Source: a virus. Taken from it: a stretch of DNA of 64,000 nucleotides. Position 1 is the first letter of the stretch, and every line of letters starts with the position of its first letter. Made by a program: the position numbers and the translations under genes. This document shows positions 1-64,000 of this stretch, one piece after another. A model generated the notes under the pieces. The model saw only the letters and a list, made by a program, of their open reading frames with translations, had not been told where the DNA came from and did no database searches. The stretch is from IMG/VR virus record IMGVR_UViG_3300031951_000022, positions 32,001 through 96,000 of that record, one strand, 5' to 3'.

Positions 1-105
1 ACACATCCTTTTCCATCAAAACTTAATTCCACAGTTAAACCAAACTGAGCATCTTGGTATCCACCATATCCGAAATATACTTTTTCAATTTTACCAAGTT
101 CTTTT

Positions 106-831
106 TTAGAATTCATCTTCTGTTACCTCTCTAAAGTCACTAGTATGTCTCATAACCTCAATTCTGCCATTATCTAAGTCTGCCAAAACACAATGACCGG
201 GAGCGTTTTTAATTTCGGTTAAGAATACAAAAAACTTTTTCTTATTTGATCCATATCCCAACGAATCATAATATTTAATTTTATCTTGGTCTGATAATTG
301 ATTCCAAAAATCTGGATTAAAATTTTTTGGTTCAAAAACAACTACTGTGCCGGGAGTAAAAGTATTCATATTTAGTCTTCTTTTGCTGCTTTAATTACAT
401 CTTCTCTTGAGATAATTACTGTAACACGATAAGTGTTTGACTTCCATTGTTCCCAAGCCTTACATAATACGCATCTAGGTTCATAGTTTGTACAAGGTTC
501 TCCATAAATATCAATCATTTCGTTCATAGTTAAAGGTACAGTAACTTCAACAAAATTTAAACTAAATCCATAATGCGCTTTTAGATTTTCTAATTGATCT
601 TTTTGAGATAGTGGGATTTTATACATCTTATTTATCTACTTTAGAATTCCACTTAAATTCAACTTTTCCTGTGTCATCCACTATTACCCAATGAGCCGCT
701 TTATTGATAATGGCTTGTCTTTTAAATTTATGGTCTGTCCAGTTTGTTCCACAACCCCAGCCTATAACAAAACCAACCAATAGAATTAATACTGCTGGTA
801 TAAAAAGTTCATTATCATTATAATATGTCAT
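106..831 (-). CDS. three small hypothetical phage proteins (106-369, 372-626, 628-831; the last has an N-terminal TM helix)
   Basis: Tightly packed co-directional ORFs with 1-5 nt gaps. Confidence 0.7.
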
Positions 832-836
832 ATTGT

Positions 837-1859
837 TTACTCTTTAAGCAAAAAATCGTTATTGATAGCCTTAAAACTAACTTCTCCACAAAAACTACGA
901 ATAACAATTCCCTCACGATCCTGAGAATCTTTCGCAGAAGGGAAGTGGGTTTTATACTTACCCTTTGCCATCTCCAATAGATCGGTTTTAGTATATCCGA
1001 AACTTGAGCCTTTGTCAACTATAGGAACAAAATTCAAACCAAGTTGAGAGGTTACAATTAAAGATTTATCTAAACATAATTTTTGACCTGTTCTAATATC
1101 TACCACATTAAATATATAAAGATCAACATGAGATAATCCTAATGGGTTTTTTTGAATACCCGGCCCAACAACTTCTCCCTGTAATGCTAGTCTGTGACCC
1201 TTTTCCCAAAAATTCCTTAAACCCTGCTCAATATTGTATTTTCTACTTAAGACCCAAAAGTTATGGGTGTCGTTTTCTTTATAGGAGAAATTTCTTCCAC
1301 AAACATGATAAGTTTCATCTTTGGGATCAATTAAAAATGTACTAGAAGTACCATCTAATTTAAGACTAATATAATAAGGTTGTCCAGTTAATCTTTCAAT
1401 AAAACCATATTCATCATCTAATTGAACCCGTATTTCATCTGTTTTACTTATGGGCCATATGAATTTCTTAGCATCTCCAGATATAGAAGTTGGGATGGGA
1501 GGATCATATTTTTCAATACCCAATAGGTCTGTAACATCAGCCCCAGCGGTCAATCCTGCTAGTATAGGAAAGACACTTATGGGTAATGCCAAGCCCTGAC
1601 TAAGTTGTTTCTTTAATTTACAACTCTTTAAACGATATTTTTTTAGATTATCATTCCAACAACTCTTACGAAGGAATTCAAATTCTGGAAGTTCTGGAAG
1701 TAAACTATCTATCTCTATAAATAGACAAGTATCACCGGGTTGAAATTCACCCTTTTTACTAACAACTTCCCAACCTAAAACACCAACAGTTTCTATACTG
1801 TCTGCATCTGGTATAGATTTAACATATTTCACAGTTTGTATACTTGCTAGTTTTCTCAT
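837..1859 (-). CDS. ATP-dependent RNA ligase (DRB0094/Rnl2-like)
   Basis: N-terminal MRKLASIQ/IEIDS module; nucleotidyltransferase motif I KLDGTS, QGEVVG, EGIVIR and FKAINNDFLL. Confidence 0.88.
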   Translation of the reverse strand: MRKLASIQTVKYVKSIPDADSIETVGVLGWEVVSKKGEFQPGDTCLFIEIDSLLPELPEFEFLRKSCWNDNLKKYRLKSCKLKKQLSQGLALPISVFPILAGLTAGADVTDLLGIEKYDPPIPTSISGDAKKFIWPISKTDEIRVQLDDEYGFIERLTGQPYYISLKLDGTSSTFLIDPKDETYHVCGRNFSYKENDTHNFWVLSRKYNIEQGLRNFWEKGHRLALQGEVVGPGIQKNPLGLSHVDLYIFNVVDIRTGQKLCLDKSLIVTSQLGLNFVPIVDKGSSFGYTKTDLLEMAKGKYKTHFPSAKDSQDREGIVIRSFCGEVSFKAINNDFLLKE

Positions 1860-1860
1860 T

Positions 1861-2148
1861 TTATGCTATTCCTACAATCCAACCGGGACTATCATCTATC
1901 CATATATCTACAACTATATTTTGTCTTTTAATATAATCGGCTTTTGGTTCATCATAAGAAAAATATGTTTCTATTCCTTCTGGTAGAGATTTCATAACTT
2001 CCTGACGATGTTCTAATATATTTCTTCGTGCTGTAATACAAATTACATTATGTCCGTGATCTTTTGCTAATTCTATCACTTTGTTCCAAAATGGTGGATC
2101 AGCAGTATATGTATCGTCATAATCTATAGCGATGGTGAGTTTATTCAT
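1861..2148 (-). CDS. small HAD-superfamily phosphatase (PNKP 3'-phosphatase-like)
   Basis: IAIDYDDT motif I, ITAR motif II, WIDD motif IV; adjacent to the RNA ligase. Confidence 0.75.
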   Translation of the reverse strand: MNKLTIAIDYDDTYTADPPFWNKVIELAKDHGHNVICITARRNILEHRQEVMKSLPEGIETYFSYDEPKADYIKRQNIVVDIWIDDSPGWIVGIA

Positions 2149-2831
2149 TTAGTTTTTAATTGTTCTAAGTATTTTGCTCTTGCGTCTTTTAAATATGCTT
2201 CAGCAATGTCAAATAAATATTCATAATCATCATTACCAGCCTTTTTTATTAAAATAAGGTTTCCAATAGCAGCATCTAGATAATCCTGCCAAGAATCTCC
2301 TTGTTTAAGTGTAAAATATCCCATATTATTGTAAACCCTTATCAATAGCATCCCAACCTATATCACTATTATGATTATGCCAATAAGGAGGGCTATTATT
2401 TGGAATATGAGGCCAATATTTTATTGGCTCTTGAGTATTGTCTTTTGGAGAATATACTGGATAATTAGATCTTTCAAGAGATTCTACTCTTTTAATTAAG
2501 TCTTTAACTGCTCTTTCAAGATTAAGTAAAGACTCTAATACAACATCAATTTTTTGTTTACGTTTAATTTGTTTCTTTTTCTTTTTCATACTATCCATTC
2601 CTTCTCTAATTTATCGAGAGTTATATCAACTGTAGAGTTTGTGTAAAAGCAATCAAAATCGCTATCTTGAATTTCTCTATATTTGTTCGGCCAAACTTCC
2701 CACAAAACATTCATTACTGTTTGACCATATCTCCACTGATTTTCTGCTTTTATTTTACCGTTTGATCTTGCTGCTTGATGGCTCAAGAATGTATCGTCTA
2801 CTTTTTTTAGAAATTCATTAAATGTAACCAT
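2145..2831 (-). CDS. three hypothetical proteins (2145-2351, 2326-2598, 2586-2831)
   Basis: Overlapping start/stop packing. Confidence 0.65.
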
Positions 2832-3130
2832 TATACTTCTAACATTTCTCCAATTCCTTCTAACACGCTTTTTCTAACAAACTTACTCATATTAGATACG
2901 AGAATATGATTCTTAAAAAAATCTTCGCCCTTCTCTTTTACAATAACTCCAAAAACATTTCTAGACCAACCTGTAGTAACTGTACGAACATCTTTAAAGT
3001 CAACCTCAACATTAAAGCCAAGGTCTATTTCGTCAAGTATAGACTTACGCAATTCACTAGCAAGTTTAGTGCTGCTTAAATCACTACCATACATATCTTG
3101 AATTTCGTAATAAATCAATGGTCCTTTCAT
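2831..3130 (-). CDS. STAS-like domain protein (DUF4325-like)
   Basis: Pattern LR..I......VEVDFKDVRTVT.GW.RNVFG resembles the STAS-like fold. Confidence 0.6.
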   Translation of the reverse strand: MKGPLIYYEIQDMYGSDLSSTKLASELRKSILDEIDLGFNVEVDFKDVRTVTTGWSRNVFGVIVKEKGEDFFKNHILVSNMSKFVRKSVLEGIGEMLEV

Positions 3131-3191
3131 ATATTCTCCACATTCTTTTCTATAATATCAGCAATAAAATCAACTTTGTTTTCTGTTTCCA

Positions 3192-3410
3192 TTATTGAAG
3201 TCCCAATTCTTGATCGTGTTCGCTTAGTTTATTTAGTGCTTGATGTCTGAGATAATTTAAACCCGCCACAAATCCACACTCAAAGTAATAGAAATCATTA
3301 GGGGTTCCTTCGTGATCTCCCTCTATCCATATTTCTTGTGCTAATTCTTTGGCTCGGCTATAGGCAGATTGAATACTCTCTTTTTGTTTTTGTTGCCAAG
3401 TTTTTTTCAT
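3192..3410 (-). CDS. hypothetical protein, paralog of 6746-6952
   Basis: Shares IWIEGDHEGTPNDFYYFECGFVAGLNYLRHQALNKLSEHDQE with 6746-6952. Confidence 0.7.
   Translation of the reverse strand: MKKTWQQKQKESIQSAYSRAKELAQEIWIEGDHEGTPNDFYYFECGFVAGLNYLRHQALNKLSEHDQELGLQ
3207..3332. repeat. 126 bp direct repeat, copy 1 (copy 2 at 6761-6886)
   Basis: Identical by eye from ttcttgatcgtg to ctctatccatat. Confidence 0.9.
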
Positions 3411-3898
3411 TTTTCTTTTTCTCTTTTTTCGTATTCTTTTTGGGTCAGATATGTTCCATCTGCTTTTTTGCTAGTAAACTGCCCCATACCCATACAATGT
3501 CCACAAATGGTCTTAGACATTTTCGGCCCAGCAGCACCATATTCTTGAAGCAAAATTTGGTAATGGGAGTTTACGCTGTCGCAGTAATCATAATGTTCGC
3601 CGTATGGCAGTTTAACACATTTCGGGCATCTGTCAACCATTAAATGTTTATTGAGCCACAAAGCCATCTTGGCATCAAACATAATTTTGTTAACATCTTC
3701 AACCCTTTCTCCCGTTCCTTCACAATAAATACAAGATATTAGGTGTTTCTTGTAATATAACTCTAGTCTTTTTGTTTTAAGATAGTCGTAAAGATTATAT
3801 TTATTTGGAGGAATGACAAAGTACAATACAATTATAAAACCGATACATCCAACTATGGATATAAAATTTAGAAAACTCATTTTATTATGATCATTCAT
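3407..3898 (-). CDS. membrane-anchored DnaJ-type zinc-finger protein
   Basis: N-terminal TM; CIYCEGTG and CGHCMGMG (CxxCxGxG) motifs. Confidence 0.7.
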   Translation of the reverse strand: MNDHNKMSFLNFISIVGCIGFIIVLYFVIPPNKYNLYDYLKTKRLELYYKKHLISCIYCEGTGERVEDVNKIMFDAKMALWLNKHLMVDRCPKCVKLPYGEHYDYCDSVNSHYQILLQEYGAAGPKMSKTICGHCMGMGQFTSKKADGTYLTQKEYEKREKEK

Positions 3899-5199
3899 AG
3901 ATAAGCCTCACCCCACATATATTTTCCTCTTACTATTCTACCAAATCTATTAATTGTAAACTCACCAGTGTCAGGAAATTTTTCTTCCCATTTACAATCG
4001 TGTCTTTTGAGCCAATGGACAGCATCGTAATAATTATGAAATATCAAACACTTTGGTATTGGTCCTACTGGCATAAGACTATCAATATCTGTTTGGTCGA
4101 AATATATTACTAGTTTATTCATTTTGGTCCCATATCATTAGTTTTAAAGTTTGGATTGATAAAATAGTAAAATAATTCATATAGTTCATAAACTAAAACA
4201 ACAGATAAAAATACTGTTTGTAATATTAAAAAACCGAAGAAACAATAGAATAAAAAGTATTTTAACATGGCAGGTGAGGTATCATTACTAATACTCTGAA
4301 AATAACACTGATATCCAAGGCCAATGTTCCAGACCTAAGCTTTATTTTCTCATATTAGTCAAATCCCATTCTCCTTTTCCTTGTCTTACCATGTATGTTG
4401 TATTGAAAACGCCCCAATTATCGTTGGTTAATACCCTTCGTGAGAAATCTCAACAATACGGATATTAGAGCAACAGGACATTACCTCCCGGTGATCAAGT
4501 CGGTGGTGAGTGTTAATTCACTTCTTCTCCCGTATTATAGTCGATAACTGGCTTTTTACAAGCCTCCATCATTCTTTCTAAGTTCCACTGCAATCCCTCT
4601 AAATCATCAGATATTGGATGAGCCAAACTTTCAGAAATATTAACAATATCTCCGTTATCGTCATAGTAAACCTCATGAATACCATAGCTAATATCGGTAT
4701 CTCCAAGAGGAATTTTGGTAACTTGTTTCACGACCCTATATGACCAACTCATTTTCTGCTCTCCAGTTCAATTATACGCTCATATATCTCATGTGTAATA
4801 AGTTCAACAAAGATTATCTCGTCTTTAGATAAAACATCATCAAGAAATTGACTAAACTCACGAATATCACCAATATGAGTAGGCGAACTAATATCGTTAG
4901 TGTTCTTCCAGAACTTTAGTTGTTGTTCAAGAAATTCTATAACTTTAAGTTGTTTGCTGGATGGTTTCATTTTTAATGGTTTTTGATTGCTCTGAACTAA
5001 AAACTAAATAAAGATTTGATAGATCATCAAGAGAATAACCTTTATTATGTGGTACTCCCCATTTTGCCTTATCTTTCATATTTTTGTGCATGAGATATAG
5101 TGAGTCAAGAATCATTTCATAAAAATATTTCTTCAAATTTTCTTGACTTACATCAATAGCTTTGAGTGCTGACTGAATTTTATCATGGTTTATGCTCAT
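3895..5199 (-). CDS. hypothetical proteins (3895-4122, 4513-4752, 4749-4970, 4945-5199)
   Basis: Co-directional ORFs; 4513-4752 has the common phage MSWSYRVV...YGIHEVYY pattern. Confidence 0.6.
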
Positions 5200-5410
5200 A
5201 TTATTCCTTTCTTTTAGGCAACTTTTTAGGCTTTACTGTCGGCTTGTTTTGTTCATTTATTTCTGGAAGTTCCAACTCATCAATTTCTGCTGATCTTATA
5301 GCATCCAACATCTTATTCAGATTTTGTAGTCTTGTGACCAACTCCTGACCAACATTAATTTGTTTATCGGTACTCATGGTAGGTCTAGTTTAACAGAAAT
5401 TTTTGATTTG

Positions 5411-6058
5411 TCAATCCGGTATTCCGCTCTCTAGTCTATATAACATAGCCTCTATTTGATTGGTATTTTGCTCTATAACCATTTGTCGTGGTGTTTTATT
5501 GTTAAATGCCGGATTAGGAGAGTCCAACCAAGAATCAATAAATGTTTCTTGTACTATTCTTTTTAGTCTTTCTTTAAGCTCATCTGTGGTTTTCATTTTG
5601 TTTCTTTCTCTATCTTCGTATTCTTGTTGGGTTAAATATCTTTGAGTTTTTATATCAAACGAAGAAAACTGTCCCATTCCTAAACATTGTCCACAACTTG
5701 TCTTTTCCATTTTCGGCCCAGCAGCACCATACTCTTTAAGAAAAATATGATACTGAGAGTTAACTTTATCGCAATAGTCGTAATGTTCAACGTATGGTAG
5801 TTTAACACACTTGTCGCATCTGTCAACCTTCAAATGTTTATTAAGGTATAATGCCATTTTAGCATCAAACATAATTTTATTAATGTCCTCGACTCTTTCT
5901 CCTGTTCCTTTACAGTATATGCAAGTTATGAAGACCTTTTTATGTTTTTGATTATATGATTGTAGATTTTTTCTATGCAAAGGATCTAATACAAATAAAC
6001 ATATTAAAAATCCTATTGCAGAAACTACTGCTACTTGATAGCAAAATTTATTATTCAT
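5411..6058 (-). CDS. zinc-finger protein (paralog of 3407-3898) in frame with a C-terminal Xre/MbcA/ParS antitoxin-like domain (5411-5596)
   Basis: CIYCKGTG and CGQCLGMG; C-terminus WLDSPNPAFNNKTPRQM...QIEAMLYRLESG. Confidence 0.7.
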   Translation of the reverse strand: MNNKFCYQVAVVSAIGFLICLFVLDPLHRKNLQSYNQKHKKVFITCIYCKGTGERVEDINKIMFDAKMALYLNKHLKVDRCDKCVKLPYVEHYDYCDKVNSQYHIFLKEYGAAGPKMEKTSCGQCLGMGQFSSFDIKTQRYLTQQEYEDRERNKMKTTDELKERLKRIVQETFIDSWLDSPNPAFNNKTPRQMVIEQNTNQIEAMLYRLESGIPD

Positions 6059-8207
6059 AATCAAAACACTCTGCTTTCTTAACTTGACCACGCCTTATAT
6101 ATCTTATATCGTCCTCAATATATTTTTGTGCTTGTTCTATCGTAAAAAACTTGTGAGTATTCCGTATCATACCACCAGCACCAAAATATTCATAAGCAAA
6201 AGCCCAATACCAAAATAATAAAACTCTTTTTTTAACTTGATACCATTCTTCTCCGTTACCATTAACGAATTTACATATTCTATATTTAGTCATTGATATA
6301 TGCTTTCATAATAGGAACAAACTGATCTATACTTTCTTGTGTAGTATCTTTTGTATCTCCATGATCTATAAATAACCATCCATTCCATCCTGACCAGATA
6401 TATAATTTGGTTGGTGAAGTCTCAGAGATTTTAAATAATCGTCCATTATAATCGACTATAGCAGATAAGAGGATATTTCCATCTGTTCGTGATCGTCTTT
6501 CATTAATGATTCTCATACTACTTCGTGGCTTTCTATTTCCATACTATAATATCCAAATTTATAATAGCTAGTATCTCCATACCTTTCTTTTATAGGTTTG
6601 GAAAGTTTACAGTTGTCTACAAAATATTCGGCGGTTTGCTTATTAGCGAATACTTTTACAATCTCTTTTCTAGGATGAGATACGAATAGCCCACCAATTT
6701 CGTCTTGGTAAACACCTTCTACTTCACCAACAACAATATAAACAGTCATTCAAATCCCATTTCTTGATCGTGTTCGCTTAGTTTATTTAGTGCTTGATGT
6801 CTGAGATAATTTAAACCCGCCACAAATCCACACTCAAAGTAATAGAAATCATTAGGGGTTCCTTCGTGATCTCCCTCTATCCATATGTCTTTAGCTAACT
6901 TCTTTGCAAGATTATATCTTTCTTTTATATCTTCTAGCTTGTCTGTGTTCATTATTTTCTTTCTATCATTGTACCATCTTTAACAACATAAATTTTAGGG
7001 ATAACATTAGATCTAATATATGCTCGTCCACCGTCTATCATATTGCCATTTTTAAACGTTTTATATTCGTGCCTAAACTGACTATACTGGAGGTTTCCAT
7101 CGTCATCCTCTACGCAGCCAAATGTCTCATTCTCTATTTTGTCAGCGTTAGCAATGTAGATATTATCGCCATAAACCCTGAGAGAAAAGTATTTGTTTCC
7201 AAAGGTAGGATGTGGAGTCTCTCTATAATAAATGTCTTCTGGGGCATCGGTATAATGCAAATCAGTTGTGCATACATATTTTATAGGAACACCATCTTTC
7301 TCAGAATAATGCTCAATAACTTTATTGGTTCTAGTATATGGAAAGTGTTTAATCATTTGTGTACTTCTCTAATTCTTTTACCGCCTCGTTTCGCCTGTGG
7401 TGCCACAGCCTAGCTAGGCCAGTTAGTTCATCATTATAACCCGTTGTGTTGGGATTGTCAAATACAAAATCGGCTATCGCCTCAGATAAATTTAACATTT
7501 CTTGCTGATCTAGTCTGTGTTCTGTATATCCTTCGTAGGCAAATACTTTAAATAAATATGGCCTATTATTAATATTAGGATTATGGTGTATCTCAATATA
7601 TGTTTCTGGAGTAATTGATATAGACTTTTGTTGATAATCGCTCATTCTTGCACTTTTGTTCCCATGTCATAAGGGTATCCATCTTCTGGATCGTCACTAT
7701 AAACACCTTCGTATTCATTATCCCACCAAGGAATTTTACTATCTGGTAAAGAGTTGTCTGCTTCGTTTTCGATCATGATGCTTCCGGTGATACACCGCCC
7801 TCTTTTGTTTCATAAGATTTAATAGTCCACCCTAACTTCAACAAGTCCTGTTTAATCTCATCTGTTACTACGCTTTCTGGAACATACTCTTGAACGTGGT
7901 CGCAAGCTATACCGCTACAATAGAACTGCATATAGTCCATATTGTCTCTTATTGTATTTAGGTCTTTATTATCATTAATCAATTCAGCAGCTATCCCTCC
8001 AGCATAACGCCAGCTACAACTCCATTCCTCTCCGTTTTTATAAAATAAATTATTGCAAAGACCTGCGTATAAGTTTTGTGCATAAGCGTCGGAATTTCTA
8101 CATTTATTTCTAATATATTCAGAAGATAGTAAATCCGATTCTAAATCTACTTTAGTCTGTGCCATAGATAACTTTGGTGTATAATTATATGGGGTGTGTG
8201 AGGACAT
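6051..8207 (-). CDS. run of hypothetical proteins (6051-6293, 6286-6516, 6513-6749, 6746-6952, 6952-7356, 7349-7645, 7773-8207)
   Basis: Mostly overlapping start/stop codons typical of phage operons. Confidence 0.7.
6761..6886. repeat. 126 bp direct repeat, copy 2
   Basis: Matches 3207-3332. Confidence 0.9.
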
Positions 8208-8296
8208 TCCTAACCGTACAAATTAATTATACCAAACGCCCAAATAGTTGTCAACCTCACTTGACTCTATTTGGGTTGTTTGTTTTTAGGTGAAAA

Positions 8297-8971
8297 ATGA
8301 AAATTAAAGTTTGTACAAAATGTAAACATAAGTTTCCAGCAAGTCTGAACTATTTTTACAAAAATTACCAAAAATTGACTAGTCGTTGTAAAGTATGTAT
8401 TAATAATTATAGAAAAAAGAATAAAGAAAAATTAAATGCTTATAATAAAAATTACTTACTTAACAATCCAGACAAAGCTAAAAAATATCAAGAAAATAGT
8501 AAAGAAAGAAAAAAACAAAATTTTAAATTATGGTATCAAAAAAATAAAAATAAACAAGCCATAAAACACAAAAAATGGAGAGAGAACAATTTAGAGAGAC
8601 ATAGAAACAATTATAAAAAATGGAAAAAAACGCATGATAGAACTAGTTATCACAGAGATAGGAGAGAAAATATTCCAACCGTTAAATTAATAGACAATGT
8701 TAGACGAAGAATAAATATAGCCCTGCAAGGTAAAAATAAATCTTCAATAGAATATTTAGGCATAGAAATTAAATTATATAAACAATATTTAGAAAATTTA
8801 TTTCAACCAGGAATGAATTGGAATAATTATGGAATAAATGGTTGGCATATAGATCATATAGTTCCACTTTCATCTGCTAAAAACAAAAAAGAACTAATAA
8901 AATTATTTCACTATACTAATACACAACCGTTATGGGCGAATGATAATCTTAAAAAAAGTAATAAAATTTAA
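8297..8971 (+). CDS. HNH homing endonuclease
   Basis: N-terminal CxxC...CxxC, Lys-rich linker, WHIDHIVPLS...FHYTNTQPLWANDNLKK; opposite strand to neighbours. Confidence 0.85.
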   Translation: MKIKVCTKCKHKFPASLNYFYKNYQKLTSRCKVCINNYRKKNKEKLNAYNKNYLLNNPDKAKKYQENSKERKKQNFKLWYQKNKNKQAIKHKKWRENNLERHRNNYKKWKKTHDRTSYHRDRRENIPTVKLIDNVRRRINIALQGKNKSSIEYLGIEIKLYKQYLENLFQPGMNWNNYGINGWHIDHIVPLSSAKNKKELIKLFHYTNTQPLWANDNLKKSNKI

Positions 8972-8990
8972 TTAAAATAAAGACTTAGTT

Positions 8991-9284
8991 TCATCGGTAA
9001 ACCCATACAGGATGATAAAAATATTGAACTTGAGGAACATAAACAACTTTCTGAGTCCTATACCACAAACATCTTTGTTCCACAACTATAGGCTGTTGTA
9101 CAACATATGGGGTATATTGATAAACAACTACTGGTTGTGGTGGAGGATTATAGGTTTGCTGAGTAATAGTAGTCTGTGTTACTGTAGGAGAACTATATAC
9201 ATAAGGAATCCAATCTTGAGCATAAGCACTATTAGTAATAGTCATAGCACAAAGAAAATATAAGCACTTCATCAAATTTCTCAT
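8991..9284 (-). CDS. secreted Tyr/Pro/Val/Gln-rich small protein
   Basis: Signal peptide ending AYA-Q; low-complexity YVPQ-rich body. Confidence 0.6.
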   Translation of the reverse strand: MRNLMKCLYFLCAMTITNSAYAQDWIPYVYSSPTVTQTTITQQTYNPPPQPVVVYQYTPYVVQQPIVVEQRCLWYRTQKVVYVPQVQYFYHPVWVYR

Positions 9285-9302
9285 TGTATCTCCTTAAATA
9301 AT

Positions 9303-10716
9303 TTATAAATCAATGTTCACATTATGTTTATTAAGTAATCTATAAAACTCATCACGAATCTTATCAAGAGCATCATTAGCGCTCTTAAAATCATGATGGT
9401 TTCGTTGCCAGCTTCTAATCTGTTCACTAAAATCCCAAAGAAAACTTTGAACTTTTGGGGCTTGAGTAGCAACATCATATTCGTGTTGATCTTCCGGCAA
9501 ATCAAACCTTAGTAAAACTTTCATGACCAAATTTCCCTTCGTATCTTAATTAGTTCAATTAGTTTCTCAGTATCTTCCTTATCATATTGTTTTTCTGTTT
9601 TTTCTATTGATGACAATGCTTTTTTATACTCTTTAGAAATCTTTGATGAAAAATGTTCATCTTCAAAGTCTTTAAACTTGTAAACTTCATGAGGGTCTGG
9701 TCTATTAGGTCTAATATCTTTCCACCACAGATAAAGCTCTTTTACTTTTTGTGCAGATAAAGCCTGTGGAGTCATTTCACCATAGTGTTTGTCTTCTTTG
9801 CTTGTGCCGTAATCTTCATTATAAACCAAAGAAGAGGCCCAATTCAAATGATCTAATCCGGCTTCTCTAGAGCGGCCATTAACAAATTTATATTTCTTAG
9901 ACTTATCATATCTGCTAGTTGTCGCCAGTTCTATTTCGACATAATCAGACAACTCATTGAATAAGCCATGTAATACTTTATAGTCAAATTCATAATATTC
10001 TCCGGGCTTGAGTCCGGTTTTTAACACATGAGTCTGATCTATCCATCTGTTCTGGATATAAATCTTTATTGTATGATACAAATCGCTGGGGAACATTACA
10101 AAATCTTGTAGCTTTTTAAGACCCTTTTCGGCCAACCAATATCTAGTCGGATACTTCTTTTTTGCTTCATTATGCCAATCGTCCCACTCTTTCCAGCCCA
10201 AAGCATAAGGCTTTTTTGTGCCTCTAATAATGTCAGCTAAATTTGAACAACTCCAGTAATTATAGCGTGATCGTCTTAGCATTATTTTGATCTTTCTTCT
10301 CTATGCTTATCACACAGTACGCTAATCCATCCACCTTTAGTTGGCTTGCCGGGATCGCCACAAACCTCACAGATTTTATAACTTAGCTCATCTGCCAAAG
10401 ACACAAGTCCTCTTACATAATCATCTCCACCACTATAATATATTCTCAATCCACCAAACTTTTCTTTTATTTGGTCAAATTTTACAGGAACGTAGTCTAA
10501 ATCTGACTGATCGTTTTCTGTCCTAATTCTTATTCTGTCTGCTATATTTTTCTCATGTTTAAAAATTCTCCAACAAACAGAAGATATCAATTCATACCAA
10601 CCTAAACCACACTCTATGCCGAAACTCATGCACGACTCTCTACGAGATTTTAGTCTATTAGAAAATAGATCTGGATATTCTTCATAAAGAGTGTCCCATG
10701 ACTTTTCATTGTCCAT
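9303..10716 (-). CDS. three conserved-looking hypothetical phage proteins (9303-9530, 9521-10282, 10282-10716)
   Basis: Packed ORFs; 10282-10716 has QIKEKFGGLRIY...CEVCG, a motif common in phage proteins. Confidence 0.7.
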
Positions 10717-10739
10717 CGCTCTATTCCTTTTAAGGCTTA

Positions 10740-11028
10740 CTAATTATAGTAACGCTCACATCTCTGAACAAAAGCAGGAAGCATCTTACGAAGATTATGT
10801 GGCATAGTATCAAAAGAGGAATGACTAGGTTCAAAAAACCGCTCGACCAAGAGCAATCTTTAACCCCATTTTCTTACTAAACTTATCACCCTTGCGACAT
10901 TGAGCATAGCCGATAGAAAAATCTCCCTTGTACTGTGTTGGAACAGCCACCAAAACTCCCTTTGGTTCGCCTCTTTTGTCACGATAATAAGTGATAAGAC
11001 TATACTTTGGAATATTCAGATCAATCAT
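10740..11028 (-). CDS. hypothetical protein interrupted by a +1 frameshift at TTT-TGA (10831-10838)
   Basis: Frame 0 stops at 10831; the +1 frame continues 30 codons (EPSHSSF...FVQRCERYYN) to TAG at 10740. Confidence 0.55.
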
Positions 11029-11063
11029 TTTTATTCTCCTTTGTGGGTGTACATGGAAGTATA

Positions 11064-11486
11064 TCATACTATCGTCGTGCTGTCAACCGGCACTTTACAG
11101 TTTTTGGTAAAAACTATACCCTTTTTCGCTGGTGCTGGGATAGGTTCGTCGAATTTTTCGACATAGGAAACCACCCAACCATACTTAGGCTTATCATTCC
11201 AACCATAAAGAGGATCGTTCTGTGATACTAGATGTTTATTATAATCATCAATCCAAGATATTTTATCTGGATATTTAAAACTACCACTAAATGTAATAGT
11301 ACCAATAATTCTGGCTTTAAATTTGCCAAGTTTACCCGGAGTTTCAACTAGATATAATGGATGGTTAACATACTTCATTGGAATGTGATAGGATCGTGTC
11401 TCTATGCTTTTCAGCCCATCAATTAAAAGAGTTGACCAAGGAACCTGTATGTTTAAACCATTCATTTTGTAACTTCTATGTGCCAC
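11064..11486 (-). CDS. ASCH/PUA-like domain protein
   Basis: LNIQVPWSTLLIDGLKSIETR = ASCH signature (P....I..G.K.iE.R). Confidence 0.8.
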   Translation of the reverse strand: MAHRSYKMNGLNIQVPWSTLLIDGLKSIETRSYHIPMKYVNHPLYLVETPGKLGKFKARIIGTITFSGSFKYPDKISWIDDYNKHLVSQNDPLYGWNDKPKYGWVVSYVEKFDEPIPAPAKKGIVFTKNCKVPVDSTTIV

Positions 11487-11652
11487 CTGTTGCCGTGAAG
11501 TTCAGCCACAACTCCCATATTCAGCTTAACAAGTTCTGCTACTATTTCGGCCAACTTTTGTGTTTCATTCAGATAAAGATAAATCATGCTGTTTCTCCGT
11601 TGTGAGCGTTTAGTATAAGTCTCTTATCGGCAGTTGTCAAGATGGTTCTTTA

Positions 11653-11689
11653 AAAAAAAGAAACGATGGCGTGTATGCCGTCGCTTCTT
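11653..11689 (-). terminator. intrinsic terminator (minus strand)
   Basis: Hairpin aagaaacgatggc/gccgtcgcttctt with adjacent A-run on + (U-tract on -). Confidence 0.6.
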
Positions 11690-11715
11690 AATTAATTTAT
11701 GATTGTTCGTCAATT

Positions 11716-12457
11716 TTAACTTTTACTTAAATTCCTAAGAGATTCACTATCTTCAGTCATTACTTTTTTGGCTATATTCATTTGATGCTCATAAGGATCA
11801 AATCCTGTTAATTGATAATAAAAATGAAATAATCGCTCAATTCTATTAGACGCATCATTCCATAACTTTTCGCCATCTTCACTACCGCCATCAATAGTAT
11901 CTCTATAATCTTGAATACAAGAAATAGCGATCATAATATCTTCAGCAAGAGTTGGTTTCATTTCTTTTTCCCATATTTTTTAAAGGTCGCATAAACGGTA
12001 ATACAAATAGCAATAGATTGAATAGCATACCAGAAGTATAATTCGTTCATTATCTCATTAAGACCCATACTTACCATCGCTAAATCCTTCTTTATAGCCG
12101 TCATCATATGCTGTTTCTATAACTATTCTGAGTAATGCCAACAATTCTTTAGGAATAGTTAAATTTTTGTTTCTTACAAATATTTGATTAATGTTGTGTT
12201 TTTCGATCCAATCGTCAAATTCTTTATTATTCATTTTTGGACAATTTCTTATAAGTTAATGGAGCAGGATGTTGTTTTCGTTCTGTGGCCGCAACTAATT
12301 CTCCGTCCTCGTTCATTACTGGTTTAGTTTTACCATTTTCTATAATTAGATGAAATGCCTCGCCAGTTTCAGTATCCGCCCAAACTACCCAATTTAATGG
12401 ATTACCATGAGCATCAAAAACAGAATATGAACAATGTTCGGGAACTTTAAGTATCAT
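11716..12457 (-). CDS. hypothetical proteins (11716-11961, 12227-12457)
   Basis: ORF track, co-directional. Confidence 0.6.
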
Positions 12458-12992
12458 TTTTCTCTGGTTGATTCACAAAAGTAATGAAATTCTCAAGATT
12501 TTGAATATAATCTACTAATTCTGGAATAGTATTTAAATATCCATGTCTAATAACAGCACTATACATATTAATGTTCTTCGCCCCTTCAATATCTCCAAAT
12601 TTTGGATTAGCAGTAACCATCAATGTTTCTGTTGGCTTAAAATTTGTGTCTGTTTCTATGGTCTTATAAGCATCAAAATGAGGTTTGTAAACTTTGTGTT
12701 TATTTAAGTTAATAATATAGTTCCAATAAATATTATTAGATTCTGATATGGTTTTAATTAAATCATAAGAACCATTGCTTAATGCTAAACAATAATATCC
12801 ATTATCTTGCAAGAGTTTTATTCCTGCTGCACTATCTTCGTGGGCCGTTAAAGCATACCAACTATTAGGGAAAGAGTATGGAGAAAAATCTTTTTTATTT
12901 ACATGATCTACATAGTCTTGTATTTCTTGTCTGGATATGTTCCTCATATCAAAAACAGTACCAAAACAATCAAAAGCAATACATTTAATCAT
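12447..12992 (-). CDS. HAD-superfamily hydrolase (haloacid dehalogenase type II-like)
   Basis: AFDCFGTVFD, ALSNG, YKP, DIEGA motifs. Confidence 0.8.
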   Translation of the reverse strand: MIKCIAFDCFGTVFDMRNISRQEIQDYVDHVNKKDFSPYSFPNSWYALTAHEDSAAGIKLLQDNGYYCLALSNGSYDLIKTISESNNIYWNYIINLNKHKVYKPHFDAYKTIETDTNFKPTETLMVTANPKFGDIEGAKNINMYSAVIRHGYLNTIPELVDYIQNLENFITFVNQPEKNDT

Positions 12993-15900
12993 TTCTTTTC
13001 TCCGATAATACTATACAAAAAATCGGCCAATCCCTTAATTTGCTTGTTTCCATAGACAAATATTATTTTAGAATCACTATCATAGTGAGATAGTTCTATA
13101 ACGTGTTCATCAAAATGAGATTTAACTATAATTTTAATTTTATTATCTTGATCTTGATAGTAACCTGTTTCTGGACTATTCATGCTCAATTTTCCAAATT
13201 ATATTATGAAATGTTTTTTCTCCGTCCACGGCAGGATAACAATAGATCATAACCATAAATAAAGAACCGCCAAAATATAAAAATGTCATATCTCCAGTAA
13301 TATCAATCATTGGTTAATAATCCTTTTGGTCATACAGTTCTGGGTATTCTTTGGTTAGTTTGTCTCTAGGATCAAAGTCTTGATTAAATTCTTCACAAAC
13401 AAAAGCATAAAATTCATATCCTTCATATTCACTCTCTTGATAACGTCCCTGCTCTTTATCGTATTTAACAACAAGTTCTTTTAGTTTATTTAGAAAATCG
13501 GTTTGTTCAGCAGTTTTTCTAACTTTTTCTTTGTGAAGTTCTAATTCTTCTTGGGTTAATTGGTAAAAATAAATATCTGCCTCTTCTCTAATTTTGTCGG
13601 CTATTGCACTATTTAGTTCTTCATCACTCATAGAGTATAATAGTTTCCAACATTCATACAATTTATCTAAATTAGTCATTTCTTTTTCCCTATTATACAA
13701 TTTTAATATGCAGATATAACCATGAGATTATTTCAATAATTTTCCAAATACCAACAATAGACAATACAAACATAATAGCGAGTGGAAGTATCAGTCCTTT
13801 AAAATTAATATCAATCATTTATTTCTCCAACTATCATATATAATAGGTTGACCATTTTCATCTTGACCAATAATTGGCCTAGTATGACTCCAACCTTCTT
13901 TTGGTTTCTTGTCTCTAATAAAGTTGAAACAATCTTTTAGATTTTCCTTACTAAAAGACATAATATCATTTACATATTTAGTCAAATTTTGACTACCATC
14001 TTCAGTATAAATATTCCAATCGTTCTCCTTCATCCAGTTATTATATGCAATATGTGCAGATCTACTACTTTTAAAGCTATCAATCAATCTAAACTCAAAA
14101 ATATCAATTCGTCTAATAATATCTTGTCCATAAACCAATTCGTTGCCTTGTGGTTTTCCATATTTCTGATTATATGTCATTTACATTTTCCTTTTGTCTC
14201 AATCATATCGTCTACAATAACTTGATTGCATTTATATCCACACAAATAATGATGATTATTAGCCAGAACTATTTTTCGCCATGTACTCTGAAATGCTTCT
14301 GGATTTTCACTAATCCAAGCACGATAAATTTCACAGGCTTTTTTAACTGTGTCAAATTGATCAACTATCCAAAATTGAGTGGTGATATTTTCTTTTTCGA
14401 TTTGTCTTAAAATATAGTTTCCATACAGAAACTCATTACCTTGTGGTTGGCCGTATTTTTCAGTAAGAGTTAGATTCATTTTTCTTTCCATGACATTGAA
14501 TTACTCCAAATTCATCAACATAACAATTGTCTAATGATTTTGTTCTTTCCACTAATTTTTCAATTCCACCAACCGGCCCGTCTACTATTTCTTTCATGAT
14601 TTTATTACATTCAATAATACTGTTATAAAGAATCATGATCTCTTCATATTTATCGTCTGGTATTGAGCCAAGAGGTAATGGAATTATACCCAATCTTTGC
14701 AAATTGTCAAGTTGTTCCTGTAAGATTGTTTTGATATCGTCAATATCTTCGTTAGTCATTATTTTTTTCCAGTTTTTTCATATCTTCTTTTAGTCTTTTA
14801 TGAAAACATTCTTCTCCATCATCATCAGAAAGTAGCCAATCAATCCTTTGAGCATAAATGGCTGCTTTTTTAATAAGATTAACGGCATTACGAAATTCTA
14901 CAATTGTAAGAGGATCTTTAAAATCCCACTGAAGATTATCGTCCCATTCTGATTTTTTCTTATTTTCATAATCCAGAATAACTTGTTCAATACTATCAGC
15001 GATAGCATTTAGTTCATATTGTTTGTAATCAAAATATCCACCGCTCATAAGTTTTTCTCCAAAAAGAATTTAGTCATTATTGATTTTCCTTCATCCATTC
15101 ATAGAAAGCCTTGTTCGCATCAAGATAGTTATCGAAATAGGCCACCTTTTTAAATCTATGCACTCCAACCATTCTGAGAATTAAACGTCCCCAAATCAAT
15201 TCATTGCCTTCTGGCTTGCCCCACATTTCAGTATACTTCATTCTACTTCCCAACTTTCAATTTCCATATCATAATATCCATTACGATAGTACGAAGTATC
15301 ACCATAGCGTTCTCTTTTACCTTTAGCCAATTTATTATCAGATACAAACTTTGTTGCATCACTAAAGTCTGAGAATACTTGTACAATTTCCTTATCTGGA
15401 TGGGGCAAAAACGGCCCACCTATTTCATCTTGAAAAACATTTTCTTTTGTGCCAATAACAATATAAACTATCATTTCTTTTCTCTAATAGTTTCCCACGA
15501 ACAATTTGGAGGCATAAGTTCTGGTTCTGAAAATGTTATTTTTGTAACCCTAATATTTTCATCAAACACAACAGCAGGGCCAGTAAAAGTAGCCTTTATA
15601 GTATTATTAAATTCTAATGTCACAGACTGTATCATGCTATTTGTTTTTATAGTTTTAATTTCCTTATTAAGTTTATTTATCACTATATCAGGCTCAAGAA
15701 TACTATCTTCTATTTGTTGTTTAGAAAATTTCATTATTTTTTGCAATGGTTTTGATTAATTTTATTGCTTCTATTAAAGTTGCATTTTCACAATCCCTTT
15801 TACAAAAAGAACTGTGACTTTGACCACAAGGCCCAGTACAGTTTATTTTACGCAATTCTTCTAGTCTGTCAACTAATGGTTTTTTAAGCCATTCGGCGGG

Positions 15901-16458
15901 ATTGTTGTATATTGTATTCATTTCTTTTCCTCAATAGTTTCCTTTAACAAACTAATAGCCGTTTCTAAAAATGAATAATAATCGGCCAATCCCCAACTAT
16001 CCTCATTAAACATAGAACGATAGTCTGTTAAAAATTCTTTAATATTATTTTCAAGTTGAATGTTCATTATTTTGCTCCAGCATATTATTCAAATATTTAG
16101 CTAAATTTTCCACATCAGTTTCAGTCCAAGAATAAAAATTTACATTAATAGTGCGACTGTTACCAAAATGCTCAATATCCAGTTGATAACTTTCCAGAGC
16201 GTCAAGAATTAGACCAACCTCATGCTTATCAAGATTAATATTCATTAGTTTTCATTTCTTTTGATTTGTGGTTTATTTGCCACTAAAGGCTATTTGATTT
16301 CTTGGTTCAGTGGGTTTTTTACCACCTATTTGTCTTAAAAGAATATGAGCATTAGTATAATTTGGGTCATTTTTAGACCGTTTTTCTACCAAATACCATC
16401 CTAGAACTTGTTGTAAAAGTTCCATTTCACTATCGGTCAAAAGAATAGATTTATACAT
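12989..16458 (-). CDS. run of small hypothetical proteins, including three KYG.P.GNE paralogs (13815-14180, 14177-14491, 15077-15241) and 15238-15474 (paralog of 6513-6749)
   Basis: Packed ORFs with shared N-terminal motifs. Confidence 0.65.
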
Positions 16459-17001
16459 TTTTCCCCTAGAATAATCAACTTCACCATATTACTACTAGTA
16501 GCAGTATATCCTATGGGTAGTAGGTTGTCAATGGGGATTATCGGTCATTTCCCGCAGTGGTCTTTAATTAGTTTTTTCACCACGGGTAATAGCGATAAGT
16601 TAAAACGGCGAAAATAAAGGCGAAAGTTAATGCTAAAACTTAATCAGCGTTCGCTTTTGGTGGAAATGTCAGATGGAAATGTGGTAAAAGCTTGGTTTTT
16701 ATAGGGGGTTGAATATAATTTCTGAACAAAATATGGCACAGAAAGCATTGAAACTATGGTGCAGAGAGTGATAAATATCAGTGAATTGATAAAAGGCTGA
16801 TGAAATTGTCTCATTTTGTATTTTCCCCTTTTACTATAAAGTAGGTGGCTATGGTGCAGAAAATGTATGTGGATAGTAGTATGATGTAGAATGTTGTTTC
16901 AGTCATGACCATATTCATTATATAAAAAGATATAACATAAACCAAAAAATGCTAAACAGACCGGGAAAATTATGTGACTATATTGATGCAAATATCCTAA
17001 G

Positions 17002-19122
17002 TTATGGTGAGCCATAATATTTCATGATTCTGTATAGTAGTGTTAGTGATATTACTATTGTTGATCCAATTATAAATCCCCTAGTAAATTCATCGTGAAT
17101 TAATGTGGGGCAAAGCGGCCTATTGACAATACTAGATAGAAGTGGTATAATACCATTCATCAGTCCAATCCCATTAGTTCCTTTAGTCTTTTCCACATAG
17201 ACTTGGAGGGAATAGTATTAATATCAGTTGAAGGAATGACCGGAGTTGGTTCGCCACAAACCTTTTCTCTAGAGCATTTCCTTGCACAACTTTTCTTAGT
17301 ACTAGATTTTACTTTTTTCTTAACGGGCTTAATTTTTTTCTTTGCCATATTTCTCACTGACTGTTCTCATAATTCAAATCTATTATATTAGGTGAGACTA
17401 TCGCCTTGGTATGTTATTTTAGGTAAAGGGTTATCTTCAGCATAGTCTGATACTTTTTGTAACTTGACCACTAGAAGTAAACTATCTTTTTCTTCATTAG
17501 GCACTGATCCTACTAGTCTTACTATGTCTGAAAATAATTTTCCGGGGTTAATATCTAGAGTTTGTAATTTATAATAAACCATAAAATCTCGCTGACTACG
17601 ATCAAAAAAATCAAACCCGACAAGATAGGCTGAGACAATCCCATGACCTATCTTACCGGGCCTATAAAATTTACTAACTATAAGTTAAGGAAAAATTCAC
17701 TATCCGGAGTTTTCCACTTATGAATTTTGGGTAGTTTAATAGCTTTAGTTATTCTACCCCTATTGTCTTTGTGGTGAGCTATAATATGAATTTTACCATC
17801 TTCATTTCTAAAGCTCCAATTGTAGTTTCTAATTATGTTTTCGGGACTAGTTTCATTATCATATATCTCACCCATTATATGAAATGTAATAACCCGATTA
17901 AATAGTCTAGGCATTGGTGGCCTCCTCTATTAATTCTTCGATATGAATATCGCTCATTAACATAGGATCACGCCGCATAATTTCATACTCTAATTCTTCA
18001 TTAGACATATAGTGCTTATCTTGCATCAAGCATTCTTTTAGTCTGCTTTTTATATCCAAAAAATGCATACCACCAACTATATCATCAACATATCTTTCAA
18101 TAACATAATCACGGTTGAAACTATCAATCTTATACATAGGTCACCTCATAGAAAAGTTAAAAAATACTCATCTATGATTCCAATTGTTCCCCATCGCCAC
18201 AACGGGTAACTATCGGCTCCGTAGTTATATTGTATTTTACTTGACGAGATGAAGAGGTCAAATCTTTTTTCTTATGTTGTCATCTTAATCCTATTCATGG
18301 TGGTGGTTAAAGTGGTGTTCGTGATGACCCGTGAATTTTAAAAAAATGTCCTATAAGTTGACCAGTAAGCCTTAGGAGTGGTTTTATGATTCTCAAGAGC
18401 CTTCAACTCTCGCTGACTATGTCCAACCAGGCGAATCCGGCGGATGGGCTGAGACAATTAGTTAAAGTTTTCTAAGAACTTAAGTTGTATTTAACAAAAA
18501 GTTTTGGGCTTGACAGCACTAGATGAGAGATTATATATTATGCAGAGGGGGCATTAATCATTACTTAGTTATTTATATCTCTTACTCCTAGTATAACTCC
18601 TAAGATTCCACTCAGAGCAAAAGTAATAGTTAGCATAAGAATCCTTTAAGAATGAACAAACTGGACAACCAACTTCCCCATTGTACCATAAAACAGACAG
18701 TACGCAACCCCAAGCGCCACAAGGAGTTGTAAACTGTCAAGAAGTTTGATACAGTCCAATAGTGATATTATCATCCCTATAGACATCACCAAATTCAAAA
18801 TCGGGCATTTCTATATTAGGATCAAATTCAGTAATAAATTCTCTTGCATAAGCCACAGCATCAGAAGAATTATTGAATACTTTAACTTGAGCAACACTAT
18901 TATCTTGACAATAAACAAAAGCCCACATGTTTAGTCCTCCAGAATATCAGGATAGTATTCTTTAATTTCTTTCTGTAAATCCCCAATACTCATATTCTCC
19001 TTATTCTCAACCAACATACTATAAGCAAAAGAGTACAGAGTATCAAAGTCCATATCTTCTAAGAGTCTTGAAGCATACACACGAACAATATCAGTAATAT
19101 TATCTTCAGTTATTTTAATCAT
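17002..19122 (-). CDS. small hypothetical proteins (17002-17159 region, 17160-17357, 17388-17582, 17678-17914, 17907-18137, 18737-18928, 18931-~19122)
   Basis: ORF track; several have RBS-like sequences. Confidence 0.55.
17587..17638. repeat. family-2 repeat copy 1 (TCTCGCTGACTA...GGCTGAGACAA)
   Basis: Four copies, at 17587, 18408, 19210 and 28856. Confidence 0.8.
18408..18457. repeat. family-2 repeat copy 2
   Basis: tctcgctgacta..gcgaatccggcggatgggctgagacaa. Confidence 0.85.
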
Positions 19123-19209
19123 CTCAACCTTTCCTTTCTCTGCACCACCACTATACCATATCGTCCTACAGTATACAAGACCTTTAGTAAAACTCAAATG
19201 CCCCAATAT

Positions 19210-19258
19210 TCTCGCTGACTATCTTCAAATTGCGAATCCGTAGGATGGGGTGCGACAA
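19210..19258. repeat. family-2 repeat copy 3
   Basis: tctcgctgacta..gcgaatccgtaggatggggtgcgacaa. Confidence 0.85.
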
Positions 19259-19421
19259 CAATAACTGTTAACTTTTTATATTGGGTTAGGATTATATCAT
19301 TCGTCATAAGTCTTTTCATAATTTCACCTAAACCCTTGACAGCACTACACTTACACCTCATTGTATCGTCACTTACAGCAAGAGTCTATAGCGTAAGTGT
19401 GAGATTCTTTGACAAAATTGA

Positions 19422-19503
19422 CGTAAGTGGTTGTCAGAATTAAACTTACGACAAAATCCGGCGGCCCCGCCCGCCATAAGTCCCCTTGGGCAAAGGACTT
19501 ACG
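19422..19503. repeat. double-palindrome element copy 1
   Basis: CGTAAGTGGTT-N7-TTAAACTTACG, 24 bp GC spacer, CATAAGTCCCC-N7-AAGGACTTACG; a lone palindrome also lies at 19328-19356. Confidence 0.9.
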
Positions 19504-19533
19504 ACGAGTTTCGGGGTCTCGATTTTACGCTAT

Positions 19534-20487
19534 TCAGACCGCATTAGCAAAATCCATAGCGATATTTAGTGCCTTGAGATTATCGTTGGCATTTTGACCG
19601 AACCATAGAGAGTCGAGCCGATTATCGGTCGTGCGACCTTTACTGTAGTTAAGATATTCATTAAAGCCATTGTAAGCAGCCCACCAAGTTCCACGAACAT
19701 TAGTAGCAGCTTGCTTCGGCCCTTCGACGCGAGACAGAATATCATCCATGATATTGCGGGTACGAGTCTTAATATCTTCATCAACCGTCTTGTCGATACC
19801 AAGTACCATCTTAACGTACTTCTTAATATCGTTCTGATTAAAGTTCTTAGAAGCGAGGAATCGGAACTGTTCTGCCGTAGCTTCAAACTCGGCATTAATA
19901 TTGTCCATAATATCACGCACGTTATCCAGATTATTTTTACTGGAGCGAGTGTGACGAATACGAATCAGTTTACTAGCCTTGTTATGATGAGCAGCAGCCA
20001 GAGTGTTGACACAGACCACACGAATCGGAGTATATCCGACACGAATAGCCGTTGTACCATCATGGCTATTACTCAGCAGGATAAACTTACAAACTTCATC
20101 ACCCTTAACAATTTCGCTATTGTCTCGGTTGAGTTGAGCAAGAACCCAAACTTTCTGACCGCTATGGAGCGAACCGGCAGTATGCAGATTGCACTCGCCA
20201 GCGTCAAGAAACGGCTGAAACCAATCAAAAGCATCCTGATTCTGGAGGGGCGTATAACGAGGCCCAACAACCCCAAGGATGCTATTATCAGTCTTGCGGT
20301 ATGTAGCACGGTGCGATACGTGAATACCGTCAACGGTTTGCAAATCCTTCAAGCCTACTTCCCAATCCAGACCGGCAGCAGTAATAGCTTCGCTAATCGT
20401 GGGGGCTTCATCCAACTGATTGCCAAGGCCATGCCAAGGGGTAGCACCAACAAACATCATTTTTTCAACAGCAGCAGGCATAATCAA
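19534..20487 (-). CDS. DUF932 family phage/plasmid protein
   Basis: PWHGLG, AGLDWEV, Y.PLQN..AF, LLSNSHDG, TPIRVVCVNTL, GTWWAAYN motifs. Confidence 0.88.
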   Translation of the reverse strand: MIMPAAVEKMMFVGATPWHGLGNQLDEAPTISEAITAAGLDWEVGLKDLQTVDGIHVSHRATYRKTDNSILGVVGPRYTPLQNQDAFDWFQPFLDAGECNLHTAGSLHSGQKVWVLAQLNRDNSEIVKGDEVCKFILLSNSHDGTTAIRVGYTPIRVVCVNTLAAAHHNKASKLIRIRHTRSSKNNLDNVRDIMDNINAEFEATAEQFRFLASKNFNQNDIKKYVKMVLGIDKTVDEDIKTRTRNIMDDILSRVEGPKQAATNVRGTWWAAYNGFNEYLNYSKGRTTDNRLDSLWFGQNANDNLKALNIAMDFANAV

Positions 20488-20526
20488 CCCTTTCGTGTTA
20501 TCTACTTTCGTTCTTCCGATACTCTG

Positions 20527-20567
20527 ATTCTACTATATCTTATCGGCGTGTCAAGAGGAAAACTTGC
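20527..20567 (-). promoter_or_regulatory. nested sigma70-type (TTGACA-N16-TAGAAT) and sigma28-type (GCAA-N16-GCCGATAA) promoter; representative of ~15 similar sites
   Basis: Minus strand gcaagttttcctcTTGACAcGCCGATAAgatatagTAGAAT. Confidence 0.7.
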
Positions 20568-20581
20568 GAAAAAAATCTCGT

Positions 20582-20663
20582 CGTAAGTGGTTGAAAATAC
20601 TGGACTTACGACTTGCCGGCCCCGCCGCCTTGCTCCTAACCCTTTGGGGCGTAAGGGTTTAGG
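20582..20663. repeat. double-palindrome element copy 2
   Basis: 20582-20610 + 24 bp + 20635-20663. Confidence 0.9.
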
Positions 20664-21151
20664 AGGCTCATGTTGTAGTCTTTTTCAAATAATTTGATAT
20701 TTTTTAATGTATAAGCACATTCATCTGGGATATAACAATAAAGTCCTACACACCTTGCCCTTTCATATTCGCGTGAGATAGTCCGGTTAATATGCCTAAG
20801 AGTATCGCCACTACATATAAGATCATCAAGGATGATATACCTAAAAGGTGCAACTCCCTCCATAGTGAATTCTGAATATCTTTTTTCTGAATCTTTTCTA
20901 ACAATCAGAATATGTTTATCCAGCAGTTCCGCCACTTGTGGAACAACCATGAGGCCACTGGTACCACAACAAGCAATAGTATCAAACTGATTAGAGATTT
21001 TTCTTAAATCACATACAGCTTTGATAATAATCTTATTACGTTCCCGATGATTTAATACTCTGCAAGTATGGTCAGCTCCTTGAATATACTGTCCGTCGTT
21101 TGTTTTACGGAAGTCTTCAACATCGTGCCAATTTTTAGTGATATCTTGCAT
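20636..21151 (-). CDS. type I phosphoribosyltransferase
   Basis: PRPP-binding motif YIILDDLICSGDT; G.SG...A......IVRK. Confidence 0.82.
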   Translation of the reverse strand: MQDITKNWHDVEDFRKTNDGQYIQGADHTCRVLNHRERNKIIIKAVCDLRKISNQFDTIACCGTSGLMVVPQVAELLDKHILIVRKDSEKRYSEFTMEGVAPFRYIILDDLICSGDTLRHINRTISREYERARCVGLYCYIPDECAYTLKNIKLFEKDYNMSLLNPYAPKG

Positions 21152-21157
21152 AGTTAA

Positions 21158-21248
21158 AGCGGACGATACGATTCGAACGTACTAATGAAAAGAAGGAGAA
21201 AGGAGTTTTCCTTATAAAGAATTACTTGTCCCACCAAGCTGCGTCCGC
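21158..21248 (-). ncRNA. tRNA-like RNA with a degenerate anticodon arm and a pyrimidine-rich (CUCCUU x2) insert
   Basis: Acceptor GCGGACG/CGUCCGC, D-like GCUUG/CAAGU, T arm GUACG-UUCGAAU-CGUAU. Confidence 0.65.
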
Positions 21249-21260
21249 CGAGGAGAAAGA

Positions 21261-21416
21261 CTACTCATCTACCAATTCATCTGCAATGTTATGATAATAA
21301 TTATCCCATTCTGGAGTACTGTCTACGACATCAGTATCATCTTCATATAAATATAAATCGTCATAGTTGGATGCAAGATTATCGTAATCATGATCGTATT
21401 CGTCGTAGTAACTCAT
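21261..21416 (-). CDS. 51 aa highly acidic/aromatic protein
   Basis: MSYYDEYDHDYDNLASNYDDLYLYEDD...; RBS AGGAGA upstream; below the ORF-track size cut-off. Confidence 0.65.
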   Translation of the reverse strand: MSYYDEYDHDYDNLASNYDDLYLYEDDTDVVDSTPEWDNYYHNIADELVDE

Positions 21417-21464
21417 AACATCTCCTATAAACCTATCTTACACCATCTAGAGAAACTTGTCAAG

Positions 21465-21537
21465 TGGGCCCCCAGGGACTCGAACCCTGAACCTAAGAGT
21501 TAAAAGCTCCTTGCTCTGCCAATTGAGCTAGAGGCCC
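21465..21537 (-). tRNA. tRNA-Lys(UUU)
   Basis: Cloverleaf; anticodon loop CU-UUU-AA. Confidence 0.93.
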
Positions 21538-21759
21538 GAACCTTATTCTACAACAGAGTAACTATAACTATCCACATCATCCATATAAGCAGCCTGTACC
21601 CTGTCAAATACATCCATATAATTAAAGTCAAGACTATCCATAGATATAATCAAATCGGTCAAACTCTGTCCTTCACTATTAAGAATATCATAGATATGAA
21701 CATTCTTCATCTATTCTCTCCTTTTTGATTATCATACCGTGTCCGAATCATTCTGTCAA

Positions 21760-21831
21760 TAGCCCTATGGAGAATCGAACTCCAATCTCCACCTTGAAAG
21801 GGTGGCGTCATAGCCATTAGACTATAGGGCC
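21760..21831 (-). tRNA. tRNA-Glu(UUC)
   Basis: CCACC-CUUUCAA-GGUGG anticodon arm. Confidence 0.93.
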
Positions 21832-21865
21832 ACAAACCATCGTAACTCTAACGTCAGCCTCCGAA

Positions 21866-21939
21866 TAGGGCGTGTAGGAGTCGAACCTACCTTTTGAATA
21901 CCTTATAAGAGTATGTGCAACTACCGGCTGCAACGCCCC
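21866..21939 (-). tRNA. tRNA-Ile(UAU)
   Basis: AUACU-CUUAUAA-GGUAU anticodon arm; T loop UUCGACU. Confidence 0.85.
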
Positions 21940-21991
21940 ATGTTTCTTAGATCATACTCTCTTTATCGGCTGTTGTCAACTACTTCTTTAG

Positions 21992-22078
21992 CGGAATCTG
22001 AGGGATTCGAACCCCCGGAGGATTTTAACCCTCGGCGGTTTAGTAAACCGCTGCCTTAAACCACTCGGCCAAGATTCC
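21992..22078 (-). tRNA. tRNA-Ser(ACU), long variable arm
   Basis: GCGGU-UUACUAA-ACCGC; class II variable arm; G73. Confidence 0.88.
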
Positions 22079-22080
22079 AA

Positions 22081-22151
22081 CAAAGGCGGAAGGAATCGAA
22101 CCTTCATCTACGGTTTTGGAGACCGTCATTCTACCGTTGAACTACGCCAAT
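22081..22151 (-). tRNA. tRNA-Trp(CCA)
   Basis: ACGGU-CUCCAAA-ACCGU; two U-U mismatches in the acceptor stem. Confidence 0.82.
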
Positions 22152-22154
22152 AAA

Positions 22155-22226
22155 CTGCCCGACTAGGACTCGAACCTAGAACCTACAAATTAACAGTTTG
22201 CCGCACTACCATTGTGCTATCGGGCA
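22155..22226 (-). tRNA. tRNA-Asn(GUU)
   Basis: GCAAA-CUGUUAA-UUUGU; U1-A72. Confidence 0.92.
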
Positions 22227-22294
22227 ATAACTTGGTGTATAAAATGGTAACACACCATACAAGTATACACCTATTCTACCAAAAGGATTCATAA

Positions 22295-22801
22295 ATGCAA
22301 GCCAAACCAAGAAAAAATCGTAGTAAAATATGGTCAATGCCAGTAGATGATTTTAAATTATTAGTATCACAAAGTTCTACAATAGGCGAAATTTTATCAT
22401 ATTTTAAATTACGAAATAAAGGAGGTAATAGTAATACAGTTAAAAGACGTATTAAATATGAAAATATTGATATATCTCATATAAAACTTGGTAAAGGGTC
22501 CAATAAAGGTAGAACATTTAAACCCCGAAGATCCAATCAAGAACTTTTTACAAAAACATCTAATGCTCAAAACAAAGATCTAAAAAAGAGAATCTTAAAA
22601 GATAAACTATTACCATACCAATGTGAGTGTGGTTTATCACATACATGGAATAATAAACCATTAATATTACAACTAGATCATATCAATGGAAATCCACAAG
22701 ATAATAGGCTATCAAATTTACGATTTCTATGCCCAAACTGTCACAGTCAAACAGAAACATATGCTTCAAAAACTAGATGCCCGGCTAGGAGTCGAACCTA
22801 G
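22295..22801 (+). CDS. HNH homing endonuclease inserted in the tRNA cluster
   Basis: LQLDHINGNPQDNRLSNLRFLCPNCHSQT. Confidence 0.9.
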   Translation: MQAKPRKNRSKIWSMPVDDFKLLVSQSSTIGEILSYFKLRNKGGNSNTVKRRIKYENIDISHIKLGKGSNKGRTFKPRRSNQELFTKTSNAQNKDLKKRILKDKLLPYQCECGLSHTWNNKPLILQLDHINGNPQDNRLSNLRFLCPNCHSQTETYASKTRCPARSRT

Positions 22802-22849
22802 AACCCGCTGGTCCAAAGCCAGCTGCTCTACCAATTAAGCTACCGGGCA
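22777..22849 (-). tRNA. tRNA-Gln(UUG)
   Basis: GCUGG-CUUUGGA-CCAGC; U1-A72. Confidence 0.92.
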
Positions 22850-23068
22850 ATTATTATTTATCTCTATGAGAACCACTATCTTTCCTACTATCTCTCAAAT
22901 ACTTAGCCGCCTCTATCATCCAATATCCCATTTTTTCAATTTTATCTGCTTCTTTACCAGTAAGGTATGATGCAGTATGAATAAAAATATACTCTATCTT
23001 ACCTTTAGATACTATATCTAGTACCCCAACTGTACTATCAATAAATTGTTCTGGTTTTTTCATATCTA

Positions 23069-23140
23069 AGCCCACAGAGGGAATTGAACCCCCATCCGAT
23101 GATTACAAATCAACTGTAATAGCCATTATACTATGCGGGC
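23069..23140 (-). tRNA. tRNA-Thr(UGU)
   Basis: Anticodon loop UU-UGU-AA; acceptor GCCCGCA/UGUGGGC. Confidence 0.9.
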
Positions 23141-23174
23141 AGACTACATATCATACTCATTACGCCATGCTCTG

Positions 23175-23549
23175 TCAATATCTTGACGTGTACGCTGGCG
23201 TTTGGGTCTGTTGTCCATAAGCGTATCTCGGTGTTCGCGGTGGCCCGTTGGGAGTTCCCACTGGTGTTTGGTTTTGACCTTGATATTGCCGTACTTGCGG
23301 CGAGGACGCATATCGTCGTTGTTCTGGGGCGTAATCATACCATAATCCATCTTCGTGTTTATAAAAAACCTTATCTACGTTAGGGTCATACGCCATTAAG
23401 CAGTATTGTATAGGATAAATTACCTTTGTCAACTCTTTTTTTTCTTGCAGAGCTGGCAGTTTAATTTCACCCTTTTGATAATCTTTTACACCATTCCACA
23501 CAAAACCGATCAAAGCAATAGCTACGCCAATCCATTGTATCATACGTTC
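23175..23549 (-). CDS. hypothetical membrane-anchored protein; the overlapping 23144-23350 ORF is also plausible
   Basis: TM segment MIQWIGVAIALIGFVW. Confidence 0.5.
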   Translation of the reverse strand, partial: ERMIQWIGVAIALIGFVWNGVKDYQKGEIKLPALQEKKELTKVIYPIQYCLMAYDPNVDKVFYKHEDGLWYDYAPEQRRYASSPQVRQYQGQNQTPVGTPNGPPRTPRYAYGQQTQTPAYTSRY

Positions 23550-23620
23550 ATTCCATGTCAAGAGCCTTTTCCGTCCCATAGAAGAATTATCGGCCATCTC
23601 CTTTTCAATCTTTAGCTTTT

Positions 23621-23702
23621 CCTAAGTCTTTGCGGGGCAACAACTTACGGCAAATCGGGCCGGCCCGGCCACGCCTAAGTCCTTACGTGGCAACGGGTTA
23701 CG
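23621..23702. repeat. double-palindrome element copy 3
   Basis: 23621-23649 + 24 bp + 23674-23702. Confidence 0.9.
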
Positions 23703-23703
23703 A

Positions 23704-23937
23704 TCACTTTTCCATAGTCCACTTAGCCTTTTTCACAACCTTCTCTGTTTTATATACCTTAGTATCTGGTAATGCTGAAACATAGTCTTTAAATCCACGC
23801 TCATCTATATAAAAATACTCATCTAATATATCAAACTTATTAGTTTCCCATAAAGCGTCACACGCTGCCCCAAGAGGACTTTTATTAGTAGAATAAATAA
23901 GTTCTAAGGTGTTGCTCTTAATATAATACTTAGGCAT
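23704..23937 (-). CDS. hypothetical protein (likely start MPKYYIK)
   Basis: Start overlaps the stop of the kinase-like gene. Confidence 0.6.
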   Translation of the reverse strand: MPKYYIKSNTLELIYSTNKSPLGAACDALWETNKFDILDEYFYIDERGFKDYVSALPDTKVYKTEKVVKKAKWTMEK

Positions 23938-24541
23938 ACTCTGGTTCCTCATGTTGACCACAACAGGCTTCACAGTTACAGTATGTGTTCTCCGAACCCT
24001 CCCAACAAACTTCGGGCCAATCACTTTCGTCAACTGGTGTTAAACTTTCTCGCCCAAAATCAATAACCACCAATACTTTTTCTTTACCTCTTTTAACATA
24101 TCCTAAATTATTCTCATGGGCATCAGTATAAGAGATACCATTATCCTCCATGTCGTTCAACAAATCTTGTATAGCATAATAATTAGAACACAAATCATTA
24201 CAGGCACAATCTCCATCACAATCCATAACGTCTTTACAGACATAAGGCTTTGCAATTTCGGTCAAATATCCCCAGTCGCTCAATACCATTTCCGTAACTG
24301 TAATCATCTCACCCTTGTCATTCTGCTTAACAAAATAATTAGGTATTCTAATCCTACAAACAGGACTATAAACCCTTGGGGCCATATATGGAGCTAAATG
24401 ATCCTGAACAGCATGAGCAAAAGAGGCCAAGCTTTTATTAGGAAAACTTTTGAAGCCATAGCTTTTACCTTTTACCTTATAAAAAGCATTTTGGCTACCA
24501 GCGTCTTGATATTTTCCAACATAACTATATTTAGTAGGCAT
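23930..24541 (-). CDS. protein-kinase-like (ePK/APH fold) protein
   Basis: Gly loop AGSQNAFY, GFK (VAIK-like Lys), catalytic DAHENN, VIDFG. Confidence 0.72.
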   Translation of the reverse strand: MPTKYSYVGKYQDAGSQNAFYKVKGKSYGFKSFPNKSLASFAHAVQDHLAPYMAPRVYSPVCRIRIPNYFVKQNDKGEMITVTEMVLSDWGYLTEIAKPYVCKDVMDCDGDCACNDLCSNYYAIQDLLNDMEDNGISYTDAHENNLGYVKRGKEKVLVVIDFGRESLTPVDESDWPEVCWEGSENTYCNCEACCGQHEEPEYA

Positions 24542-24550
24542 GATATTCTC

Positions 24551-25264
24551 TTAGTGGGAGGGAAACAAGACATTAGCCAAACCACGCGGACACAAATCAC
24601 AATGTACACTATTTTTGGTTTTGGTGCAAGTCACGACACCTCGACCACGACGGATTTCTGGACAAGTAATAAACTTCTCACCCTCCAACACAACCAGCTT
24701 CGGCAGTGCTGCTCTCCATGCGTCGGCTTTAGCCTTACTGCGAGGACGCTTGGGAGCGATTTTAGTATCACTATCGCACCATGCAAAAAGTTTGAAACCA
24801 GCCTCTTTCGCTTGTTTCATATCTTCGCCATCGTGGATACTAGCATACATATTTATGTACTTGCCAAGTTCAGTAGACAGCCGAGTATCATAGATATGGG
24901 TATAAGCCCACATGGTCGGCAGACTACCACCACTAGCAAGAATACTCTCACAAGCCCACAATACATTATTGACATATTCATTGTCGAGTTGACCGTCTTT
25001 AAAAAAGTCGCCACGTTCATGCCAGCGAACATCTTTATTTTTCTTGACAGCATCTACGAGCATCGCACGGATACGATTTTTTTCCGTGATAAGATTTTGC
25101 ATAGCAGCAGGACGAACACCGGGATAGATATTTTCCAAATCCTCAGCATAGCATCCGTTCCCGAGAAAATCACAATCGGGAGGACAAGTATCGCCAACAG
25201 GACGACTCACTACGATACAGTTTTCCTTACCCAACTTATCGTTACCATTTGCCGTTTTCATCAT
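24551..25264 (-). CDS. gp88-like Cys-rich phage protein
   Basis: GN.KLG, TCP..C....CYA, VRWHERGDF, WAYTH, CP....C..C motifs. Confidence 0.6.
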   Translation of the reverse strand: MMKTANGNDKLGKENCIVVSRPVGDTCPPDCDFLGNGCYAEDLENIYPGVRPAAMQNLITEKNRIRAMLVDAVKKNKDVRWHERGDFFKDGQLDNEYVNNVLWACESILASGGSLPTMWAYTHIYDTRLSTELGKYINMYASIHDGEDMKQAKEAGFKLFAWCDSDTKIAPKRPRSKAKADAWRAALPKLVVLEGEKFITCPEIRRGRGVVTCTKTKNSVHCDLCPRGLANVLFPSH

Positions 25265-25344
25265 GCTTCTCCTAGCGTGTCTCTCGATTCTACACTATAT
25301 GATCGACAAGTCAAGAGAGAAACTTTAGCAGAGAAAAATTTAAG

Positions 25345-25426
25345 CGTAAGTCGTTGTGTGGCAAGCACTTACGTCAAGGCCGGCCGCCCGGATTTGCCCT
25401 AAGTCCTTATGCGTAAAGAACTTAGG
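25345..25426. repeat. double-palindrome element copy 4
   Basis: CGTAAGTCGTT-GTGTGGC-AAGCACTTACG + 24 bp + CCTAAGTCCTT-ATGCGTA-AAGAACTTAGG. Confidence 0.92.
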
Positions 25427-25481
25427 AGAAGCTCACAAGCTTTTAAGAATTGTTCGGTAGCTTCTGCGTGATTATTCATAA

Positions 25482-25553
25482 TAGCCCCAAGAGGAATCGA
25501 ACCTCTAATCACTGCTTAGAAGGCAGTTGTTATGTCCATTTAACTATGGGGCC
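25482..25553 (-). tRNA. tRNA-Arg(UCU)
   Basis: ACUGC-CUUCUAA-GCAGU. Confidence 0.92.
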
Positions 25554-25617
25554 ATAATACCGATAGCCGCCAGTATTACCAGCGGCGTATCGGATTATTA
25601 TAGCACAGGTGCTAGGT

Positions 25618-25878
25618 TCAGGCAACAGCCTCAACTTCCTCAATCTTACTGGTCTTAGCCTTGTGACCGTCACCGGCATCCTTCACACTGATACCAAAAA
25701 TCCGACTACGAGCAACCTTCCAACCCTGCTCCGAATAGTCCTTGATACCCTGAGCCTTTACCACCACCGGAGTCTCATCCGGCAGAGCATCGGCCAGAGC
25801 CGAACTGATCGTCTGCTCTACAACCTCATGGTCAAGAACTTCGCTGGCAACAGCAACCTCAAAACGATAAACGTGCAT
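25618..25878 (-). CDS. hypothetical protein (start MHVYRFEV)
   Basis: RBS GAAAGG and own TTGACA-N17-TAGAAT promoter at 25922-25950. Confidence 0.65.
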   Translation of the reverse strand: MHVYRFEVAVASEVLDHEVVEQTISSALADALPDETPVVVKAQGIKDYSEQGWKVARSRIFGISVKDAGDGHKAKTSKIEEVEAVA

Positions 25879-26076
25879 AATATAAACCCTTTCCAAAAGT
25901 GTTATCGAACCAAGTAAACCAATTCTACCTAATGAATCATCACTTGTCAAGGGCTAGGTTGAACATTATTTGTTGCGATCAACCAGCGTCTTGTCGTGTG
26001 ATGCTATCATTCTACAATAAGTATCGACACTGTCAAGTCCATTCGTGAATCATTTTTTCAGATTTGCGAAATTTGC

Positions 26077-26158
26077 TCTAAACCGTTGCAGCATAAGCAC
26101 TTACGTCGAATCCGGCCCCGCGGCCTCGCCCTAAGTTCTTTAGGAGCAAGGCTTTAGG
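26077..26158. repeat. double-palindrome element copy 5
   Basis: 26077-26105 + 24 bp + 26130-26158, abutting the stop codon at 26159. Confidence 0.9.
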
Positions 26159-26530
26159 TCAAGAAAGAAAACCCTCACAACCCAAGTCCCTCATTTCACG
26201 AAGAAGAAAAAGAGCCTTTTCAGGAGTATTCAGAGTGATGCTCTGCTTGGCATTTGGATTACCAGCAACATGCCTATCGCCCTGAAATCCACCAGTAAAA
26301 ACATCGGTCCAATCCTTGCTCTCTTTCAATCCCCAGCCAGTAGCGGCACGAATAGCCTTAATGCAAGGGATTCGGTTGTCAAGAGTCATACCACCAGTAA
26401 TGGTAACGGTCTTGTTCTGGTTCACACCAAGAGCAACCTCAAAAGCGGTTACGATCCGCTCATAGATTTCCAGATTGCAGTTCGTCGCAAGATTCATAGC
26501 CTCACGAACACTCAGTTCCAACTTAATCAT
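26159..26530 (-). CDS. ribosomal protein L7/L12 C-terminal-domain-like protein
   Basis: RIPCIKAIRAATGWGLKESKDWTD matches bL12 KI.VIK.VR..TGLGLKEAK..V. Confidence 0.75.
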   Translation of the reverse strand: MIKLELSVREAMNLATNCNLEIYERIVTAFEVALGVNQNKTVTITGGMTLDNRIPCIKAIRAATGWGLKESKDWTDVFTGGFQGDRHVAGNPNAKQSITLNTPEKALFLLREMRDLGCEGFLS

Positions 26531-27005
26531 ATATTCCAAAACTTTCTGTATATTTAGGTTCGATCTCGTAAATACCGTCAAAATTTCCATTTCGTTCTTC
26601 TAGGACATATACCTGTTTACCACCAGTAATCAAGGTATCATATTCACTATTGTCCCAAATAAACTCATTGTTATCGCTTTCTCGTCGCCAGTGTGGGTCA
26701 CGAAGTGGATTATAATACAGCTTTTCCAGATTGTCAACAGGCAAAATCGGATAAAAACTTTTTCTCAACATAAATTCTTCACATCTTACCCATCCACTCA
26801 CATCATGCACACCAGCCTCAAATACCTGTTTAGCCTTATTGGGTCTATTCCACAGTTTACAACCCCGCATTTCTAACTGATACTCAGCAGGGTCATAATA
26901 GTACACATCGACAGTTTTACCGCCTTGCTTCACTTTCACTTGCCAAAACTTATAGTTTGGCCCATTACTAAGGTGAAATCTAACTTCTGCATGAAGATTT
27001 TTCAT
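26523..27005 (-). CDS. hypothetical protein
   Basis: 160 aa ORF overlapping the next gene start. Confidence 0.7.
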   Translation of the reverse strand: MKNLHAEVRFHLSNGPNYKFWQVKVKQGGKTVDVYYYDPAEYQLEMRGCKLWNRPNKAKQVFEAGVHDVSGWVRCEEFMLRKSFYPILPVDNLEKLYYNPLRDPHWRRESDNNEFIWDNSEYDTLITGGKQVYVLEERNGNFDGIYEIEPKYTESFGIYD

Positions 27006-27070
27006 TGTCCATCACTTTATTGGTGTATACTGTAGTATAGTGCTTACCATCTTATCACAAGGAAAACCAT

Positions 27071-27535
27071 ATGTCAATACCAGAAACGAAAGTCTGTGCA
27101 AAATGCAAGATAGAAAAATCGGCTAATGAATATAGTATAGTTAAAACAAAAAGAGGTAAATATAATCCTCATTTAAGTAGCCGTTGTAAATTATGCAGAG
27201 CGGAGGACCAAACCAAACACCGCAAACCATACGATTCAGATTATGCTCTATCTTGGAAGTCTAAAAATCCGGATAAAGTTAAACAATACCAAAAAGATAT
27301 CTATCAAAAAAGAAAGTTACGTTGGGAAAACTTTATGAAAACACAAAAATGTAGTAGATGCGGCATATCTGATTATCGAGTCTTACAATGGCATCATATT
27401 GATCCATCAACTAAAACTATGACAATAGGCGCCCAAGCAAGACAAGGAAAATGGAATCAAATCATGGAAGAAGTCAAAAAATGTATTTGCGTCTGTGCTA
27501 ATTGTCATTTTATTCTTCATTCTGAAGAAAATTAA
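27071..27535 (+). CDS. HNH homing endonuclease
   Basis: CSRCG...LQWHHIDP...EVKKCICVCANCH. Confidence 0.87.
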   Translation: MSIPETKVCAKCKIEKSANEYSIVKTKRGKYNPHLSSRCKLCRAEDQTKHRKPYDSDYALSWKSKNPDKVKQYQKDIYQKRKLRWENFMKTQKCSRCGISDYRVLQWHHIDPSTKTMTIGAQARQGKWNQIMEEVKKCICVCANCHFILHSEEN

Positions 27536-27703
27536 TTATTTCCTACTTTTAGGATTATCAACAGCCTCTGCTAACTTTTCCCACAGATCCTCTACCAGTT
27601 GTTGATTACAGTCAACAGCTCTAAAAGGAACGTAATAAATAGCGTCCAAAAACTCATTGACAAGTTGTTTTAGTTCTTGGAGTTCAATACTTTCAGTTTT
27701 CAT
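27536..27703 (-). CDS. hypothetical protein
   Basis: RBS AAGGAG and promoter TTGACT-N16-TATAAT at 27723-27750. Confidence 0.6.
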   Translation of the reverse strand: MKTESIELQELKQLVNEFLDAIYYVPFRAVDCNQQLVEDLWEKLAEAVDNPKSRK

Positions 27704-27750
27704 CTTTCTCTCCTTTGTCACCATTATACCATTCTTTATCGGTAAGTCAA

Positions 27751-28352
27751 GTACCACCACACTGATAGTTTTACGAAGAATACGTGGTACTGTATTGTCT
27801 TCAACCTCAAGGTTTTACCTTATCTAAGGAAACTATCAGCAGAGTTGTAACCAGCGGAACTTTTTACGCCCCAGTTCCTATAACCCACCAATACCCCGAT
27901 ATTATGAACCCTTGGAGCAAGGTAAACACTGGTGGAAACCGCCCACGGAAACCTCCCTGTAACCGGATGAACTGCTAGCATCATGTTCCGGTTAGTCTGG
28001 CTCTTGGTGACGGTTACTGGTTGTATTGTATATGGCAACGTTTTTAGCCTATCACAGAGGATGGGAAGGGCGAACGTTTTTAATCCTAACCTATTATCTA
28101 GGAACCATAATAATCATCGTGGTGAGGATGCCATCCCCCATAGATTGGTACTTCTATCTAACGTATAACTCCGTTAGCAACCCCACGCTGCATAACAGCC
28201 GTAGGTTTATCGAAATAGGTTATCCCAATCTAGTCCCGCCGCATGGACCCACGAAAGTTTGTCATAGTACGCTAGGTTTAGTGCTGCTTCTCTATCCTAG
28301 CACGGCTTAGTATGATGTTATCTCTGGCACTTAACCGCTATGTTTGTATTGT
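27751..28352 (-). ncRNA. candidate large (~600 nt) structured ncRNA (ROOL/GOLLD-like size and context)
   Basis: No credible ORF; own TTGACA promoter at 28359-28386; many nested helices and a 3' pseudoknot. Confidence 0.65.
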
Positions 28353-28427
28353 GTCACCAATATAGCATACGTTCTTGGTTTGTCAAGCGTACAACACCGA
28401 ATGAATCGGATTTTCGTTGGTGACTAG

Positions 28428-28529
28428 GGGCGAAGGGTGGAATCGAACCACCTCATGGGCATTTGCTTGCCTACTCCACTGGTCAGTGTCTCGGAACTTC
28501 CCACACGCTACCATTACGCTACATTCGCC
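28428..28529 (-). ncRNA. tRNA-like RNA with a ~40 nt expanded anticodon loop
   Basis: Acceptor GGCGAA/UUCGCC, D loop AAUGGUA, stem GUGGG/CCCAU, T arm GGUGG-UUCGAUU-CCACC. Confidence 0.65.
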
Positions 28530-28589
28530 ATGTCTTACTCTATCATTCTACACTCTATTATCGGCTTGTCAAGAGGGTTTCTTGAATTT

Positions 28590-28796
28590 TTAGTTGGCAG
28601 ACGGAGACAAAACCTTTTCGGCCGTTTCCACAATATAATTCATCATCACCTTTTGCAAAACCTTTTCTGCCAAAAAAATAGCATTAGCCTTATCCATATT
28701 ACCCACACCTTGCATTTGAGCAATACTTACCACAGTTCCAGTAAACTCCATAATTTCTGCCAGAACCATATCGCTTTTAGTTGGTACAGCAATCAT
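28590..28796 (-). CDS. hypothetical protein
   Basis: RBS GAGGAG; promoter at 28816-28844. Confidence 0.65.
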   Translation of the reverse strand: MIAVPTKSDMVLAEIMEFTGTVVSIAQMQGVGNMDKANAIFLAEKVLQKVMMNYIVETAEKVLSPSAN

Positions 28797-28855
28797 GATT
28801 TTCTCCTCTATTAGGATTCTACACTATGAATTAATGCTTGTCAAGGGTACGCAAA

Positions 28856-28906
28856 TCTCGCTGACTAAATCCACCCAAGCCGAATCCGTAGGATTAGGAG
28901 AGACTA
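28856..28906. repeat. family-2 repeat copy 4
   Basis: tctcgctgacta..ccgaatccgtaggattaggagagacta. Confidence 0.82.
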
Positions 28907-29107
28907 GCAATCCGCTCTAGCCAAATGTCTTTACCATATTTTTCGCTAGCTTTCCTAGTCGCGTCAGTTTCGCTAAACGATACAACATAACCCACAAAGC
29001 GATTATGCTGAAAAACACGCCAAGTGTAACCGGCATAGCAGTTCATGGTTTTCATACCCTGATTCTACAGTATTATCGGCATTTGTCAATAGGAGTCTTT
29101 AATTTGT

Positions 29108-29189
29108 CGTAAGTTGTTGTGGAGCAAAGAGTTACGACGAATCCGGCCCGCCGCCCTAGTCCTAAGTGCTGCCGTAGCAACGACTTAGG
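29108..29189. repeat. double-palindrome element copy 6
   Basis: 29108-29136 + 24 bp + 29161-29189. Confidence 0.9.
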
Positions 29190-29220
29190 AGAAGGGTTTT
29201 TGGTTTTAGTGTACTAGTGT

Positions 29221-29628
29221 TCAGAGCATAGCCGCAACTGCATTGCGGAAGAGTCGGTTGGTGAACACACACCTACGCACGTTCTTAGTACGCTCTGCAT
29301 AGAAGTTGCGAATACTACCGTCAACCATTTCACACGTTACAAGATGCTTAGTACGCTTGAAATTAGGATCATTAACACGGTAATTACTACGAGCATTAAG
29401 CCTCTTAATCTGGTAGTCATCCATAGTATAAACAGGCTCAATAACCCTAGCAAGAATACGCTCAGGCTCACCATGATAAGGCTGCTCATATTCAAAGTTA
29501 TAAACTTCTCCAACCTTAGCATTGGTAAGCGAACCATGTACGCCACGAACAATATTATACGCCAGAGCAAGCAAAGCAATGACACCAACCACACCAGCAC
29601 CAATCATCACAATCGTTTCATTCGACAT
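29221..29628 (-). CDS. membrane-anchored hypothetical protein
   Basis: N-terminal TM; own dual promoter at 29668-29708. Confidence 0.65.
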   Translation of the reverse strand: MSNETIVMIGAGVVGVIALLALAYNIVRGVHGSLTNAKVGEVYNFEYEQPYHGEPERILARVIEPVYTMDDYQIKRLNARSNYRVNDPNFKRTKHLVTCEMVDGSIRNFYAERTKNVRRCVFTNRLFRNAVAAML

Positions 29629-29692
29629 AAAAACCCTTTCTTTAGAAGACAAACCCTCAATGACTCAAGTCTATACCATATATCGGCAGTTG

Positions 29693-29956
29693 TCAAGCGT
29701 GAACTTTACCAAAATTCTCAACCCAAAATTCTTGCATTTCATACAGGTTGACGCCCGTATCATGCCAAGAAATTCGGTCAGGAGTTTCGATACCAATCTT
29801 TCCATGCTTGCAAACCTCACGAATTTCATTCTTGAAAGTGTCGTAAGAATCACACTGGGCCGCAAATCTATTTAGACCTTCATCATTTGATATCCACAAA
29901 CAGACATTCCATGTGGCATAATTAGCATAACCGTTGTAAGTGCCATCAGGACTCAT
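29693..29956 (-). CDS. conserved phage hypothetical protein
   Basis: YNGYANYATWNVCLWISNDEGL motif, frequent in phage early regions. Confidence 0.7.
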   Translation of the reverse strand: MSPDGTYNGYANYATWNVCLWISNDEGLNRFAAQCDSYDTFKNEIREVCKHGKIGIETPDRISWHDTGVNLYEMQEFWVENFGKVHA

Positions 29957-30041
29957 GATTAACCCTTTCGTTAGGTGACACCCTAAGCATACCATATAGA
30001 TCGGCTAATGCAAGGGCTAATCTTGAAAAAATTTTTTTAGA

Positions 30042-30123
30042 CGTAAATCCTTGTGGCATAAGTACTTACGTCGAGCTGGGCGGCGCGGCCTCGCCCTAAG
30101 TCCTTTAGTGGCAAGGCTTTACG
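30042..30123. repeat. double-palindrome element copy 7
   Basis: 30042-30070 + 24 bp + 30095-30123. Confidence 0.9.
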
Positions 30124-30130
30124 CTCAATT

Positions 30131-30363
30131 TCACTCAAAGTCTACGAAAATTACTTGATTGTAACCCCGCGGCTTAATAGTGAGACTGTCACCATAATCG
30201 TAAGTATCACTCTTAACGCCAGTCATACCAGCCGCAAGCTTAGCCTTTCGCACAATATTACGTTGTGATGCCTCAGAGTTAATAGCAAACTCATAACGGT
30301 TAGCCCAAGAGTAATTAGCTTCACCACCAAAAGTATCGGTCTGCGTAACGGTAACCTTCATCA
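30131..30363 (-). CDS. conserved phage hypothetical protein
   Basis: TDTFGGEANYSW motif; start position approximate. Confidence 0.65.
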
Positions 30364-30417
30364 TCTTATTATTCCTATTAGAGAAAAAAGTATCGATCCA
30401 ATTTTTAATGTCTTTAC

Positions 30418-30705
30418 TCATTCACCTCCATAATAGTCTTCATACATTGGGGTGTCATCCCCGTAATATCCATAGTCTTCATCTGTACCCCAACCAACAG
30501 ACTCCATAGCCGAATCGTGGTCGCCATCCATGCTATCATCATACTCATCTGCGTCATCCATAGCCCTATCTGTCCACCAATTTTCATCCTCATGACCATC
30601 ATACAGGTACTCGGCAAAAAGAATATCGCTAGGATCATGCTCAACAATCATATCATCATCCTCGTAAGAGTTATCGGGATCGAAAAGGGGGTCAGGGTGA
30701 CTCAT
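30418..30705 (-). CDS. extremely acidic protein (DNA-mimic candidate)
   Basis: About one third D/E, no Lys, one Arg; RBS AGGAG. Confidence 0.7.
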   Translation of the reverse strand: MSHPDPLFDPDNSYEDDDMIVEHDPSDILFAEYLYDGHEDENWWTDRAMDDADEYDDSMDGDHDSAMESVGWGTDEDYGYYGDDTPMYEDYYGGE

Positions 30706-30718
30706 GACTTTCTCCTAT

Positions 30719-30907
30719 TTAAGAAACATACCATACTTCGCCGTTCTCGTCAACCATCTCTTGCGGCTCTGGATACATTTCTTCCCAAAGCCCCGTCACT
30801 TCCGCATAGTCGAAAGGATCGCAGTTCGGTTCGTCAATCGGCTCGACCATACCCTCGTCAACCATTCCGTTCAGGATCGCGTTGATTTCATCAAAATCGT
30901 TCAGCAT
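30719..30907 (-). CDS. acidic hypothetical protein (start MLNDFDEIN)
   Basis: RBS GGGAG and dual promoter at 30933-30972. Confidence 0.6.
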   Translation of the reverse strand: MLNDFDEINAILNGMVDEGMVEPIDEPNCDPFDYAEVTGLWEEMYPEPQEMVDENGEVWYVS

Positions 30908-31043
30908 GATCTTTCTCCCTTGTGATGCTTTCATTCTACAGTATTTATCGACCAATGCAAGCGAAATCTTTGGAAAAAAGAAAATATAATTCCATGCCAA
31001 ATGAAGAAAATTCTTTCGGCACAGCATTTGCGTTGAAACTCGC

Positions 31044-31125
31044 CCTAAGTGCTTACGCCACAACAACTTACGTCAAGCCGGGCGGGCCGCGTTCGCCCTA
31101 AGTCCTTATGCTGCAAGCACTTAGG
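31044..31125. repeat. double-palindrome element copy 8
   Basis: 31044-31072 + 24 bp + 31097-31125. Confidence 0.92.
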
Positions 31126-31138
31126 TTAAGAATTAACT

Positions 31139-31561
31139 TCATTTCTTTCTTGCAGGAAAAACCAAATTAGACAATAATGATACTATCTCTTCATTAACAA
31201 AGCCAATAATAAATGCCACAAATACCCACACCCAGTTTATATCGTCTAACATCTGTGTAAGCCTTTAGTTTAGAAGTACAGCAAAAATCAGACCGAAAGC
31301 AAAAGCCATGCCGAATATAATAAATTCCTTACGCATATTACCTTTTCTTCCTAATAGGATAAACCAGATCAGCCACCACCCACGAACTACCCACACCAAT
31401 TATAAAACCAAGGCCCATCCATAGCCATTCTACATTTAGATTATCTAACATCCATGTATTCCTTTGTTTTAGAGCTTATCCCCCATATCTAAAATAGCCA
31501 GAGCAATACCGCCCACAACTATAATAGAAAACATATACAATAAAAAGGTCAAAATTATCAT
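31139..31561 (-). CDS. four tandem tiny single-TM peptides (31139-31252, 31265-31336, 31338-31451, 31469-31561)
   Basis: Manual translation; 23-37 aa hydrophobic ORFs, two of them paralogous. Confidence 0.6.
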
Positions 31562-32211
31562 GATACCACCATCCTATCCTCAAACTCTGTACCATCCTGC
31601 AAGTACCATTCATGCTTTTTCTGATAAACTTTAACAGAAGAATACTGATTAATACGCTTTTTAGTAGTAACAGTCCGCTGGCGGGACAGGTAGCAACATC
31701 CAGTGAGTGATAACTTGATCAGTTTTGCCCCATTTAGTATTTCCATTTTCTTTTCCTTTGTGATAGCTGTCGAGCATATTACTTCTCCACGTAATTGGTA
31801 AGTTCGTTCTGATTGAAGATACCATGCTGGCCGTTTTCGTCAACAACAAAAAACATAATCAAAGGCTGTCCGCTATGCGGAAGCATCCCTGTCTTTTGGA
31901 TAATCACATCAAAACTTTTAACGGTTACTTTTTTACCGCTGGGGGTGGTGGCGTGAATCGTAATATCAGTGGTCGAAGGATTCATTTTATCTCTTTCTAT
32001 TTATCGACATTCTACAGGATAAACTTTAGGCCGTCAACTCTGCAAAATCCACAATTCGAAGAATTTTTCCTTCCGAATCAACTTCGCAGACCGAGCAATC
32101 GTACTGGTACAGGAAACGGCTCTGAATATCACGCTTCCAAACCACAACAGCTTCCGCAAGAGTAGCATATCGGGCAGTCTGAACAAAACCATCATGAGCA
32201 ATTGCAAACAT
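31558..32211 (-). CDS. small hypothetical proteins (31558-~31777, 31779-31985, 32026-32211)
   Basis: ORF track with upstream promoter motifs. Confidence 0.5.
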
Positions 32212-32354
32212 CTTTCTTTCTCCTAACTCTTATATCGACATTCTAGCGTCTAGTCTTTAAATTGCAAGAGAAAAATCTGAAATTTTGTGTCAAGAGTTTT
32301 TGACAAAACTTTTCTGCCTTTTGCTAGATTTGGCATATGATTTGCTAGATCGGT

Positions 32355-32436
32355 CGTAAGTCGTTATGCCTCAAGTACTTACGTCAAATTCGGCCCGCCG
32401 CCCGCGTCGTAAGTCCTTACGCCACAAGGGTTTGCG
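32355..32436. repeat. double-palindrome element copy 9
   Basis: 32355-32383 + 24 bp + 32408-32436. Confidence 0.9.
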
Positions 32437-32464
32437 TCAAGTTTTTTTTGCTAGTGTACGGATG

Positions 32465-32982
32465 TCACCCCTCCGAAAAGGGGGAGACTTCCTCACCACA
32501 TGCCTGAATGGCTGTATACTGTTCGATAAGAGCCTGAACACGCTCACGCGAACCCGGCTTGCCAACCTTTACGATCATAAGATCTTCACCCCCCACAAAG
32601 CGGGGATCGTTATTTTCTTTCTTTTTCTTGCCAATGTTACGCAACGCGGTACGATTGAACTTCAAAATCTTTTCGCTCTTGATTGGCCCATACTCTCCGT
32701 TAGCTAGAGTCGGTTGGTGCGGAATGGCAATTCCCACAAAGCACATGCGAGCTTGACGCTTGGCGTTTTCGATAATTGCAAACTTGGTCATTTCTCTTTT
32801 CTCCTTAGTTGGATGAATTGTAGGGAATTGTTTTAGGGTTGTCAAGAGCATTTTGCCAAAAGATTCTGAACATATCGAAGTTTAGCGACATCATACCTAA
32901 TTTGCCCATTTTGCATACACAGCACAACCTTGCCATTCTCAACAAAAGCAATCGTGCTACCAGAAACTTTTACGGCTTTCAT
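32465..32982 (-). CDS. two hypothetical proteins (32465-~32791, 32842-~32982)
   Basis: RBS-bearing starts MTKFAII and MKAVKVS. Confidence 0.6.
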
Positions 32983-33346
32983 TTTCTTTCTCTCTTTCTC
33001 TTTCCAGTATTCTAGCAAGTATTTTTTGGGAGTCAATAGGTTTCCGAAAGCATAGCTTCCAGTTTCGCAATCTCTAGGCGAATCTTGCGAACCATAACCC
33101 AATCCCTATCATTCTTGTAGTTATCCAACTCATAACGAAGGCCAATGATTTCTTGCATAACTTGCATCTTAACGTTTTTCATTTTCATTCTCTCTTTCTT
33201 TCTCTCTTACTTCTTATATCGACATTATACCAGCTATTCTTTAGCTTGCAAGAGAAAAATCCACATTTTTATGTCAAGAGATTTTGACAAAACTTTTGCT
33301 TGTTTTGTGGATATGTGGCACGGGTTTTGTATTTGGTTGGATTAGC

Positions 33347-33427
33347 TGTAACTCCTTATGCCACAAGCACTTACGTCAAATCCGCCCGCCCGCCTTGTCG
33401 TAAACCCTTACGTACCAATCACTTACG
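33347..33427. repeat. double-palindrome element copy 10
   Basis: 33347-33375 + 23 bp + 33399-33427. Confidence 0.88.
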
Positions 33428-33477
33428 CTTAGCGTTAATCTCTTTAAGAATAGCCACGATCATAGGAATTCCGGTAT

Positions 33478-33741
33478 TCATTTGTTCACCTCATTCTGCA
33501 CAAACTTGGTTACCACCTTGCCTGTACTCTTGTCCAGCATCTTCACATTAAACTTTTGCCCACTACCATCCTCAAGCAGTACGCCGAGGATATGTCCCAT
33601 TGTAGCCGATCCGTCGTTAGCTACAAGTGTCACAAGAATTCTATCGGCCATCGTTATAGCGATACGCTTGGCGTTTGCATAGCGATAGCAGTTAAGAGGC
33701 TTCCCGTTTGAGTCGTGATAATGAATGGCATTCTTTTGCAT
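33478..33741 (-). CDS. hypothetical protein
   Basis: 87 aa ORF with EDGSG.KF motif. Confidence 0.6.
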   Translation of the reverse strand: MQKNAIHYHDSNGKPLNCYRYANAKRIAITMADRILVTLVANDGSATMGHILGVLLEDGSGQKFNVKMLDKSTGKVVTKFVQNEVNK

Positions 33742-34504
33742 GGCTAATTTCCTTAGAGAATCGTACCATCACCACGAATACGATACATGATACCGCCGAT
33801 ACTGTACAGGCTGATACCCTCGCCCATATGCTGCACAAACGTAGCCGAATATCCATGTCGAGCAACCAACCGGCGAACTGTATTTTGTACTTGAATGGTC
33901 ATTTCTTTTCTCCTCTGTATGATTCTATTCTAGCAAGATTTTTTAGATCGTCAATACTATACAGAAGATCAGCCGTCATCATATCCTTCTTCGAACTTCT
34001 CCAGCATCTTAGCCCTAAGATCGTCGTTCACGTTCATGTTTTCGCAATATGCTTCAAACTCGTTTGAGGAAGCCTGATCGTATCCCATGTTGTAAGCCGC
34101 AATCATCAGTTCGTCAATCTGGTTCATTTTCTTTTTCTCTTTCTTTCTTGTTGATGAATTCTATACAGTTCTTATCGGCTTGTCAAGTCTATTTCTTGAG
34201 ATTCTCAAAAAACTTTTTCACAGCCAAATCATTCTGAACCATATCCTTATTCACGATTGGCATGGCATATGCCTTAGCAACCATAACCTTTTGATTCATT
34301 CTCTTAACCGCATTTTGCATCGTCTTATTCATCATCTTCTTTCTCTCTTTCTTATGCCACAATTATACCTACATCATCGTCCAAAGTCAAGCCCCACCTT
34401 GAAAATATTTTTGGATTTTTCCTAAGTTATTATCCTACAAGCACTTAGATCAAAAAGATTTTTTATGATTGCTCAATGGACACGTTACACAATGAGAAAG
34501 TGTG

Positions 34505-34585
34505 CGTAAGTCTTTGTGTCGTAAGGGTTTACGTCAAATTTTGCTGCCCTGTTTGTCGTAAGTCTTTGTCCCACATATGGTTAGG
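34505..34585. repeat. double-palindrome element copy 11, plus a lone palindrome at 34421-34449
   Basis: 34505-34533 + 23 bp + 34557-34585. Confidence 0.85.
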
Positions 34586-34689
34586 GGGTTTTTTTGTTTC
34601 TGATTGGTACTGGAAGATTTCTCCGAAAAAGCCCCGGTGGTCCAAAAACAATAAGCCACCCCATATATAATTGGCCAGTTTATTAGCCC

Positions 34690-35922
34690 TTATCGTCTAA
34701 TATAACCAGAATAGGCAATAGCTTCTTTTTGATTCACGGCGTCCAGAATCTTCACCACTACCAGATTCCATTTTTTACTAAAATATTTTTTAGATAGATT
34801 CAAGGTAAACTGTGATCCGTTGCCACTATTTGCTACTACCACATATCTTGTAGTGTTGTTGATACTAACCTGTACTTTAAGCTTGTTACTCATATTCGAT
34901 GAATCATAAGCCCACCCACTAATAATACTTTTAGATACTTTATACAGCCCATAAACGATCTTAGGCTGTACTACAATTTGCACCGGAGGTTGATAACTTT
35001 CTCCCAATGGAACCATGTTTTTTAATAAAGTAATTGCCCCACCCACATTCAAAAAACCATAACCCACCTTATCTGCTAAATTTTCCACATATGATGCTGC
35101 TGATAATATTGCGCTTTTAATCTGAGAGGCCACATAATTAATATTAATACTTTTCAACAAAGCTACCGCCCCACTAACAAAAGGAGCCGCCATGCTAGTG
35201 CCACTAACATATCCATAACTATTATTTGGTAATGTAGAATAGATACCCGTTCCTGGAGCAGCAATATCTACACTATTTTTTCCATAGTTAGAATAATTAG
35301 CCAAAGTTAAATCCCTATTAGTAGCGGCCACACTAATAGTATTAGATAATTTATAAGAGCTAGGATATCTTGGAACCAAATCATTATTTGAAGAGTTATT
35401 ACCAGCAGCGGTCACAACCACTATACCCAGATCATTAGCTCTTTTTATAGCACTTTCTAAAATTAAAGAAGATGATGTTCCTCCACCCCAGCTTAAATTA
35501 ATAGAAGCTATATTAATGCCTTTTAATTTCATATTAGTAGCATAATTAATAGCAGAAGCGGCAGCGCCCGTATATCCTAGTCCGCTACTATTTTGAAACT
35601 TTAGAGGCATAATACTAATATCATTAGATACGCCGGTTACTATACCAGCCACATGAGTACCATGATAAAAATCATCTTGAGGAATATTATTATTGCTTAC
35701 AAAATTCCACCCACTAATATCATCAATATAGCCATTGTTATCATTGTCTATATTATCCCCCGCTATTTCTTTAGTATTAATAAAAATATTGTCTTTAAGA
35801 TCAATATGATAAAGATCAATACCAGAATCAACAATGGCCACTATGGGCTGAGAAGACGAGGTCGAACTTAATACTTTTTTATTTTCTAGTTGTTCTATGC
35901 CCAGAGCGCAGTCCTTGCTCAT
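34690..35922 (-). CDS. S8 subtilisin-like serine protease with planctomycete-type N-terminal motif
   Basis: Catalytic AIVDSG, HGTHVAG, AAGN, GTSMAAP; N-terminal LGIEQLENKKVLS. Confidence 0.92.
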   Translation of the reverse strand: MSKDCALGIEQLENKKVLSSTSSSQPIVAIVDSGIDLYHIDLKDNIFINTKEIAGDNIDNDNNGYIDDISGWNFVSNNNIPQDDFYHGTHVAGIVTGVSNDISIMPLKFQNSSGLGYTGAAASAINYATNMKLKGINIASINLSWGGGTSSSLILESAIKRANDLGIVVVTAAGNNSSNNDLVPRYPSSYKLSNTISVAATNRDLTLANYSNYGKNSVDIAAPGTGIYSTLPNNSYGYVSGTSMAAPFVSGAVALLKSININYVASQIKSAILSAASYVENLADKVGYGFLNVGGAITLLKNMVPLGESYQPPVQIVVQPKIVYGLYKVSKSIISGWAYDSSNMSNKLKVQVSINNTTRYVVVANSGNGSQFTLNLSKKYFSKKWNLVVVKILDAVNQKEAIAYSGYIRR

Positions 35923-36028
35923 TTCATAATCCTCCTTGAAAGATATGAGGATTCTAACCCAGAAAAAGCAATAGTCAAGAAAAAAAATGAGGGATCCCGA
36001 TTTGGCCGAGATCCCCCATTAATTTCAT

Positions 36029-36242
36029 TCAAACTACAGTATTTTCACCAGCACTTTTCTTTCTACGACCCCTGGGCTTGCTAACTCCCAGCTTTCGTCT
36101 TTGACGTCTAATCATACCATAAGTTACAGTTTCCCCAGTCATTTCACTCAGCTTCTTAGCTAGCTCATCATCACTAAAACCATTAAGATTGTCCTTAATA
36201 TACTGCAATTCAACATCTGTCCATCTTTTATATGTAGCCATA
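36029..36242 (-). CDS. small HTH/Myb-like DNA-binding protein
   Basis: RWTDVELQYIKDN....SD.ELA..L......I..QRRKLG. Confidence 0.65.
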
Positions 36243-36441
36243 AAATGTTTCCTTTTTGACAAAAAGTGTACAAAACATATTATATAGTACACTTTGGTCA
36301 CTTTAATGCAAGAGGTAAAAATGAATATTGACCCCATTATCCCCTCTATTCTCCACATAACTGCTAAAGAAAATGTGGATATAAATGCTGATTTAACAGC
36401 AGAACAGATCAAATCCATAGGCCAACTACTAGAAGAAGCTC

Positions 36442-37062
36442 ATGAAGAAGAAAAAGATTCACAAAGTTAACGAAGACGAATTTCTTAAGATAATTGATAT
36501 TATCGCCAAAAAATTAGCCTATAAATTCAAGTTTGGATATCATGATTTTGATGATATGAAGCAACAGATAAGCATCTTTGCGCTAGAAGGTCTTAAAAAT
36601 TATGATCATAAAAGACCACTAGAAAACTTCCTTTGGACCCACGTAAGAAATCGCCTCTTCAACTATAAAAGAGATAATTACCAAAGGCCCGACAAACCAT
36701 GTTTAAGCTGCCCCCTTTACGACCCTCACTGTAAAAATAGTAGTAGTGGATGTGTTGAATATAATAATAAAAATGACTGTAGTTTGTATTCATCGTGGTT
36801 ATCAAGAAATAGTACCAAAAAGAACCTTATGCACCTTACAACAATAGACGAAGTTAAAAACTACGGGAATGCTTTTAGTAGTGATGATAATTTATTGTTT
36901 GATAATATTTCAAATAACGAAATTTTATCCTTAGTAGAACAACATCTTATGGGCGAAGAAAGATCCACTTATATTAAGGTAAAGGGTGGCGCCAAGGTTA
37001 GTAAGGCAGACATGGACAAGCTAGTTGAAACCATAAGGGAGATAATAAGACTTCATGGCTAA
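36442..37062 (+). CDS. phage sigma70-family-like factor (candidate late sigma)
   Basis: Region-2-like DDMKQQISIFALEGLKNYD...LENFLWTHVRNRL; Cys-rich insertion. Confidence 0.7.
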   Translation: MKKKKIHKVNEDEFLKIIDIIAKKLAYKFKFGYHDFDDMKQQISIFALEGLKNYDHKRPLENFLWTHVRNRLFNYKRDNYQRPDKPCLSCPLYDPHCKNSSSGCVEYNNKNDCSLYSSWLSRNSTKKNLMHLTTIDEVKNYGNAFSSDDNLLFDNISNNEILSLVEQHLMGEERSTYIKVKGGAKVSKADMDKLVETIREIIRLHG

Positions 37063-37876
37063 AAAACGTGGACAACTTAGTTTAGACGAAGAAAAATTTA
37101 TCAGAGAAAATATAGAAAGTTTAAGCGTAGAAGAAATTGCTGATGCTCTTAATCGTAATGTTGATCCAGTTAATAGATACATTGATGAAAATCAATTATA
37201 TGATATTAATGACAAGAGCGAGAACGAGATTCTCAGGCGCAAGCTACGCAGCAAAACCTTTTGGAATGAGATACTACGTCAGTTTGACGAAAATACTGGC
37301 GAATTACAATACTTTGAAGATACGTGGATTGGCCTAATTAAACAGTTCAGAGAGGACGTTTTACCCGCCGAAGAACTTCAAATCAAACAGTTTATCACCA
37401 TAGATATTCTTATTAACAGAAGCATGAAAGAACGTAAGCGTCACATTTCCGAGACAGAAAAATTACAAAAATTAGTTGATAAAGAATACGAAAAACTTGA
37501 AGACCAAAGAGACATTCCCAAACTAGCTAATTTAGAAGCTCAATTAAGTTTCGCCCGCAACAGTATAGCAAGTTATACAAATGAATATACTAAGCTTTTA
37601 AACGAGCAACAAAAAATTAGCAAAGATCTTAAGGCTACTCGTGAACAGCGTATTAAAAGAATTGAAGATGGTAAAAGTTCTTGGGTTGGATTGATAAGAA
37701 TGTTGGAGGATGAAGCTATTAGAGAAAAAGAAGGACGAGAAATGGAAATTTTGGCTATGGCTACACAAAAGGCTAAAAATGAACTATATGACTATCACGA
37801 ATATGCAGATCGTAGAGTTGATTCACCAATTTTAAGTCCAGACTCTATAGGTTATAATAATGAGAAACTATCGTGA
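37055..37876 (+). CDS. HTH/coiled-coil protein, possible terminase small subunit
   Basis: N-terminal HTH (SVEEIADALNR); upstream of TerL. Confidence 0.45.
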   Translation: MAKKRGQLSLDEEKFIRENIESLSVEEIADALNRNVDPVNRYIDENQLYDINDKSENEILRRKLRSKTFWNEILRQFDENTGELQYFEDTWIGLIKQFREDVLPAEELQIKQFITIDILINRSMKERKRHISETEKLQKLVDKEYEKLEDQRDIPKLANLEAQLSFARNSIASYTNEYTKLLNEQQKISKDLKATREQRIKRIEDGKSSWVGLIRMLEDEAIREKEGREMEILAMATQKAKNELYDYHEYADRRVDSPILSPDSIGYNNEKLS

Positions 37877-38126
37877 TCCTCAATATATTCAGTGGAGAAA
37901 AGATGTTAGAAAAAGAGACCACAATTGTTGTCAATGGCCCGGTTGTAATAAAAAAACCAAGCTACAGGCTCATCATATTCAAAAGTGGTCAGATTTTCCA
38001 GGACTAAGATATCATATAGATAATGGCATTACACTATGTAAAGATCATCACAACATGATAAAGGATAACGAAGAAAACTATAGCGGATTCTTTTTTAAAT
38101 TAATTCTAAATAAAAGAGGAAAATAA
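37860..38126 (+). CDS. small HNH endonuclease (packaging-associated type)
   Basis: WRKDVRKRD..CCQ..C....LQAHHI...NGITLCKDHH. Confidence 0.85.
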   Translation: MRNYRDPQYIQWRKDVRKRDHNCCQWPGCNKKTKLQAHHIQKWSDFPGLRYHIDNGITLCKDHHNMIKDNEENYSGFFFKLILNKRGK

Positions 38127-38127
38127 A

Positions 38128-38712
38128 ATGCAACTAGATAAACCAGTAACAATTATCCCACCATCATATATTTTAAACAATCAAGTAATACATCCTAATC
38201 CTTTTGTTTTAAAAGAACTAGATATCACTTATACAGACAATCCTAAAGACAAAAGAATCTATCTCACCATCAAGCCATTTCCTATTGGTGTACAACTATG
38301 GGGTCCAGAATCTTACGACGCAGTTGGAGACTGGACTCAAAAGCAAGCAGAAGACAGATTAAAAGCTTTAATTAATAATGAGATACATAAGTTTTTAGGA
38401 TTATTGTTTAAGCAAACCGGAGATACTGACCCCGATGGTCCAGGCAGCATTTTAGCAGGAATGTTTAGTGGACTAGGAATCAAAACGTCTCCAACTTGCT
38501 CTTGTAAAAAACACATGAGAGAAATGAACCTTAGAGGTAATGATTGGTGTGAAAATAATATGGATACTATTATGAGTTGGCTTAGAGCAGAGTCTGAAAA
38601 GCGTAAATTGCCATTTGTAGAAATTGTAGCAAAAACTATTGTGCGTAGTTCTATTAAAAAATCCCGTAGACTTTTAGAAAAAAGAATACTAGCTAATGCC
38701 CAAACAAGATAA
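38128..38712 (+). CDS. hypothetical protein
   Basis: 194 aa ORF; GPG...CSC...MN..G..WC motif. Confidence 0.7.
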   Translation: MQLDKPVTIIPPSYILNNQVIHPNPFVLKELDITYTDNPKDKRIYLTIKPFPIGVQLWGPESYDAVGDWTQKQAEDRLKALINNEIHKFLGLLFKQTGDTDPDGPGSILAGMFSGLGIKTSPTCSCKKHMREMNLRGNDWCENNMDTIMSWLRAESEKRKLPFVEIVAKTIVRSSIKKSRRLLEKRILANAQTR

Positions 38713-39184
38713 CTTCACAATCATAGTTGACACAAGAGAACAACTTCCTTGGGAATTTGGTTTTCATGTAACCAGCAAAAAGAAGCTGGATACTGGAGAT
38801 TATAGTATGGAAGGATTCGAAAGTCTTTTTACAATAGAGCGTAAGCGCAGCGTTAGTGAGATAGCAAATAATATTACAGAAAGTCGATTCAAAGATGTTC
38901 TGGATCGTATGAGCAAAATCCCTCACAGTTTTATGTTGATGGAATTTGGTATAGATGAAATTTATAATTTCCCGGTCGGCAGCGACATCCCCAAGAAAAT
39001 GTGGGATAAGCTAAGAATTAGTGGTAATTATATTATGAAATATTTAGTAGAGGCCCAACTTAATCATAATATTCACATACTTTTTTGCGGAGATGCAGAA
39101 ACAGCAGAGCGTACAGCAGTAGGTATTATGAAAAGAATTTACGAGAAATATGGAAAACAAACAGAAAACAATAACAACGTTTGA
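38696..39184 (+). CDS. ERCC4/XPF-family nuclease
   Basis: IIVDTREQ, GDY, IERK motifs. Confidence 0.85.
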   Translation: MPKQDNFTIIVDTREQLPWEFGFHVTSKKKLDTGDYSMEGFESLFTIERKRSVSEIANNITESRFKDVLDRMSKIPHSFMLMEFGIDEIYNFPVGSDIPKKMWDKLRISGNYIMKYLVEAQLNHNIHILFCGDAETAERTAVGIMKRIYEKYGKQTENNNNV

Positions 39185-41183
39185 TGATGCTTGGCTAGGT
39201 CTAGGTGATCTTAGTCAAATAGTTATCGACCACAACCCTATGATTGGTCGAAACAAGGAAGATATAGAAAATCCAGACCTACATCTATTGAGACTGTTGA
39301 GAGATCCCAAATACTTCGGATCTACTGCTAAACTATTATTCAATATAGAACTTCACCCTATACAGATAGCTATCTTGCAAGAATTTTGGCTAAGACCATT
39401 TCCTATGTTCATTGCATCTCGTGGTTTTGGTAAGTCGTTCTTAATGGCTATGTATTGTACATTAAAATGTATTTTGGTACCCGGAACAAAGATTGTTGTA
39501 GTAGGTGCTGCTTTTAGACAGAGCAAAATTATTTTCGAATATATGGAAACGCTATGGAGAAATAGCCCTATCCTAAGAAGTGTTTTTAATGGTAATGATG
39601 ATGGTCCACGACGTGACGTAGATAGATGTACTATGAGGCTTGGCGAAAGTTGGACAATCGCTGTTCCTATGGGCGATGGTAGTAAAATTAGAGGCTTAAG
39701 AGCGCATATTATTATTGCTGACGAATTTGCCTCTATTTCTCCTGATATTTATGAGACGGTAGTTTCAGGTTTCGCTGCCGTATCTGCTAGTCCAATACAA
39801 AATGTTAAAGAAGAAGCTAAAAAGAAAGCGATGACAGCAGTAGGATTATGGAATGATGAATTAGAAGCAGTGCAAATTAAAAAGGGTAACCAAGCTATCA
39901 TAGCCGGTACTGCTGACTATAGTTTTAAGCATTTTGCTACTTATTGGAAAAGATATCAAGCTATCATTAATAGTCAAGGAGATAAGCAAAAGCTGGAAGA
40001 AATTTTTAAGGGAGAAGTACCAGATAGTTTTAACTGGAAAGACTATAGTATAGTACGCATACCATATGAAATTATTCCTAAAGGCTTCATGGATGACAAA
40101 CAAGTTAGTCGTGCCAAAGCTACTATTCATACCGGCATATATAATATGGAATATGCGGCGTGTTTTACAGAAGACAGTGACGGTTTTTTCCGTCGATCAC
40201 TAATAGAAAGTTGTGTGGTACATGAAAGCAAACCAATTGTGGTTAATGGTACTCCTGTTTTGTTTGATGTTAGTACCAAAGGAAACCCAGACCTTCAATA
40301 CATTTATGGCATTGACCCAGCTTCTGAAAAGGACAATTTTAGTATCGTAATATTAGAGGTTCATAAAGATCATAGTCGGCTAGTATATTGTTGGACCACT
40401 AATCGTAATAATTTTAAAGATCGTCAAAAAACTGGATTAATTAACGAATATGATTTTTACGGTTTCTGCGCTCGTAAGATACGCAACCTAATGAAAGTAT
40501 TCCCTTGTGCTCGTATTGGATTAGATGCTCAGGGTGGTGGTGTGGCAATTGAAGAAGCATTACACGATCCAGGCAAACTAGAAGATGGTGAATCCTTAAT
40601 ATGGCCGGTTATAGACATTAATAAACCCAAAGAAACCGATGATCAGCAAGGATTACATATATTGGAATTAGTACAGTTTGCAAGGGCTGATTGGACGGCA
40701 CAAGCTAATCACGGATTAAGAAAAGACCTAGAAGATAAAGTATTACTTTTTCCAAGATTTGATCAAGTCAGTTTGGCTCTTGCTTTAGACAAAGAAGGTA
40801 AAGATATTATGTCTGCGGATCTTATGAATCTTTACGACAGTGAAAGCGAATGTATTTTAGAGATTGAAGAGCTAAAGAATGAATTGACCACTATTGTTAT
40901 GACACAAACTAGTACTGGACCTAACGCTAGAGATAGGTGGGATACCCCAGAAGTTAAGCTGCCTAATGGAAAAAAGGGAAAACTAAGAAAAGATAGATAT
41001 AGCGCATTAATAATCGCTAATATGTTAGCTAGACAATTAAGTAGAACTTTAGAGCCAACTACTTTTGAGGTTATTGGTAATAATCTAGATATAGTAGAAA
41101 AGAAAGAAGGCCAAATGTATAAGGGGCCAAACTGGTTTATTGATGGAGCAAATGCTAACATATATGGTGGAATTTATAGATAA
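39150..41183 (+). CDS. terL: terminase large subunit
   Basis: Walker A ASRGFGKS, Walker B IIADE, RNase H-like YGIDPA, KDRYSA. Confidence 0.92.
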   Translation: MENKQKTITTFDDAWLGLGDLSQIVIDHNPMIGRNKEDIENPDLHLLRLLRDPKYFGSTAKLLFNIELHPIQIAILQEFWLRPFPMFIASRGFGKSFLMAMYCTLKCILVPGTKIVVVGAAFRQSKIIFEYMETLWRNSPILRSVFNGNDDGPRRDVDRCTMRLGESWTIAVPMGDGSKIRGLRAHIIIADEFASISPDIYETVVSGFAAVSASPIQNVKEEAKKKAMTAVGLWNDELEAVQIKKGNQAIIAGTADYSFKHFATYWKRYQAIINSQGDKQKLEEIFKGEVPDSFNWKDYSIVRIPYEIIPKGFMDDKQVSRAKATIHTGIYNMEYAACFTEDSDGFFRRSLIESCVVHESKPIVVNGTPVLFDVSTKGNPDLQYIYGIDPASEKDNFSIVILEVHKDHSRLVYCWTTNRNNFKDRQKTGLINEYDFYGFCARKIRNLMKVFPCARIGLDAQGGGVAIEEALHDPGKLEDGESLIWPVIDINKPKETDDQQGLHILELVQFARADWTAQANHGLRKDLEDKVLLFPRFDQVSLALALDKEGKDIMSADLMNLYDSESECILEIEELKNELTTIVMTQTSTGPNARDRWDTPEVKLPNGKKGKLRKDRYSALIIANMLARQLSRTLEPTTFEVIGNNLDIVEKKEGQMYKGPNWFIDGANANIYGGIYR

Positions 41184-41231
41184 TTAGTGTAATATATAAT
41201 ACCTATTACAATACCCATTATAATACCTATT

Positions 41232-43415
41232 ATGCCAAGAAAAAAATATCCTAAAAGCGACAATATTCCAACAGCTCCTAATGTTATGCCTGAAAATGCA
41301 TATGTAACATGGGATGATAATGATTTGGCCAGTAAACAAAAAGCTTTAGATGAATCCAGCAAGGGTTTAGAAGAATACGGCTTATTCACCAATAAGACTA
41401 CTGCTGCTACTAGTCGTTTTAGAAACTTTATGAATCTAGACGGTCAGGTTTCTGGTCGCCCAGGATTAACAAAAAACGATTATGATTATTTCCGTCCAGA
41501 TGAAGCCATACCCACAGAAATCAAAGCCATCTTTGCAATGGCAGATCAAATCTATAATCGTGTAGGCTTAGTAAAAAATGTTATTGATCTTATGGGCGAC
41601 TTTGCTAGTCAAGGTATTAGGCTTGTTCATCCCAATAAGCGTATAGAAAGATTTTATCGTAATTGGTTTGAGAAAGTTAAGGGAGAAGAAAGAAGCGAAA
41701 GATTTTTAAATAATTTATACAGAGTAGGTAATGTTGTTATTCATAAGCAAACAGCTAAGATCAGTGTCAAAGTAGCCGATGAAATGTATAAAGCCAAAGC
41801 TTCTTCTGATCTTATCGTTAGTTCTGATGATACTAAAGTAGAAAAAAGAGAAATTCCTTGGAAATATACTTTTATAGATCCTCGTGCGGTGGACATAGTA
41901 GGAGCTTCTTTATCTTCTTTTGTCGGGGATAAAAAATATACAATCACTATTCCTGCTAGTCTCAGAAAAATTATTAATGCTCCTCGTAATGATGCTGAAA
42001 AAGAAATAATAAATCAACTACCTTTAGCTATTATCGAAGCAGCACAAAGCAAGAAGGGCTATAATTTAGACCCAGAAAAAACATTAGTATTTCACTACAA
42101 GAAAGACGATTGGAAAACATGGGCCTTCCCCATGATCTATAGTATTATGGATGATATTTCTATTGTAGAAAAACTAAAACTAGCAGACTTAGCAGCTCTT
42201 GATGGCGCCATTAGCAATATTAGAATTTTTAAACTAGGAAGCCTAGAACATAAGATTGCTCCAACACAAGCCGCCGCTAGTAAGCTTAGTCAAATACTAC
42301 AGGGAAATGTTGGTGGTGGTACAATGGATCTTGTGTGGGGTCCAGATATTGAGCTAATTGAAAGTAAAACATCTGTACATCAGTTCTTAGGCGAAGGCAA
42401 ATATACTCCGCACTTAAATGCTATTTATGCGGGATTAGGTATTCCACCTACTCTCACCGGCACTTTCGGTGCTGCTGGTACCACAAATAACTTTATTAGT
42501 TTAAAGACATTAACTCAAAGACTTCAGTATGGTAGAAAAGTATTGATGTCTTTTTGGAAGCATGAAATTGAACTAGTACAAAAGGCTATGGGTTTTAGGT
42601 TTCCAGCAAAGATAGAGTTTGACAGAATGGATCTTAGTAATGAAGATGCCGAAAAGGCGTTATTAGTACAACTAGCTGATCGTAATCTTGTTAGCGATGA
42701 AATGCTACAAAGAGTCTTTGGTTTTGATCCAGATACAGAAAAGAGTAGACTTAACAGAGAATATAAGGCTAGAACTAATGAAACAATGGTCCCTAAAGCT
42801 GGTCCTTGGCATAATCCTCAGCTTGAAGATAATCTTAAAAAGATTGCTTTACAAACTGGCATAGTAACACCAAGTCAGGTTGGATTAGAACTTGATAGAA
42901 AAAAACCCAGCGAACAAAGCGCTATGGATATGAAGTCTCCTTCATCTTCTGGTCCTCAAGCGCCTACTAGTCCGTCCGGACAACCACAACAAGGCCGACC
43001 CAAAAACAGCAACGATACAAAAAAAAGAAAGACCAAACAGTTCAGCCCACAAACAGGCGCGTCTTTACATCTATGGGCCATAGAAGCTCAAGACAAAATT
43101 GCGGAACTTATGAATCCTCATCTTCTAGCTTTTTATGACAAAAAAAATATGAGGAGCTTATCTAACGCAGAATATGAAGAAGCAGAAGCAACAAAAACGA
43201 AAATCTTCTTGTCACTGTCTCCGATGGAAACAATTACCGAAGAATTAGTTTTGTCAAAACTCAATACTATTAATAGTATTGATATTAATGCGAAAAATAA
43301 AAACTATAATAAACTATTAAAAGGCATAAGTAACGAAATTAATAGAGAACCAACAACCGAAGAACTTAAGTATACCAAAGCGTATTTTTATCAAACGGTG
43401 TATTCTGAGCAATAG
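41232..43415 (+). CDS. portal protein
   Basis: Immediately after TerL; 727 aa; GLGIP motif; GRP-containing C-terminal extension. Confidence 0.8.
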   Translation: MPRKKYPKSDNIPTAPNVMPENAYVTWDDNDLASKQKALDESSKGLEEYGLFTNKTTAATSRFRNFMNLDGQVSGRPGLTKNDYDYFRPDEAIPTEIKAIFAMADQIYNRVGLVKNVIDLMGDFASQGIRLVHPNKRIERFYRNWFEKVKGEERSERFLNNLYRVGNVVIHKQTAKISVKVADEMYKAKASSDLIVSSDDTKVEKREIPWKYTFIDPRAVDIVGASLSSFVGDKKYTITIPASLRKIINAPRNDAEKEIINQLPLAIIEAAQSKKGYNLDPEKTLVFHYKKDDWKTWAFPMIYSIMDDISIVEKLKLADLAALDGAISNIRIFKLGSLEHKIAPTQAAASKLSQILQGNVGGGTMDLVWGPDIELIESKTSVHQFLGEGKYTPHLNAIYAGLGIPPTLTGTFGAAGTTNNFISLKTLTQRLQYGRKVLMSFWKHEIELVQKAMGFRFPAKIEFDRMDLSNEDAEKALLVQLADRNLVSDEMLQRVFGFDPDTEKSRLNREYKARTNETMVPKAGPWHNPQLEDNLKKIALQTGIVTPSQVGLELDRKKPSEQSAMDMKSPSSSGPQAPTSPSGQPQQGRPKNSNDTKKRKTKQFSPQTGASLHLWAIEAQDKIAELMNPHLLAFYDKKNMRSLSNAEYEEAEATKTKIFLSLSPMETITEELVLSKLNTINSIDINAKNKNYNKLLKGISNEINREPTTEELKYTKAYFYQTVYSEQ

Positions 43416-43437
43416 ACCACAATAATTGAGGTAAATA

Positions 43438-44919
43438 ATGCATATTTTTAAAGATGAACAAGAAGCAGGACTATCAGAAGCCTTATCTGCAAAATCCTCT
43501 ATTGTATATGCTTCGCTGGCCGAAAAAGTAGAGCCTGCCGAAATCGCACATAAAAAACTTAAATCTGACAAGGCTTTAGCTGGAATAGAAGATACAGACC
43601 TATACTATACACAGTCCATTTTGGTAACAACATCATGGAATAAAAATGACGATATTTTTGATGCTAAAGAGGTTTGGCTGGCTAGAGAAACCCCAACCCA
43701 CAAACCCACCAATCTTGAACATAACGAAAGCATTATAGTAGGCCATATAACTTCTAATTGGCCAATAGACGATGAAGGAAACCCAATTGAAACTAACACT
43801 GCAACACAAGATTTACCAGAAAAATTTCATATTTTAACAGGCTCGGTTATCTATAAGGGATTTACGGATCCTGAACTCCACGAAAGAGCCACACAACTTA
43901 TCGAAGAAATTGAAGCTGGCGAAAAATATGTTAGTATGGAATGTTTTTTTAAGGGATTTGATTATGGACTCTTAAATAAAAGCACTGGTAAGTATCATAT
44001 TTTAGCAAGAAATGAAGATACAGCATTTTTAACAAAACACTTAAGAGCTTATGGTGGAATAGGAGAACATGAAAATTATAAGGTTGGTAGAGTATTAAGA
44101 GAAATAACATTTTCTGGCAAGGGGTTTGTTAATAGGCCAGCCAATCCAGAAAGCATTATATTTACTAAAGACAATCTTAAATTATCAAAAGAGATAGCAT
44201 CCACAAAAAAAATAAACGAAAAAAATGACGATTCTTCGCAAGAAGGTGTATTTTCAAATCAAGCCAATTTAAAGGAGACAATTATGAGTGTTGAATCTGA
44301 AATAACTCAAGCAGAAGAAGTAACCACTGTCACCGAAACAGAGGTTGTTGATACTGTTGAGTCTACAGAAGTTGTGGCCACAGACACTGTCATTGACACA
44401 GAGACAGTTGAAAAAGAAGAAGCTGCCAAGAAAATGGTAGAAGAAATGACCAAAAAAGAAGAAGAAATGAAAAAGATGAAGGCCGCACTAGAAGCCGCTC
44501 AAGCAGAATTAGAAGTCGCCAATGAAGCTTTAGCAGCCTATAAAAATAAAGAAGCAGAAATGCTCAAGAAAGAAAAGAAGGCCAAAAGAATGGCTGCTCT
44601 TATGAACAGTGGCGTTAGCGAAGAACTAGCTAGTGCAACAGTTGATAAGTTCGAATCTTTAGAAGATGAAGCTTTTGACAGTATCGCATCTTTAGTAGCG
44701 GCTAGTAAAACAGCAACTACAACAGAAGAAACAACTAAGGCCGAAGAAACAGAAGTCAAGACTGACGATGTTTCGCTTGCTTTAGAAAACGTTGAAGTAG
44801 AGCAGGTTCCAGACCTTGCTGTTGGCGGCGAGACAGAATCAGAAGCTCAAAGTACTAGAGCAGCATTAGTTGACTTTGTTTGTATTAGACTAGGTAAAAA
44901 ACTTAATAAGGGAGAGTAA
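43438..44919 (+). CDS. prohead protease fused to scaffold
   Basis: WNKNDD, NLEH, VSMEC, FSG.G.V..PA; acidic coiled-coil C-terminal half. Confidence 0.78.
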   Translation: MHIFKDEQEAGLSEALSAKSSIVYASLAEKVEPAEIAHKKLKSDKALAGIEDTDLYYTQSILVTTSWNKNDDIFDAKEVWLARETPTHKPTNLEHNESIIVGHITSNWPIDDEGNPIETNTATQDLPEKFHILTGSVIYKGFTDPELHERATQLIEEIEAGEKYVSMECFFKGFDYGLLNKSTGKYHILARNEDTAFLTKHLRAYGGIGEHENYKVGRVLREITFSGKGFVNRPANPESIIFTKDNLKLSKEIASTKKINEKNDDSSQEGVFSNQANLKETIMSVESEITQAEEVTTVTETEVVDTVESTEVVATDTVIDTETVEKEEAAKKMVEEMTKKEEEMKKMKAALEAAQAELEVANEALAAYKNKEAEMLKKEKKAKRMAALMNSGVSEELASATVDKFESLEDEAFDSIASLVAASKTATTTEETTKAEETEVKTDDVSLALENVEVEQVPDLAVGGETESEAQSTRAALVDFVCIRLGKKLNKGE

Positions 44920-44921
44920 AC

Positions 44922-45398
44922 ATGGCTTTAAAATCAGATCGCGTTGAAGCTTACACAGATATTTCATTTTTCTGCAACGACTCGTCAGCAGAGCGTGGCG
45001 TTATCGCCGTACACAGTACAGGTGGTAGCGGCGTGGCTATGGACGATTCACTTGCCGTAGTAACAACAGTAGTTGCAGCACCATCTGGCACAAGACCAGC
45101 CGGTTTGCTACTCAATGATGTTGTAAGTCTTGATCTTACAAGACAACACATCAACTGGCATCGTGATGAAGTTCAAACAGGTAGTAAAGTAACACTATTA
45201 CGTCAGGGTCAAGTAACAACAAACATGGTTGTTTCTGGCGTAACACCAACAGTGGGCCAAGATGCTTACTATGGTGTTAACGGTAAACTAACCAACGTTA
45301 GCACAGTAGGTGCAGCATCTGCTGGCGTTAAGGTAGGTCGTTTCCTAAGTGTGAAAGATGCTGACGGTTACGTAAAAGTAGACATTAATATAACTTGA
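44922..45398 (+). CDS. capsid decoration/cement protein
   Basis: Small beta-rich protein between scaffold and major capsid. Confidence 0.65.
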   Translation: MALKSDRVEAYTDISFFCNDSSAERGVIAVHSTGGSGVAMDDSLAVVTTVVAAPSGTRPAGLLLNDVVSLDLTRQHINWHRDEVQTGSKVTLLRQGQVTTNMVVSGVTPTVGQDAYYGVNGKLTNVSTVGAASAGVKVGRFLSVKDADGYVKVDINIT

Positions 45399-45412
45399 TA
45401 AGGGAGAAAAAC

Positions 45413-46429
45413 ATGGCTAATAGAAAATTTGAAGCAACACCAGAACTCACAAATTTACTTGTAAAGTCTGGTTCATTACATAAAGAAGAGGCTCTTGCCG
45501 CAAACCACGAGTTTGCCAAGGCCCTAGAACTACCCCTTCGTCAGGGTGTTCTAAGTGGTAATATTCTAGATGACATTTTCGAGCCAATTCAACTTGCTCA
45601 AAGTGCCACTCCAGAATTTCCACTAGACTTCCTTGCTCCTGGTTCGGAGAAGGATTTCGTGGCTTATACCATCCCAAATCATGGTTATATTCCACAAAAG
45701 CACGTTGAAGGCGATTATGTCATGGTTCCAACCTATGATATTGGCGCCAGCATCGACTATCTTCTAAAGTATGCCCGTGACGCCCGCTGGGACGTTGTTG
45801 GTCGTGCTATGGAAGTTCTCGAAGCACAGTTTGTCAAGAAGATGAACGATGATGGTTGGCATACTCTTCTTGCTGCTGGTGTAGACCGTAACATCGTGGT
45901 ATATGATACCGACGCTAACGACGGCCTATTCAGCAAGAGACTAGTAAGTCTTATGAAGACTGTGATGCGCAGAAACGGTGGTGGTAACTCAGCTAGTAAC
46001 AATCGTGGTATGTTAACAGACCTCTATGTTTCTCCAGAGGCTATGGAAGACATCCGCAATTGGGGTCTAGATCAGATCGACGAAGTTACTCGTCGTGAAA
46101 TCTACACTGCTGCTGATGGCACTCTCAACCGTGTTTTCGGTATCAATCTCCATGATCGTGATGAGCTTGGTGAAGGTCAGCAATATCAACTCTTCTACGA
46201 AAACGTTCTCGGTGGAACTCTCCCCGGCGACGAAACTTTCCAGAAGACTGAGCTTGTTGTTGGTCTTGATCTTCGCAAGAGAGATAGCTTTATTATGCCA
46301 GTTCGTCAAGAAGTTCAAATCTTCGAAGATGATACTCTTCACCGTCAGAAGAGAGCCGGTTTCTACGGCTGGGCAGAGCAAGGCTTTGCTGTTCTTGACA
46401 ATCGTAGAGTGCTCCTCGGCGCCCTATAA
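45413..46429 (+). CDS. major capsid protein (HK97-like)
   Basis: ~340 aa, biased codon usage, position, followed by a terminator. Confidence 0.85.
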   Translation: MANRKFEATPELTNLLVKSGSLHKEEALAANHEFAKALELPLRQGVLSGNILDDIFEPIQLAQSATPEFPLDFLAPGSEKDFVAYTIPNHGYIPQKHVEGDYVMVPTYDIGASIDYLLKYARDARWDVVGRAMEVLEAQFVKKMNDDGWHTLLAAGVDRNIVVYDTDANDGLFSKRLVSLMKTVMRRNGGGNSASNNRGMLTDLYVSPEAMEDIRNWGLDQIDEVTRREIYTAADGTLNRVFGINLHDRDELGEGQQYQLFYENVLGGTLPGDETFQKTELVVGLDLRKRDSFIMPVRQEVQIFEDDTLHRQKRAGFYGWAEQGFAVLDNRRVLLGAL

Positions 46430-46456
46430 TTGCTCATATCAAACCTTAATAAAAGA

Positions 46457-46486
46457 AGGCTGGCCGAAAGGCTGGCCTTTTTTTTT
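46457..46486 (+). terminator. intrinsic terminator after the capsid gene
   Basis: aaggctggcc-gaaa-ggctggcctt + T-run. Confidence 0.85.
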
Positions 46487-46487
46487 A

Positions 46488-46500
46488 GGTGTATATTATA
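46488..46500 (+). promoter_or_regulatory. candidate late-promoter motif RGTGTA..ATA (representative copy)
   Basis: Also at 8176, 22234, 27022, 36265, 41186, 43397, 44245, 53426 and 56118. Confidence 0.55.
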
Positions 46501-46535
46501 AGGTAACATCAATTAAAAAATACTGAGGAGTATAC

Positions 46536-46940
46536 ATGGCAGCCTCAAGATACGATTTTTCTATCGAACAAGGGTCTTCTTTTGCCTTATCTATTGTTTA
46601 TAAGGACGGGAATGGTAATATTATAGATTTGACAGGATATTGTGCTAGACTAATGTGGAAAACTAATAATGGAACAATTAAAGTATTTAGTTCTTTAGAT
46701 ACTAACTATAGCGAATATTGGTTGAATATAGATGCAGTTCTTGGGAAAATAGTTTTCATGCTTCCCTCTGATATTACTAATTCTCTTGGTTTTAAAATGG
46801 CTAAATATGATTTAGAGCTACAAAGTGGCACCGACCTATATGTTGGGGGTGGTAAACAAACAGATAGAATTCTATATGGTTTAATATCGGTAGTTGAAAG
46901 ATTTAGTCAATCACCATCACAACTAGACTGTGCTTCATGA
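46536..46940 (+). CDS. virion structural protein (BppU-N/Ig-like adaptor)
   Basis: IEQGSSF...DLTGY.AR...YDLEL motif. Confidence 0.65.
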   Translation: MAASRYDFSIEQGSSFALSIVYKDGNGNIIDLTGYCARLMWKTNNGTIKVFSSLDTNYSEYWLNIDAVLGKIVFMLPSDITNSLGFKMAKYDLELQSGTDLYVGGGKQTDRILYGLISVVERFSQSPSQLDCAS

Positions 46941-49078
46941 GTATTTTTGAAGTTCAAATACTGCAACCGTCTGGAGCCGTTTTAGAAGTAGAGACAGTAT
47001 CAGGCTCTAACACTTCTAGGCTAGAAATTCTTCAAGAGAATAATACAAAAAATATAGAGATTCTCCAAGAAGATGTTACAAATATAGAAATTATACAAGA
47101 GGGAATAAATAATCTAGAGATTGTTCAGGGCGTCACAGCTATTCTGCCGCCTGACTTTACTTCTTTAATAGATCAAGAAATTGTAGATTTTATTAAAGCA
47201 GGATCCGGAATAATATTATCTGCTTCATCTAGCGGACTAGAAATTTCTACTTCTATAGTTGGTGGTAGTGGTGGCGTTCAGCTTAGTCCTGAGCAAATTG
47301 ATGATCGTGTTAGTAATTTATTAAAAGCTGGTCAATATATTACTTTAACTTATAATGATGCTCAAGATCAGCTTGTTGTTGGGGTGACTGGATTACAACC
47401 TTCGGGCAATTATAGTATCAGTGGTCATGCTCATACCACATCAGACATTAGCGGTTTTACTAACGGCGTTTTAAATTCTGTTAGTGGAATTTACGCTCCT
47501 TTAAATAGTCCTAGTTTTAGTGGCGCTCCAACGGCCCCAACGGCCCCTAGTGGATCTAACTCTACTCAGATTGCCAATACGTCTTTTGTGAAGACTGAAA
47601 TAAATAGTCTAATTAATGGGGCTCCGTCGGGACTAAACACCCTTCAAGAATTAGCTTCTGCAATAAATAATGACGTTAATTTTTTTAGCACAGTGTCTAG
47701 CGGCTTAGCTCAAAAGGCCAATTTATCCGGAGCATCTTTTGCTGGTCCGGTTGCGGCACCATCCGGCAACTTTAGTATTTTACAACAGAGTGGAATTGCT
47801 GTTAGCGTATCCGGACATAAACACACTTATACTGATATTACTAATTTTGCAAGCGGTATCGAACAAGAAGTGAGTACATTATTAGTAGCTGGCAATTATA
47901 TTAGTATTAATTACGATAGTCTAAATGACACCTTAACCGTTAGTGCTACTGGCGTTCAGCCAAGCGGTAATTATAGCTTGGTGGGTCATACTCATACATC
48001 ATCAAATATAACGGATTTTAACAGTAGCGTTAGCGGATTATTACCCGTTAAGAATGTTATTGGTAGCGGATATATTGGAGTATCTGGTTCAAATGGTAAT
48101 TACACAGTATTTGCAACTGGATTACAGCCTAGTGGAAATTATGCTAACTCTATTCATTCTCATGCCATCGGAGACGTTACAGGACTACAAACGGCGTTAG
48201 ACAATAAAGTCCCGACAAACCATACCCACGATGATCGTTATTATACTGAGAGCGAAGTAGATAATTTATTATCCCTTAAACAATCTAGTGGTAACTATTC
48301 AATAGTTGGACACTCTCATACATCATCAGATATAACTAACTTTAATACTTCCGTTAGTGGTCTTCTTCCGGTAACAAATATTACTGGCGGAACAAATATC
48401 AGCGTTGTTCCCAGCGGAACCAATTTTACAGTTAGTGTAAGTGGACAACTTGGGTTGACGGCGGAAGAAGTAGACGACAGAGTTAGTAATCTACTAGTTG
48501 GTGGGAGTGGGATTAGTTTAAATTATGATGATAATGCAAATACTTTAACCATTAATAATACTAGTATTAGTCCAGACGAAATAGAAGAATATGCGACCAC
48601 AAGTAATTTCCCAGCGAGTGGCAATGCCAACATTCTTTACGTAGCTACTAATACGGGTCAATTATTTAAGTGGGATGGTTCTGTCTACTATGAGGCTGGA
48701 CCACAAGGAGCAAGCACAGGAACACACGGAACACAACACGACAGCGACGGAATTGACCCTATTCCTCTTACAGAATATAATGTTCCTCAGTTTACAGCTA
48801 ATACAAACAATTTAAATCACTTAAATAAAGATATACTATATATTACTGCTGATGCTAATAATAGGGAATTAACGGGCCTTTTAGCTCCAACTTTTTGTTG
48901 TGTAAAATTATTAGTAAATATTAGTAGTACAAATACTATAATTATAGATAATCAGTCCACTAATTCTGATCCGGCGAATAGATTTTTAATTTATACTGGA
49001 GCAGACTATTATTTATTGCCGGGACAGAGTTTGTCGGTATTATATAGTACAGAAGCTATGAGATGGAGAGTGTTGTGA
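46937..49078 (+). CDS. fibre protein with internal repeats
   Basis: Repeated GLQPSGNYS..GH.H..SDI..F; PTAPTA..NSTQIANT.FV; LNTLQELA. Confidence 0.75.
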   Translation: MSIFEVQILQPSGAVLEVETVSGSNTSRLEILQENNTKNIEILQEDVTNIEIIQEGINNLEIVQGVTAILPPDFTSLIDQEIVDFIKAGSGIILSASSSGLEISTSIVGGSGGVQLSPEQIDDRVSNLLKAGQYITLTYNDAQDQLVVGVTGLQPSGNYSISGHAHTTSDISGFTNGVLNSVSGIYAPLNSPSFSGAPTAPTAPSGSNSTQIANTSFVKTEINSLINGAPSGLNTLQELASAINNDVNFFSTVSSGLAQKANLSGASFAGPVAAPSGNFSILQQSGIAVSVSGHKHTYTDITNFASGIEQEVSTLLVAGNYISINYDSLNDTLTVSATGVQPSGNYSLVGHTHTSSNITDFNSSVSGLLPVKNVIGSGYIGVSGSNGNYTVFATGLQPSGNYANSIHSHAIGDVTGLQTALDNKVPTNHTHDDRYYTESEVDNLLSLKQSSGNYSIVGHSHTSSDITNFNTSVSGLLPVTNITGGTNISVVPSGTNFTVSVSGQLGLTAEEVDDRVSNLLVGGSGISLNYDDNANTLTINNTSISPDEIEEYATTSNFPASGNANILYVATNTGQLFKWDGSVYYEAGPQGASTGTHGTQHDSDGIDPIPLTEYNVPQFTANTNNLNHLNKDILYITADANNRELTGLLAPTFCCVKLLVNISSTNTIIIDNQSTNSDPANRFLIYTGADYYLLPGQSLSVLYSTEAMRWRVL

Positions 49079-50625
49079 GTTTAGCTAAATTAGTATTACC
49101 GGCACAAATACGAAGAAGGTATGATCCTGACGCGGCGGCGTATATAGCTAATGTTGAGGCCGCAGACGGCCAGAGTCTAGAGCAAGGAATCAAGGATGCT
49201 ATTACGGGTTTTGTTATTGATTGTAAAACCACTGGTATTTGGAATTCTATAAAAAGCTGCTGTTTGTTGTGTGGGGCCAGAACAATAGCCGGGGCCACAG
49301 TGCCACTAAAAGGAAATGCCCCAATATTGACAAGTTTTGTTGGAAATTACAGTAGAGAAAATGGATTAGTAAGAACGGGCGGATTTTTTAGTATTAATAG
49401 AAATAATAATGCTGATCCTCAAAATAGTAAACATGTTGCAGTATATCCGACCAGCATAGACTATGGAAGCTCGGATAGTAATTTTAGAGCAATAATAGGA
49501 TCAACAACAAGCAGCGGTTCTACATTTATTACAGTAAATAGCTTAGGTCTTGTCGCTAGAGCAAATACTTCTACTAATTTAGTTAATAATCAGCCAGTGT
49601 TCGCAAATAGTTTAATTGGCATATCCATATTCAACGATAGTCAAAGCCAACTATTATATAATAATAACTTATCAATATTAAATATATCAACAACAACACC
49701 AGTAAATAATGACTTATTATTATTCACTGGGGCTGGAGTTGCACCTTCTGCTGGTAGAGTAGTTTTTTATAGTGTTGGAGAAAGTTTAAATTTACAAATA
49801 TTAAATAATCTAATTAAAATACTAAGACAAAAAATACTACGCACTTTATCAACATATAGCGTGATAGACAATGATGCTCTAAATTATATAAAAAGAGTAG
49901 AAACTGCTGATGATTTTGTTTTAGAAAATAGCGTTAAGCAGGCTATAGATAATTTTATCTTAGGATTAAAAAACGACAACACTTGGTCAGCTATAAAAGC
50001 TTCGTGCATTATGTGTGGAGCTAGAACCATAAACGGAGCTTTAGTTCCTCTGGTCGGATTGCCTCCTATTAATTTCAATTTTACTCATGACAATAGCTAT
50101 ATTCGCTCTCTAGGATTAATTGGAATAAATAACGGTTTTAGGTTTTTAGATTCACGTAGAAGAAACGATGAAGACCCCCAAAACAATAGTCACCGTGCAG
50201 TTTACAAGCCTGTAGCCTCAAATTACTTAAATGTTTTTATTGGTACAACAAATACCAATGGACATGACTTTATTGGTGCTAGGGGTCAATTGTCTGGCGC
50301 TCTCATGGTAGCATCTAGACTAGCTGTAACTGCTGCTAATGATACGCCGTGGGGTTTTAATACAGGCGCAGGCTTAATAGGAATAGCTAGAAACAACAAT
50401 CTTAATTATGAGGTGATAGGTGCAGGATTGACAACAACTATCAGCGCAACATCTTTAACTCCTAGTGCTGGAAATATAGCTATTTTTGCTAGACCCGGAG
50501 GAGGAGTTAATTCCAACACAGATGCTAGATTATCTTTCTATAGCATTGGTGAGTATCTAAACTTGTCAACGCTAAATAGTAGAGTAGCTACATTAATGAC
50601 AGCACTGTCTAACGCTGGAATATAA
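49063..50625 (+). CDS. virion protein with two tandem homologous domains
   Basis: DA..YI..VE.AD...LE...K.AI..F...K....W..IK..C..CGART occurs twice. Confidence 0.7.
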   Translation: MESVVSLAKLVLPAQIRRRYDPDAAAYIANVEAADGQSLEQGIKDAITGFVIDCKTTGIWNSIKSCCLLCGARTIAGATVPLKGNAPILTSFVGNYSRENGLVRTGGFFSINRNNNADPQNSKHVAVYPTSIDYGSSDSNFRAIIGSTTSSGSTFITVNSLGLVARANTSTNLVNNQPVFANSLIGISIFNDSQSQLLYNNNLSILNISTTTPVNNDLLLFTGAGVAPSAGRVVFYSVGESLNLQILNNLIKILRQKILRTLSTYSVIDNDALNYIKRVETADDFVLENSVKQAIDNFILGLKNDNTWSAIKASCIMCGARTINGALVPLVGLPPINFNFTHDNSYIRSLGLIGINNGFRFLDSRRRNDEDPQNNSHRAVYKPVASNYLNVFIGTTNTNGHDFIGARGQLSGALMVASRLAVTAANDTPWGFNTGAGLIGIARNNNLNYEVIGAGLTTTISATSLTPSAGNIAIFARPGGGVNSNTDARLSFYSIGEYLNLSTLNSRVATLMTALSNAGI

Positions 50626-50635
50626 GGAGATAATT

Positions 50636-51279
50636 ATGCCACTTAACTTCCCAAACAATCCATCATTAAATCAAACAACCACCATCAACGGGCGTACTTA
50701 TCAGTGGAATGGCACTGCTTGGAATTTAGTAACATATACTTTGCCAACAGCATCAATCTTAAATCAAGGTAGCGTGCAAGTTGTTGATGGCGGTGGTATT
50801 AATGTATCAAACAGCGGACAAATAAGTTCTATAGGTTCACAATTGTATTTATGGGCAAACTTTAGGTAAAATTTTTAAGAAAGGAACTTTCTATGGCAAG
50901 TAATCCAGTTTTTGCAGTAACACCACGCATAGGGTTTGGTCAAGTTAGCACAGCGAACACGAACTATGACGGTGTGACCGGAACATATGTTGATATTATA
51001 ACGGGTGCTAGCACTGGCACAAGAATAGCGGAAATTGTCATACAGGCTACCGCAACAACAACAGCCGGTATGGTGCGTTTATTTATTACTGATGGCACAA
51101 CTACAAGAATGTTTGACGAAGTTTCCGTTGCCGCCGCCACGGTGAGTGCATCAGTAAAAGGAGCGAGACTAAGTACAACCTACAACAATCTTATTCTTCC
51201 AAATCAAAATTGGAGAATACGAGCTAGTACCCATAACGCCGTTGCTATAAACGTATTTGCTTTGGGGGCAGATTTGTGA
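50636..51279 (+). CDS. two small virion/fibre-associated proteins (50636-50869, 50893-51279)
   Basis: FP.NP..NQ.....GRTY.WNG..W motif; position in the fibre cluster. Confidence 0.65.
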
Positions 51280-52961
51280 ATAATGGTATTTTTGTACAAG
51301 ATTCATATGATGGTAAAGTCTCTTTTGATTCTCAATCAATAAAGGGGTTGTTAGGTAATCCAACTCTTGTTCCGTTGCCGTATAGTTGCTCTTTTAATCG
51401 TTGGGATCCAAATAAGCTAGTCTATGTTATAGACACAAGACTGCAAAGTTCTACAACTATAACATTTAGTACTAGTAGTTTAATATATACTATTGATTGG
51501 GGTGATGGATATATAGAAAGTATTCGTGTAGCATCTCCATATTTTATTATACGGCACACTTATGCGACTCATGGCTCGTATATCATTCAAACAGATAACA
51601 TAAATAATCCAGTTATAGGTGAAGCCTCTTTAATAGGAATATTATCTTTTGGAACATTTCCTTCTAATGTAAACCTCATATATAATGGAGGAGGTGCTGG
51701 ATCTTTTGCTAACTCTTCAAATTTATTGTTTGTTCCATCTAATCTTCCGCTTCATAATTCGCTTGATTTAGGTACAGCATTAAATAACGCTTTTAAACTC
51801 AATGATCAAAATATTTCTTTGTGGGACACTAGCAAAGTCACCACAATGAGATTTTTATTTCAAAATAATAGATTTTTAAATCAGCCTCTAAATTCTTGGA
51901 ATACATCTAATGTAACATCTATGCAAGGAATGTTTGGCGGAGCTTTATCGTTTAATCAAGATTTGAGCAATTGGAATGTTCGCAAGGTAACGCTTTTTGA
52001 TAGTATGTTTGTGGGAGCAACTAATTTTAATGGTAGCCTTAGCGGGTGGGCGTTGGGTGCAGATACCGCTGGAGCAAGTTGCTCATCGATGTTCTCAAGC
52101 TGTATAAATTTTAATCAAGATTTAAATTCTTGGAATGTTAGTAAAGTTACTAATTTTAATGGTATGTTTAATGGCGCTAGTTCTTTTAATCAAAACCTTA
52201 ACTCTTGGAACACTATTTCTGCAACTACTATGGATAGTATGTTTGTTAACGCTGTTGCTTTTAATGGAGATGTTGGAAATTTTAATACTTCTAATGTTAC
52301 TAGTTTTGGCAATATGTTCAATACTGCTACCTCTTTCAATAAACCAATTAGTAATTGGAATGTTGGCAATGTTACCATTACAGCAAATATGTTTTTGAAT
52401 GCTACTAACTTTAATCAGTCGCTAGACAACTGGAATGTAAGGAAATGTACTAATATGTCTAGCATGTTTAATAATGCTCGTAATTTTAATAGTAGTTTAA
52501 ATAACTGGTCTCCCGGACTTGACTCAACAGGAGTTAATTGTAATGGCATGTTTAGATCTGCTAGATCATTTAATCAAAATCTTACTAGTTGGAATATGAG
52601 TAAAGTAAACAATATATCTGAAATGTTTTTATGCGATGGAATACCCGGAGGAAATGTGCCTAGTGCATTTCAAGGAGATATTAGTAATTGGAATTTGGCT
52701 GGATTAAATGCTAGTACATCATTAGATAATTTTATGAACGGAAAAAACTTAACAGACAGGTATTCAACAGCAAACTATGACGCTTTGCTTATCGGTTGGA
52801 ACAACAATAAATTGATTGGAGCTAATGGTGTAGCTAATTGGCGTACAGATTTGCGCCCCAATTTTGGTGGGGCAAGATATACAGCGGGCGGTGCAGCGGC
52901 AACGGCTAGAGCAGCCCTAGTAAGTTACGGATGGACAATAACAGATGGAGGAGTAGCATGA
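51276..52961 (+). CDS. BspA/DUF285 (PARCEL)-repeat surface protein
   Basis: >10 repeats of FNQ.L..WN.S.VT.M..MF; IDWGDG PKD-like N-terminal domain. Confidence 0.85.
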   Translation: MNNGIFVQDSYDGKVSFDSQSIKGLLGNPTLVPLPYSCSFNRWDPNKLVYVIDTRLQSSTTITFSTSSLIYTIDWGDGYIESIRVASPYFIIRHTYATHGSYIIQTDNINNPVIGEASLIGILSFGTFPSNVNLIYNGGGAGSFANSSNLLFVPSNLPLHNSLDLGTALNNAFKLNDQNISLWDTSKVTTMRFLFQNNRFLNQPLNSWNTSNVTSMQGMFGGALSFNQDLSNWNVRKVTLFDSMFVGATNFNGSLSGWALGADTAGASCSSMFSSCINFNQDLNSWNVSKVTNFNGMFNGASSFNQNLNSWNTISATTMDSMFVNAVAFNGDVGNFNTSNVTSFGNMFNTATSFNKPISNWNVGNVTITANMFLNATNFNQSLDNWNVRKCTNMSSMFNNARNFNSSLNNWSPGLDSTGVNCNGMFRSARSFNQNLTSWNMSKVNNISEMFLCDGIPGGNVPSAFQGDISNWNLAGLNASTSLDNFMNGKNLTDRYSTANYDALLIGWNNNKLIGANGVANWRTDLRPNFGGARYTAGGAAATARAALVSYGWTITDGGVA

Positions 52962-53425
52962 GTAGCGAAATACGAGCGGGAGATAATAGAACATACTGGA
53001 TTATTAGTAATGGTAATAGTTATGTGGACGGCGTGACCGATCCTAATCTTGTTACAACTGTTGGTAATGGTTGGCATATTTATTGGATAGGAAGCGATTA
53101 TAGTGAGTATTTAACGTCATGTAATAATTGCAATATAATGCCAAGAAATACTGATCCTAATACTCCTTCGATTTCTAATAATTATCCGAAGGTTAGCGCC
53201 AGACAGATAAGATTGTGGCTAATTCAAAATGGTATTAGTTTAAAGACCGTTTATGATGCTATCGATACTATTGAAGATCCAACTTTGAGAGATAGTGTAG
53301 CTGTAGAGTGGGAATATGCTCCATATATTGAGCGTAGTCATCACATGTTGGTTTCTTTGGCGGGAATTTTAGGTTTGACAGAAACTGATATAGACAGAGC
53401 TTTTAAAGAAGCTATTAGTCTATAA
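52958..53425 (+). CDS. fibre-associated hypothetical protein
   Basis: VSARQIRLWL...VEWEYA...R...LG....ID..F motif, typical next to fibre genes. Confidence 0.65.
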   Translation: MSSEIRAGDNRTYWIISNGNSYVDGVTDPNLVTTVGNGWHIYWIGSDYSEYLTSCNNCNIMPRNTDPNTPSISNNYPKVSARQIRLWLIQNGISLKTVYDAIDTIEDPTLRDSVAVEWEYAPYIERSHHMLVSLAGILGLTETDIDRAFKEAISL

Positions 53426-53473
53426 GGTGTATTTTATATAGTAAATATCTGACTTACAACAAAAGGGTCAAAA

Positions 53474-56105
53474 ATGAGCTGGCAAACCGAATTAACTATT
53501 ATAGTACGCACATTAATTAATGATTTAAATGAACCATATGAATTTTCAGATGCTAGAATACAGCAAATATTAACTGTAGCTGGCAAATATGTTCAATTTG
53601 ACGTTAACTTAGAACATCCATATACTATTGATGTTGTTAATAATAATATTAGTCCTGATCCCACAGTAGATAATGATAGTATTTTTACTAGTTTAGTTTG
53701 TTTAAAGGCTGCATGTATTATTGACCAAGGCACATTCAGAACAAAGGCGGCCCTAGAAGGCATTAGAACAGCACTAGGTTCAGCGTCATTGAGTTTTGGT
53801 GGTTCGTTAGCTGGATGGCAATCTATTATAGATCATGGGGCCTGTGGCCTATACGAAGAACTAACAAGCCATTGGGATGTTAGAAATGCTACGGCGTTTG
53901 CTGCTGTACTTAGTCCTTTCGTTAGTAATAAGTTTGATCCAAGATATCTTAATGTTGGACCATTCAGAAATGTTGGCAATAATGACTTTTATTCGTAAGG
54001 ATAATCCATGACATATCCCAATTTTCCTAATTTGCAGCAGATATATAATAATCAAATGGATTTATTGTTTGCTAGTACTGGATTAACCACAGAATGTCAA
54101 CTAAATTTTGGCATAACAAAAAAAGATATGTGTCCAAACTGTTTATATGATCCAGCCTTAAAAAAGTCTGCGAATAAATATAAAACTGGTGGGCCAATAG
54201 CTTTTTCTTTAGGTCAGCTTTGTCCATATTGTAATGGTCTGGGATATTATGGAGAAGAAACTACAGAAAATATTTTTATGGCTATTATTGCTGATCATAA
54301 AAAATGGATTAATCCACCCATTAATTTAGCCATTAGTGATAATGTTGTTCAGTCTATGTGTTCTAGAATTTATTTAGCAAGCATCAAAAGATGTAAAGAT
54401 ATGACAGTATTGTATAGTGCAACCAATACAAATCCAACATATACTCTATTCACAGATCCTACGCCTGCTGGACTTGGTGATAATAATTACATTATTTGTT
54501 TATGGAAAAATGTATGAACTTATCTTTAAAAATTTTAGAAACTAATCAAATTATTCAAAAGGAAATTCTTCAAGCTCTACTACCACAAGTAGATATCTAT
54601 ATGACTAGGATTATGGGTAATCTTAAAGAAAAACTACCTCCTATTGTGTCCAAAGCTATTACCAACAGACCAGAATATATGAGCTTAGTTAGCGGTAGAT
54701 TAAGACTAGAATTAGGAATACCGGACGCTTCTACCAAAGTATCACAACTAATACAAATATGGATCTCTAATATTCAATACACATACAAAAAACCACAAAT
54801 TAGTGGTGGCGCTATTAAAAGCTCTTTTTCTGCATCTCTAATCAAGAACGATTTTTCAGATGTAACTAATACTGAAGCAGGATCTGTGCAGGACAATATA
54901 AGAGGTTATAGTTTGCCTTGGTTAGAATGGTTGTTATTAGATGGCAATCGCACTATTGTTCCTAATCAGTCTGTAGTTATCGGACCCAATAACAGTTCTC
55001 GTACTGGAATGGCTATTATGAGAGAATCTCCGGGAGGATGGAAAGTTCCAGCAGAATTTACAGGAACTATCAACGACAACTGGATCACACGAGCGATAGA
55101 AGATGCTGCCCCAGACATTAACAATTTATTAAACAGGATTATGAAATCATGAGCTGCGAACACAACACCACCTTCAAAGGCATCAACAGTATATCTGATG
55201 ATCTATTACTAAATATAGTAGAATCAAACTTTAAAACTTTCTTCGATTGGGCATTTCTGCATATAGGGGCGTGGTTTGATGCCTCTGCCGCTAATAGCGG
55301 AACAATTTACGCCAATAGACCTCCTGCACAACTATTAGCTGTAGACGATATGTCTTATACAGACGGTAGGGTTTGGCAAGGGGTTAGAAAAGATTGGGTG
55401 TGGGAATATGAGTCTGTTTTTAATAGTGGGTCTCCTATTCAAATTAGTGGTGTTTATGTCAACAACAACTATGTGCCGTATGCTAGTGGTGGCTTTGTTG
55501 TGAACTATCCAGAAGGTAAAATTATTTTTGATAATCCGATATCAACTAATAGTTCGGTCAAAATCAACCATAGTTATAGATATGTGCAAGTTTATAGAGC
55601 AAGCGATAGTCCTTGGTTCAATGTTTTACAGTATCCGACATTCAATAATTCTTTGCCAGATATTCAGCAAATTTCGACGGGAGAGTGGTCAATAGGCTCA
55701 CAACATAGAGTTCAATTGCCATGCATTATTATAGATCCAGTACCCAGATCACGATCAAGACCTTATGAAATAGGCAATACAAGCTTATGGCTAGAACAAG
55801 ATATTGCTTTTTATGTTTTAGCCGAAAGTAAAAATGAAAGAAATAAACTTCTTGATATTATTCGTTTACAACAAGATCTAACTATTCAGCTTTACAATAC
55901 TAATAGCTTAACTCAAAACGATCAATATCCTCTAGATTATAATGGCGATTTAAAAAATAATCCATTAATGTATCCAGATATGATTGATCAATATCCTTGG
56001 AGAAAGTGTTTTATTAAGAATATTAGCCTATTTGAGATCGATTCTACAACTCCAGGTTTACACCAAGGCATGGCAAGGGCTACCGTGGAAATAATTTCTG
56101 GTTGA
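53474..56105 (+). CDS. head-tail connector/neck/tail-completion genes (53474-53998, 54008-54517, 54514-55152, 55149-56105)
   Basis: Synteny between fibre cluster and tail tube; sizes. Confidence 0.6.
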
Positions 56106-56206
56106 TTCGGAACCTTTAGTGTATCATAAAATAAGATTAATATAGCAAAATACCATCATATAATTAGTTATCACTAAACTACATTTCAATTAAGTGGAGA
56201 TAAATT

Positions 56207-57307
56207 ATGGCCAATAATCGTATCTATTATGCAATTCAACAGGTTAAACTAGGCCCCGCAGCAGGCGTCATGGCTCCCATAAACGGCTTACAAACTGTTG
56301 GCATGACAACAAACTTTAATCTAGAGCAAGTGTTTGAAATGGGTCAGTTGGCTATCTATCAAAACATCGAAAACGTACCAGATGTGGAAGTCACACTTAA
56401 TAAGGTTCTTGATGGTTATCCACTAGTATATGTTTTAGCTACTGAAGAAGGCTCTAGTGTCGCTACTGGTCTTACCGCAGTGAATCCAACAATTGCTGGT
56501 CGCCAAAATGCTCGTTGCGATATGAGACTATCTATTTTCAACGACACCAATGTGAGTTCTAGTGGTAATTCTATTGCTAATGTTACATGTTCTGGTATGT
56601 ATGTGAGTAGTGTAAGTTATACGTTTCCAGTTGATGGAAATTTTACAGAAGACGTAACACTAGTAGGAAACAATAAGGTTTGGGGTGGTGTAGTAACTGG
56701 TTCTTTTGCCGGAAATAATGATGAGCCATTATCTGCAACCGGTGTTGGTCGCAGACAATATCTAAGTATGGCTAATTGCAGATTTCCTACTCAAATCCCA
56801 GGCATCTCAGGAGACGGCACCAACGCATTATTAGGTAATGGCAGTGGTTACGCAGCACACTTCCAGAATATCTCAGTAAGTTGCGATTTTGGTCGTGAAG
56901 CCATTAGCGAACTAGGCACATTTGCTCCGTATCATCGCTATGTAACATTTCCTGTTGAAGTTACTAGTGAGTTTGAATTAGTTGCTGTTTCTGGAGATAT
57001 GATTAATGCCACAGAAAGTGGATATTATAGAGGCTTAACTGGTACAACGGTCGCTACACCAAGCGATACAGGCTGTGTTGCTCGTCATAATCTATTAGAT
57101 CAAACAATCTTCTTAGAAACATGCGAAGGCACCAGAATTTATCTTGGCACCAAGAATAAACTAACTAGTGTTAACTACACAGGTGGTGATACTGGTGGTG
57201 GTAACGTGAATGTCACATATAGCTATAGTACATTTAATGACTTTGTTGTGGCTCACTCTGGTGGTGATTTTTATAGTCAATTAGCCGGTAGTACATATAC
57301 TCCATAA
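56207..57307 (+). CDS. major tail (tube) protein
   Basis: MANNRIYYA start; duplicated beta pattern (EQVFEMG/EAISELG); position. Confidence 0.7.
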   Translation: MANNRIYYAIQQVKLGPAAGVMAPINGLQTVGMTTNFNLEQVFEMGQLAIYQNIENVPDVEVTLNKVLDGYPLVYVLATEEGSSVATGLTAVNPTIAGRQNARCDMRLSIFNDTNVSSSGNSIANVTCSGMYVSSVSYTFPVDGNFTEDVTLVGNNKVWGGVVTGSFAGNNDEPLSATGVGRRQYLSMANCRFPTQIPGISGDGTNALLGNGSGYAAHFQNISVSCDFGREAISELGTFAPYHRYVTFPVEVTSEFELVAVSGDMINATESGYYRGLTGTTVATPSDTGCVARHNLLDQTIFLETCEGTRIYLGTKNKLTSVNYTGGDTGGGNVNVTYSYSTFNDFVVAHSGGDFYSQLAGSTYTP

Positions 57308-57349
57308 TTGACTTAAACAAAAGACTCTGGAATTTTGTAGATAAGGACT

Positions 57350-59543
57350 ATGGATCAAACAACAGTAGGAATATATCTATCCAGAATTTTATCTGGGTAC
57401 TATATCTTTTTTTATCGTGGACAAAAATATAAACTCATATATCCTAATATGGATATAAAGTATGAGGCAGATATTTACGCCCAAGAGGAATATGAAAATA
57501 ATAAGTTTAATGATTGGATTTCTGATGATATGATTGTGGATAGTTTGGTTAGTATAGGAATGTGGTCATATAATGGCGATGATAATATAAAAAATATTGA
57601 GAAGCAGATAGAGGATCTTAAGGTAGATTTATATCAAAACTTTTTAAATCCACCAAAACTTAAATCTGTTCGTCGCACCCTAAACAATACAAAGAACACA
57701 TATGATAAGCTTTATCAGATTAGACATTCTTTAGACTCATGTACAGTTAAAGGTTATTGTAATGTTCTTAAAAATCAATATTTATTAATGCACAGTATAT
57801 ATGACAATAGCAATAATTTAGTATTTAATTCTAAAGATGCCGATTTTCAATTACTCAACTCTTTAGCGTCTATTATTGCAGAAAATACTATAGACCTTAA
57901 AACATTTCGCAGCATCGCTAGAGATGACGTATGGAAAAATTACTGGTCCGCTAATAATAATTATGTTTTTGATCAACCAACTATTAATTGGACAGACGAG
58001 CAAAAAACTTTAGTTGTATTAACTAAAATGTATGATAATGCATATCAACACCCAGAATGTCCAGAAGAAAAAGTAATTAATGATGACGATATGTTTGATG
58101 GTTGGATGATTTTACAGCGCAGAGAACACGAAAAAAATAAGAATAAAAATAGAACAGAGAAACTTTTAGAGGGTAAAAAATTAGGAAAAGCGGGTGAGAT
58201 ATTTATAATGGCTAATTCCCAAGAAGAAGCACAAAACATATATGACTTGAACGATATAACATCAAGACATATTATAAAAGAAAGACATTCTACTATTATT
58301 GGTACTAATAATGATGTTAGTGATTCACAGTTGCCAGATGTTAAGCGAAATATGGTAGTACAAAGTAATCAACAATTCAAAGATACTAGGAAATAACTTA
58401 TGGACAATATGCATAAAACAATTTTAACTAAAAGATTTCAAACCACAATGATTGGTGCGTTATTCGAATTTGAAAAAGTGTTTGGTTATTTATGGGGTCA
58501 AGACAAGCACGAGGATGAATTGACTAATAAAGAATTGGATTTTTTGGACAGATGGGATAGTGTCAGGAATCAAATTTTGAATAATGGTAATAGTCAGCTT
58601 CGTAAGGCTATTGCTGATCTAGATAAAGTAAATGGACAAATCAAATATAACTACCGTTTTTACCAAAAGAAAGAGGAATCAAATGAAGACCCAAAACTTT
58701 AAGATTATCAATAAAGAAGGCAAGGAAGTAGAACTTTTAGTCAGGTCTCCTTCTGCTGAAGATCAGAAGCAGGCTACTAAAGTTTATAATCAAGCTTTTA
58801 GTGACGCTATTAAGTCTAAGGCTATAGTCAGAGCTAAATTAGATGATGTATTAACAGAACAGGGACTATGGGACGGCAACAAACAGGTCAAGTTTTTAGA
58901 ATATCAAACAACTATTCTTGAGGGTGAGAGACAACTCGCTAAGGGCGGTATTTCCATCAATCAAGCTAGAGATATTGCCCTAAATATGAAAAAGGCAAGA
59001 GAAGATCTAAAAGAGCTAATTTCTGTTAAGACTAATTTAGACATACATACTGCCGAAGGACAGGCCGATAATGCTCGCTTTAATTATTTAGTTTCAGCTT
59101 GTACGGTGTATAGTGATACTAAAGAGCAATATTTTAAAGGTTATGATGATTATCTAAATAGATCAGGAGAAGTAGCAGCCCTACTTTCTGCTCAACATTT
59201 GGCCGCAATGATATATGGTTTGGACAATGATTATGAAGATAAGTTACCAGAAAACAAGTTTTTAAAGAAATACAAGTTTGTTGATACTAAACTTAGACTC
59301 ATAAACAAAGAAGGTAAGCTAGTAGATAGTGATGGTAGACTGATTGACGAAAGTGGTCGATTTATCAACGATAAGGGTGAGTTTGTTGATAAAGACGGTA
59401 ATGTCGTTGATCAAGAGGGTGACTATGTAGTAGACTTTAAACCATTTTTAGATGATAATGGACAACCAGTACTTGTGGAAGAAAAAAAGGATGAAACCAT
59501 CAACACAACTAGCGAGATTACAGAAGAAAAACAAACTAGTTAG
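57350..59543 (+). CDS. tail assembly chaperone region (57350-58396, 58400-58702, 58683-59543)
   Basis: Between tube and tape measure; P.E.VI.DDD.FDGW motif; last ORF has D..G.L repeats. Confidence 0.55.
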
Positions 59544-59571
59544 TAGTCCTAAATTTTATACATCATTTGAA

Positions 59572-59611
59572 TATATCCCCAAAGAATTAACTTCTTTTGG
59601 GGATATTTTTT
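59572..59611 (+). terminator. hairpin/terminator before the tape measure gene
   Basis: atatccccaaaga...tcttttggggatat + T-run. Confidence 0.65.
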
Positions 59612-59627
59612 ATAGAAGAGCTTAAAC

Positions 59628-62600
59628 ATGGCACAAGGCTTTAACTTAACAGCAGAAATTAATCTAAGAGGGCCAAGTAATATCAGGACTGTAGTGGCTG
59701 ATATTAGAAGACAGCTAGGTAGTATAGATGTTAACATTAATCCTAGGTTGGATCAAAATGCAGCTCGTAATATTACCAGTCTTAATAATAGCCTAACCAG
59801 ACTCAATTCCACGCTATCAGCCACCAGAACTTCTGCCACAGACGCAGCCAGAGCTATTAGAGATCTAACACAAGCTGCCAATGGTCTAGGCAATAGATCT
59901 ATTCAGCAAAATATCAATAACGCTGCTGCCGCATGTCAAAATCTTGGTAGGTCAGCGGGAGGTGCCGGTGGAGACATAGGTGGCGCCTCTACTAGAATAG
60001 AAGAGTTTGGTAGACAGTCAGCTTTAGCCGTTAGACGTTTTGCTGCATTCAGCTTAGTAACGGGCACGATATATGCTTTAACAGGAGCTATCAGTAGGGG
60101 TATAGATGCTTTTATTGATTTCGATAAAGAGTTTGTTAGATTACAACAGGTTACCGGAGAAAGTGCTAAAGGATTAAAGGGACTAGCCAACGCTATAACT
60201 TCTTTATCAACAAGCTTGGGCGTAAACTCAGCAGAACTAACTACCGTAGCTGTGACTCTCGCACAGGCTGGTTTAAGTGCGACAGACACTAAGAGAGCGT
60301 TAGATGCATTAGCGAAAAGTTCATTAGCTCCATCGTTCGACGATATTAATGAAACTGTGGAAGGTAGTATTGCTTTAATGAGACAGTTCGGCATTGGAGC
60401 TAACGATCTAGAAAAAGCCCTAGGCTCTATTAATGCTGTATCAGCAAAGTTCGCTGTAGAAGCTAGCGATATTATTACTGCTATTCAGCGTACGGGTGGT
60501 GTATTTGCCACAGCCAGTAGAGGTGTGAGCGAAGGCACAGATGCTCTTAATGAATTTATTGCAGTTTTTACAAGTGTACGACAAACTACTCGTGAAAGTG
60601 CAGAAACTATTGCTACTGGTTTAAGAACAGTATTTACTCGTATTCAAAGAGGTCAAACAATAGATGCTCTTAAAGAATTCGGTATTGAGTTGACAGATCT
60701 AGAGGATAAATTCGTAGGACCATTTGAAGCTATCAGAAGACTGAGTGAAGGTCTTAGTACATTAGATCCAAGAGATGTAAGGTTTTCACAGATCGTAGAA
60801 GAGCTTGGTGGCTTTAGACAAATCGGCAAGGTTATTCCATTAATTCAGCAGTTCGCCGTTGCCCAACAGGCTTTAAAAACAGCACAAACAGGACAAGACT
60901 CTTTGGCGGCCGATGCTGCAACAGCACAATTATCTTTAGCTAATCAAATAGCAAAAGTTAGAGAAGAATTTACGGCACTTATAAGATCAATAGGCGAGAG
61001 TGAAAGTTTTAGAAGTTTCGTAAGTCTCGCCTTACAATTAGCTAGCGCTCTTATTCAGGTGGCTGATGCTGCCAAGGGAGTGCTGCCCGCTTTAACTGCT
61101 ATTGCTGCTATTAGAGGTGCCTCGTTTTTAACTCAGTTCGTCACTGGGTTTGGTGGTGGTATTGGTGGTGGTCGTGGTGGTCGTGGCCCTCGTAGATTTG
61201 CTACTGGTGGTTTAGTGCCAGGATCGGGTAATAGAGATACTGTTCCTGCTATGCTCACTCCCGGCGAGTTTGTTATACGTAAAAAAGCCGTAGAACAAAT
61301 TGGAACAGATAATCTGCTTAATATGAATAAAGGCGGGAGAGTTATCAGTCCTGCTGCGACTGAGTCTAAAATGCCACAGCTTTTTATGGAGCGTGGAGGA
61401 GACGTTTCTAATGAAATTAGACAACAGTTAGATACAGGAAGAAAATCACAAGGGTTCTCTGGTCAGACAGCAGCTAAAGGACTAGGGAAAATTACATCCT
61501 TAAGTGAGCAAATCGCACTATCTCCAGATCTTAACGACGTTTATGGTGGTGCGTTTTTAAGTCCAGAGGGTAGTGTAAGAGATCTTAAGGGTTCATTAGA
61601 TAAAAATATAATATCTTCTATTGTTAAAGGAACAGATGCTTATAAAGTTTTATCTAGAGCTAGTGCTCAAACCCCAGAAGGTAAACTTGTATTAGGAGAA
61701 TTAAAGAATATTGAAAAAGCAGCCCAGGCTAAAGGTGATTTTAGTTTGGTTGCTGAGTCGCTCGCTAAAAGTAAATCAGAAAAAATAGAAAATACTATTT
61801 TAGGTAAAGTTTATGATGCTGTTGAAGATGGCTCCAAAGAACTTTCTTCTGCAACAAGGATATCTACAGGAGGAGCATCAGAAGCTACAAGAATTTTAAA
61901 ACAGTCTAATATAGATAATGTCATTGGTAATATTTATGAAGCTATTATTAGTAATGCTGGCTCTCCATATAACGAAAAGGATAGAGACTCTAGCAACGAA
62001 GCTTTCGATTTTCCGTCGGGGTTGGGGTCTGTTGCTTCAAATTTTGGTTCTGGTAGATTAGCTAAAATTATTACAGACGCTAAAACAAGATTTACCTCTG
62101 GGAATATATCATCATTTCTTAATAAAGTAAAGAATTTTGAAAGTAAAAAACTATCTAAAGAAGTAGAAGCCATCTTAGATAGACCAGATATTTTATCAGG
62201 ATTTAGTACGCGAGAGCTAGCAGATAAAAGAGCTTCTAGTGCTAGGTCTGAAGTAAAAAGATTGGTTGATACCAGGATACAAAGAAGAGCATCTGGTGGG
62301 TCCATATCTGGCGAAGACACTGTTCCTGCCATGTTAACCCCCGGCGAATTTATAATTAATAAAAAAGCAGCAAAAAGAATTGGTTCATCTAGTTTACATA
62401 ATCTAAATAGGGCAGATAGAATTGGATACAATAAGGGTGGTGCTGTAGGACATATTCAACATTTTGCTAGTGGCGGTGGAGTACAAAAGTTTTTTGCTGG
62501 TGGGGCTGTTGCCGGTGTGAGAATGTTATTCACATCTATGCCTAGAATTATACAAGGTTTTCAAAGACTATCTACTTCTGTTCAAACAAGTTCTAAAGGC

Positions 62601-64000
62601 TTGACCATGTTTGGTCAAAAGGTTACCAAGCTAGATGTTGGTATACCTCGCACTGGTAGTGGCACAGCTAGAGCCGGCGGGTCTAGTGCTGGCAGAAGAA
62701 ATTTCGACAATCAAGGAGCCGGTGTTCCGCAAAACAGAGACATTGGCACCGCTGGATTATTGGCTTTGACTGCTGGAGGCGCCGCGGTTGAAGGTTTATC
62801 TAGTGGTATTGGTGGCTCAACCGGAGAAGTTATTAGTGCTGTAGGTAACGACGTTTTAAATTATTCTGCTATTGGAGCAACTATAGGATCTATGGTTCCC
62901 GTGGTGGGAACGGCAGCAGGAGCGGCAGCAGGAGCATTAGTTGGTTTAACTACAGGCTTATTTAAGTCTACAAAAGCAGTAAATGAATTCAATCTAGAGC
63001 TTGCTACAAATAAAAAGAACGCAGCCGCAGACGCATCAGATGCTAGTATTGCAAAGTTTGCTAAAACCGGATCACAATTAGACAAGGGTAATGCTTTATT
63101 GGACTTTAGTAAAACGATGAAAGCCGAACAAGAATTGGCTACCCAAAAGGGTGGTCTTAGAAAGATGACCACACAAGAGAACGTACAAGTGCAACAAAGA
63201 GGTGCTGAGCAAGCTATAGCTATACTTTCAGCAGAAATGTTGAATACGGGCCAAACGCTGGAACAAGTACAAAAGGCTATGGATCCAGCTTTGTTTGATA
63301 GTTTAAGTATAGAAATAGCCGAAGCTCAGTATGATTATATTGAAGCACAAAAAAGAATCAATCAAGAGTTTCAAGACGCAGAAGGAAACGAAGCTAAACA
63401 AAGAGATATTAAAAAACAAGGACTAATAGAACTTAAAAAAATTAGAGATAAAAATGTACAACTGCTCTTAGCAACTGCCGACGCAGAAGTTAAAACTAGA
63501 GAGAATGCTAAAAAACAAGCTGAAGTTAGAAAAGTAGTTGAATCTTTATTAGATAAATATCGTAAGATATCTGCAAGCCTTGAAAGATTTGGAGATGAGA
63601 TAGAAGCTATCAAGGAAAGCGCAGCTAACTCAGTTAAAGGTTTTCAGGGACAAGCAGAATTCAATAATGTTGACAGATCTAATGAGAAGACTCTTGGTAA
63701 TCTTAGTGCATATTCTATGGCAGAGGTTGCAAAGGTTGCCAACCAAGTTGGTAATTTAGCTGGAGGTCAAACAGGACAAGAATTAAGCAATAATATACAG
63801 TCAGCAAAAGTAGCTCAAGATATTTTGCCTGGAATTTTACGAAATACTATGGCAAAAGATTCTCAAGGGGTTGTGGATGAGTTAAAAGCGGCTTTTGCTA
63901 AGGAAAAGATTCCGTTCCCTGACTTTTTAGCTAAAGATATTACCTCTGTATTAGGAGATGAAAGTGTTAGCCGTCAAGGAAAAAGCTTTAGTGAACTAGC
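59628..64000 (+). CDS. tail tape measure protein (TP901-like core), truncated by the window end
   Basis: ATG at 59628 (MAQGFNLTAEINLRGP); LAQAG and TIATGLRTVFTRI motifs; in-frame GG.V.G.G..DTVPAMLTPGEF repeats near 61200 and 62290; absent from the ORF track because no stop is reached. Confidence 0.88.
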   Translation, partial: MAQGFNLTAEINLRGPSNIRTVVADIRRQLGSIDVNINPRLDQNAARNITSLNNSLTRLNSTLSATRTSATDAARAIRDLTQAANGLGNRSIQQNINNAAAACQNLGRSAGGAGGDIGGASTRIEEFGRQSALAVRRFAAFSLVTGTIYALTGAISRGIDAFIDFDKEFVRLQQVTGESAKGLKGLANAITSLSTSLGVNSAELTTVAVTLAQAGLSATDTKRALDALAKSSLAPSFDDINETVEGSIALMRQFGIGANDLEKALGSINAVSAKFAVEASDIITAIQRTGGVFATASRGVSEGTDALNEFIAVFTSVRQTTRESAETIATGLRTVFTRIQRGQTIDALKEFGIELTDLEDKFVGPFEAIRRLSEGLSTLDPRDVRFSQIVEELGGFRQIGKVIPLIQQFAVAQQALKTAQTGQDSLAADAATAQLSLANQIAKVREEFTALIRSIGESESFRSFVSLALQLASALIQVADAAKGVLPALTAIAAIRGASFLTQFVTGFGGGIGGGRGGRGPRRFATGGLVPGSGNRDTVPAMLTPGEFVIRKKAVEQIGTDNLLNMNKGGRVISPAATESKMPQLFMERGGDVSNEIRQQLDTGRKSQGFSGQTAAKGLGKITSLSEQIALSPDLNDVYGGAFLSPEGSVRDLKGSLDKNIISSIVKGTDAYKVLSRASAQTPEGKLVLGELKNIEKAAQAKGDFSLVAESLAKSKSEKIENTILGKVYDAVEDGSKELSSATRISTGGASEATRILKQSNIDNVIGNIYEAIISNAGSPYNEKDRDSSNEAFDFPSGLGSVASNFGSGRLAKIITDAKTRFTSGNISSFLNKVKNFESKKLSKEVEAILDRPDILSGFSTRELADKRASSARSEVKRLVDTRIQRRASGGSISGEDTVPAMLTPGEFIINKKAAKRIGSSSLHNLNRADRIGYNKGGAVGHIQHFASGGGVQKFFAGGAVAGVRMLFTSMPRIIQGFQRLSTSVQTSSKGLTMFGQKVTKLDVGIPRTGSGTARAGGSSAGRRNFDNQGAGVPQNRDIGTAGLLALTAGGAAVEGLSSGIGGSTGEVISAVGNDVLNYSAIGATIGSMVPVVGTAAGAAAGALVGLTTGLFKSTKAVNEFNLELATNKKNAAADASDASIAKFAKTGSQLDKGNALLDFSKTMKAEQELATQKGGLRKMTTQENVQVQQRGAEQAIAILSAEMLNTGQTLEQVQKAMDPALFDSLSIEIAEAQYDYIEAQKRINQEFQDAEGNEAKQRDIKKQGLIELKKIRDKNVQLLLATADAEVKTRENAKKQAEVRKVVESLLDKYRKISASLERFGDEIEAIKESAANSVKGFQGQAEFNNVDRSNEKTLGNLSAYSMAEVAKVANQVGNLAGGQTGQELSNNIQSAKVAQDILPGILRNTMAKDSQGVVDELKAAFAKEKIPFPDFLAKDITSVLGDESVSRQGKSFSEL

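Follow-up and report, generated by a model that had tools for sequence, protein, structure and literature searches.

Paired-palindrome modules at early gene boundaries of an uncultured phage: putative docking sites for a host DNA-binding protein

The leftward early region of an uncultured freshwater phage (genome 157,712 bp; its host is probably a planctomycete bacterium) contains 11 copies of an 82-bp module, in which a stiff GC-rich spacer separates two 29-bp palindromes by about five helical turns. If these palindromes are recognized by a global DNA-binding protein of the host, then each module is a putative docking site by which early transcription is set or insulated, and we lean modestly towards this interpretation. 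It is based on the anatomy and polarity of the modules, their phasing relative to promoters, their conservation in a large family of viral arrays, the presence of their palindrome in host chromosomes, and the lack of a signal for RNA structure, all of which were observed. From these characteristics we infer that a protein is bound, that it is encoded by the host, and that its effect would be activation, repression or insulation.

Anatomy and extent of the array

The stretch of DNA analysed (the window) is 64,000 nt long and corresponds to positions 32,001 to 96,000 of the IMG/VR record IMGVR_UViG_3300031951_000022, a record whose ends fall inside tandem repeats. When the window was searched with the palindrome pattern CSTAAGT-NN-TT-N7-AA-NN-ACTTASG, allowing up to 3 mismatches, 23 matches were found, compared with a mean of 0.16 (maximum 2) in shuffled sequences. 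Across the whole genome the motif is confined to coordinates 51.4-66.6 kb (~15 kb). All 11 doublets listed in an initial annotation of this DNA were recovered at the start positions given there. Of the two lone palindromes that it also listed, the one at 34421 stands, but that at 19328 is a degenerate relic, for which the best register is 19327. Every copy has the same orientation, and the genes of the array region are on the minus strand. The features in window coordinates are as follows:

19422..19503, minus strand: doublet 1 (29-24-29); only a weak promoter-like site downstream, at 33 bp
20582..20663, minus strand: doublet 2; extends into the 3' end of the PRTase-like ORF 20636-21151; a -35 box TTGACA starts 27 bp past the module
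23621..23702, minus strand: doublet 3; follows an ORF that ends at 23704; strong promoter at 23561-23534, 59 bp downstream
25345..25426, minus strand: doublet 4; exact pattern in both palindromes; promoter 30 bp downstream (25314-25287)
26077..26158, minus strand: doublet 5; follows an ORF that ends at 26159; promoter at 26036-26009, 40 bp downstream
29108..29189, minus strand: doublet 6; promoter 18 bp downstream (29089-29062)
30042..30123, minus strand: doublet 7; follows an ORF that ends at 30131; the next start codon is reached after just 47 nt, and a consensus promoter is absent
31044..31125, minus strand: doublet 8; exact pattern in both palindromes; no consensus promoter within 130 bp
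32355..32436, minus strand: doublet 9; follows an ORF that ends at 32437; weaker promoter at a distance of 87 bp downstream
33347..33427, minus strand: doublet 10; 52-bp spacing; promoter 95 bp downstream
34505..34585, minus strand: doublet 11; 52-bp spacing and AT-richer spacer; first module past the subtilase gene
34421..34449, minus strand: single palindrome with 1 mismatch; -35 box 30 bp downstream (promoter 34390-34362)
19327..19355, minus strand: degenerate palindrome relic with 5 mismatches
35986..36020, minus strand: canonical terminator (GC stem and U-tract) following the first leftward gene
36032..36241, minus strand: Myb/SANT-like small protein of 70 aa, heading the leftward early region; matches PHROG 323 'D5-like regulator' weakly
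37055..37876, plus strand: conserved protein of 273 aa; weak match to PHROG 323 'D5-like regulator'

The second palindrome is offset by 53 bp in 9 of the 11 copies and by 52 bp in the other two (viz. those at 33347 and 34505). In the doublet at 20582 it has 4 mismatches to the strict pattern, yet it is clearly palindromic. The outer arms of a palindrome are 15 bp apart, and a GC-rich dyad (GGCC|GGCC-like) occupies the exact centre of each module, so that the spacer is itself partly dyadic. The 7-bp cores were described earlier as different in every copy, and they do vary, but not randomly, as R-Y-G starts and cores resembling GTGGCAT/ATGCCAC recur. No evidence was found for the role, also suggested earlier, of organising, protecting or pulling in first-entering DNA.

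Position of the modules relative to genes and promoters

Along the direction of minus-strand transcription, the stop of the upstream gene at the module edge is followed by the module, then by an A/T-rich linker, and then by a strong sigma70-type promoter, which past most modules has the form TTGACA-N16/17-TAGAAT. The linker has a length of one, two or three helical turns. Of the 177 distinct doublets in the family of related arrays, 126 are followed within 200 bp downstream by a promoter that agrees with the consensus at 10 or more of 12 positions, and the -35 box starts at +18 (n=14), +28/29 (n=33) or +39/40 (n=16) past the module. The Rayleigh R for periods of 10.5-11.5 bp is 0.63-0.67, a statistic that overstates the number of independent events because the copies are related by descent. 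Further, the promoter is found on the predicted downstream side only in 66 copies and on the other side only in 3, and the upstream ORF stops of the family cluster at -3, -4 and +2 relative to the module edge. Based on these positions, the earlier claim is borne out that the oriented elements separate the stop codon of one unit from the promoter of the following one, and a module-to-promoter spacing in helical turns is as expected for an upstream transcription-factor site (class I-like). Promoter control cannot, however, be the whole function of the modules, since a nearby consensus promoter is absent for 29% of the family doublets and for 3-5 of the 11 modules in this phage (viz. those at 30042, 31044 and 34505, and, depending on how their distant, weaker promoters are counted, those at 32355 and 33347). 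About 17 strong leftward promoters elsewhere in the genome are without a module.

If the modules are docking sites of the proposed kind, then a sequence-specific Planctomycetota protein encoded by the host (a global regulator or a nucleoid-associated protein) would bind to both palindromes, probably as one dimer on each, and, always on the same helical face, would control how active the neighbouring early promoter is. The bound protein may also form a roadblock by which neighbouring units are insulated from each other.

RNA structure

If the modules instead act in RNA, then they would be 3' hairpins that terminate or attenuate transcription or shield the upstream mRNA from exonucleases, or else processing sites, and they would resemble promoter-early stem-loops (PeSLs), REP sequences or T7 RNase III sites. 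The location of the modules directly past stop codons and the small number of canonical terminators between the cassettes of the window are in accordance with this, as is the ability of the two 29-mers to fold into hairpins of -6.5 and -4.2 kcal/mol, compared with about -2.5 kcal/mol for shuffles. However, the chance that this is the correct explanation appears slight, as the pairing of stem cells (70.4%, compared with 69.9% in shuffles) is no higher than the column composition gives, double-sided stem changes are fewer than in shuffles (18 versus 21.3), and two adjacent stem positions are unpaired in the transcript sense in 83/144 and 72/144 copies. Stability in the sense and antisense directions does not differ, the spacer folds no better than shuffles, and the inverted repeats in the spacer have gaps of mostly 0-2 nt, which mostly leave no room for a loop. 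A Rho-independent terminator has a GC stem and then a U-tract, whereas the stems here are AT-rich and weak and the sequence past the module is A-rich, not U-rich; the true terminator of the same phage (36020-35986) looks quite unlike the modules, and in other lineages a canonical terminator is present beside the doublet. Further, copies of the palindrome in host chromosomes lie between divergent genes, and RNA offers no explanation for the 10.5-bp ladder that leads to the -35 box. The earlier observation that arm mismatches do not covary holds overall, but the promoter-distal palindrome is an exception at its second position, with an excess of CG/GC pairs (110 Watson-Crick pairs versus 79 expected); many changes in this palindrome are G.T-compatible on the non-transcript strand, and both features count against the docking interpretation. 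The pairing and folding tests thus uphold the view that these are sites in double-stranded DNA rather than RNA hairpins, and the modules most likely behave as polar double-stranded DNA sites to which a protein would bind.

The PeSLs described for the T4-type phages RB49 and phi1 (Arbiol et al. 2010; PMC2839356) are of particular relevance in this regard, as stem-loops of this kind that are rich in G/C tracts do terminate transcription. Like the modules, they recur as regulatory cassettes in an early region that is densely packed with genes and has many small ORFs, and they combine the stop of an upstream gene with an AT-rich tract, a GC-rich dyad and a strong promoter of the sigma70-like type (PMC2839356). 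In PeSLs, recombination between copies shuffles the modules and gives rise to mini-circles (PMC2839356); for the present modules, shuffling may be indicated by the permuted cassettes of two relatives (see below). Most modules are likewise followed by a strong sigma70-like early promoter, its -35 box being preceded by an AT-rich tract. However, a PeSL contains one stable G/C hairpin, which is variably placed in or around the promoter and is a demonstrated terminator (PMC2839356), whereas the modules consist of two AT-rich 29-bp palindromes of fixed geometry, which are located upstream of the promoter on a helical ladder and whose palindrome is also a host-chromosome motif. As judged from the sequences, a stable terminator or attenuator stem-loop is not predicted for the modules, given their weak hairpins, their shuffle-like spacer, and the lack of covariation and of a U-tract.

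Conservation in relatives and rearrangement of cassettes

Arrays of this type are present on more than 120 viral contigs or loci, with a total of 747 sites, and the histogram of palindrome spacing has its peak at 53 bp (186 pairs), followed by 52 bp (26 pairs). The geometry is thus kept in relatives, which had been posed as a check earlier. In other lineages the spacing is 40-42 or 46-50 bp, and in the latter class the two sites would face different sides of the helix, a point against the docking interpretation.

Alternatively, the modules could be sites of a dedicated site-specific recombination or transposition that moves cassettes, in a manner similar to integron attC sites or REP/RAYT elements, and their 11-7-11 layout does resemble that of tyrosine-recombinase core sites. 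The shuffling of cassettes proposed earlier is in fact seen in two relatives (L062 and L121), where whole cassettes bounded by the elements are permuted or duplicated with their orientation kept, and in one metagenomic contig the spacer of module 34505 is joined to the second palindrome of module 23621, although metagenomic joints are not clean. However, most relatives are collinear, and in most of them the modules occupy orthologous gene boundaries while the DNA is only ~70% identical; hence they are ancient sites kept by vertical descent rather than junctions that are actively mobile. In addition, the phage genome has no match to PF00589 (tyrosine recombinase) or PF01797 (Y1 transposase), the central 7 bp are unlike between copies, which is unfavourable for strand exchange, and many single copies are dispersed in host promoter regions. 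Integron arrays depend on an IntI-type tyrosine recombinase and are made up of promoterless cassettes each ending in a single attC, whereas the cassettes here have their own promoters and two self-palindromes in place of one R''/L''-L'/R' site. We give a dedicated recombination system very little credence, and ordinary homologous recombination between direct repeats of ~100 bp is sufficient to account for the rare permutations. Under the proposed docking function also, whole cassettes would occasionally be reordered, duplicated or replaced by recombination between modules, because the modules are direct repeats.

The palindrome in planctomycete chromosomes

The planctomycete link, which was a guess in the initial annotation, turned out to be right, as a chromosome scan found the single palindrome to be enriched in Planctomycetota. 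Five planctomycete genomes contain 4-11 sites each, compared with 0 for the reversed pattern; there are 43 sites in 80 Pirellulales (0 control matches) and 30 in 120 Planctomycetota (2 in the control), and none in 120 genomes of another phylum. About 12 of the 16 classifiable host sites are between divergent genes, the neighbouring genes include dnaK, rho, rplC and rpsM, and throughout the order a palindrome of the same type is repeatedly present upstream of dnaK, at a distance of 113-221 bp. In the host the sites occur singly or at distances of 78-118 bp, never as a doublet of the phage type, and they exhibit no clear promoter phasing and no neighbouring gene family in common, which counts against the docking interpretation. 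The enrichment of the palindrome in core promoter regions of host chromosomes implies that it has a reader in the host, and due to this the module most likely docks a host DNA-binding protein.

A further-reaching interpretation, which we consider unlikely, is that the array is a multimerised operator of a planctomycete global regulator whose sites also precede dnaK, rho and ribosomal-protein genes, and that it is a takeover device acting as a DNA 'sponge'. If this is the case, then 22 or more putative high-affinity sites per genome copy would couple the early promoters to the regulator, replicating phage DNA would titrate the regulator off the host chromosome, and the expression of host chaperone, termination and ribosome genes would be reprogrammed.

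Candidate binding proteins

If the protein that docks at the modules is encoded by the phage, then it could be delivered with the virion or be the product of a first early gene (the D5-like or Myb-like proteins of the divergent junction are examples), and it would turn the early cassettes off or on as the infection proceeds; the copies in host chromosomes would in this case be unrelated, or would be targets that the phage protein also hijacks. The 70-aa and 273-aa proteins adjoin the array and both match PHROG 323 ('transcriptional regulator, D5-like'), although weakly (E about 5e-4); the 273-aa protein is among the best-conserved array-adjacent genes (22 loci, up to 86% identity), and the doublet architecture is specific to phages. 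However, neither protein was found in four distant records that carry doublets and keep the same palindrome, of which one is 83% complete, and the 273-aa protein has no homologue in host genomes. In view of these absences and of the host reader indicated above, a phage-encoded binder appears somewhat unlikely. The small protein at 36029-36242, which the initial annotation had proposed for binding assays, was not found in distant doublet-bearing lineages, and the 70-aa protein is a candidate phage-encoded binder for this lineage only. Genes for HU/IHF, MerR or XRE-type HTH proteins were not found in the phage genome.

Comparison with known repeats and binding sites

The architecture had not been recognised earlier as a named element, and our literature search likewise found no published description of a paired-palindrome module of this kind. 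One of the closest in general plan is BIME-1 (or RIB-RIP) of E. coli, viz. REP - IHF site - REP, which is considered a docking site for DNA-binding proteins (IHF, gyrase). Similar to the modules, it has two imperfect palindromes around a conserved polar linker, is ~80-100 bp long, and is extragenic, directly past genes. However, REPs are present in hundreds of copies genome-wide, are spread by RAYTs, and are found mostly at 3' ends without a phased promoter, whereas the modules are neither dispersed genome-wide nor accompanied by a Y1 (RAYT) transposase, being confined to 15 kb of the phage, and their linker is a GC clamp rather than an IHF site. Operator-like repeats that are dispersed over a whole phage genome or a region of it are also known from other phages, e.g. 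the repeated 17-bp dyads in Cluster O mycobacteriophages and, in Cluster K, the start-associated sequences. These are short conserved repeats at gene junctions, which are presumed to bind proteins, but they are single and are not known to be shared with the host chromosome, in contrast to an 82-bp unit of two palindromes built from a host-type site. Phased upstream sites are known for CRP (class I), for Fis at rrn P1, and for phi29 p4, whose inverted repeats are 15 bp apart. As in the modules, these are palindromic double-stranded DNA sites upstream of the -35 box with allowed positions whole helical turns apart and two sites per promoter, and phi29 p4 shares with the modules the 15-bp arm distance. 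The modules, as putative sites, differ from them in being unrelated in sequence, in that some copies lack a promoter, and in forming a fixed two-site unit with a GC spacer that is repeated at least 11 times.

Structure of the array and its genomic context

A search of the window for the palindrome CSTAAGT-NN-TT-N7-AA-NN-ACTTASG at ≤3 mismatches gave 23 matches versus 0.16 expected from shuffled sequences, and within the complete genome (a 157,712-bp source record rated complete by CheckV, whose bases 32001-96000 are the window) this motif is restricted to 15 kb. All 11 doublets (viz. the 82-bp modules made up of two 29-bp palindromes and a GC-rich spacer) start where the initial annotation had placed them, with a +53 offset of the second palindrome in nine copies and a +52 offset in the other two; in the doublet at window 25345-25426 both palindromes match the pattern exactly. 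The lone palindrome reported at 34421 is also real; the one reported at 19328 is only a relic with five mismatches, in register 19327. The stretch bearing the array has a GC content of 0.39-0.43, higher than that of both flanks, and its genes are on the minus strand. Features of the region referred to in this work are as follows:

Window 21464-25554, minus strand: nine tRNA genes (Lys, Glu, Ile, Ser, Trp, Asn, Gln, Thr, Arg), among the cassettes
Window 34690-35922, minus strand: subtilase (Peptidase_S8, E 1e-45), gene 2 of the leftward early region
36020-35986: textbook terminator of this phage
Window 36442-37062, plus strand: 206-aa protein encoded at the start of the rightward gene module, with a sub-threshold Sigma70_r2 match (E 8e-5)

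Several of the tRNA genes, which are interleaved with the cassettes (the early gene units between modules), have strong promoters of their own. The Rfam search gave no matches other than tRNAs, and a weak tRNA-like match (32.5 bits) was seen at window 28429-28528. The subtilase gene is flanked by a canonical terminator-promoter pair and by the first module, and it is apparently missing from relatives in metagenomic contigs (joint 34688->36255). Outside the window, both ends of the record (genome 1-1400 and 154700-157712) are made up of related, GC-elevated tandem repeats of ~50-100 bp, and the contig break of the virus record probably lies inside a repeat-rich gene.

Relation of the modules to gene ends and promoters

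The doublet geometry is kept in related viruses, from which 183 distinct 53-bp doublets belonging to 58 loci were collected and oriented by weight matrix. In these doublets the spacer-facing halves are the most conserved parts of both palindromes, a GGCC|GGCC-like dyad forms the centre of the spacer and thus the exact midpoint of the 82 bp, and TTTGA and ACAAA flanks extend the promoter-proximal palindrome. On the transcript strand the module contains stop codons in all three frames, and ≥60-codon ORFs upstream of it end at -3 (20 cases), -4 (8 cases) or +2 (13 cases) relative to its first base. The module is followed by an A-rich segment, then an A/T-rich linker and then a sigma70-type promoter; a promoter matching at least 10 of 12 positions was found ≤200 bp downstream of 126 of 177 doublets. 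In 66 copies a promoter is confined to the predicted downstream side, versus 3 in which it is confined to the opposite side. The earlier description of the modules as lying between the stop of one unit and the promoter of the next is thus supported. After the module, the -35 box starts at +18 (14), +28/29 (33) or +39/40 (16), with a few cases at 50-55; these positions form a ladder of 10.5-11.5 bp period (Rayleigh R 0.63-0.67), the formal p-value of which is inflated by the shared descent of the copies. In the window, five doublets have promoter offsets of 27, 59, 30, 40 and 18, and the lone palindrome has one of 30. Three doublets lack a consensus promoter, and for two others the only promoters are weaker and far away. 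Due to the occurrence of doublets lacking promoters and of promoters lacking doublets, the relation between the two is not one-to-one. Strong leftward promoters favour the -10 form TAGAAT (7 of 17 in the array; window 18500-37000). The minus strand carries 39 promoters matching ≥11 of 12 positions and the plus strand 5; they cluster at genome 5-68 kb, which marks the portion of the genome dependent on the host RNA polymerase.

The modules as probable DNA sites rather than RNA hairpins

If the modules acted as RNA, their arms would function as hairpins in the transcript. However, in a 148-sequence alignment in transcript sense, evaluated under a three-hairpin model against 500 shuffles, 70.4% of the cells were paired versus 69.9% in the shuffles, the observed pairing was reached by 64 of the 500 shuffles, and the 18 double-sided changes were below the 21.3 seen in the shuffles. 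In hairpin 1, two neighbouring stem positions lack pairing in 83 and 72 of the 144 copies. The column statistics also agree with a lack of covariation, with the sole exception of position 2 of the distal palindrome; the earlier statement that arm mismatches do not covary therefore holds everywhere except at this position. The 29-mers fold at -6.5 and -4.2 kcal/mol, with equal stability in sense and antisense, and the spacer folds no better than its shuffles, most of its inverted repeats having a gap of 0-2 nt, which is below loop size. Apart from the textbook terminator of this phage, a textbook terminator adjoins the doublet in other lineages. The weak and non-covarying folds, the separate textbook terminators and the helical ladder of promoter distances together point to the modules being double-stranded DNA sites for a predicted protein reader, as proposed in the initial annotation, and in view of the pairing, folding and ladder results a role as RNA is regarded as improbable. 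Pairing of the CAA/TTG and CGA/TCG flanks of the spacer was also considered, but it fails the statistics.

Related viruses and the order of cassettes

The exact pattern is present in at least 120 viral-contig loci, with 747 sites among the loci listed. In addition to the 52-53 bp spacing, classes of 40-42 and 46-50 bp are found, which have more perfect palindromes (13-bp arms and a 3-bp centre) and shorter GC-rich palindromic spacers. About two dozen loci have cassette genes in common with the window, and in these the modules are at identical orthologous gene boundaries despite the DNA being only ~70% identical. In two viral loci (L062 and L121), however, the same cassettes are reordered or duplicated with their orientation retained, which suggests that recombination between modules occurs, but rarely; the suggestion of cassette shuffling is partly supported by these two loci, and in most relatives the modules keep the same gene boundaries. 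No RNA sequencing run with matching sequence was listed, and DNA contigs from four runs contained many relatives, the joints of which were too unclean to set cassette indels at module edges. That the modules form a dedicated recombination system is very improbable, as the phage genome contains no gene for a tyrosine recombinase or Y1 transposase. The array always terminates where it meets the structural and late module in a divergent junction; this junction bears the sigma-like (36442-37062), HNH, ERCC4 and TerL (terminase) genes. The sigma-like gene is the most widely shared neighbour of the array (25 loci), and its 206-aa product is a candidate phage sigma factor serving the middle or late genes. 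Neither the array nor a single module had any near or distant DNA match among cultured phages, and TerL is only ~25% identical to Bacillus phage terminases; hence, cultured phages offer no annotated relative.

Palindrome sites in planctomycete chromosomes

Many of the matches from an exact-pattern scan of bacterial genomes were from Planctomycetota, and cultured Pirellulales with the motif include Adhaeretor, Aeoliella and Botrimarina. At ≤2 mismatches, 4-11 sites were found in each of five planctomycete genomes versus none for the reversed pattern, whereas five non-planctomycete genomes of the same ascertainment have only 1-2 sites.

Table. Palindrome sites in random genome samples scanned at ≤1 mismatch, with the reversed pattern as control
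Pirellulales (the order of G001, a palindrome-bearing planctomycete): 25 of 80 genomes with a site; 43 sites; 0 control matches
Phylum Planctomycetota: 15 of 120 genomes with a site; 30 sites; 2 control matches
Another phylum: 0 of 120 genomes with a site; 0 sites; 4 control matches

The planctomycete link is borne out by the Pirellulales sites, set against none for the control, and by the absence of sites from the 120 genomes of the other phylum. The host sites are single or in pairs 78-118 bp apart, about 12 of the 16 that could be classified have divergent genes on either side, and the neighbours of the host sites include dnaK/pheA, rho, rplC, rpsM, a response regulator and inositol monophosphatase. 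A degenerate palindrome is found 113-221 bp upstream of dnaK in about half of 30 Pirellulales genomes, and at ≤4 mismatches in nine of the 30. Based on sequence evidence, this looks like the pattern expected for sites recognised by a global DNA-binding protein of the host, and the chromosomal sites make Pirellulales-like planctomycetes the probable hosts of the phage. A heat-shock regulon, prompted by the dnaK site, was rejected due to the rho, rplC, rpsM, sulfatase, thioredoxin-like and LspA neighbours. No promoter-distance ladder was seen around the host sites, and when the neighbouring genes at 140 loci were clustered, no planctomycete family recurred; the sole cluster is a conserved actinobacterial locus in which the pattern is retained by descent. 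In Streptomycetaceae genomes (L153, L165, L225 and L240) the exact pattern is found at one conserved locus common to several actinobacteria, with the same neighbouring genes, and due to this the match should be understood as kept by descent and unrelated to the phage family.

In G001, dnaA is at 3.566 Mb and 5 of the 11 palindrome sites are at 3.615-3.826 Mb; the GC skew is flat at 300-kb sampling and no DnaA-box cluster is present at the paired sites. These data do not confirm the palindrome as a marker of host replication origins. In a second planctomycete genome, G002, several palindromes (L253, L254 and L257) are flanked on both sides by a AATGTCGCA...TGCGACATTACTC-like inverted host repeat, an arrangement suggestive of a MITE-like element or a composite repeat in which the palindrome is carried. 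Another locus of this genome (L258, G002:3090200-3094200), ~35 kb from its main dnaA gene, contains four palindrome-like sites in ~350 bp and a CRP/FNR-like TTGTGA-N7-TCACAA dyad, and may represent either a complex control region or one related to the origin.

Candidate binding proteins

The protein reading the modules could be encoded by the phage, and two junction proteins (of 70 aa and 273 aa) show a weak match to a 'D5-like regulator' PHROG. However, these D5-like proteins are absent from the distant doublet-bearing records and the host genomes examined, and a phage-encoded binder is considered unlikely. Because these candidates are not universal and the phage genome has no HU/IHF, MerR or XRE gene, a host-encoded binder is preferred, with somewhat better than even confidence, and ranks above a phage binder, an RNA role and a recombination system. 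Such a protein may act by activation, repression or insulation. In lineages with a TTGA-N3-TCAA core (e.g. L027, L091 and L119), the E. coli IHF consensus is perfect on one strand in 55 of 88 palindromes versus ~22% expected from the centre triplet, an excess resulting from 3-bp centres biased to CTA/TAG, TAA/TTA and TAT/ATA. It is found in only 11% of palindromes of the window's type, and IHF as the binder is a lead only.

Significance and comparison with known systems

To our knowledge, gene regulation in Planctomycetota and their phages is almost unstudied. The module provides a well-defined, high-information motif common to many uncultured phages and host promoter regions, which can be used as bait for a probably global planctomycete DNA-binding protein. 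The motif is also of practical use in predicting the hosts of hundreds of orphan viral contigs. Should a host regulator be the binder, the whole early programme of a lytic phage would be tied to a host transcription factor, a rare documented case, and this via a repeated composite operator.

Literature searches on the motif and on palindromic promoter motifs of planctomycetes yielded nothing of relevance, in agreement with the earlier view that the architecture is not a named element. Among described systems, the PeSL (promoter-early stem-loop) of T4-type phages (PMC2839356) comes closest and has the cassette logic in common; however, the terminator stem-loop that defines it is not matched by the modules, and it lacks their fixed two-palindrome geometry and the host motif. 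An early region built of stop-module-promoter units represents a second solution beside PeSLs. The E. coli BIME-1/RIB elements have a similar palindrome-linker-palindrome layout, but their distribution and transposase are not matched by the modules, which we rate as belonging with repeated regulatory cassettes and upstream operator modules.

Follow-up and report, generated by a model that had tools for sequence, protein, structure and literature searches.

GOLLD (RF01998) and ROOL (RF03087) are gene-free, highly structured phage RNAs that are often found beside tRNA genes, and both are single large RNAs of fixed architecture. Other non-coding RNAs include a tRNA mimic, namely the YrlA Y RNAs (RF02553), which go together with Ro60/Rsr and whose RNA ends lie away from the tRNA-like part, and tmRNA with its tRNA-like domain. 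The tRNA-like structures of plant viruses such as TYMV have an acceptor pseudoknot at the 3' end. RNAC and RNAD of phage T4 (species 1 and 2 RNAs), which are matured together with the tRNAs, are small non-coding RNAs located beside the tRNA genes of a large lytic phage. Their functions are still unknown, and they are classed as late (PMC9697503). Engineered tRNA scaffolds that carry an insert in the anticodon arm are recognized and processed by E. coli factors, and the embedded RNA is protected (PMC3753655). In addition, a survey from 2023 reported 8,495 unnamed candidate RNAs from IMG/VR (PMC10690425), some of which may overlap the modules described here.

Here we describe a locus in an uncultured freshwater phage of 158 kb that can be compared with each of these systems. 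Like GOLLD and ROOL, it is gene-free, highly structured and located beside tRNA genes, but it is a string of independent 90-180-nt units and is matched by neither covariance model. With T4 RNAC and RNAD it shares the position of small non-coding RNAs beside phage tRNA genes; unlike these, it strings together five to seven modules that share a conserved linker and reshuffle freely, blastn of the region finds no T4 sequence match, and the array lies among early-type sigma70 promoters, whereas the T4 RNAs are late (PMC9697503). Modules T and B recall the engineered scaffolds in combining an acceptor-like helix and D-like and T-like arms with a structured insert at the anticodon arm or loop, yet they are natural, the body of B has diverged (a helix of 5-6 bp, unmatched by the tRNA model) and their processing is a prediction. 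The locus differs from YrlA and tmRNA in that there is no Rfam match, no ARAGORN tmRNA call and no TROVE/Ro60 gene (PF05731), and in that a module ends at the acceptor-like helix. The 3' tail of module E pairs with a hairpin loop as a pseudoknot, as in the TYMV-type structures, but E lacks a CCA end and a tRNA-model match, comes from a DNA phage and has a promoter directly behind it, so that the likeness is topological only.

Genomic Setting of the Locus

The window, i.e., the whole stretch of 64,000 nucleotides that was analyzed and to which all positions refer, was taken from a virus record in IMG/VR (157,712 bp, rated complete), of which it covers bases 32001-96000. In the genome, PHROGs identify a large terminase and tail-fibre proteins. 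Neither blastn of the region nor tblastn of a 727-aa structural protein gave a match among 50,697 cultured-phage records (T4 included), hence the phage appears to have no cultured relative. The array sits within a long minus-strand block of small genes, which is dotted with near-consensus sigma70-type promoters (29089, 28844, 28572, 28386, 27750, and 27077). Proximity to tRNA genes, which had entered the comparison with GOLLD and ROOL in the first-pass annotation, is borne out by nine tRNA genes at 21464-25554 on the same strand (ARAGORN); in none of these true tRNA genes is the 3' CCA encoded. The ARAGORN calls in the window include tRNA-Ser(ACU) and tRNA-Ile(UAU).

A conserved 160-aa neighbor (26523-27005) was used to gather 80 syntenic IMG/VR loci; this protein has no match in Pfam, PHROG, NCBIfam, the PDB sequences or the Atlas, and its model is poor (pLDDT 58) and gave no Foldseek match in the PDB at E ≤ 0.001. 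A conserved 143-aa protein (26159-26590, minus strand), present in 79/80 syntenic loci, resembles the C-terminal domain of ribosomal protein L7/L12 over a short segment, though below threshold (Pfam, 24.2 bits where 25.9 is required; TIGR00855, E = 9e-4). An HNH homing-endonuclease gene (27071-27535, plus strand; phrog_2255, E = 1e-25) converges on the 55-aa ORF directly downstream of the array and is found in only 9/80 syntenic loci. Further away, the window encodes a 340-aa ATP-dependent RNA ligase of the Deinococcus DRB0094 type (837-1859, minus strand; TIGR02306, 154 bits against a cut-off of 151; PF09414, E = 6e-21), which could be an RNA-repair or RNA-joining enzyme, as predicted from its sequence, and contains a stretch of ~3 kb (15760-18930) without ORFs of at least 80 aa on either strand, which could hold small genes or a further non-coding region. 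Genes for Ro60 (TROVE, PF05731), a CCA-adding enzyme and RtcB were not found in the 157.7-kb genome.

A Strand-Specific Non-Coding RNA

The first-pass annotation had proposed that 27751-28352 is a gap without a credible reading frame that encodes a highly structured RNA of ~600 nt behind its own promoter. The gap is indeed free of genes, its longest ORFs, both starting with TTG, measuring 72 aa on the RNA strand and 94 aa on the complementary strand, and the promoter was confirmed (internal promoter in Table 1). Coding-type conservation is absent from homologs, as frames are not consistently kept open in the sets compared (B, 47 sequences; D, 36), whose members differ in length by non-multiples of three; a coding reading was rejected, since the frame is conserved in neither set. 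The six helices named in the annotation are fully complementary on the minus strand (6/6, 8/8, 6/6, 8/8, 10/10, and 7/7 pairs), and five of them, including the 3' pseudoknot, are also backed by covariation in relatives, whereas the remaining helix, which closes module E with 10 bp, is conserved and barely covaries.

The region belongs to neither GOLLD nor ROOL, as cmscan gave no match at the gathering threshold in the whole window or at E ≤ 10 in 27300-28800, and matches to RNase P RNA, tmRNA and group I introns were likewise absent, as were tmRNA calls by ARAGORN. On its RNA strand, 27751-28352 has no Rfam match at E ≤ 10, and the sole match near the region is a weak tRNA at 28429-28528; in 20 related array loci, searched at E ≤ 1, only tRNAs were matched and neither GOLLD nor ROOL. 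The other suggestion, a new class of RNA, holds insofar as the region is absent from Rfam, but the locus is better described as a succession of several small RNA families, each of them new.

The minus strand folds with z = -2.27, with 1 of 20 shuffles equally good, and the plus strand with z = +0.36. Folding energy is by itself modest evidence, and the real support comes from covariation in relatives. Many helices contain G-U pairs, which are mismatched on the opposite strand, and some pairs alternate between A-U and G-U (examples of G-U are 34/45 sequences at B columns 149/162 and an invariant U-G in P1 of module D), which fits an RNA of the minus strand only. All nhmmer matches to modules in the related loci lie on the strand of the promoter. 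The region is thus a conserved, structured, strand-specific and promoter-led non-coding RNA of the minus strand.

Independent Modules in Changing Order

In addition to the 80 syntenic loci, an exact-pattern scan with the core of D yielded 70 IMG/VR contigs and three MAG contigs, and the core pattern of B was found on >119 metagenome contigs, every one of at least 1 kb. The region never aligns as a whole: BLAST and nhmmer matches break at 28352, 28262, 28117, 28029, 27849, and 27751, which delimits modules A-E, and upstream of these T and S (Table 1), which form part of the same unit. A terminal helix of its own closes each module, and each is present as a single copy, with no second copies found in the genome of the window. 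The three MAG contigs, from GTDB, carry D (L082, L083, and L084), two of them also B (L083 and L084). Their bins are inconsistent (Anaerolineae, "bacterium" for a 141-kb contig, Alphaproteobacteria), and they are probably mis-binned phage DNA; as clues to a bacterial origin or to the host they were rejected, since there are only three and their taxonomy is inconsistent.

Table 1. Features of the array and of its flanks, in the order of transcription (positions in the window).
Feature	Position	Strand	Description
Promoter before T	28545..28572	-	TTGACA-16-TAGAAT, sigma70-type, 11/12 positions matched
Module T	28426..28537	-	tRNA-Glu-like RNA; core 28429-28528; structured insert of ~40 nt replaces anticodon loop
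Segment S	28353..28425	-	Long conserved hairpin (GUCACCAA...UUGGUGAC) enclosing the internal promoter
Internal promoter	28386-28359	-	TTGACA-16-TATATT, 11/12 positions, TG ahead of -10
Module A	28263..28352	-	Linker ACAAUACAAAC, then three-helix RNA with loop-loop pairing
Module B	28117..28262	-	tRNA-shaped, 146 nt
B P1 (closing helix)	28253-28249/28122-28118	-	
B D-like hairpin	28248-28245/28236-28233	-	4 bp, 8-11-nt loop
B long branched arm	starts 28231-28225/28148-28142	-	In anticodon position
B T-like hairpin	28138-28135/28127-28124	-	
Module C	28030..28116	-	Rare two-hairpin RNA of ~87 nt, closed by AUGG.../...CCAU
Module D	27850..28029	-	Linker ACAAUACAA, then four-way junction; 180 nt
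D P1	28020-28016/27855-27851	-	
D P2	28015-28011/27941-27937	-	
D P3	27935-27930/27890-27885	-	
D P4	27878-27874/27860-27856	-	Conserved loop GGGGCGUAAAA
Module E	27751..27849	-	99 nt; closing stem, two hairpins, pseudoknot
E closing stem	27839-27830/27771-27762	-	10 bp; conserved, little covariation
E pseudoknot	27790-27784 + 27757-27751	-	Loop of hairpin 2 with 3' tail, 7 pairs
Promoter after E	27723..27750	-	TTGACT-16-TATAAT, 11/12 positions, TG; abuts 3' tail of E

Of 271 loci searched with nhmmer, 247 contain B and 226 contain D, compared with 71 for E, 36 for T, 10 for A and 9 for C. The 187 distinct related arrays fall into 39 architectures, the commonest being BD and B-x-D, where x denotes gap segments, in which eight or more additional sequence clusters recur; those of their members that were inspected likewise consist of a linker and a closed structure. 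The order in the window, T-S-A-B-C-D-E, is unique among the 187 arrays, and 21 arrays have only B and six only D. As judged from these comparisons, the modules evolve and reshuffle independently of one another, and hundreds of uncultured lake-phage contigs share and reshuffle the module families, none of which is in Rfam.

Both the breaks at fixed module borders and the 39 architectures speak against the single RNA of ~600 nt that the first-pass annotation had envisaged. A large multi-domain RNA that works unprocessed like GOLLD and ROOL (~600 nt, or ~790 nt with T and S) would be in keeping with the one promoter at the 5' end, with the lack of any promoter scoring at least 10/12 between the modules and of any terminator-like site inside or after the array of the window, with the direct adjacency of the modules (0-10 nt separate the closing helices), and with B followed by D as the commonest order. 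The modules nevertheless also occur alone and in many combinations, T is placed between D and E in L018-type loci, no conserved pairing between modules was seen, and the 3' tail pairs within E and not with A, as the fold of the single sequence had suggested. Together with the missing Rfam match to GOLLD or ROOL, this leaves one large unprocessed RNA as an unlikely reading.

The surroundings of the arrays bear on another explanation, namely that early mRNAs carry the array as a structured leader or spacer, which stabilizes, insulates or regulates in cis and gives no free-standing RNAs. No terminator separates the array from the downstream genes, it lies in a same-strand run of near-consensus early promoters, and E abuts the next promoter in several relatives, the junction of the window recurring in L034, L003, L002, L078, and L062. 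However, the downstream 55-aa ORF (27536-27703) is driven by its own promoter (27723..27750), different things follow the arrays in different phages (promoters, palindromic elements or tRNA-like genes), and the flanking ORFs p55 and p68 are present in only 2/80 and 4/80 syntenic loci, respectively, compared with 61/80 for B and 55/80 for D. We therefore consider a role solely as leader or spacer to be very unlikely.

tRNA-Like Bodies in Modules T and B

T belongs to the tRNA family by its Rfam score (RF00005, 32.5 bits against a gathering threshold of 29), with a 40-nt insertion. Its cloverleaf, with all four arms, is 96.9% paired in 18 distinct sequences, compared with 40-61% in slid controls, and 11/20 pairs show double changes. 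T has no readable anticodon, as the 7-nt anticodon loop is replaced by ~40 nt, and ARAGORN makes no tRNA call on T in the window, which marks it as a tRNA derivative rather than a decoding tRNA. The branched insert varies from ~15 to 45 nt across relatives, and the alignment register of its hairpins differs between subfamilies; the homolog in L002, with a short insert, is read as tRNA-Glu(UUC). The promoter segment before T is kept in many related loci, and the S hairpin is kept downstream of T in relatives. The outer stem of S covaries, being GCCACCAA/UUGGUGGC in L013 and GUCGCUAA/UUAGCGAC in L202, while the -35 box inside S is present in some relatives and replaced in others though the hairpin is kept. 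Only transcripts that start at the upstream promoter and read through S can fold into this hairpin.

In B, the elements follow the order of a tRNA, i.e., acceptor, D, anticodon, variable (a 3-nt joiner) and T, and a T-like hairpin of 4-5 bp is separated from the 3' strand of the closing helix by one nucleotide. Across 45 sequences, 95.4% of cells are paired, compared with 34-43% in slid controls, and double changes occur in 18/32 pairs, which 0/500 shuffles reach. In an independent metagenome set, collected with a covariance model and comprising 90 further distinct sequences, the values are 97.5% and 36-45%. The start of the D-like loop (AUGC) and the end of the T-like loop (GCRU) are complementary in 30/38 B loop pairs, an arrangement suggestive of an elbow contact. 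Purine+CCA follows B in 100/165 arrays (61%); the B of the window lacks CCA and is followed by A-UGAU instead. Cloverleaf-sized mini-B versions of 73 nt exist, which ARAGORN does not call as tRNAs. Moreover, the acceptor-like helix has 5-6 bp and not 7, and neither B nor D has a match to the tRNA model (RF00005) at E ≤ 10. B thus has a tRNA-like layout and is not a demonstrable tRNA homolog.

Relatives carry tRNA or tRNA-like genes within or beside their arrays. ARAGORN tRNA-like calls with abnormal anticodon loops, i.e., with 2- or 4-base "anticodons" or a shifted position, were obtained in L005 (4106-4180), L020 (3833-3910), L022 (3993-4070), and L080 (672-750); those in L005 and L080 directly follow D, and those in L020 and L022 overlap the 3' part of an E-type module.

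Modules A, C, D, and E

The core of D is nearly invariant, and the arms within P2 and P3 are exchanged wholesale between subfamilies. Pairing amounts to 87.9%, compared with 22-49% in slid controls, and to 96.2% compared with 15-46% in an independent set, with double changes in 11/20 pairs; D is never followed by CCA. E was found as 26 distinct sequences in its 71 loci. In 13 sequences of the window type, 97.6% of cells are paired, and the pseudoknot is 95.6% paired, with double changes in 3/7 pairs (CAC/GUG to CGA/UCG, and A-U to G-C), so that the 3' pseudoknot of the first-pass annotation is genuine. In a second subfamily of E (GGGGUCGGAUAG... type), pairing between loop and tail is no better than in shuffles, hence the pseudoknot is supported for the window-type subfamily only. 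B, D, T, and E all pass the shuffle and slid-partner controls.

For A, compensatory changes were read by eye in six distinct homologous sequences. The closing helix CAUAG/CUAUG is replaced by AGUAG/CUACU or CGUAG/CUACG, the helix GCUAGG/CCUAGC, one of those named in the first-pass annotation, by GACAAG/CUUGUC, and the loop pair GUGC/GCAC by GCGA/UCGC in L199. For C, a homolog has AGAGUU/AACUCU in place of the helix AACGUU/AACGUU, but its nine loci hold only five distinct sequences, which are too few for a firm test. On the alignments, the helices of the array are kept by compensatory changes.

Unpaired motifs are conserved as well. CGUAAAA is invariant or nearly so in the T-like loop of D (27862-27868), GUAAAACU is invariant in the junction of E (27767-27773), and CGUA(U)AAA-like strings are also found in two extra module families of relatives; the recurrent CGUAAAA-type string may represent a shared binding or tertiary motif.

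These observations bear on whether the region could lack an RNA function altogether and represent tRNA genes in decay or an element that acts at the level of DNA (for example an origin, or a site of packaging or recombination). tRNA genes are close by, related arrays contain degenerate, weak tRNA matches (29-43 bits), and the HNH homing-endonuclease gene adjoins. Set against this are compensatory changes that keep the helices across 70-90 distinct sequences, G-U pairs that make the structure specific to one strand, and invariant unpaired motifs, which together argue for purifying selection on a folded RNA and not for decay. Judged by the covariation in the alignments, decay or a DNA-level element is largely refuted and, in our estimate, extremely improbable.

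Linkers Between Modules

Most modules follow an unpaired, A/C-rich linker of the (N)CAAUACAA type. Before D, the consensus is CAAUACAA, with 72-100% conservation per position, and before B it is ACAAAC(A/U)U; the extra modules that were inspected are also preceded by (N)CAAUACAA. AATACAA has a density of 3.57/kb inside arrays and of 0.166/kb outside (~21-fold), and such leaders are absent from the true tRNA genes of the window. A strong promoter (at least 10/12 positions) lies directly upstream of 69/173 arrays, with the -10 box 8 or 17 nt ahead of the module start, so that the linker would be located at or near the 5' end of the transcript. ACAAUACA occurs three times in the region, at the places given in the first-pass annotation, with ACAATACA starting on the minus strand at 28352, 28029, and 27798; the whole 157,712-bp genome contains 15 copies of ACAATACA on both strands. 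Two of the ACAAUACA copies are conserved linkers. The third (27791-27798) lies within a hairpin stem of E and was rejected as a linker, since it is not conserved in relatives and looks like a chance occurrence.

Proposed Processing and Function

The explanation that we favor, and consider probable, is a non-coding transcription unit that gives rise to a polycistronic precursor of separately folding RNA modules, which would be cut into stable small RNAs. The promoters at 28572 and 28386 would drive one precursor comprising T, S, A, B, C, D, and E, and the tRNA-maturing machinery of the host would cut it, with RNase P acting at the 5' base of the closing helices, in addition to 3' trimming. These enzymes are proposed because of the tRNA body of B and T and the purine+CCA with which B usually ends. 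A tRNA-like substrate of RNase P would show an acceptor-like helix stacked on a T-like hairpin and a 3' RCCA; B has a closing helix of 5-6 bp, a T-like hairpin at a distance of one nucleotide, and RCCA in 100/165 arrays, though not in the window. For D, E, A, and C, whose shape is not obviously that of a tRNA, processing by RNase P is less likely, and, as no terminator follows the array, it could stay within longer early transcripts.

In the favored precursor reading, the tRNA-like body may serve as a scaffold for processing and stabilization, with the swapped-in arms carrying the function. The module RNAs might then act as decoys or binders of host factors that recognize tRNAs, e.g., tRNA-cleaving defense nucleases. 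Among possible functions we tentatively rank this one first, at low confidence and with weak support, because tRNA-cleaving defenses and their counteraction by phage tRNAs are documented (PMC11464382, PMC11555353) and a DRB0094-type ligase is encoded. A more speculative variant, which strikes us as rather unlikely, is a natural "tRNA-scaffold" display system, in which exchangeable RNA cassettes of an operon would be cut at the shared CAAUACAA linker by tRNA-maturing enzymes of the host, and tRNA-like bodies (T and B) would present aptamer-like arms to bind and neutralize host factors, e.g., tRNA-cleaving defense nucleases. If this variant were true, the reshuffling of cassettes between phages would amount to an arms race at the RNA level.

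Implications for Large Phages

Large phages are known for a few unexplained stable RNAs near their tRNA genes, and the locus described here is a much richer version of this, with at least six well-defined RNA families and at least eight clusters that resemble further families, all of them outside Rfam. The families follow a common plan, a shared linker and then a closed structure, and are shuffled among hundreds of freshwater phage contigs. Two of them, T and B, are tRNA or tRNA-like bodies in which the anticodon arm or loop has become a structured insert, which resembles the design that engineers use for stable RNAs. Irrespective of function, B, D, E, and T could enter Rfam as new families and lend themselves to structural work. 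If the modules are processed and act on host factors that recognize tRNAs, they would constitute a new class of RNA-based phage counter-measures.
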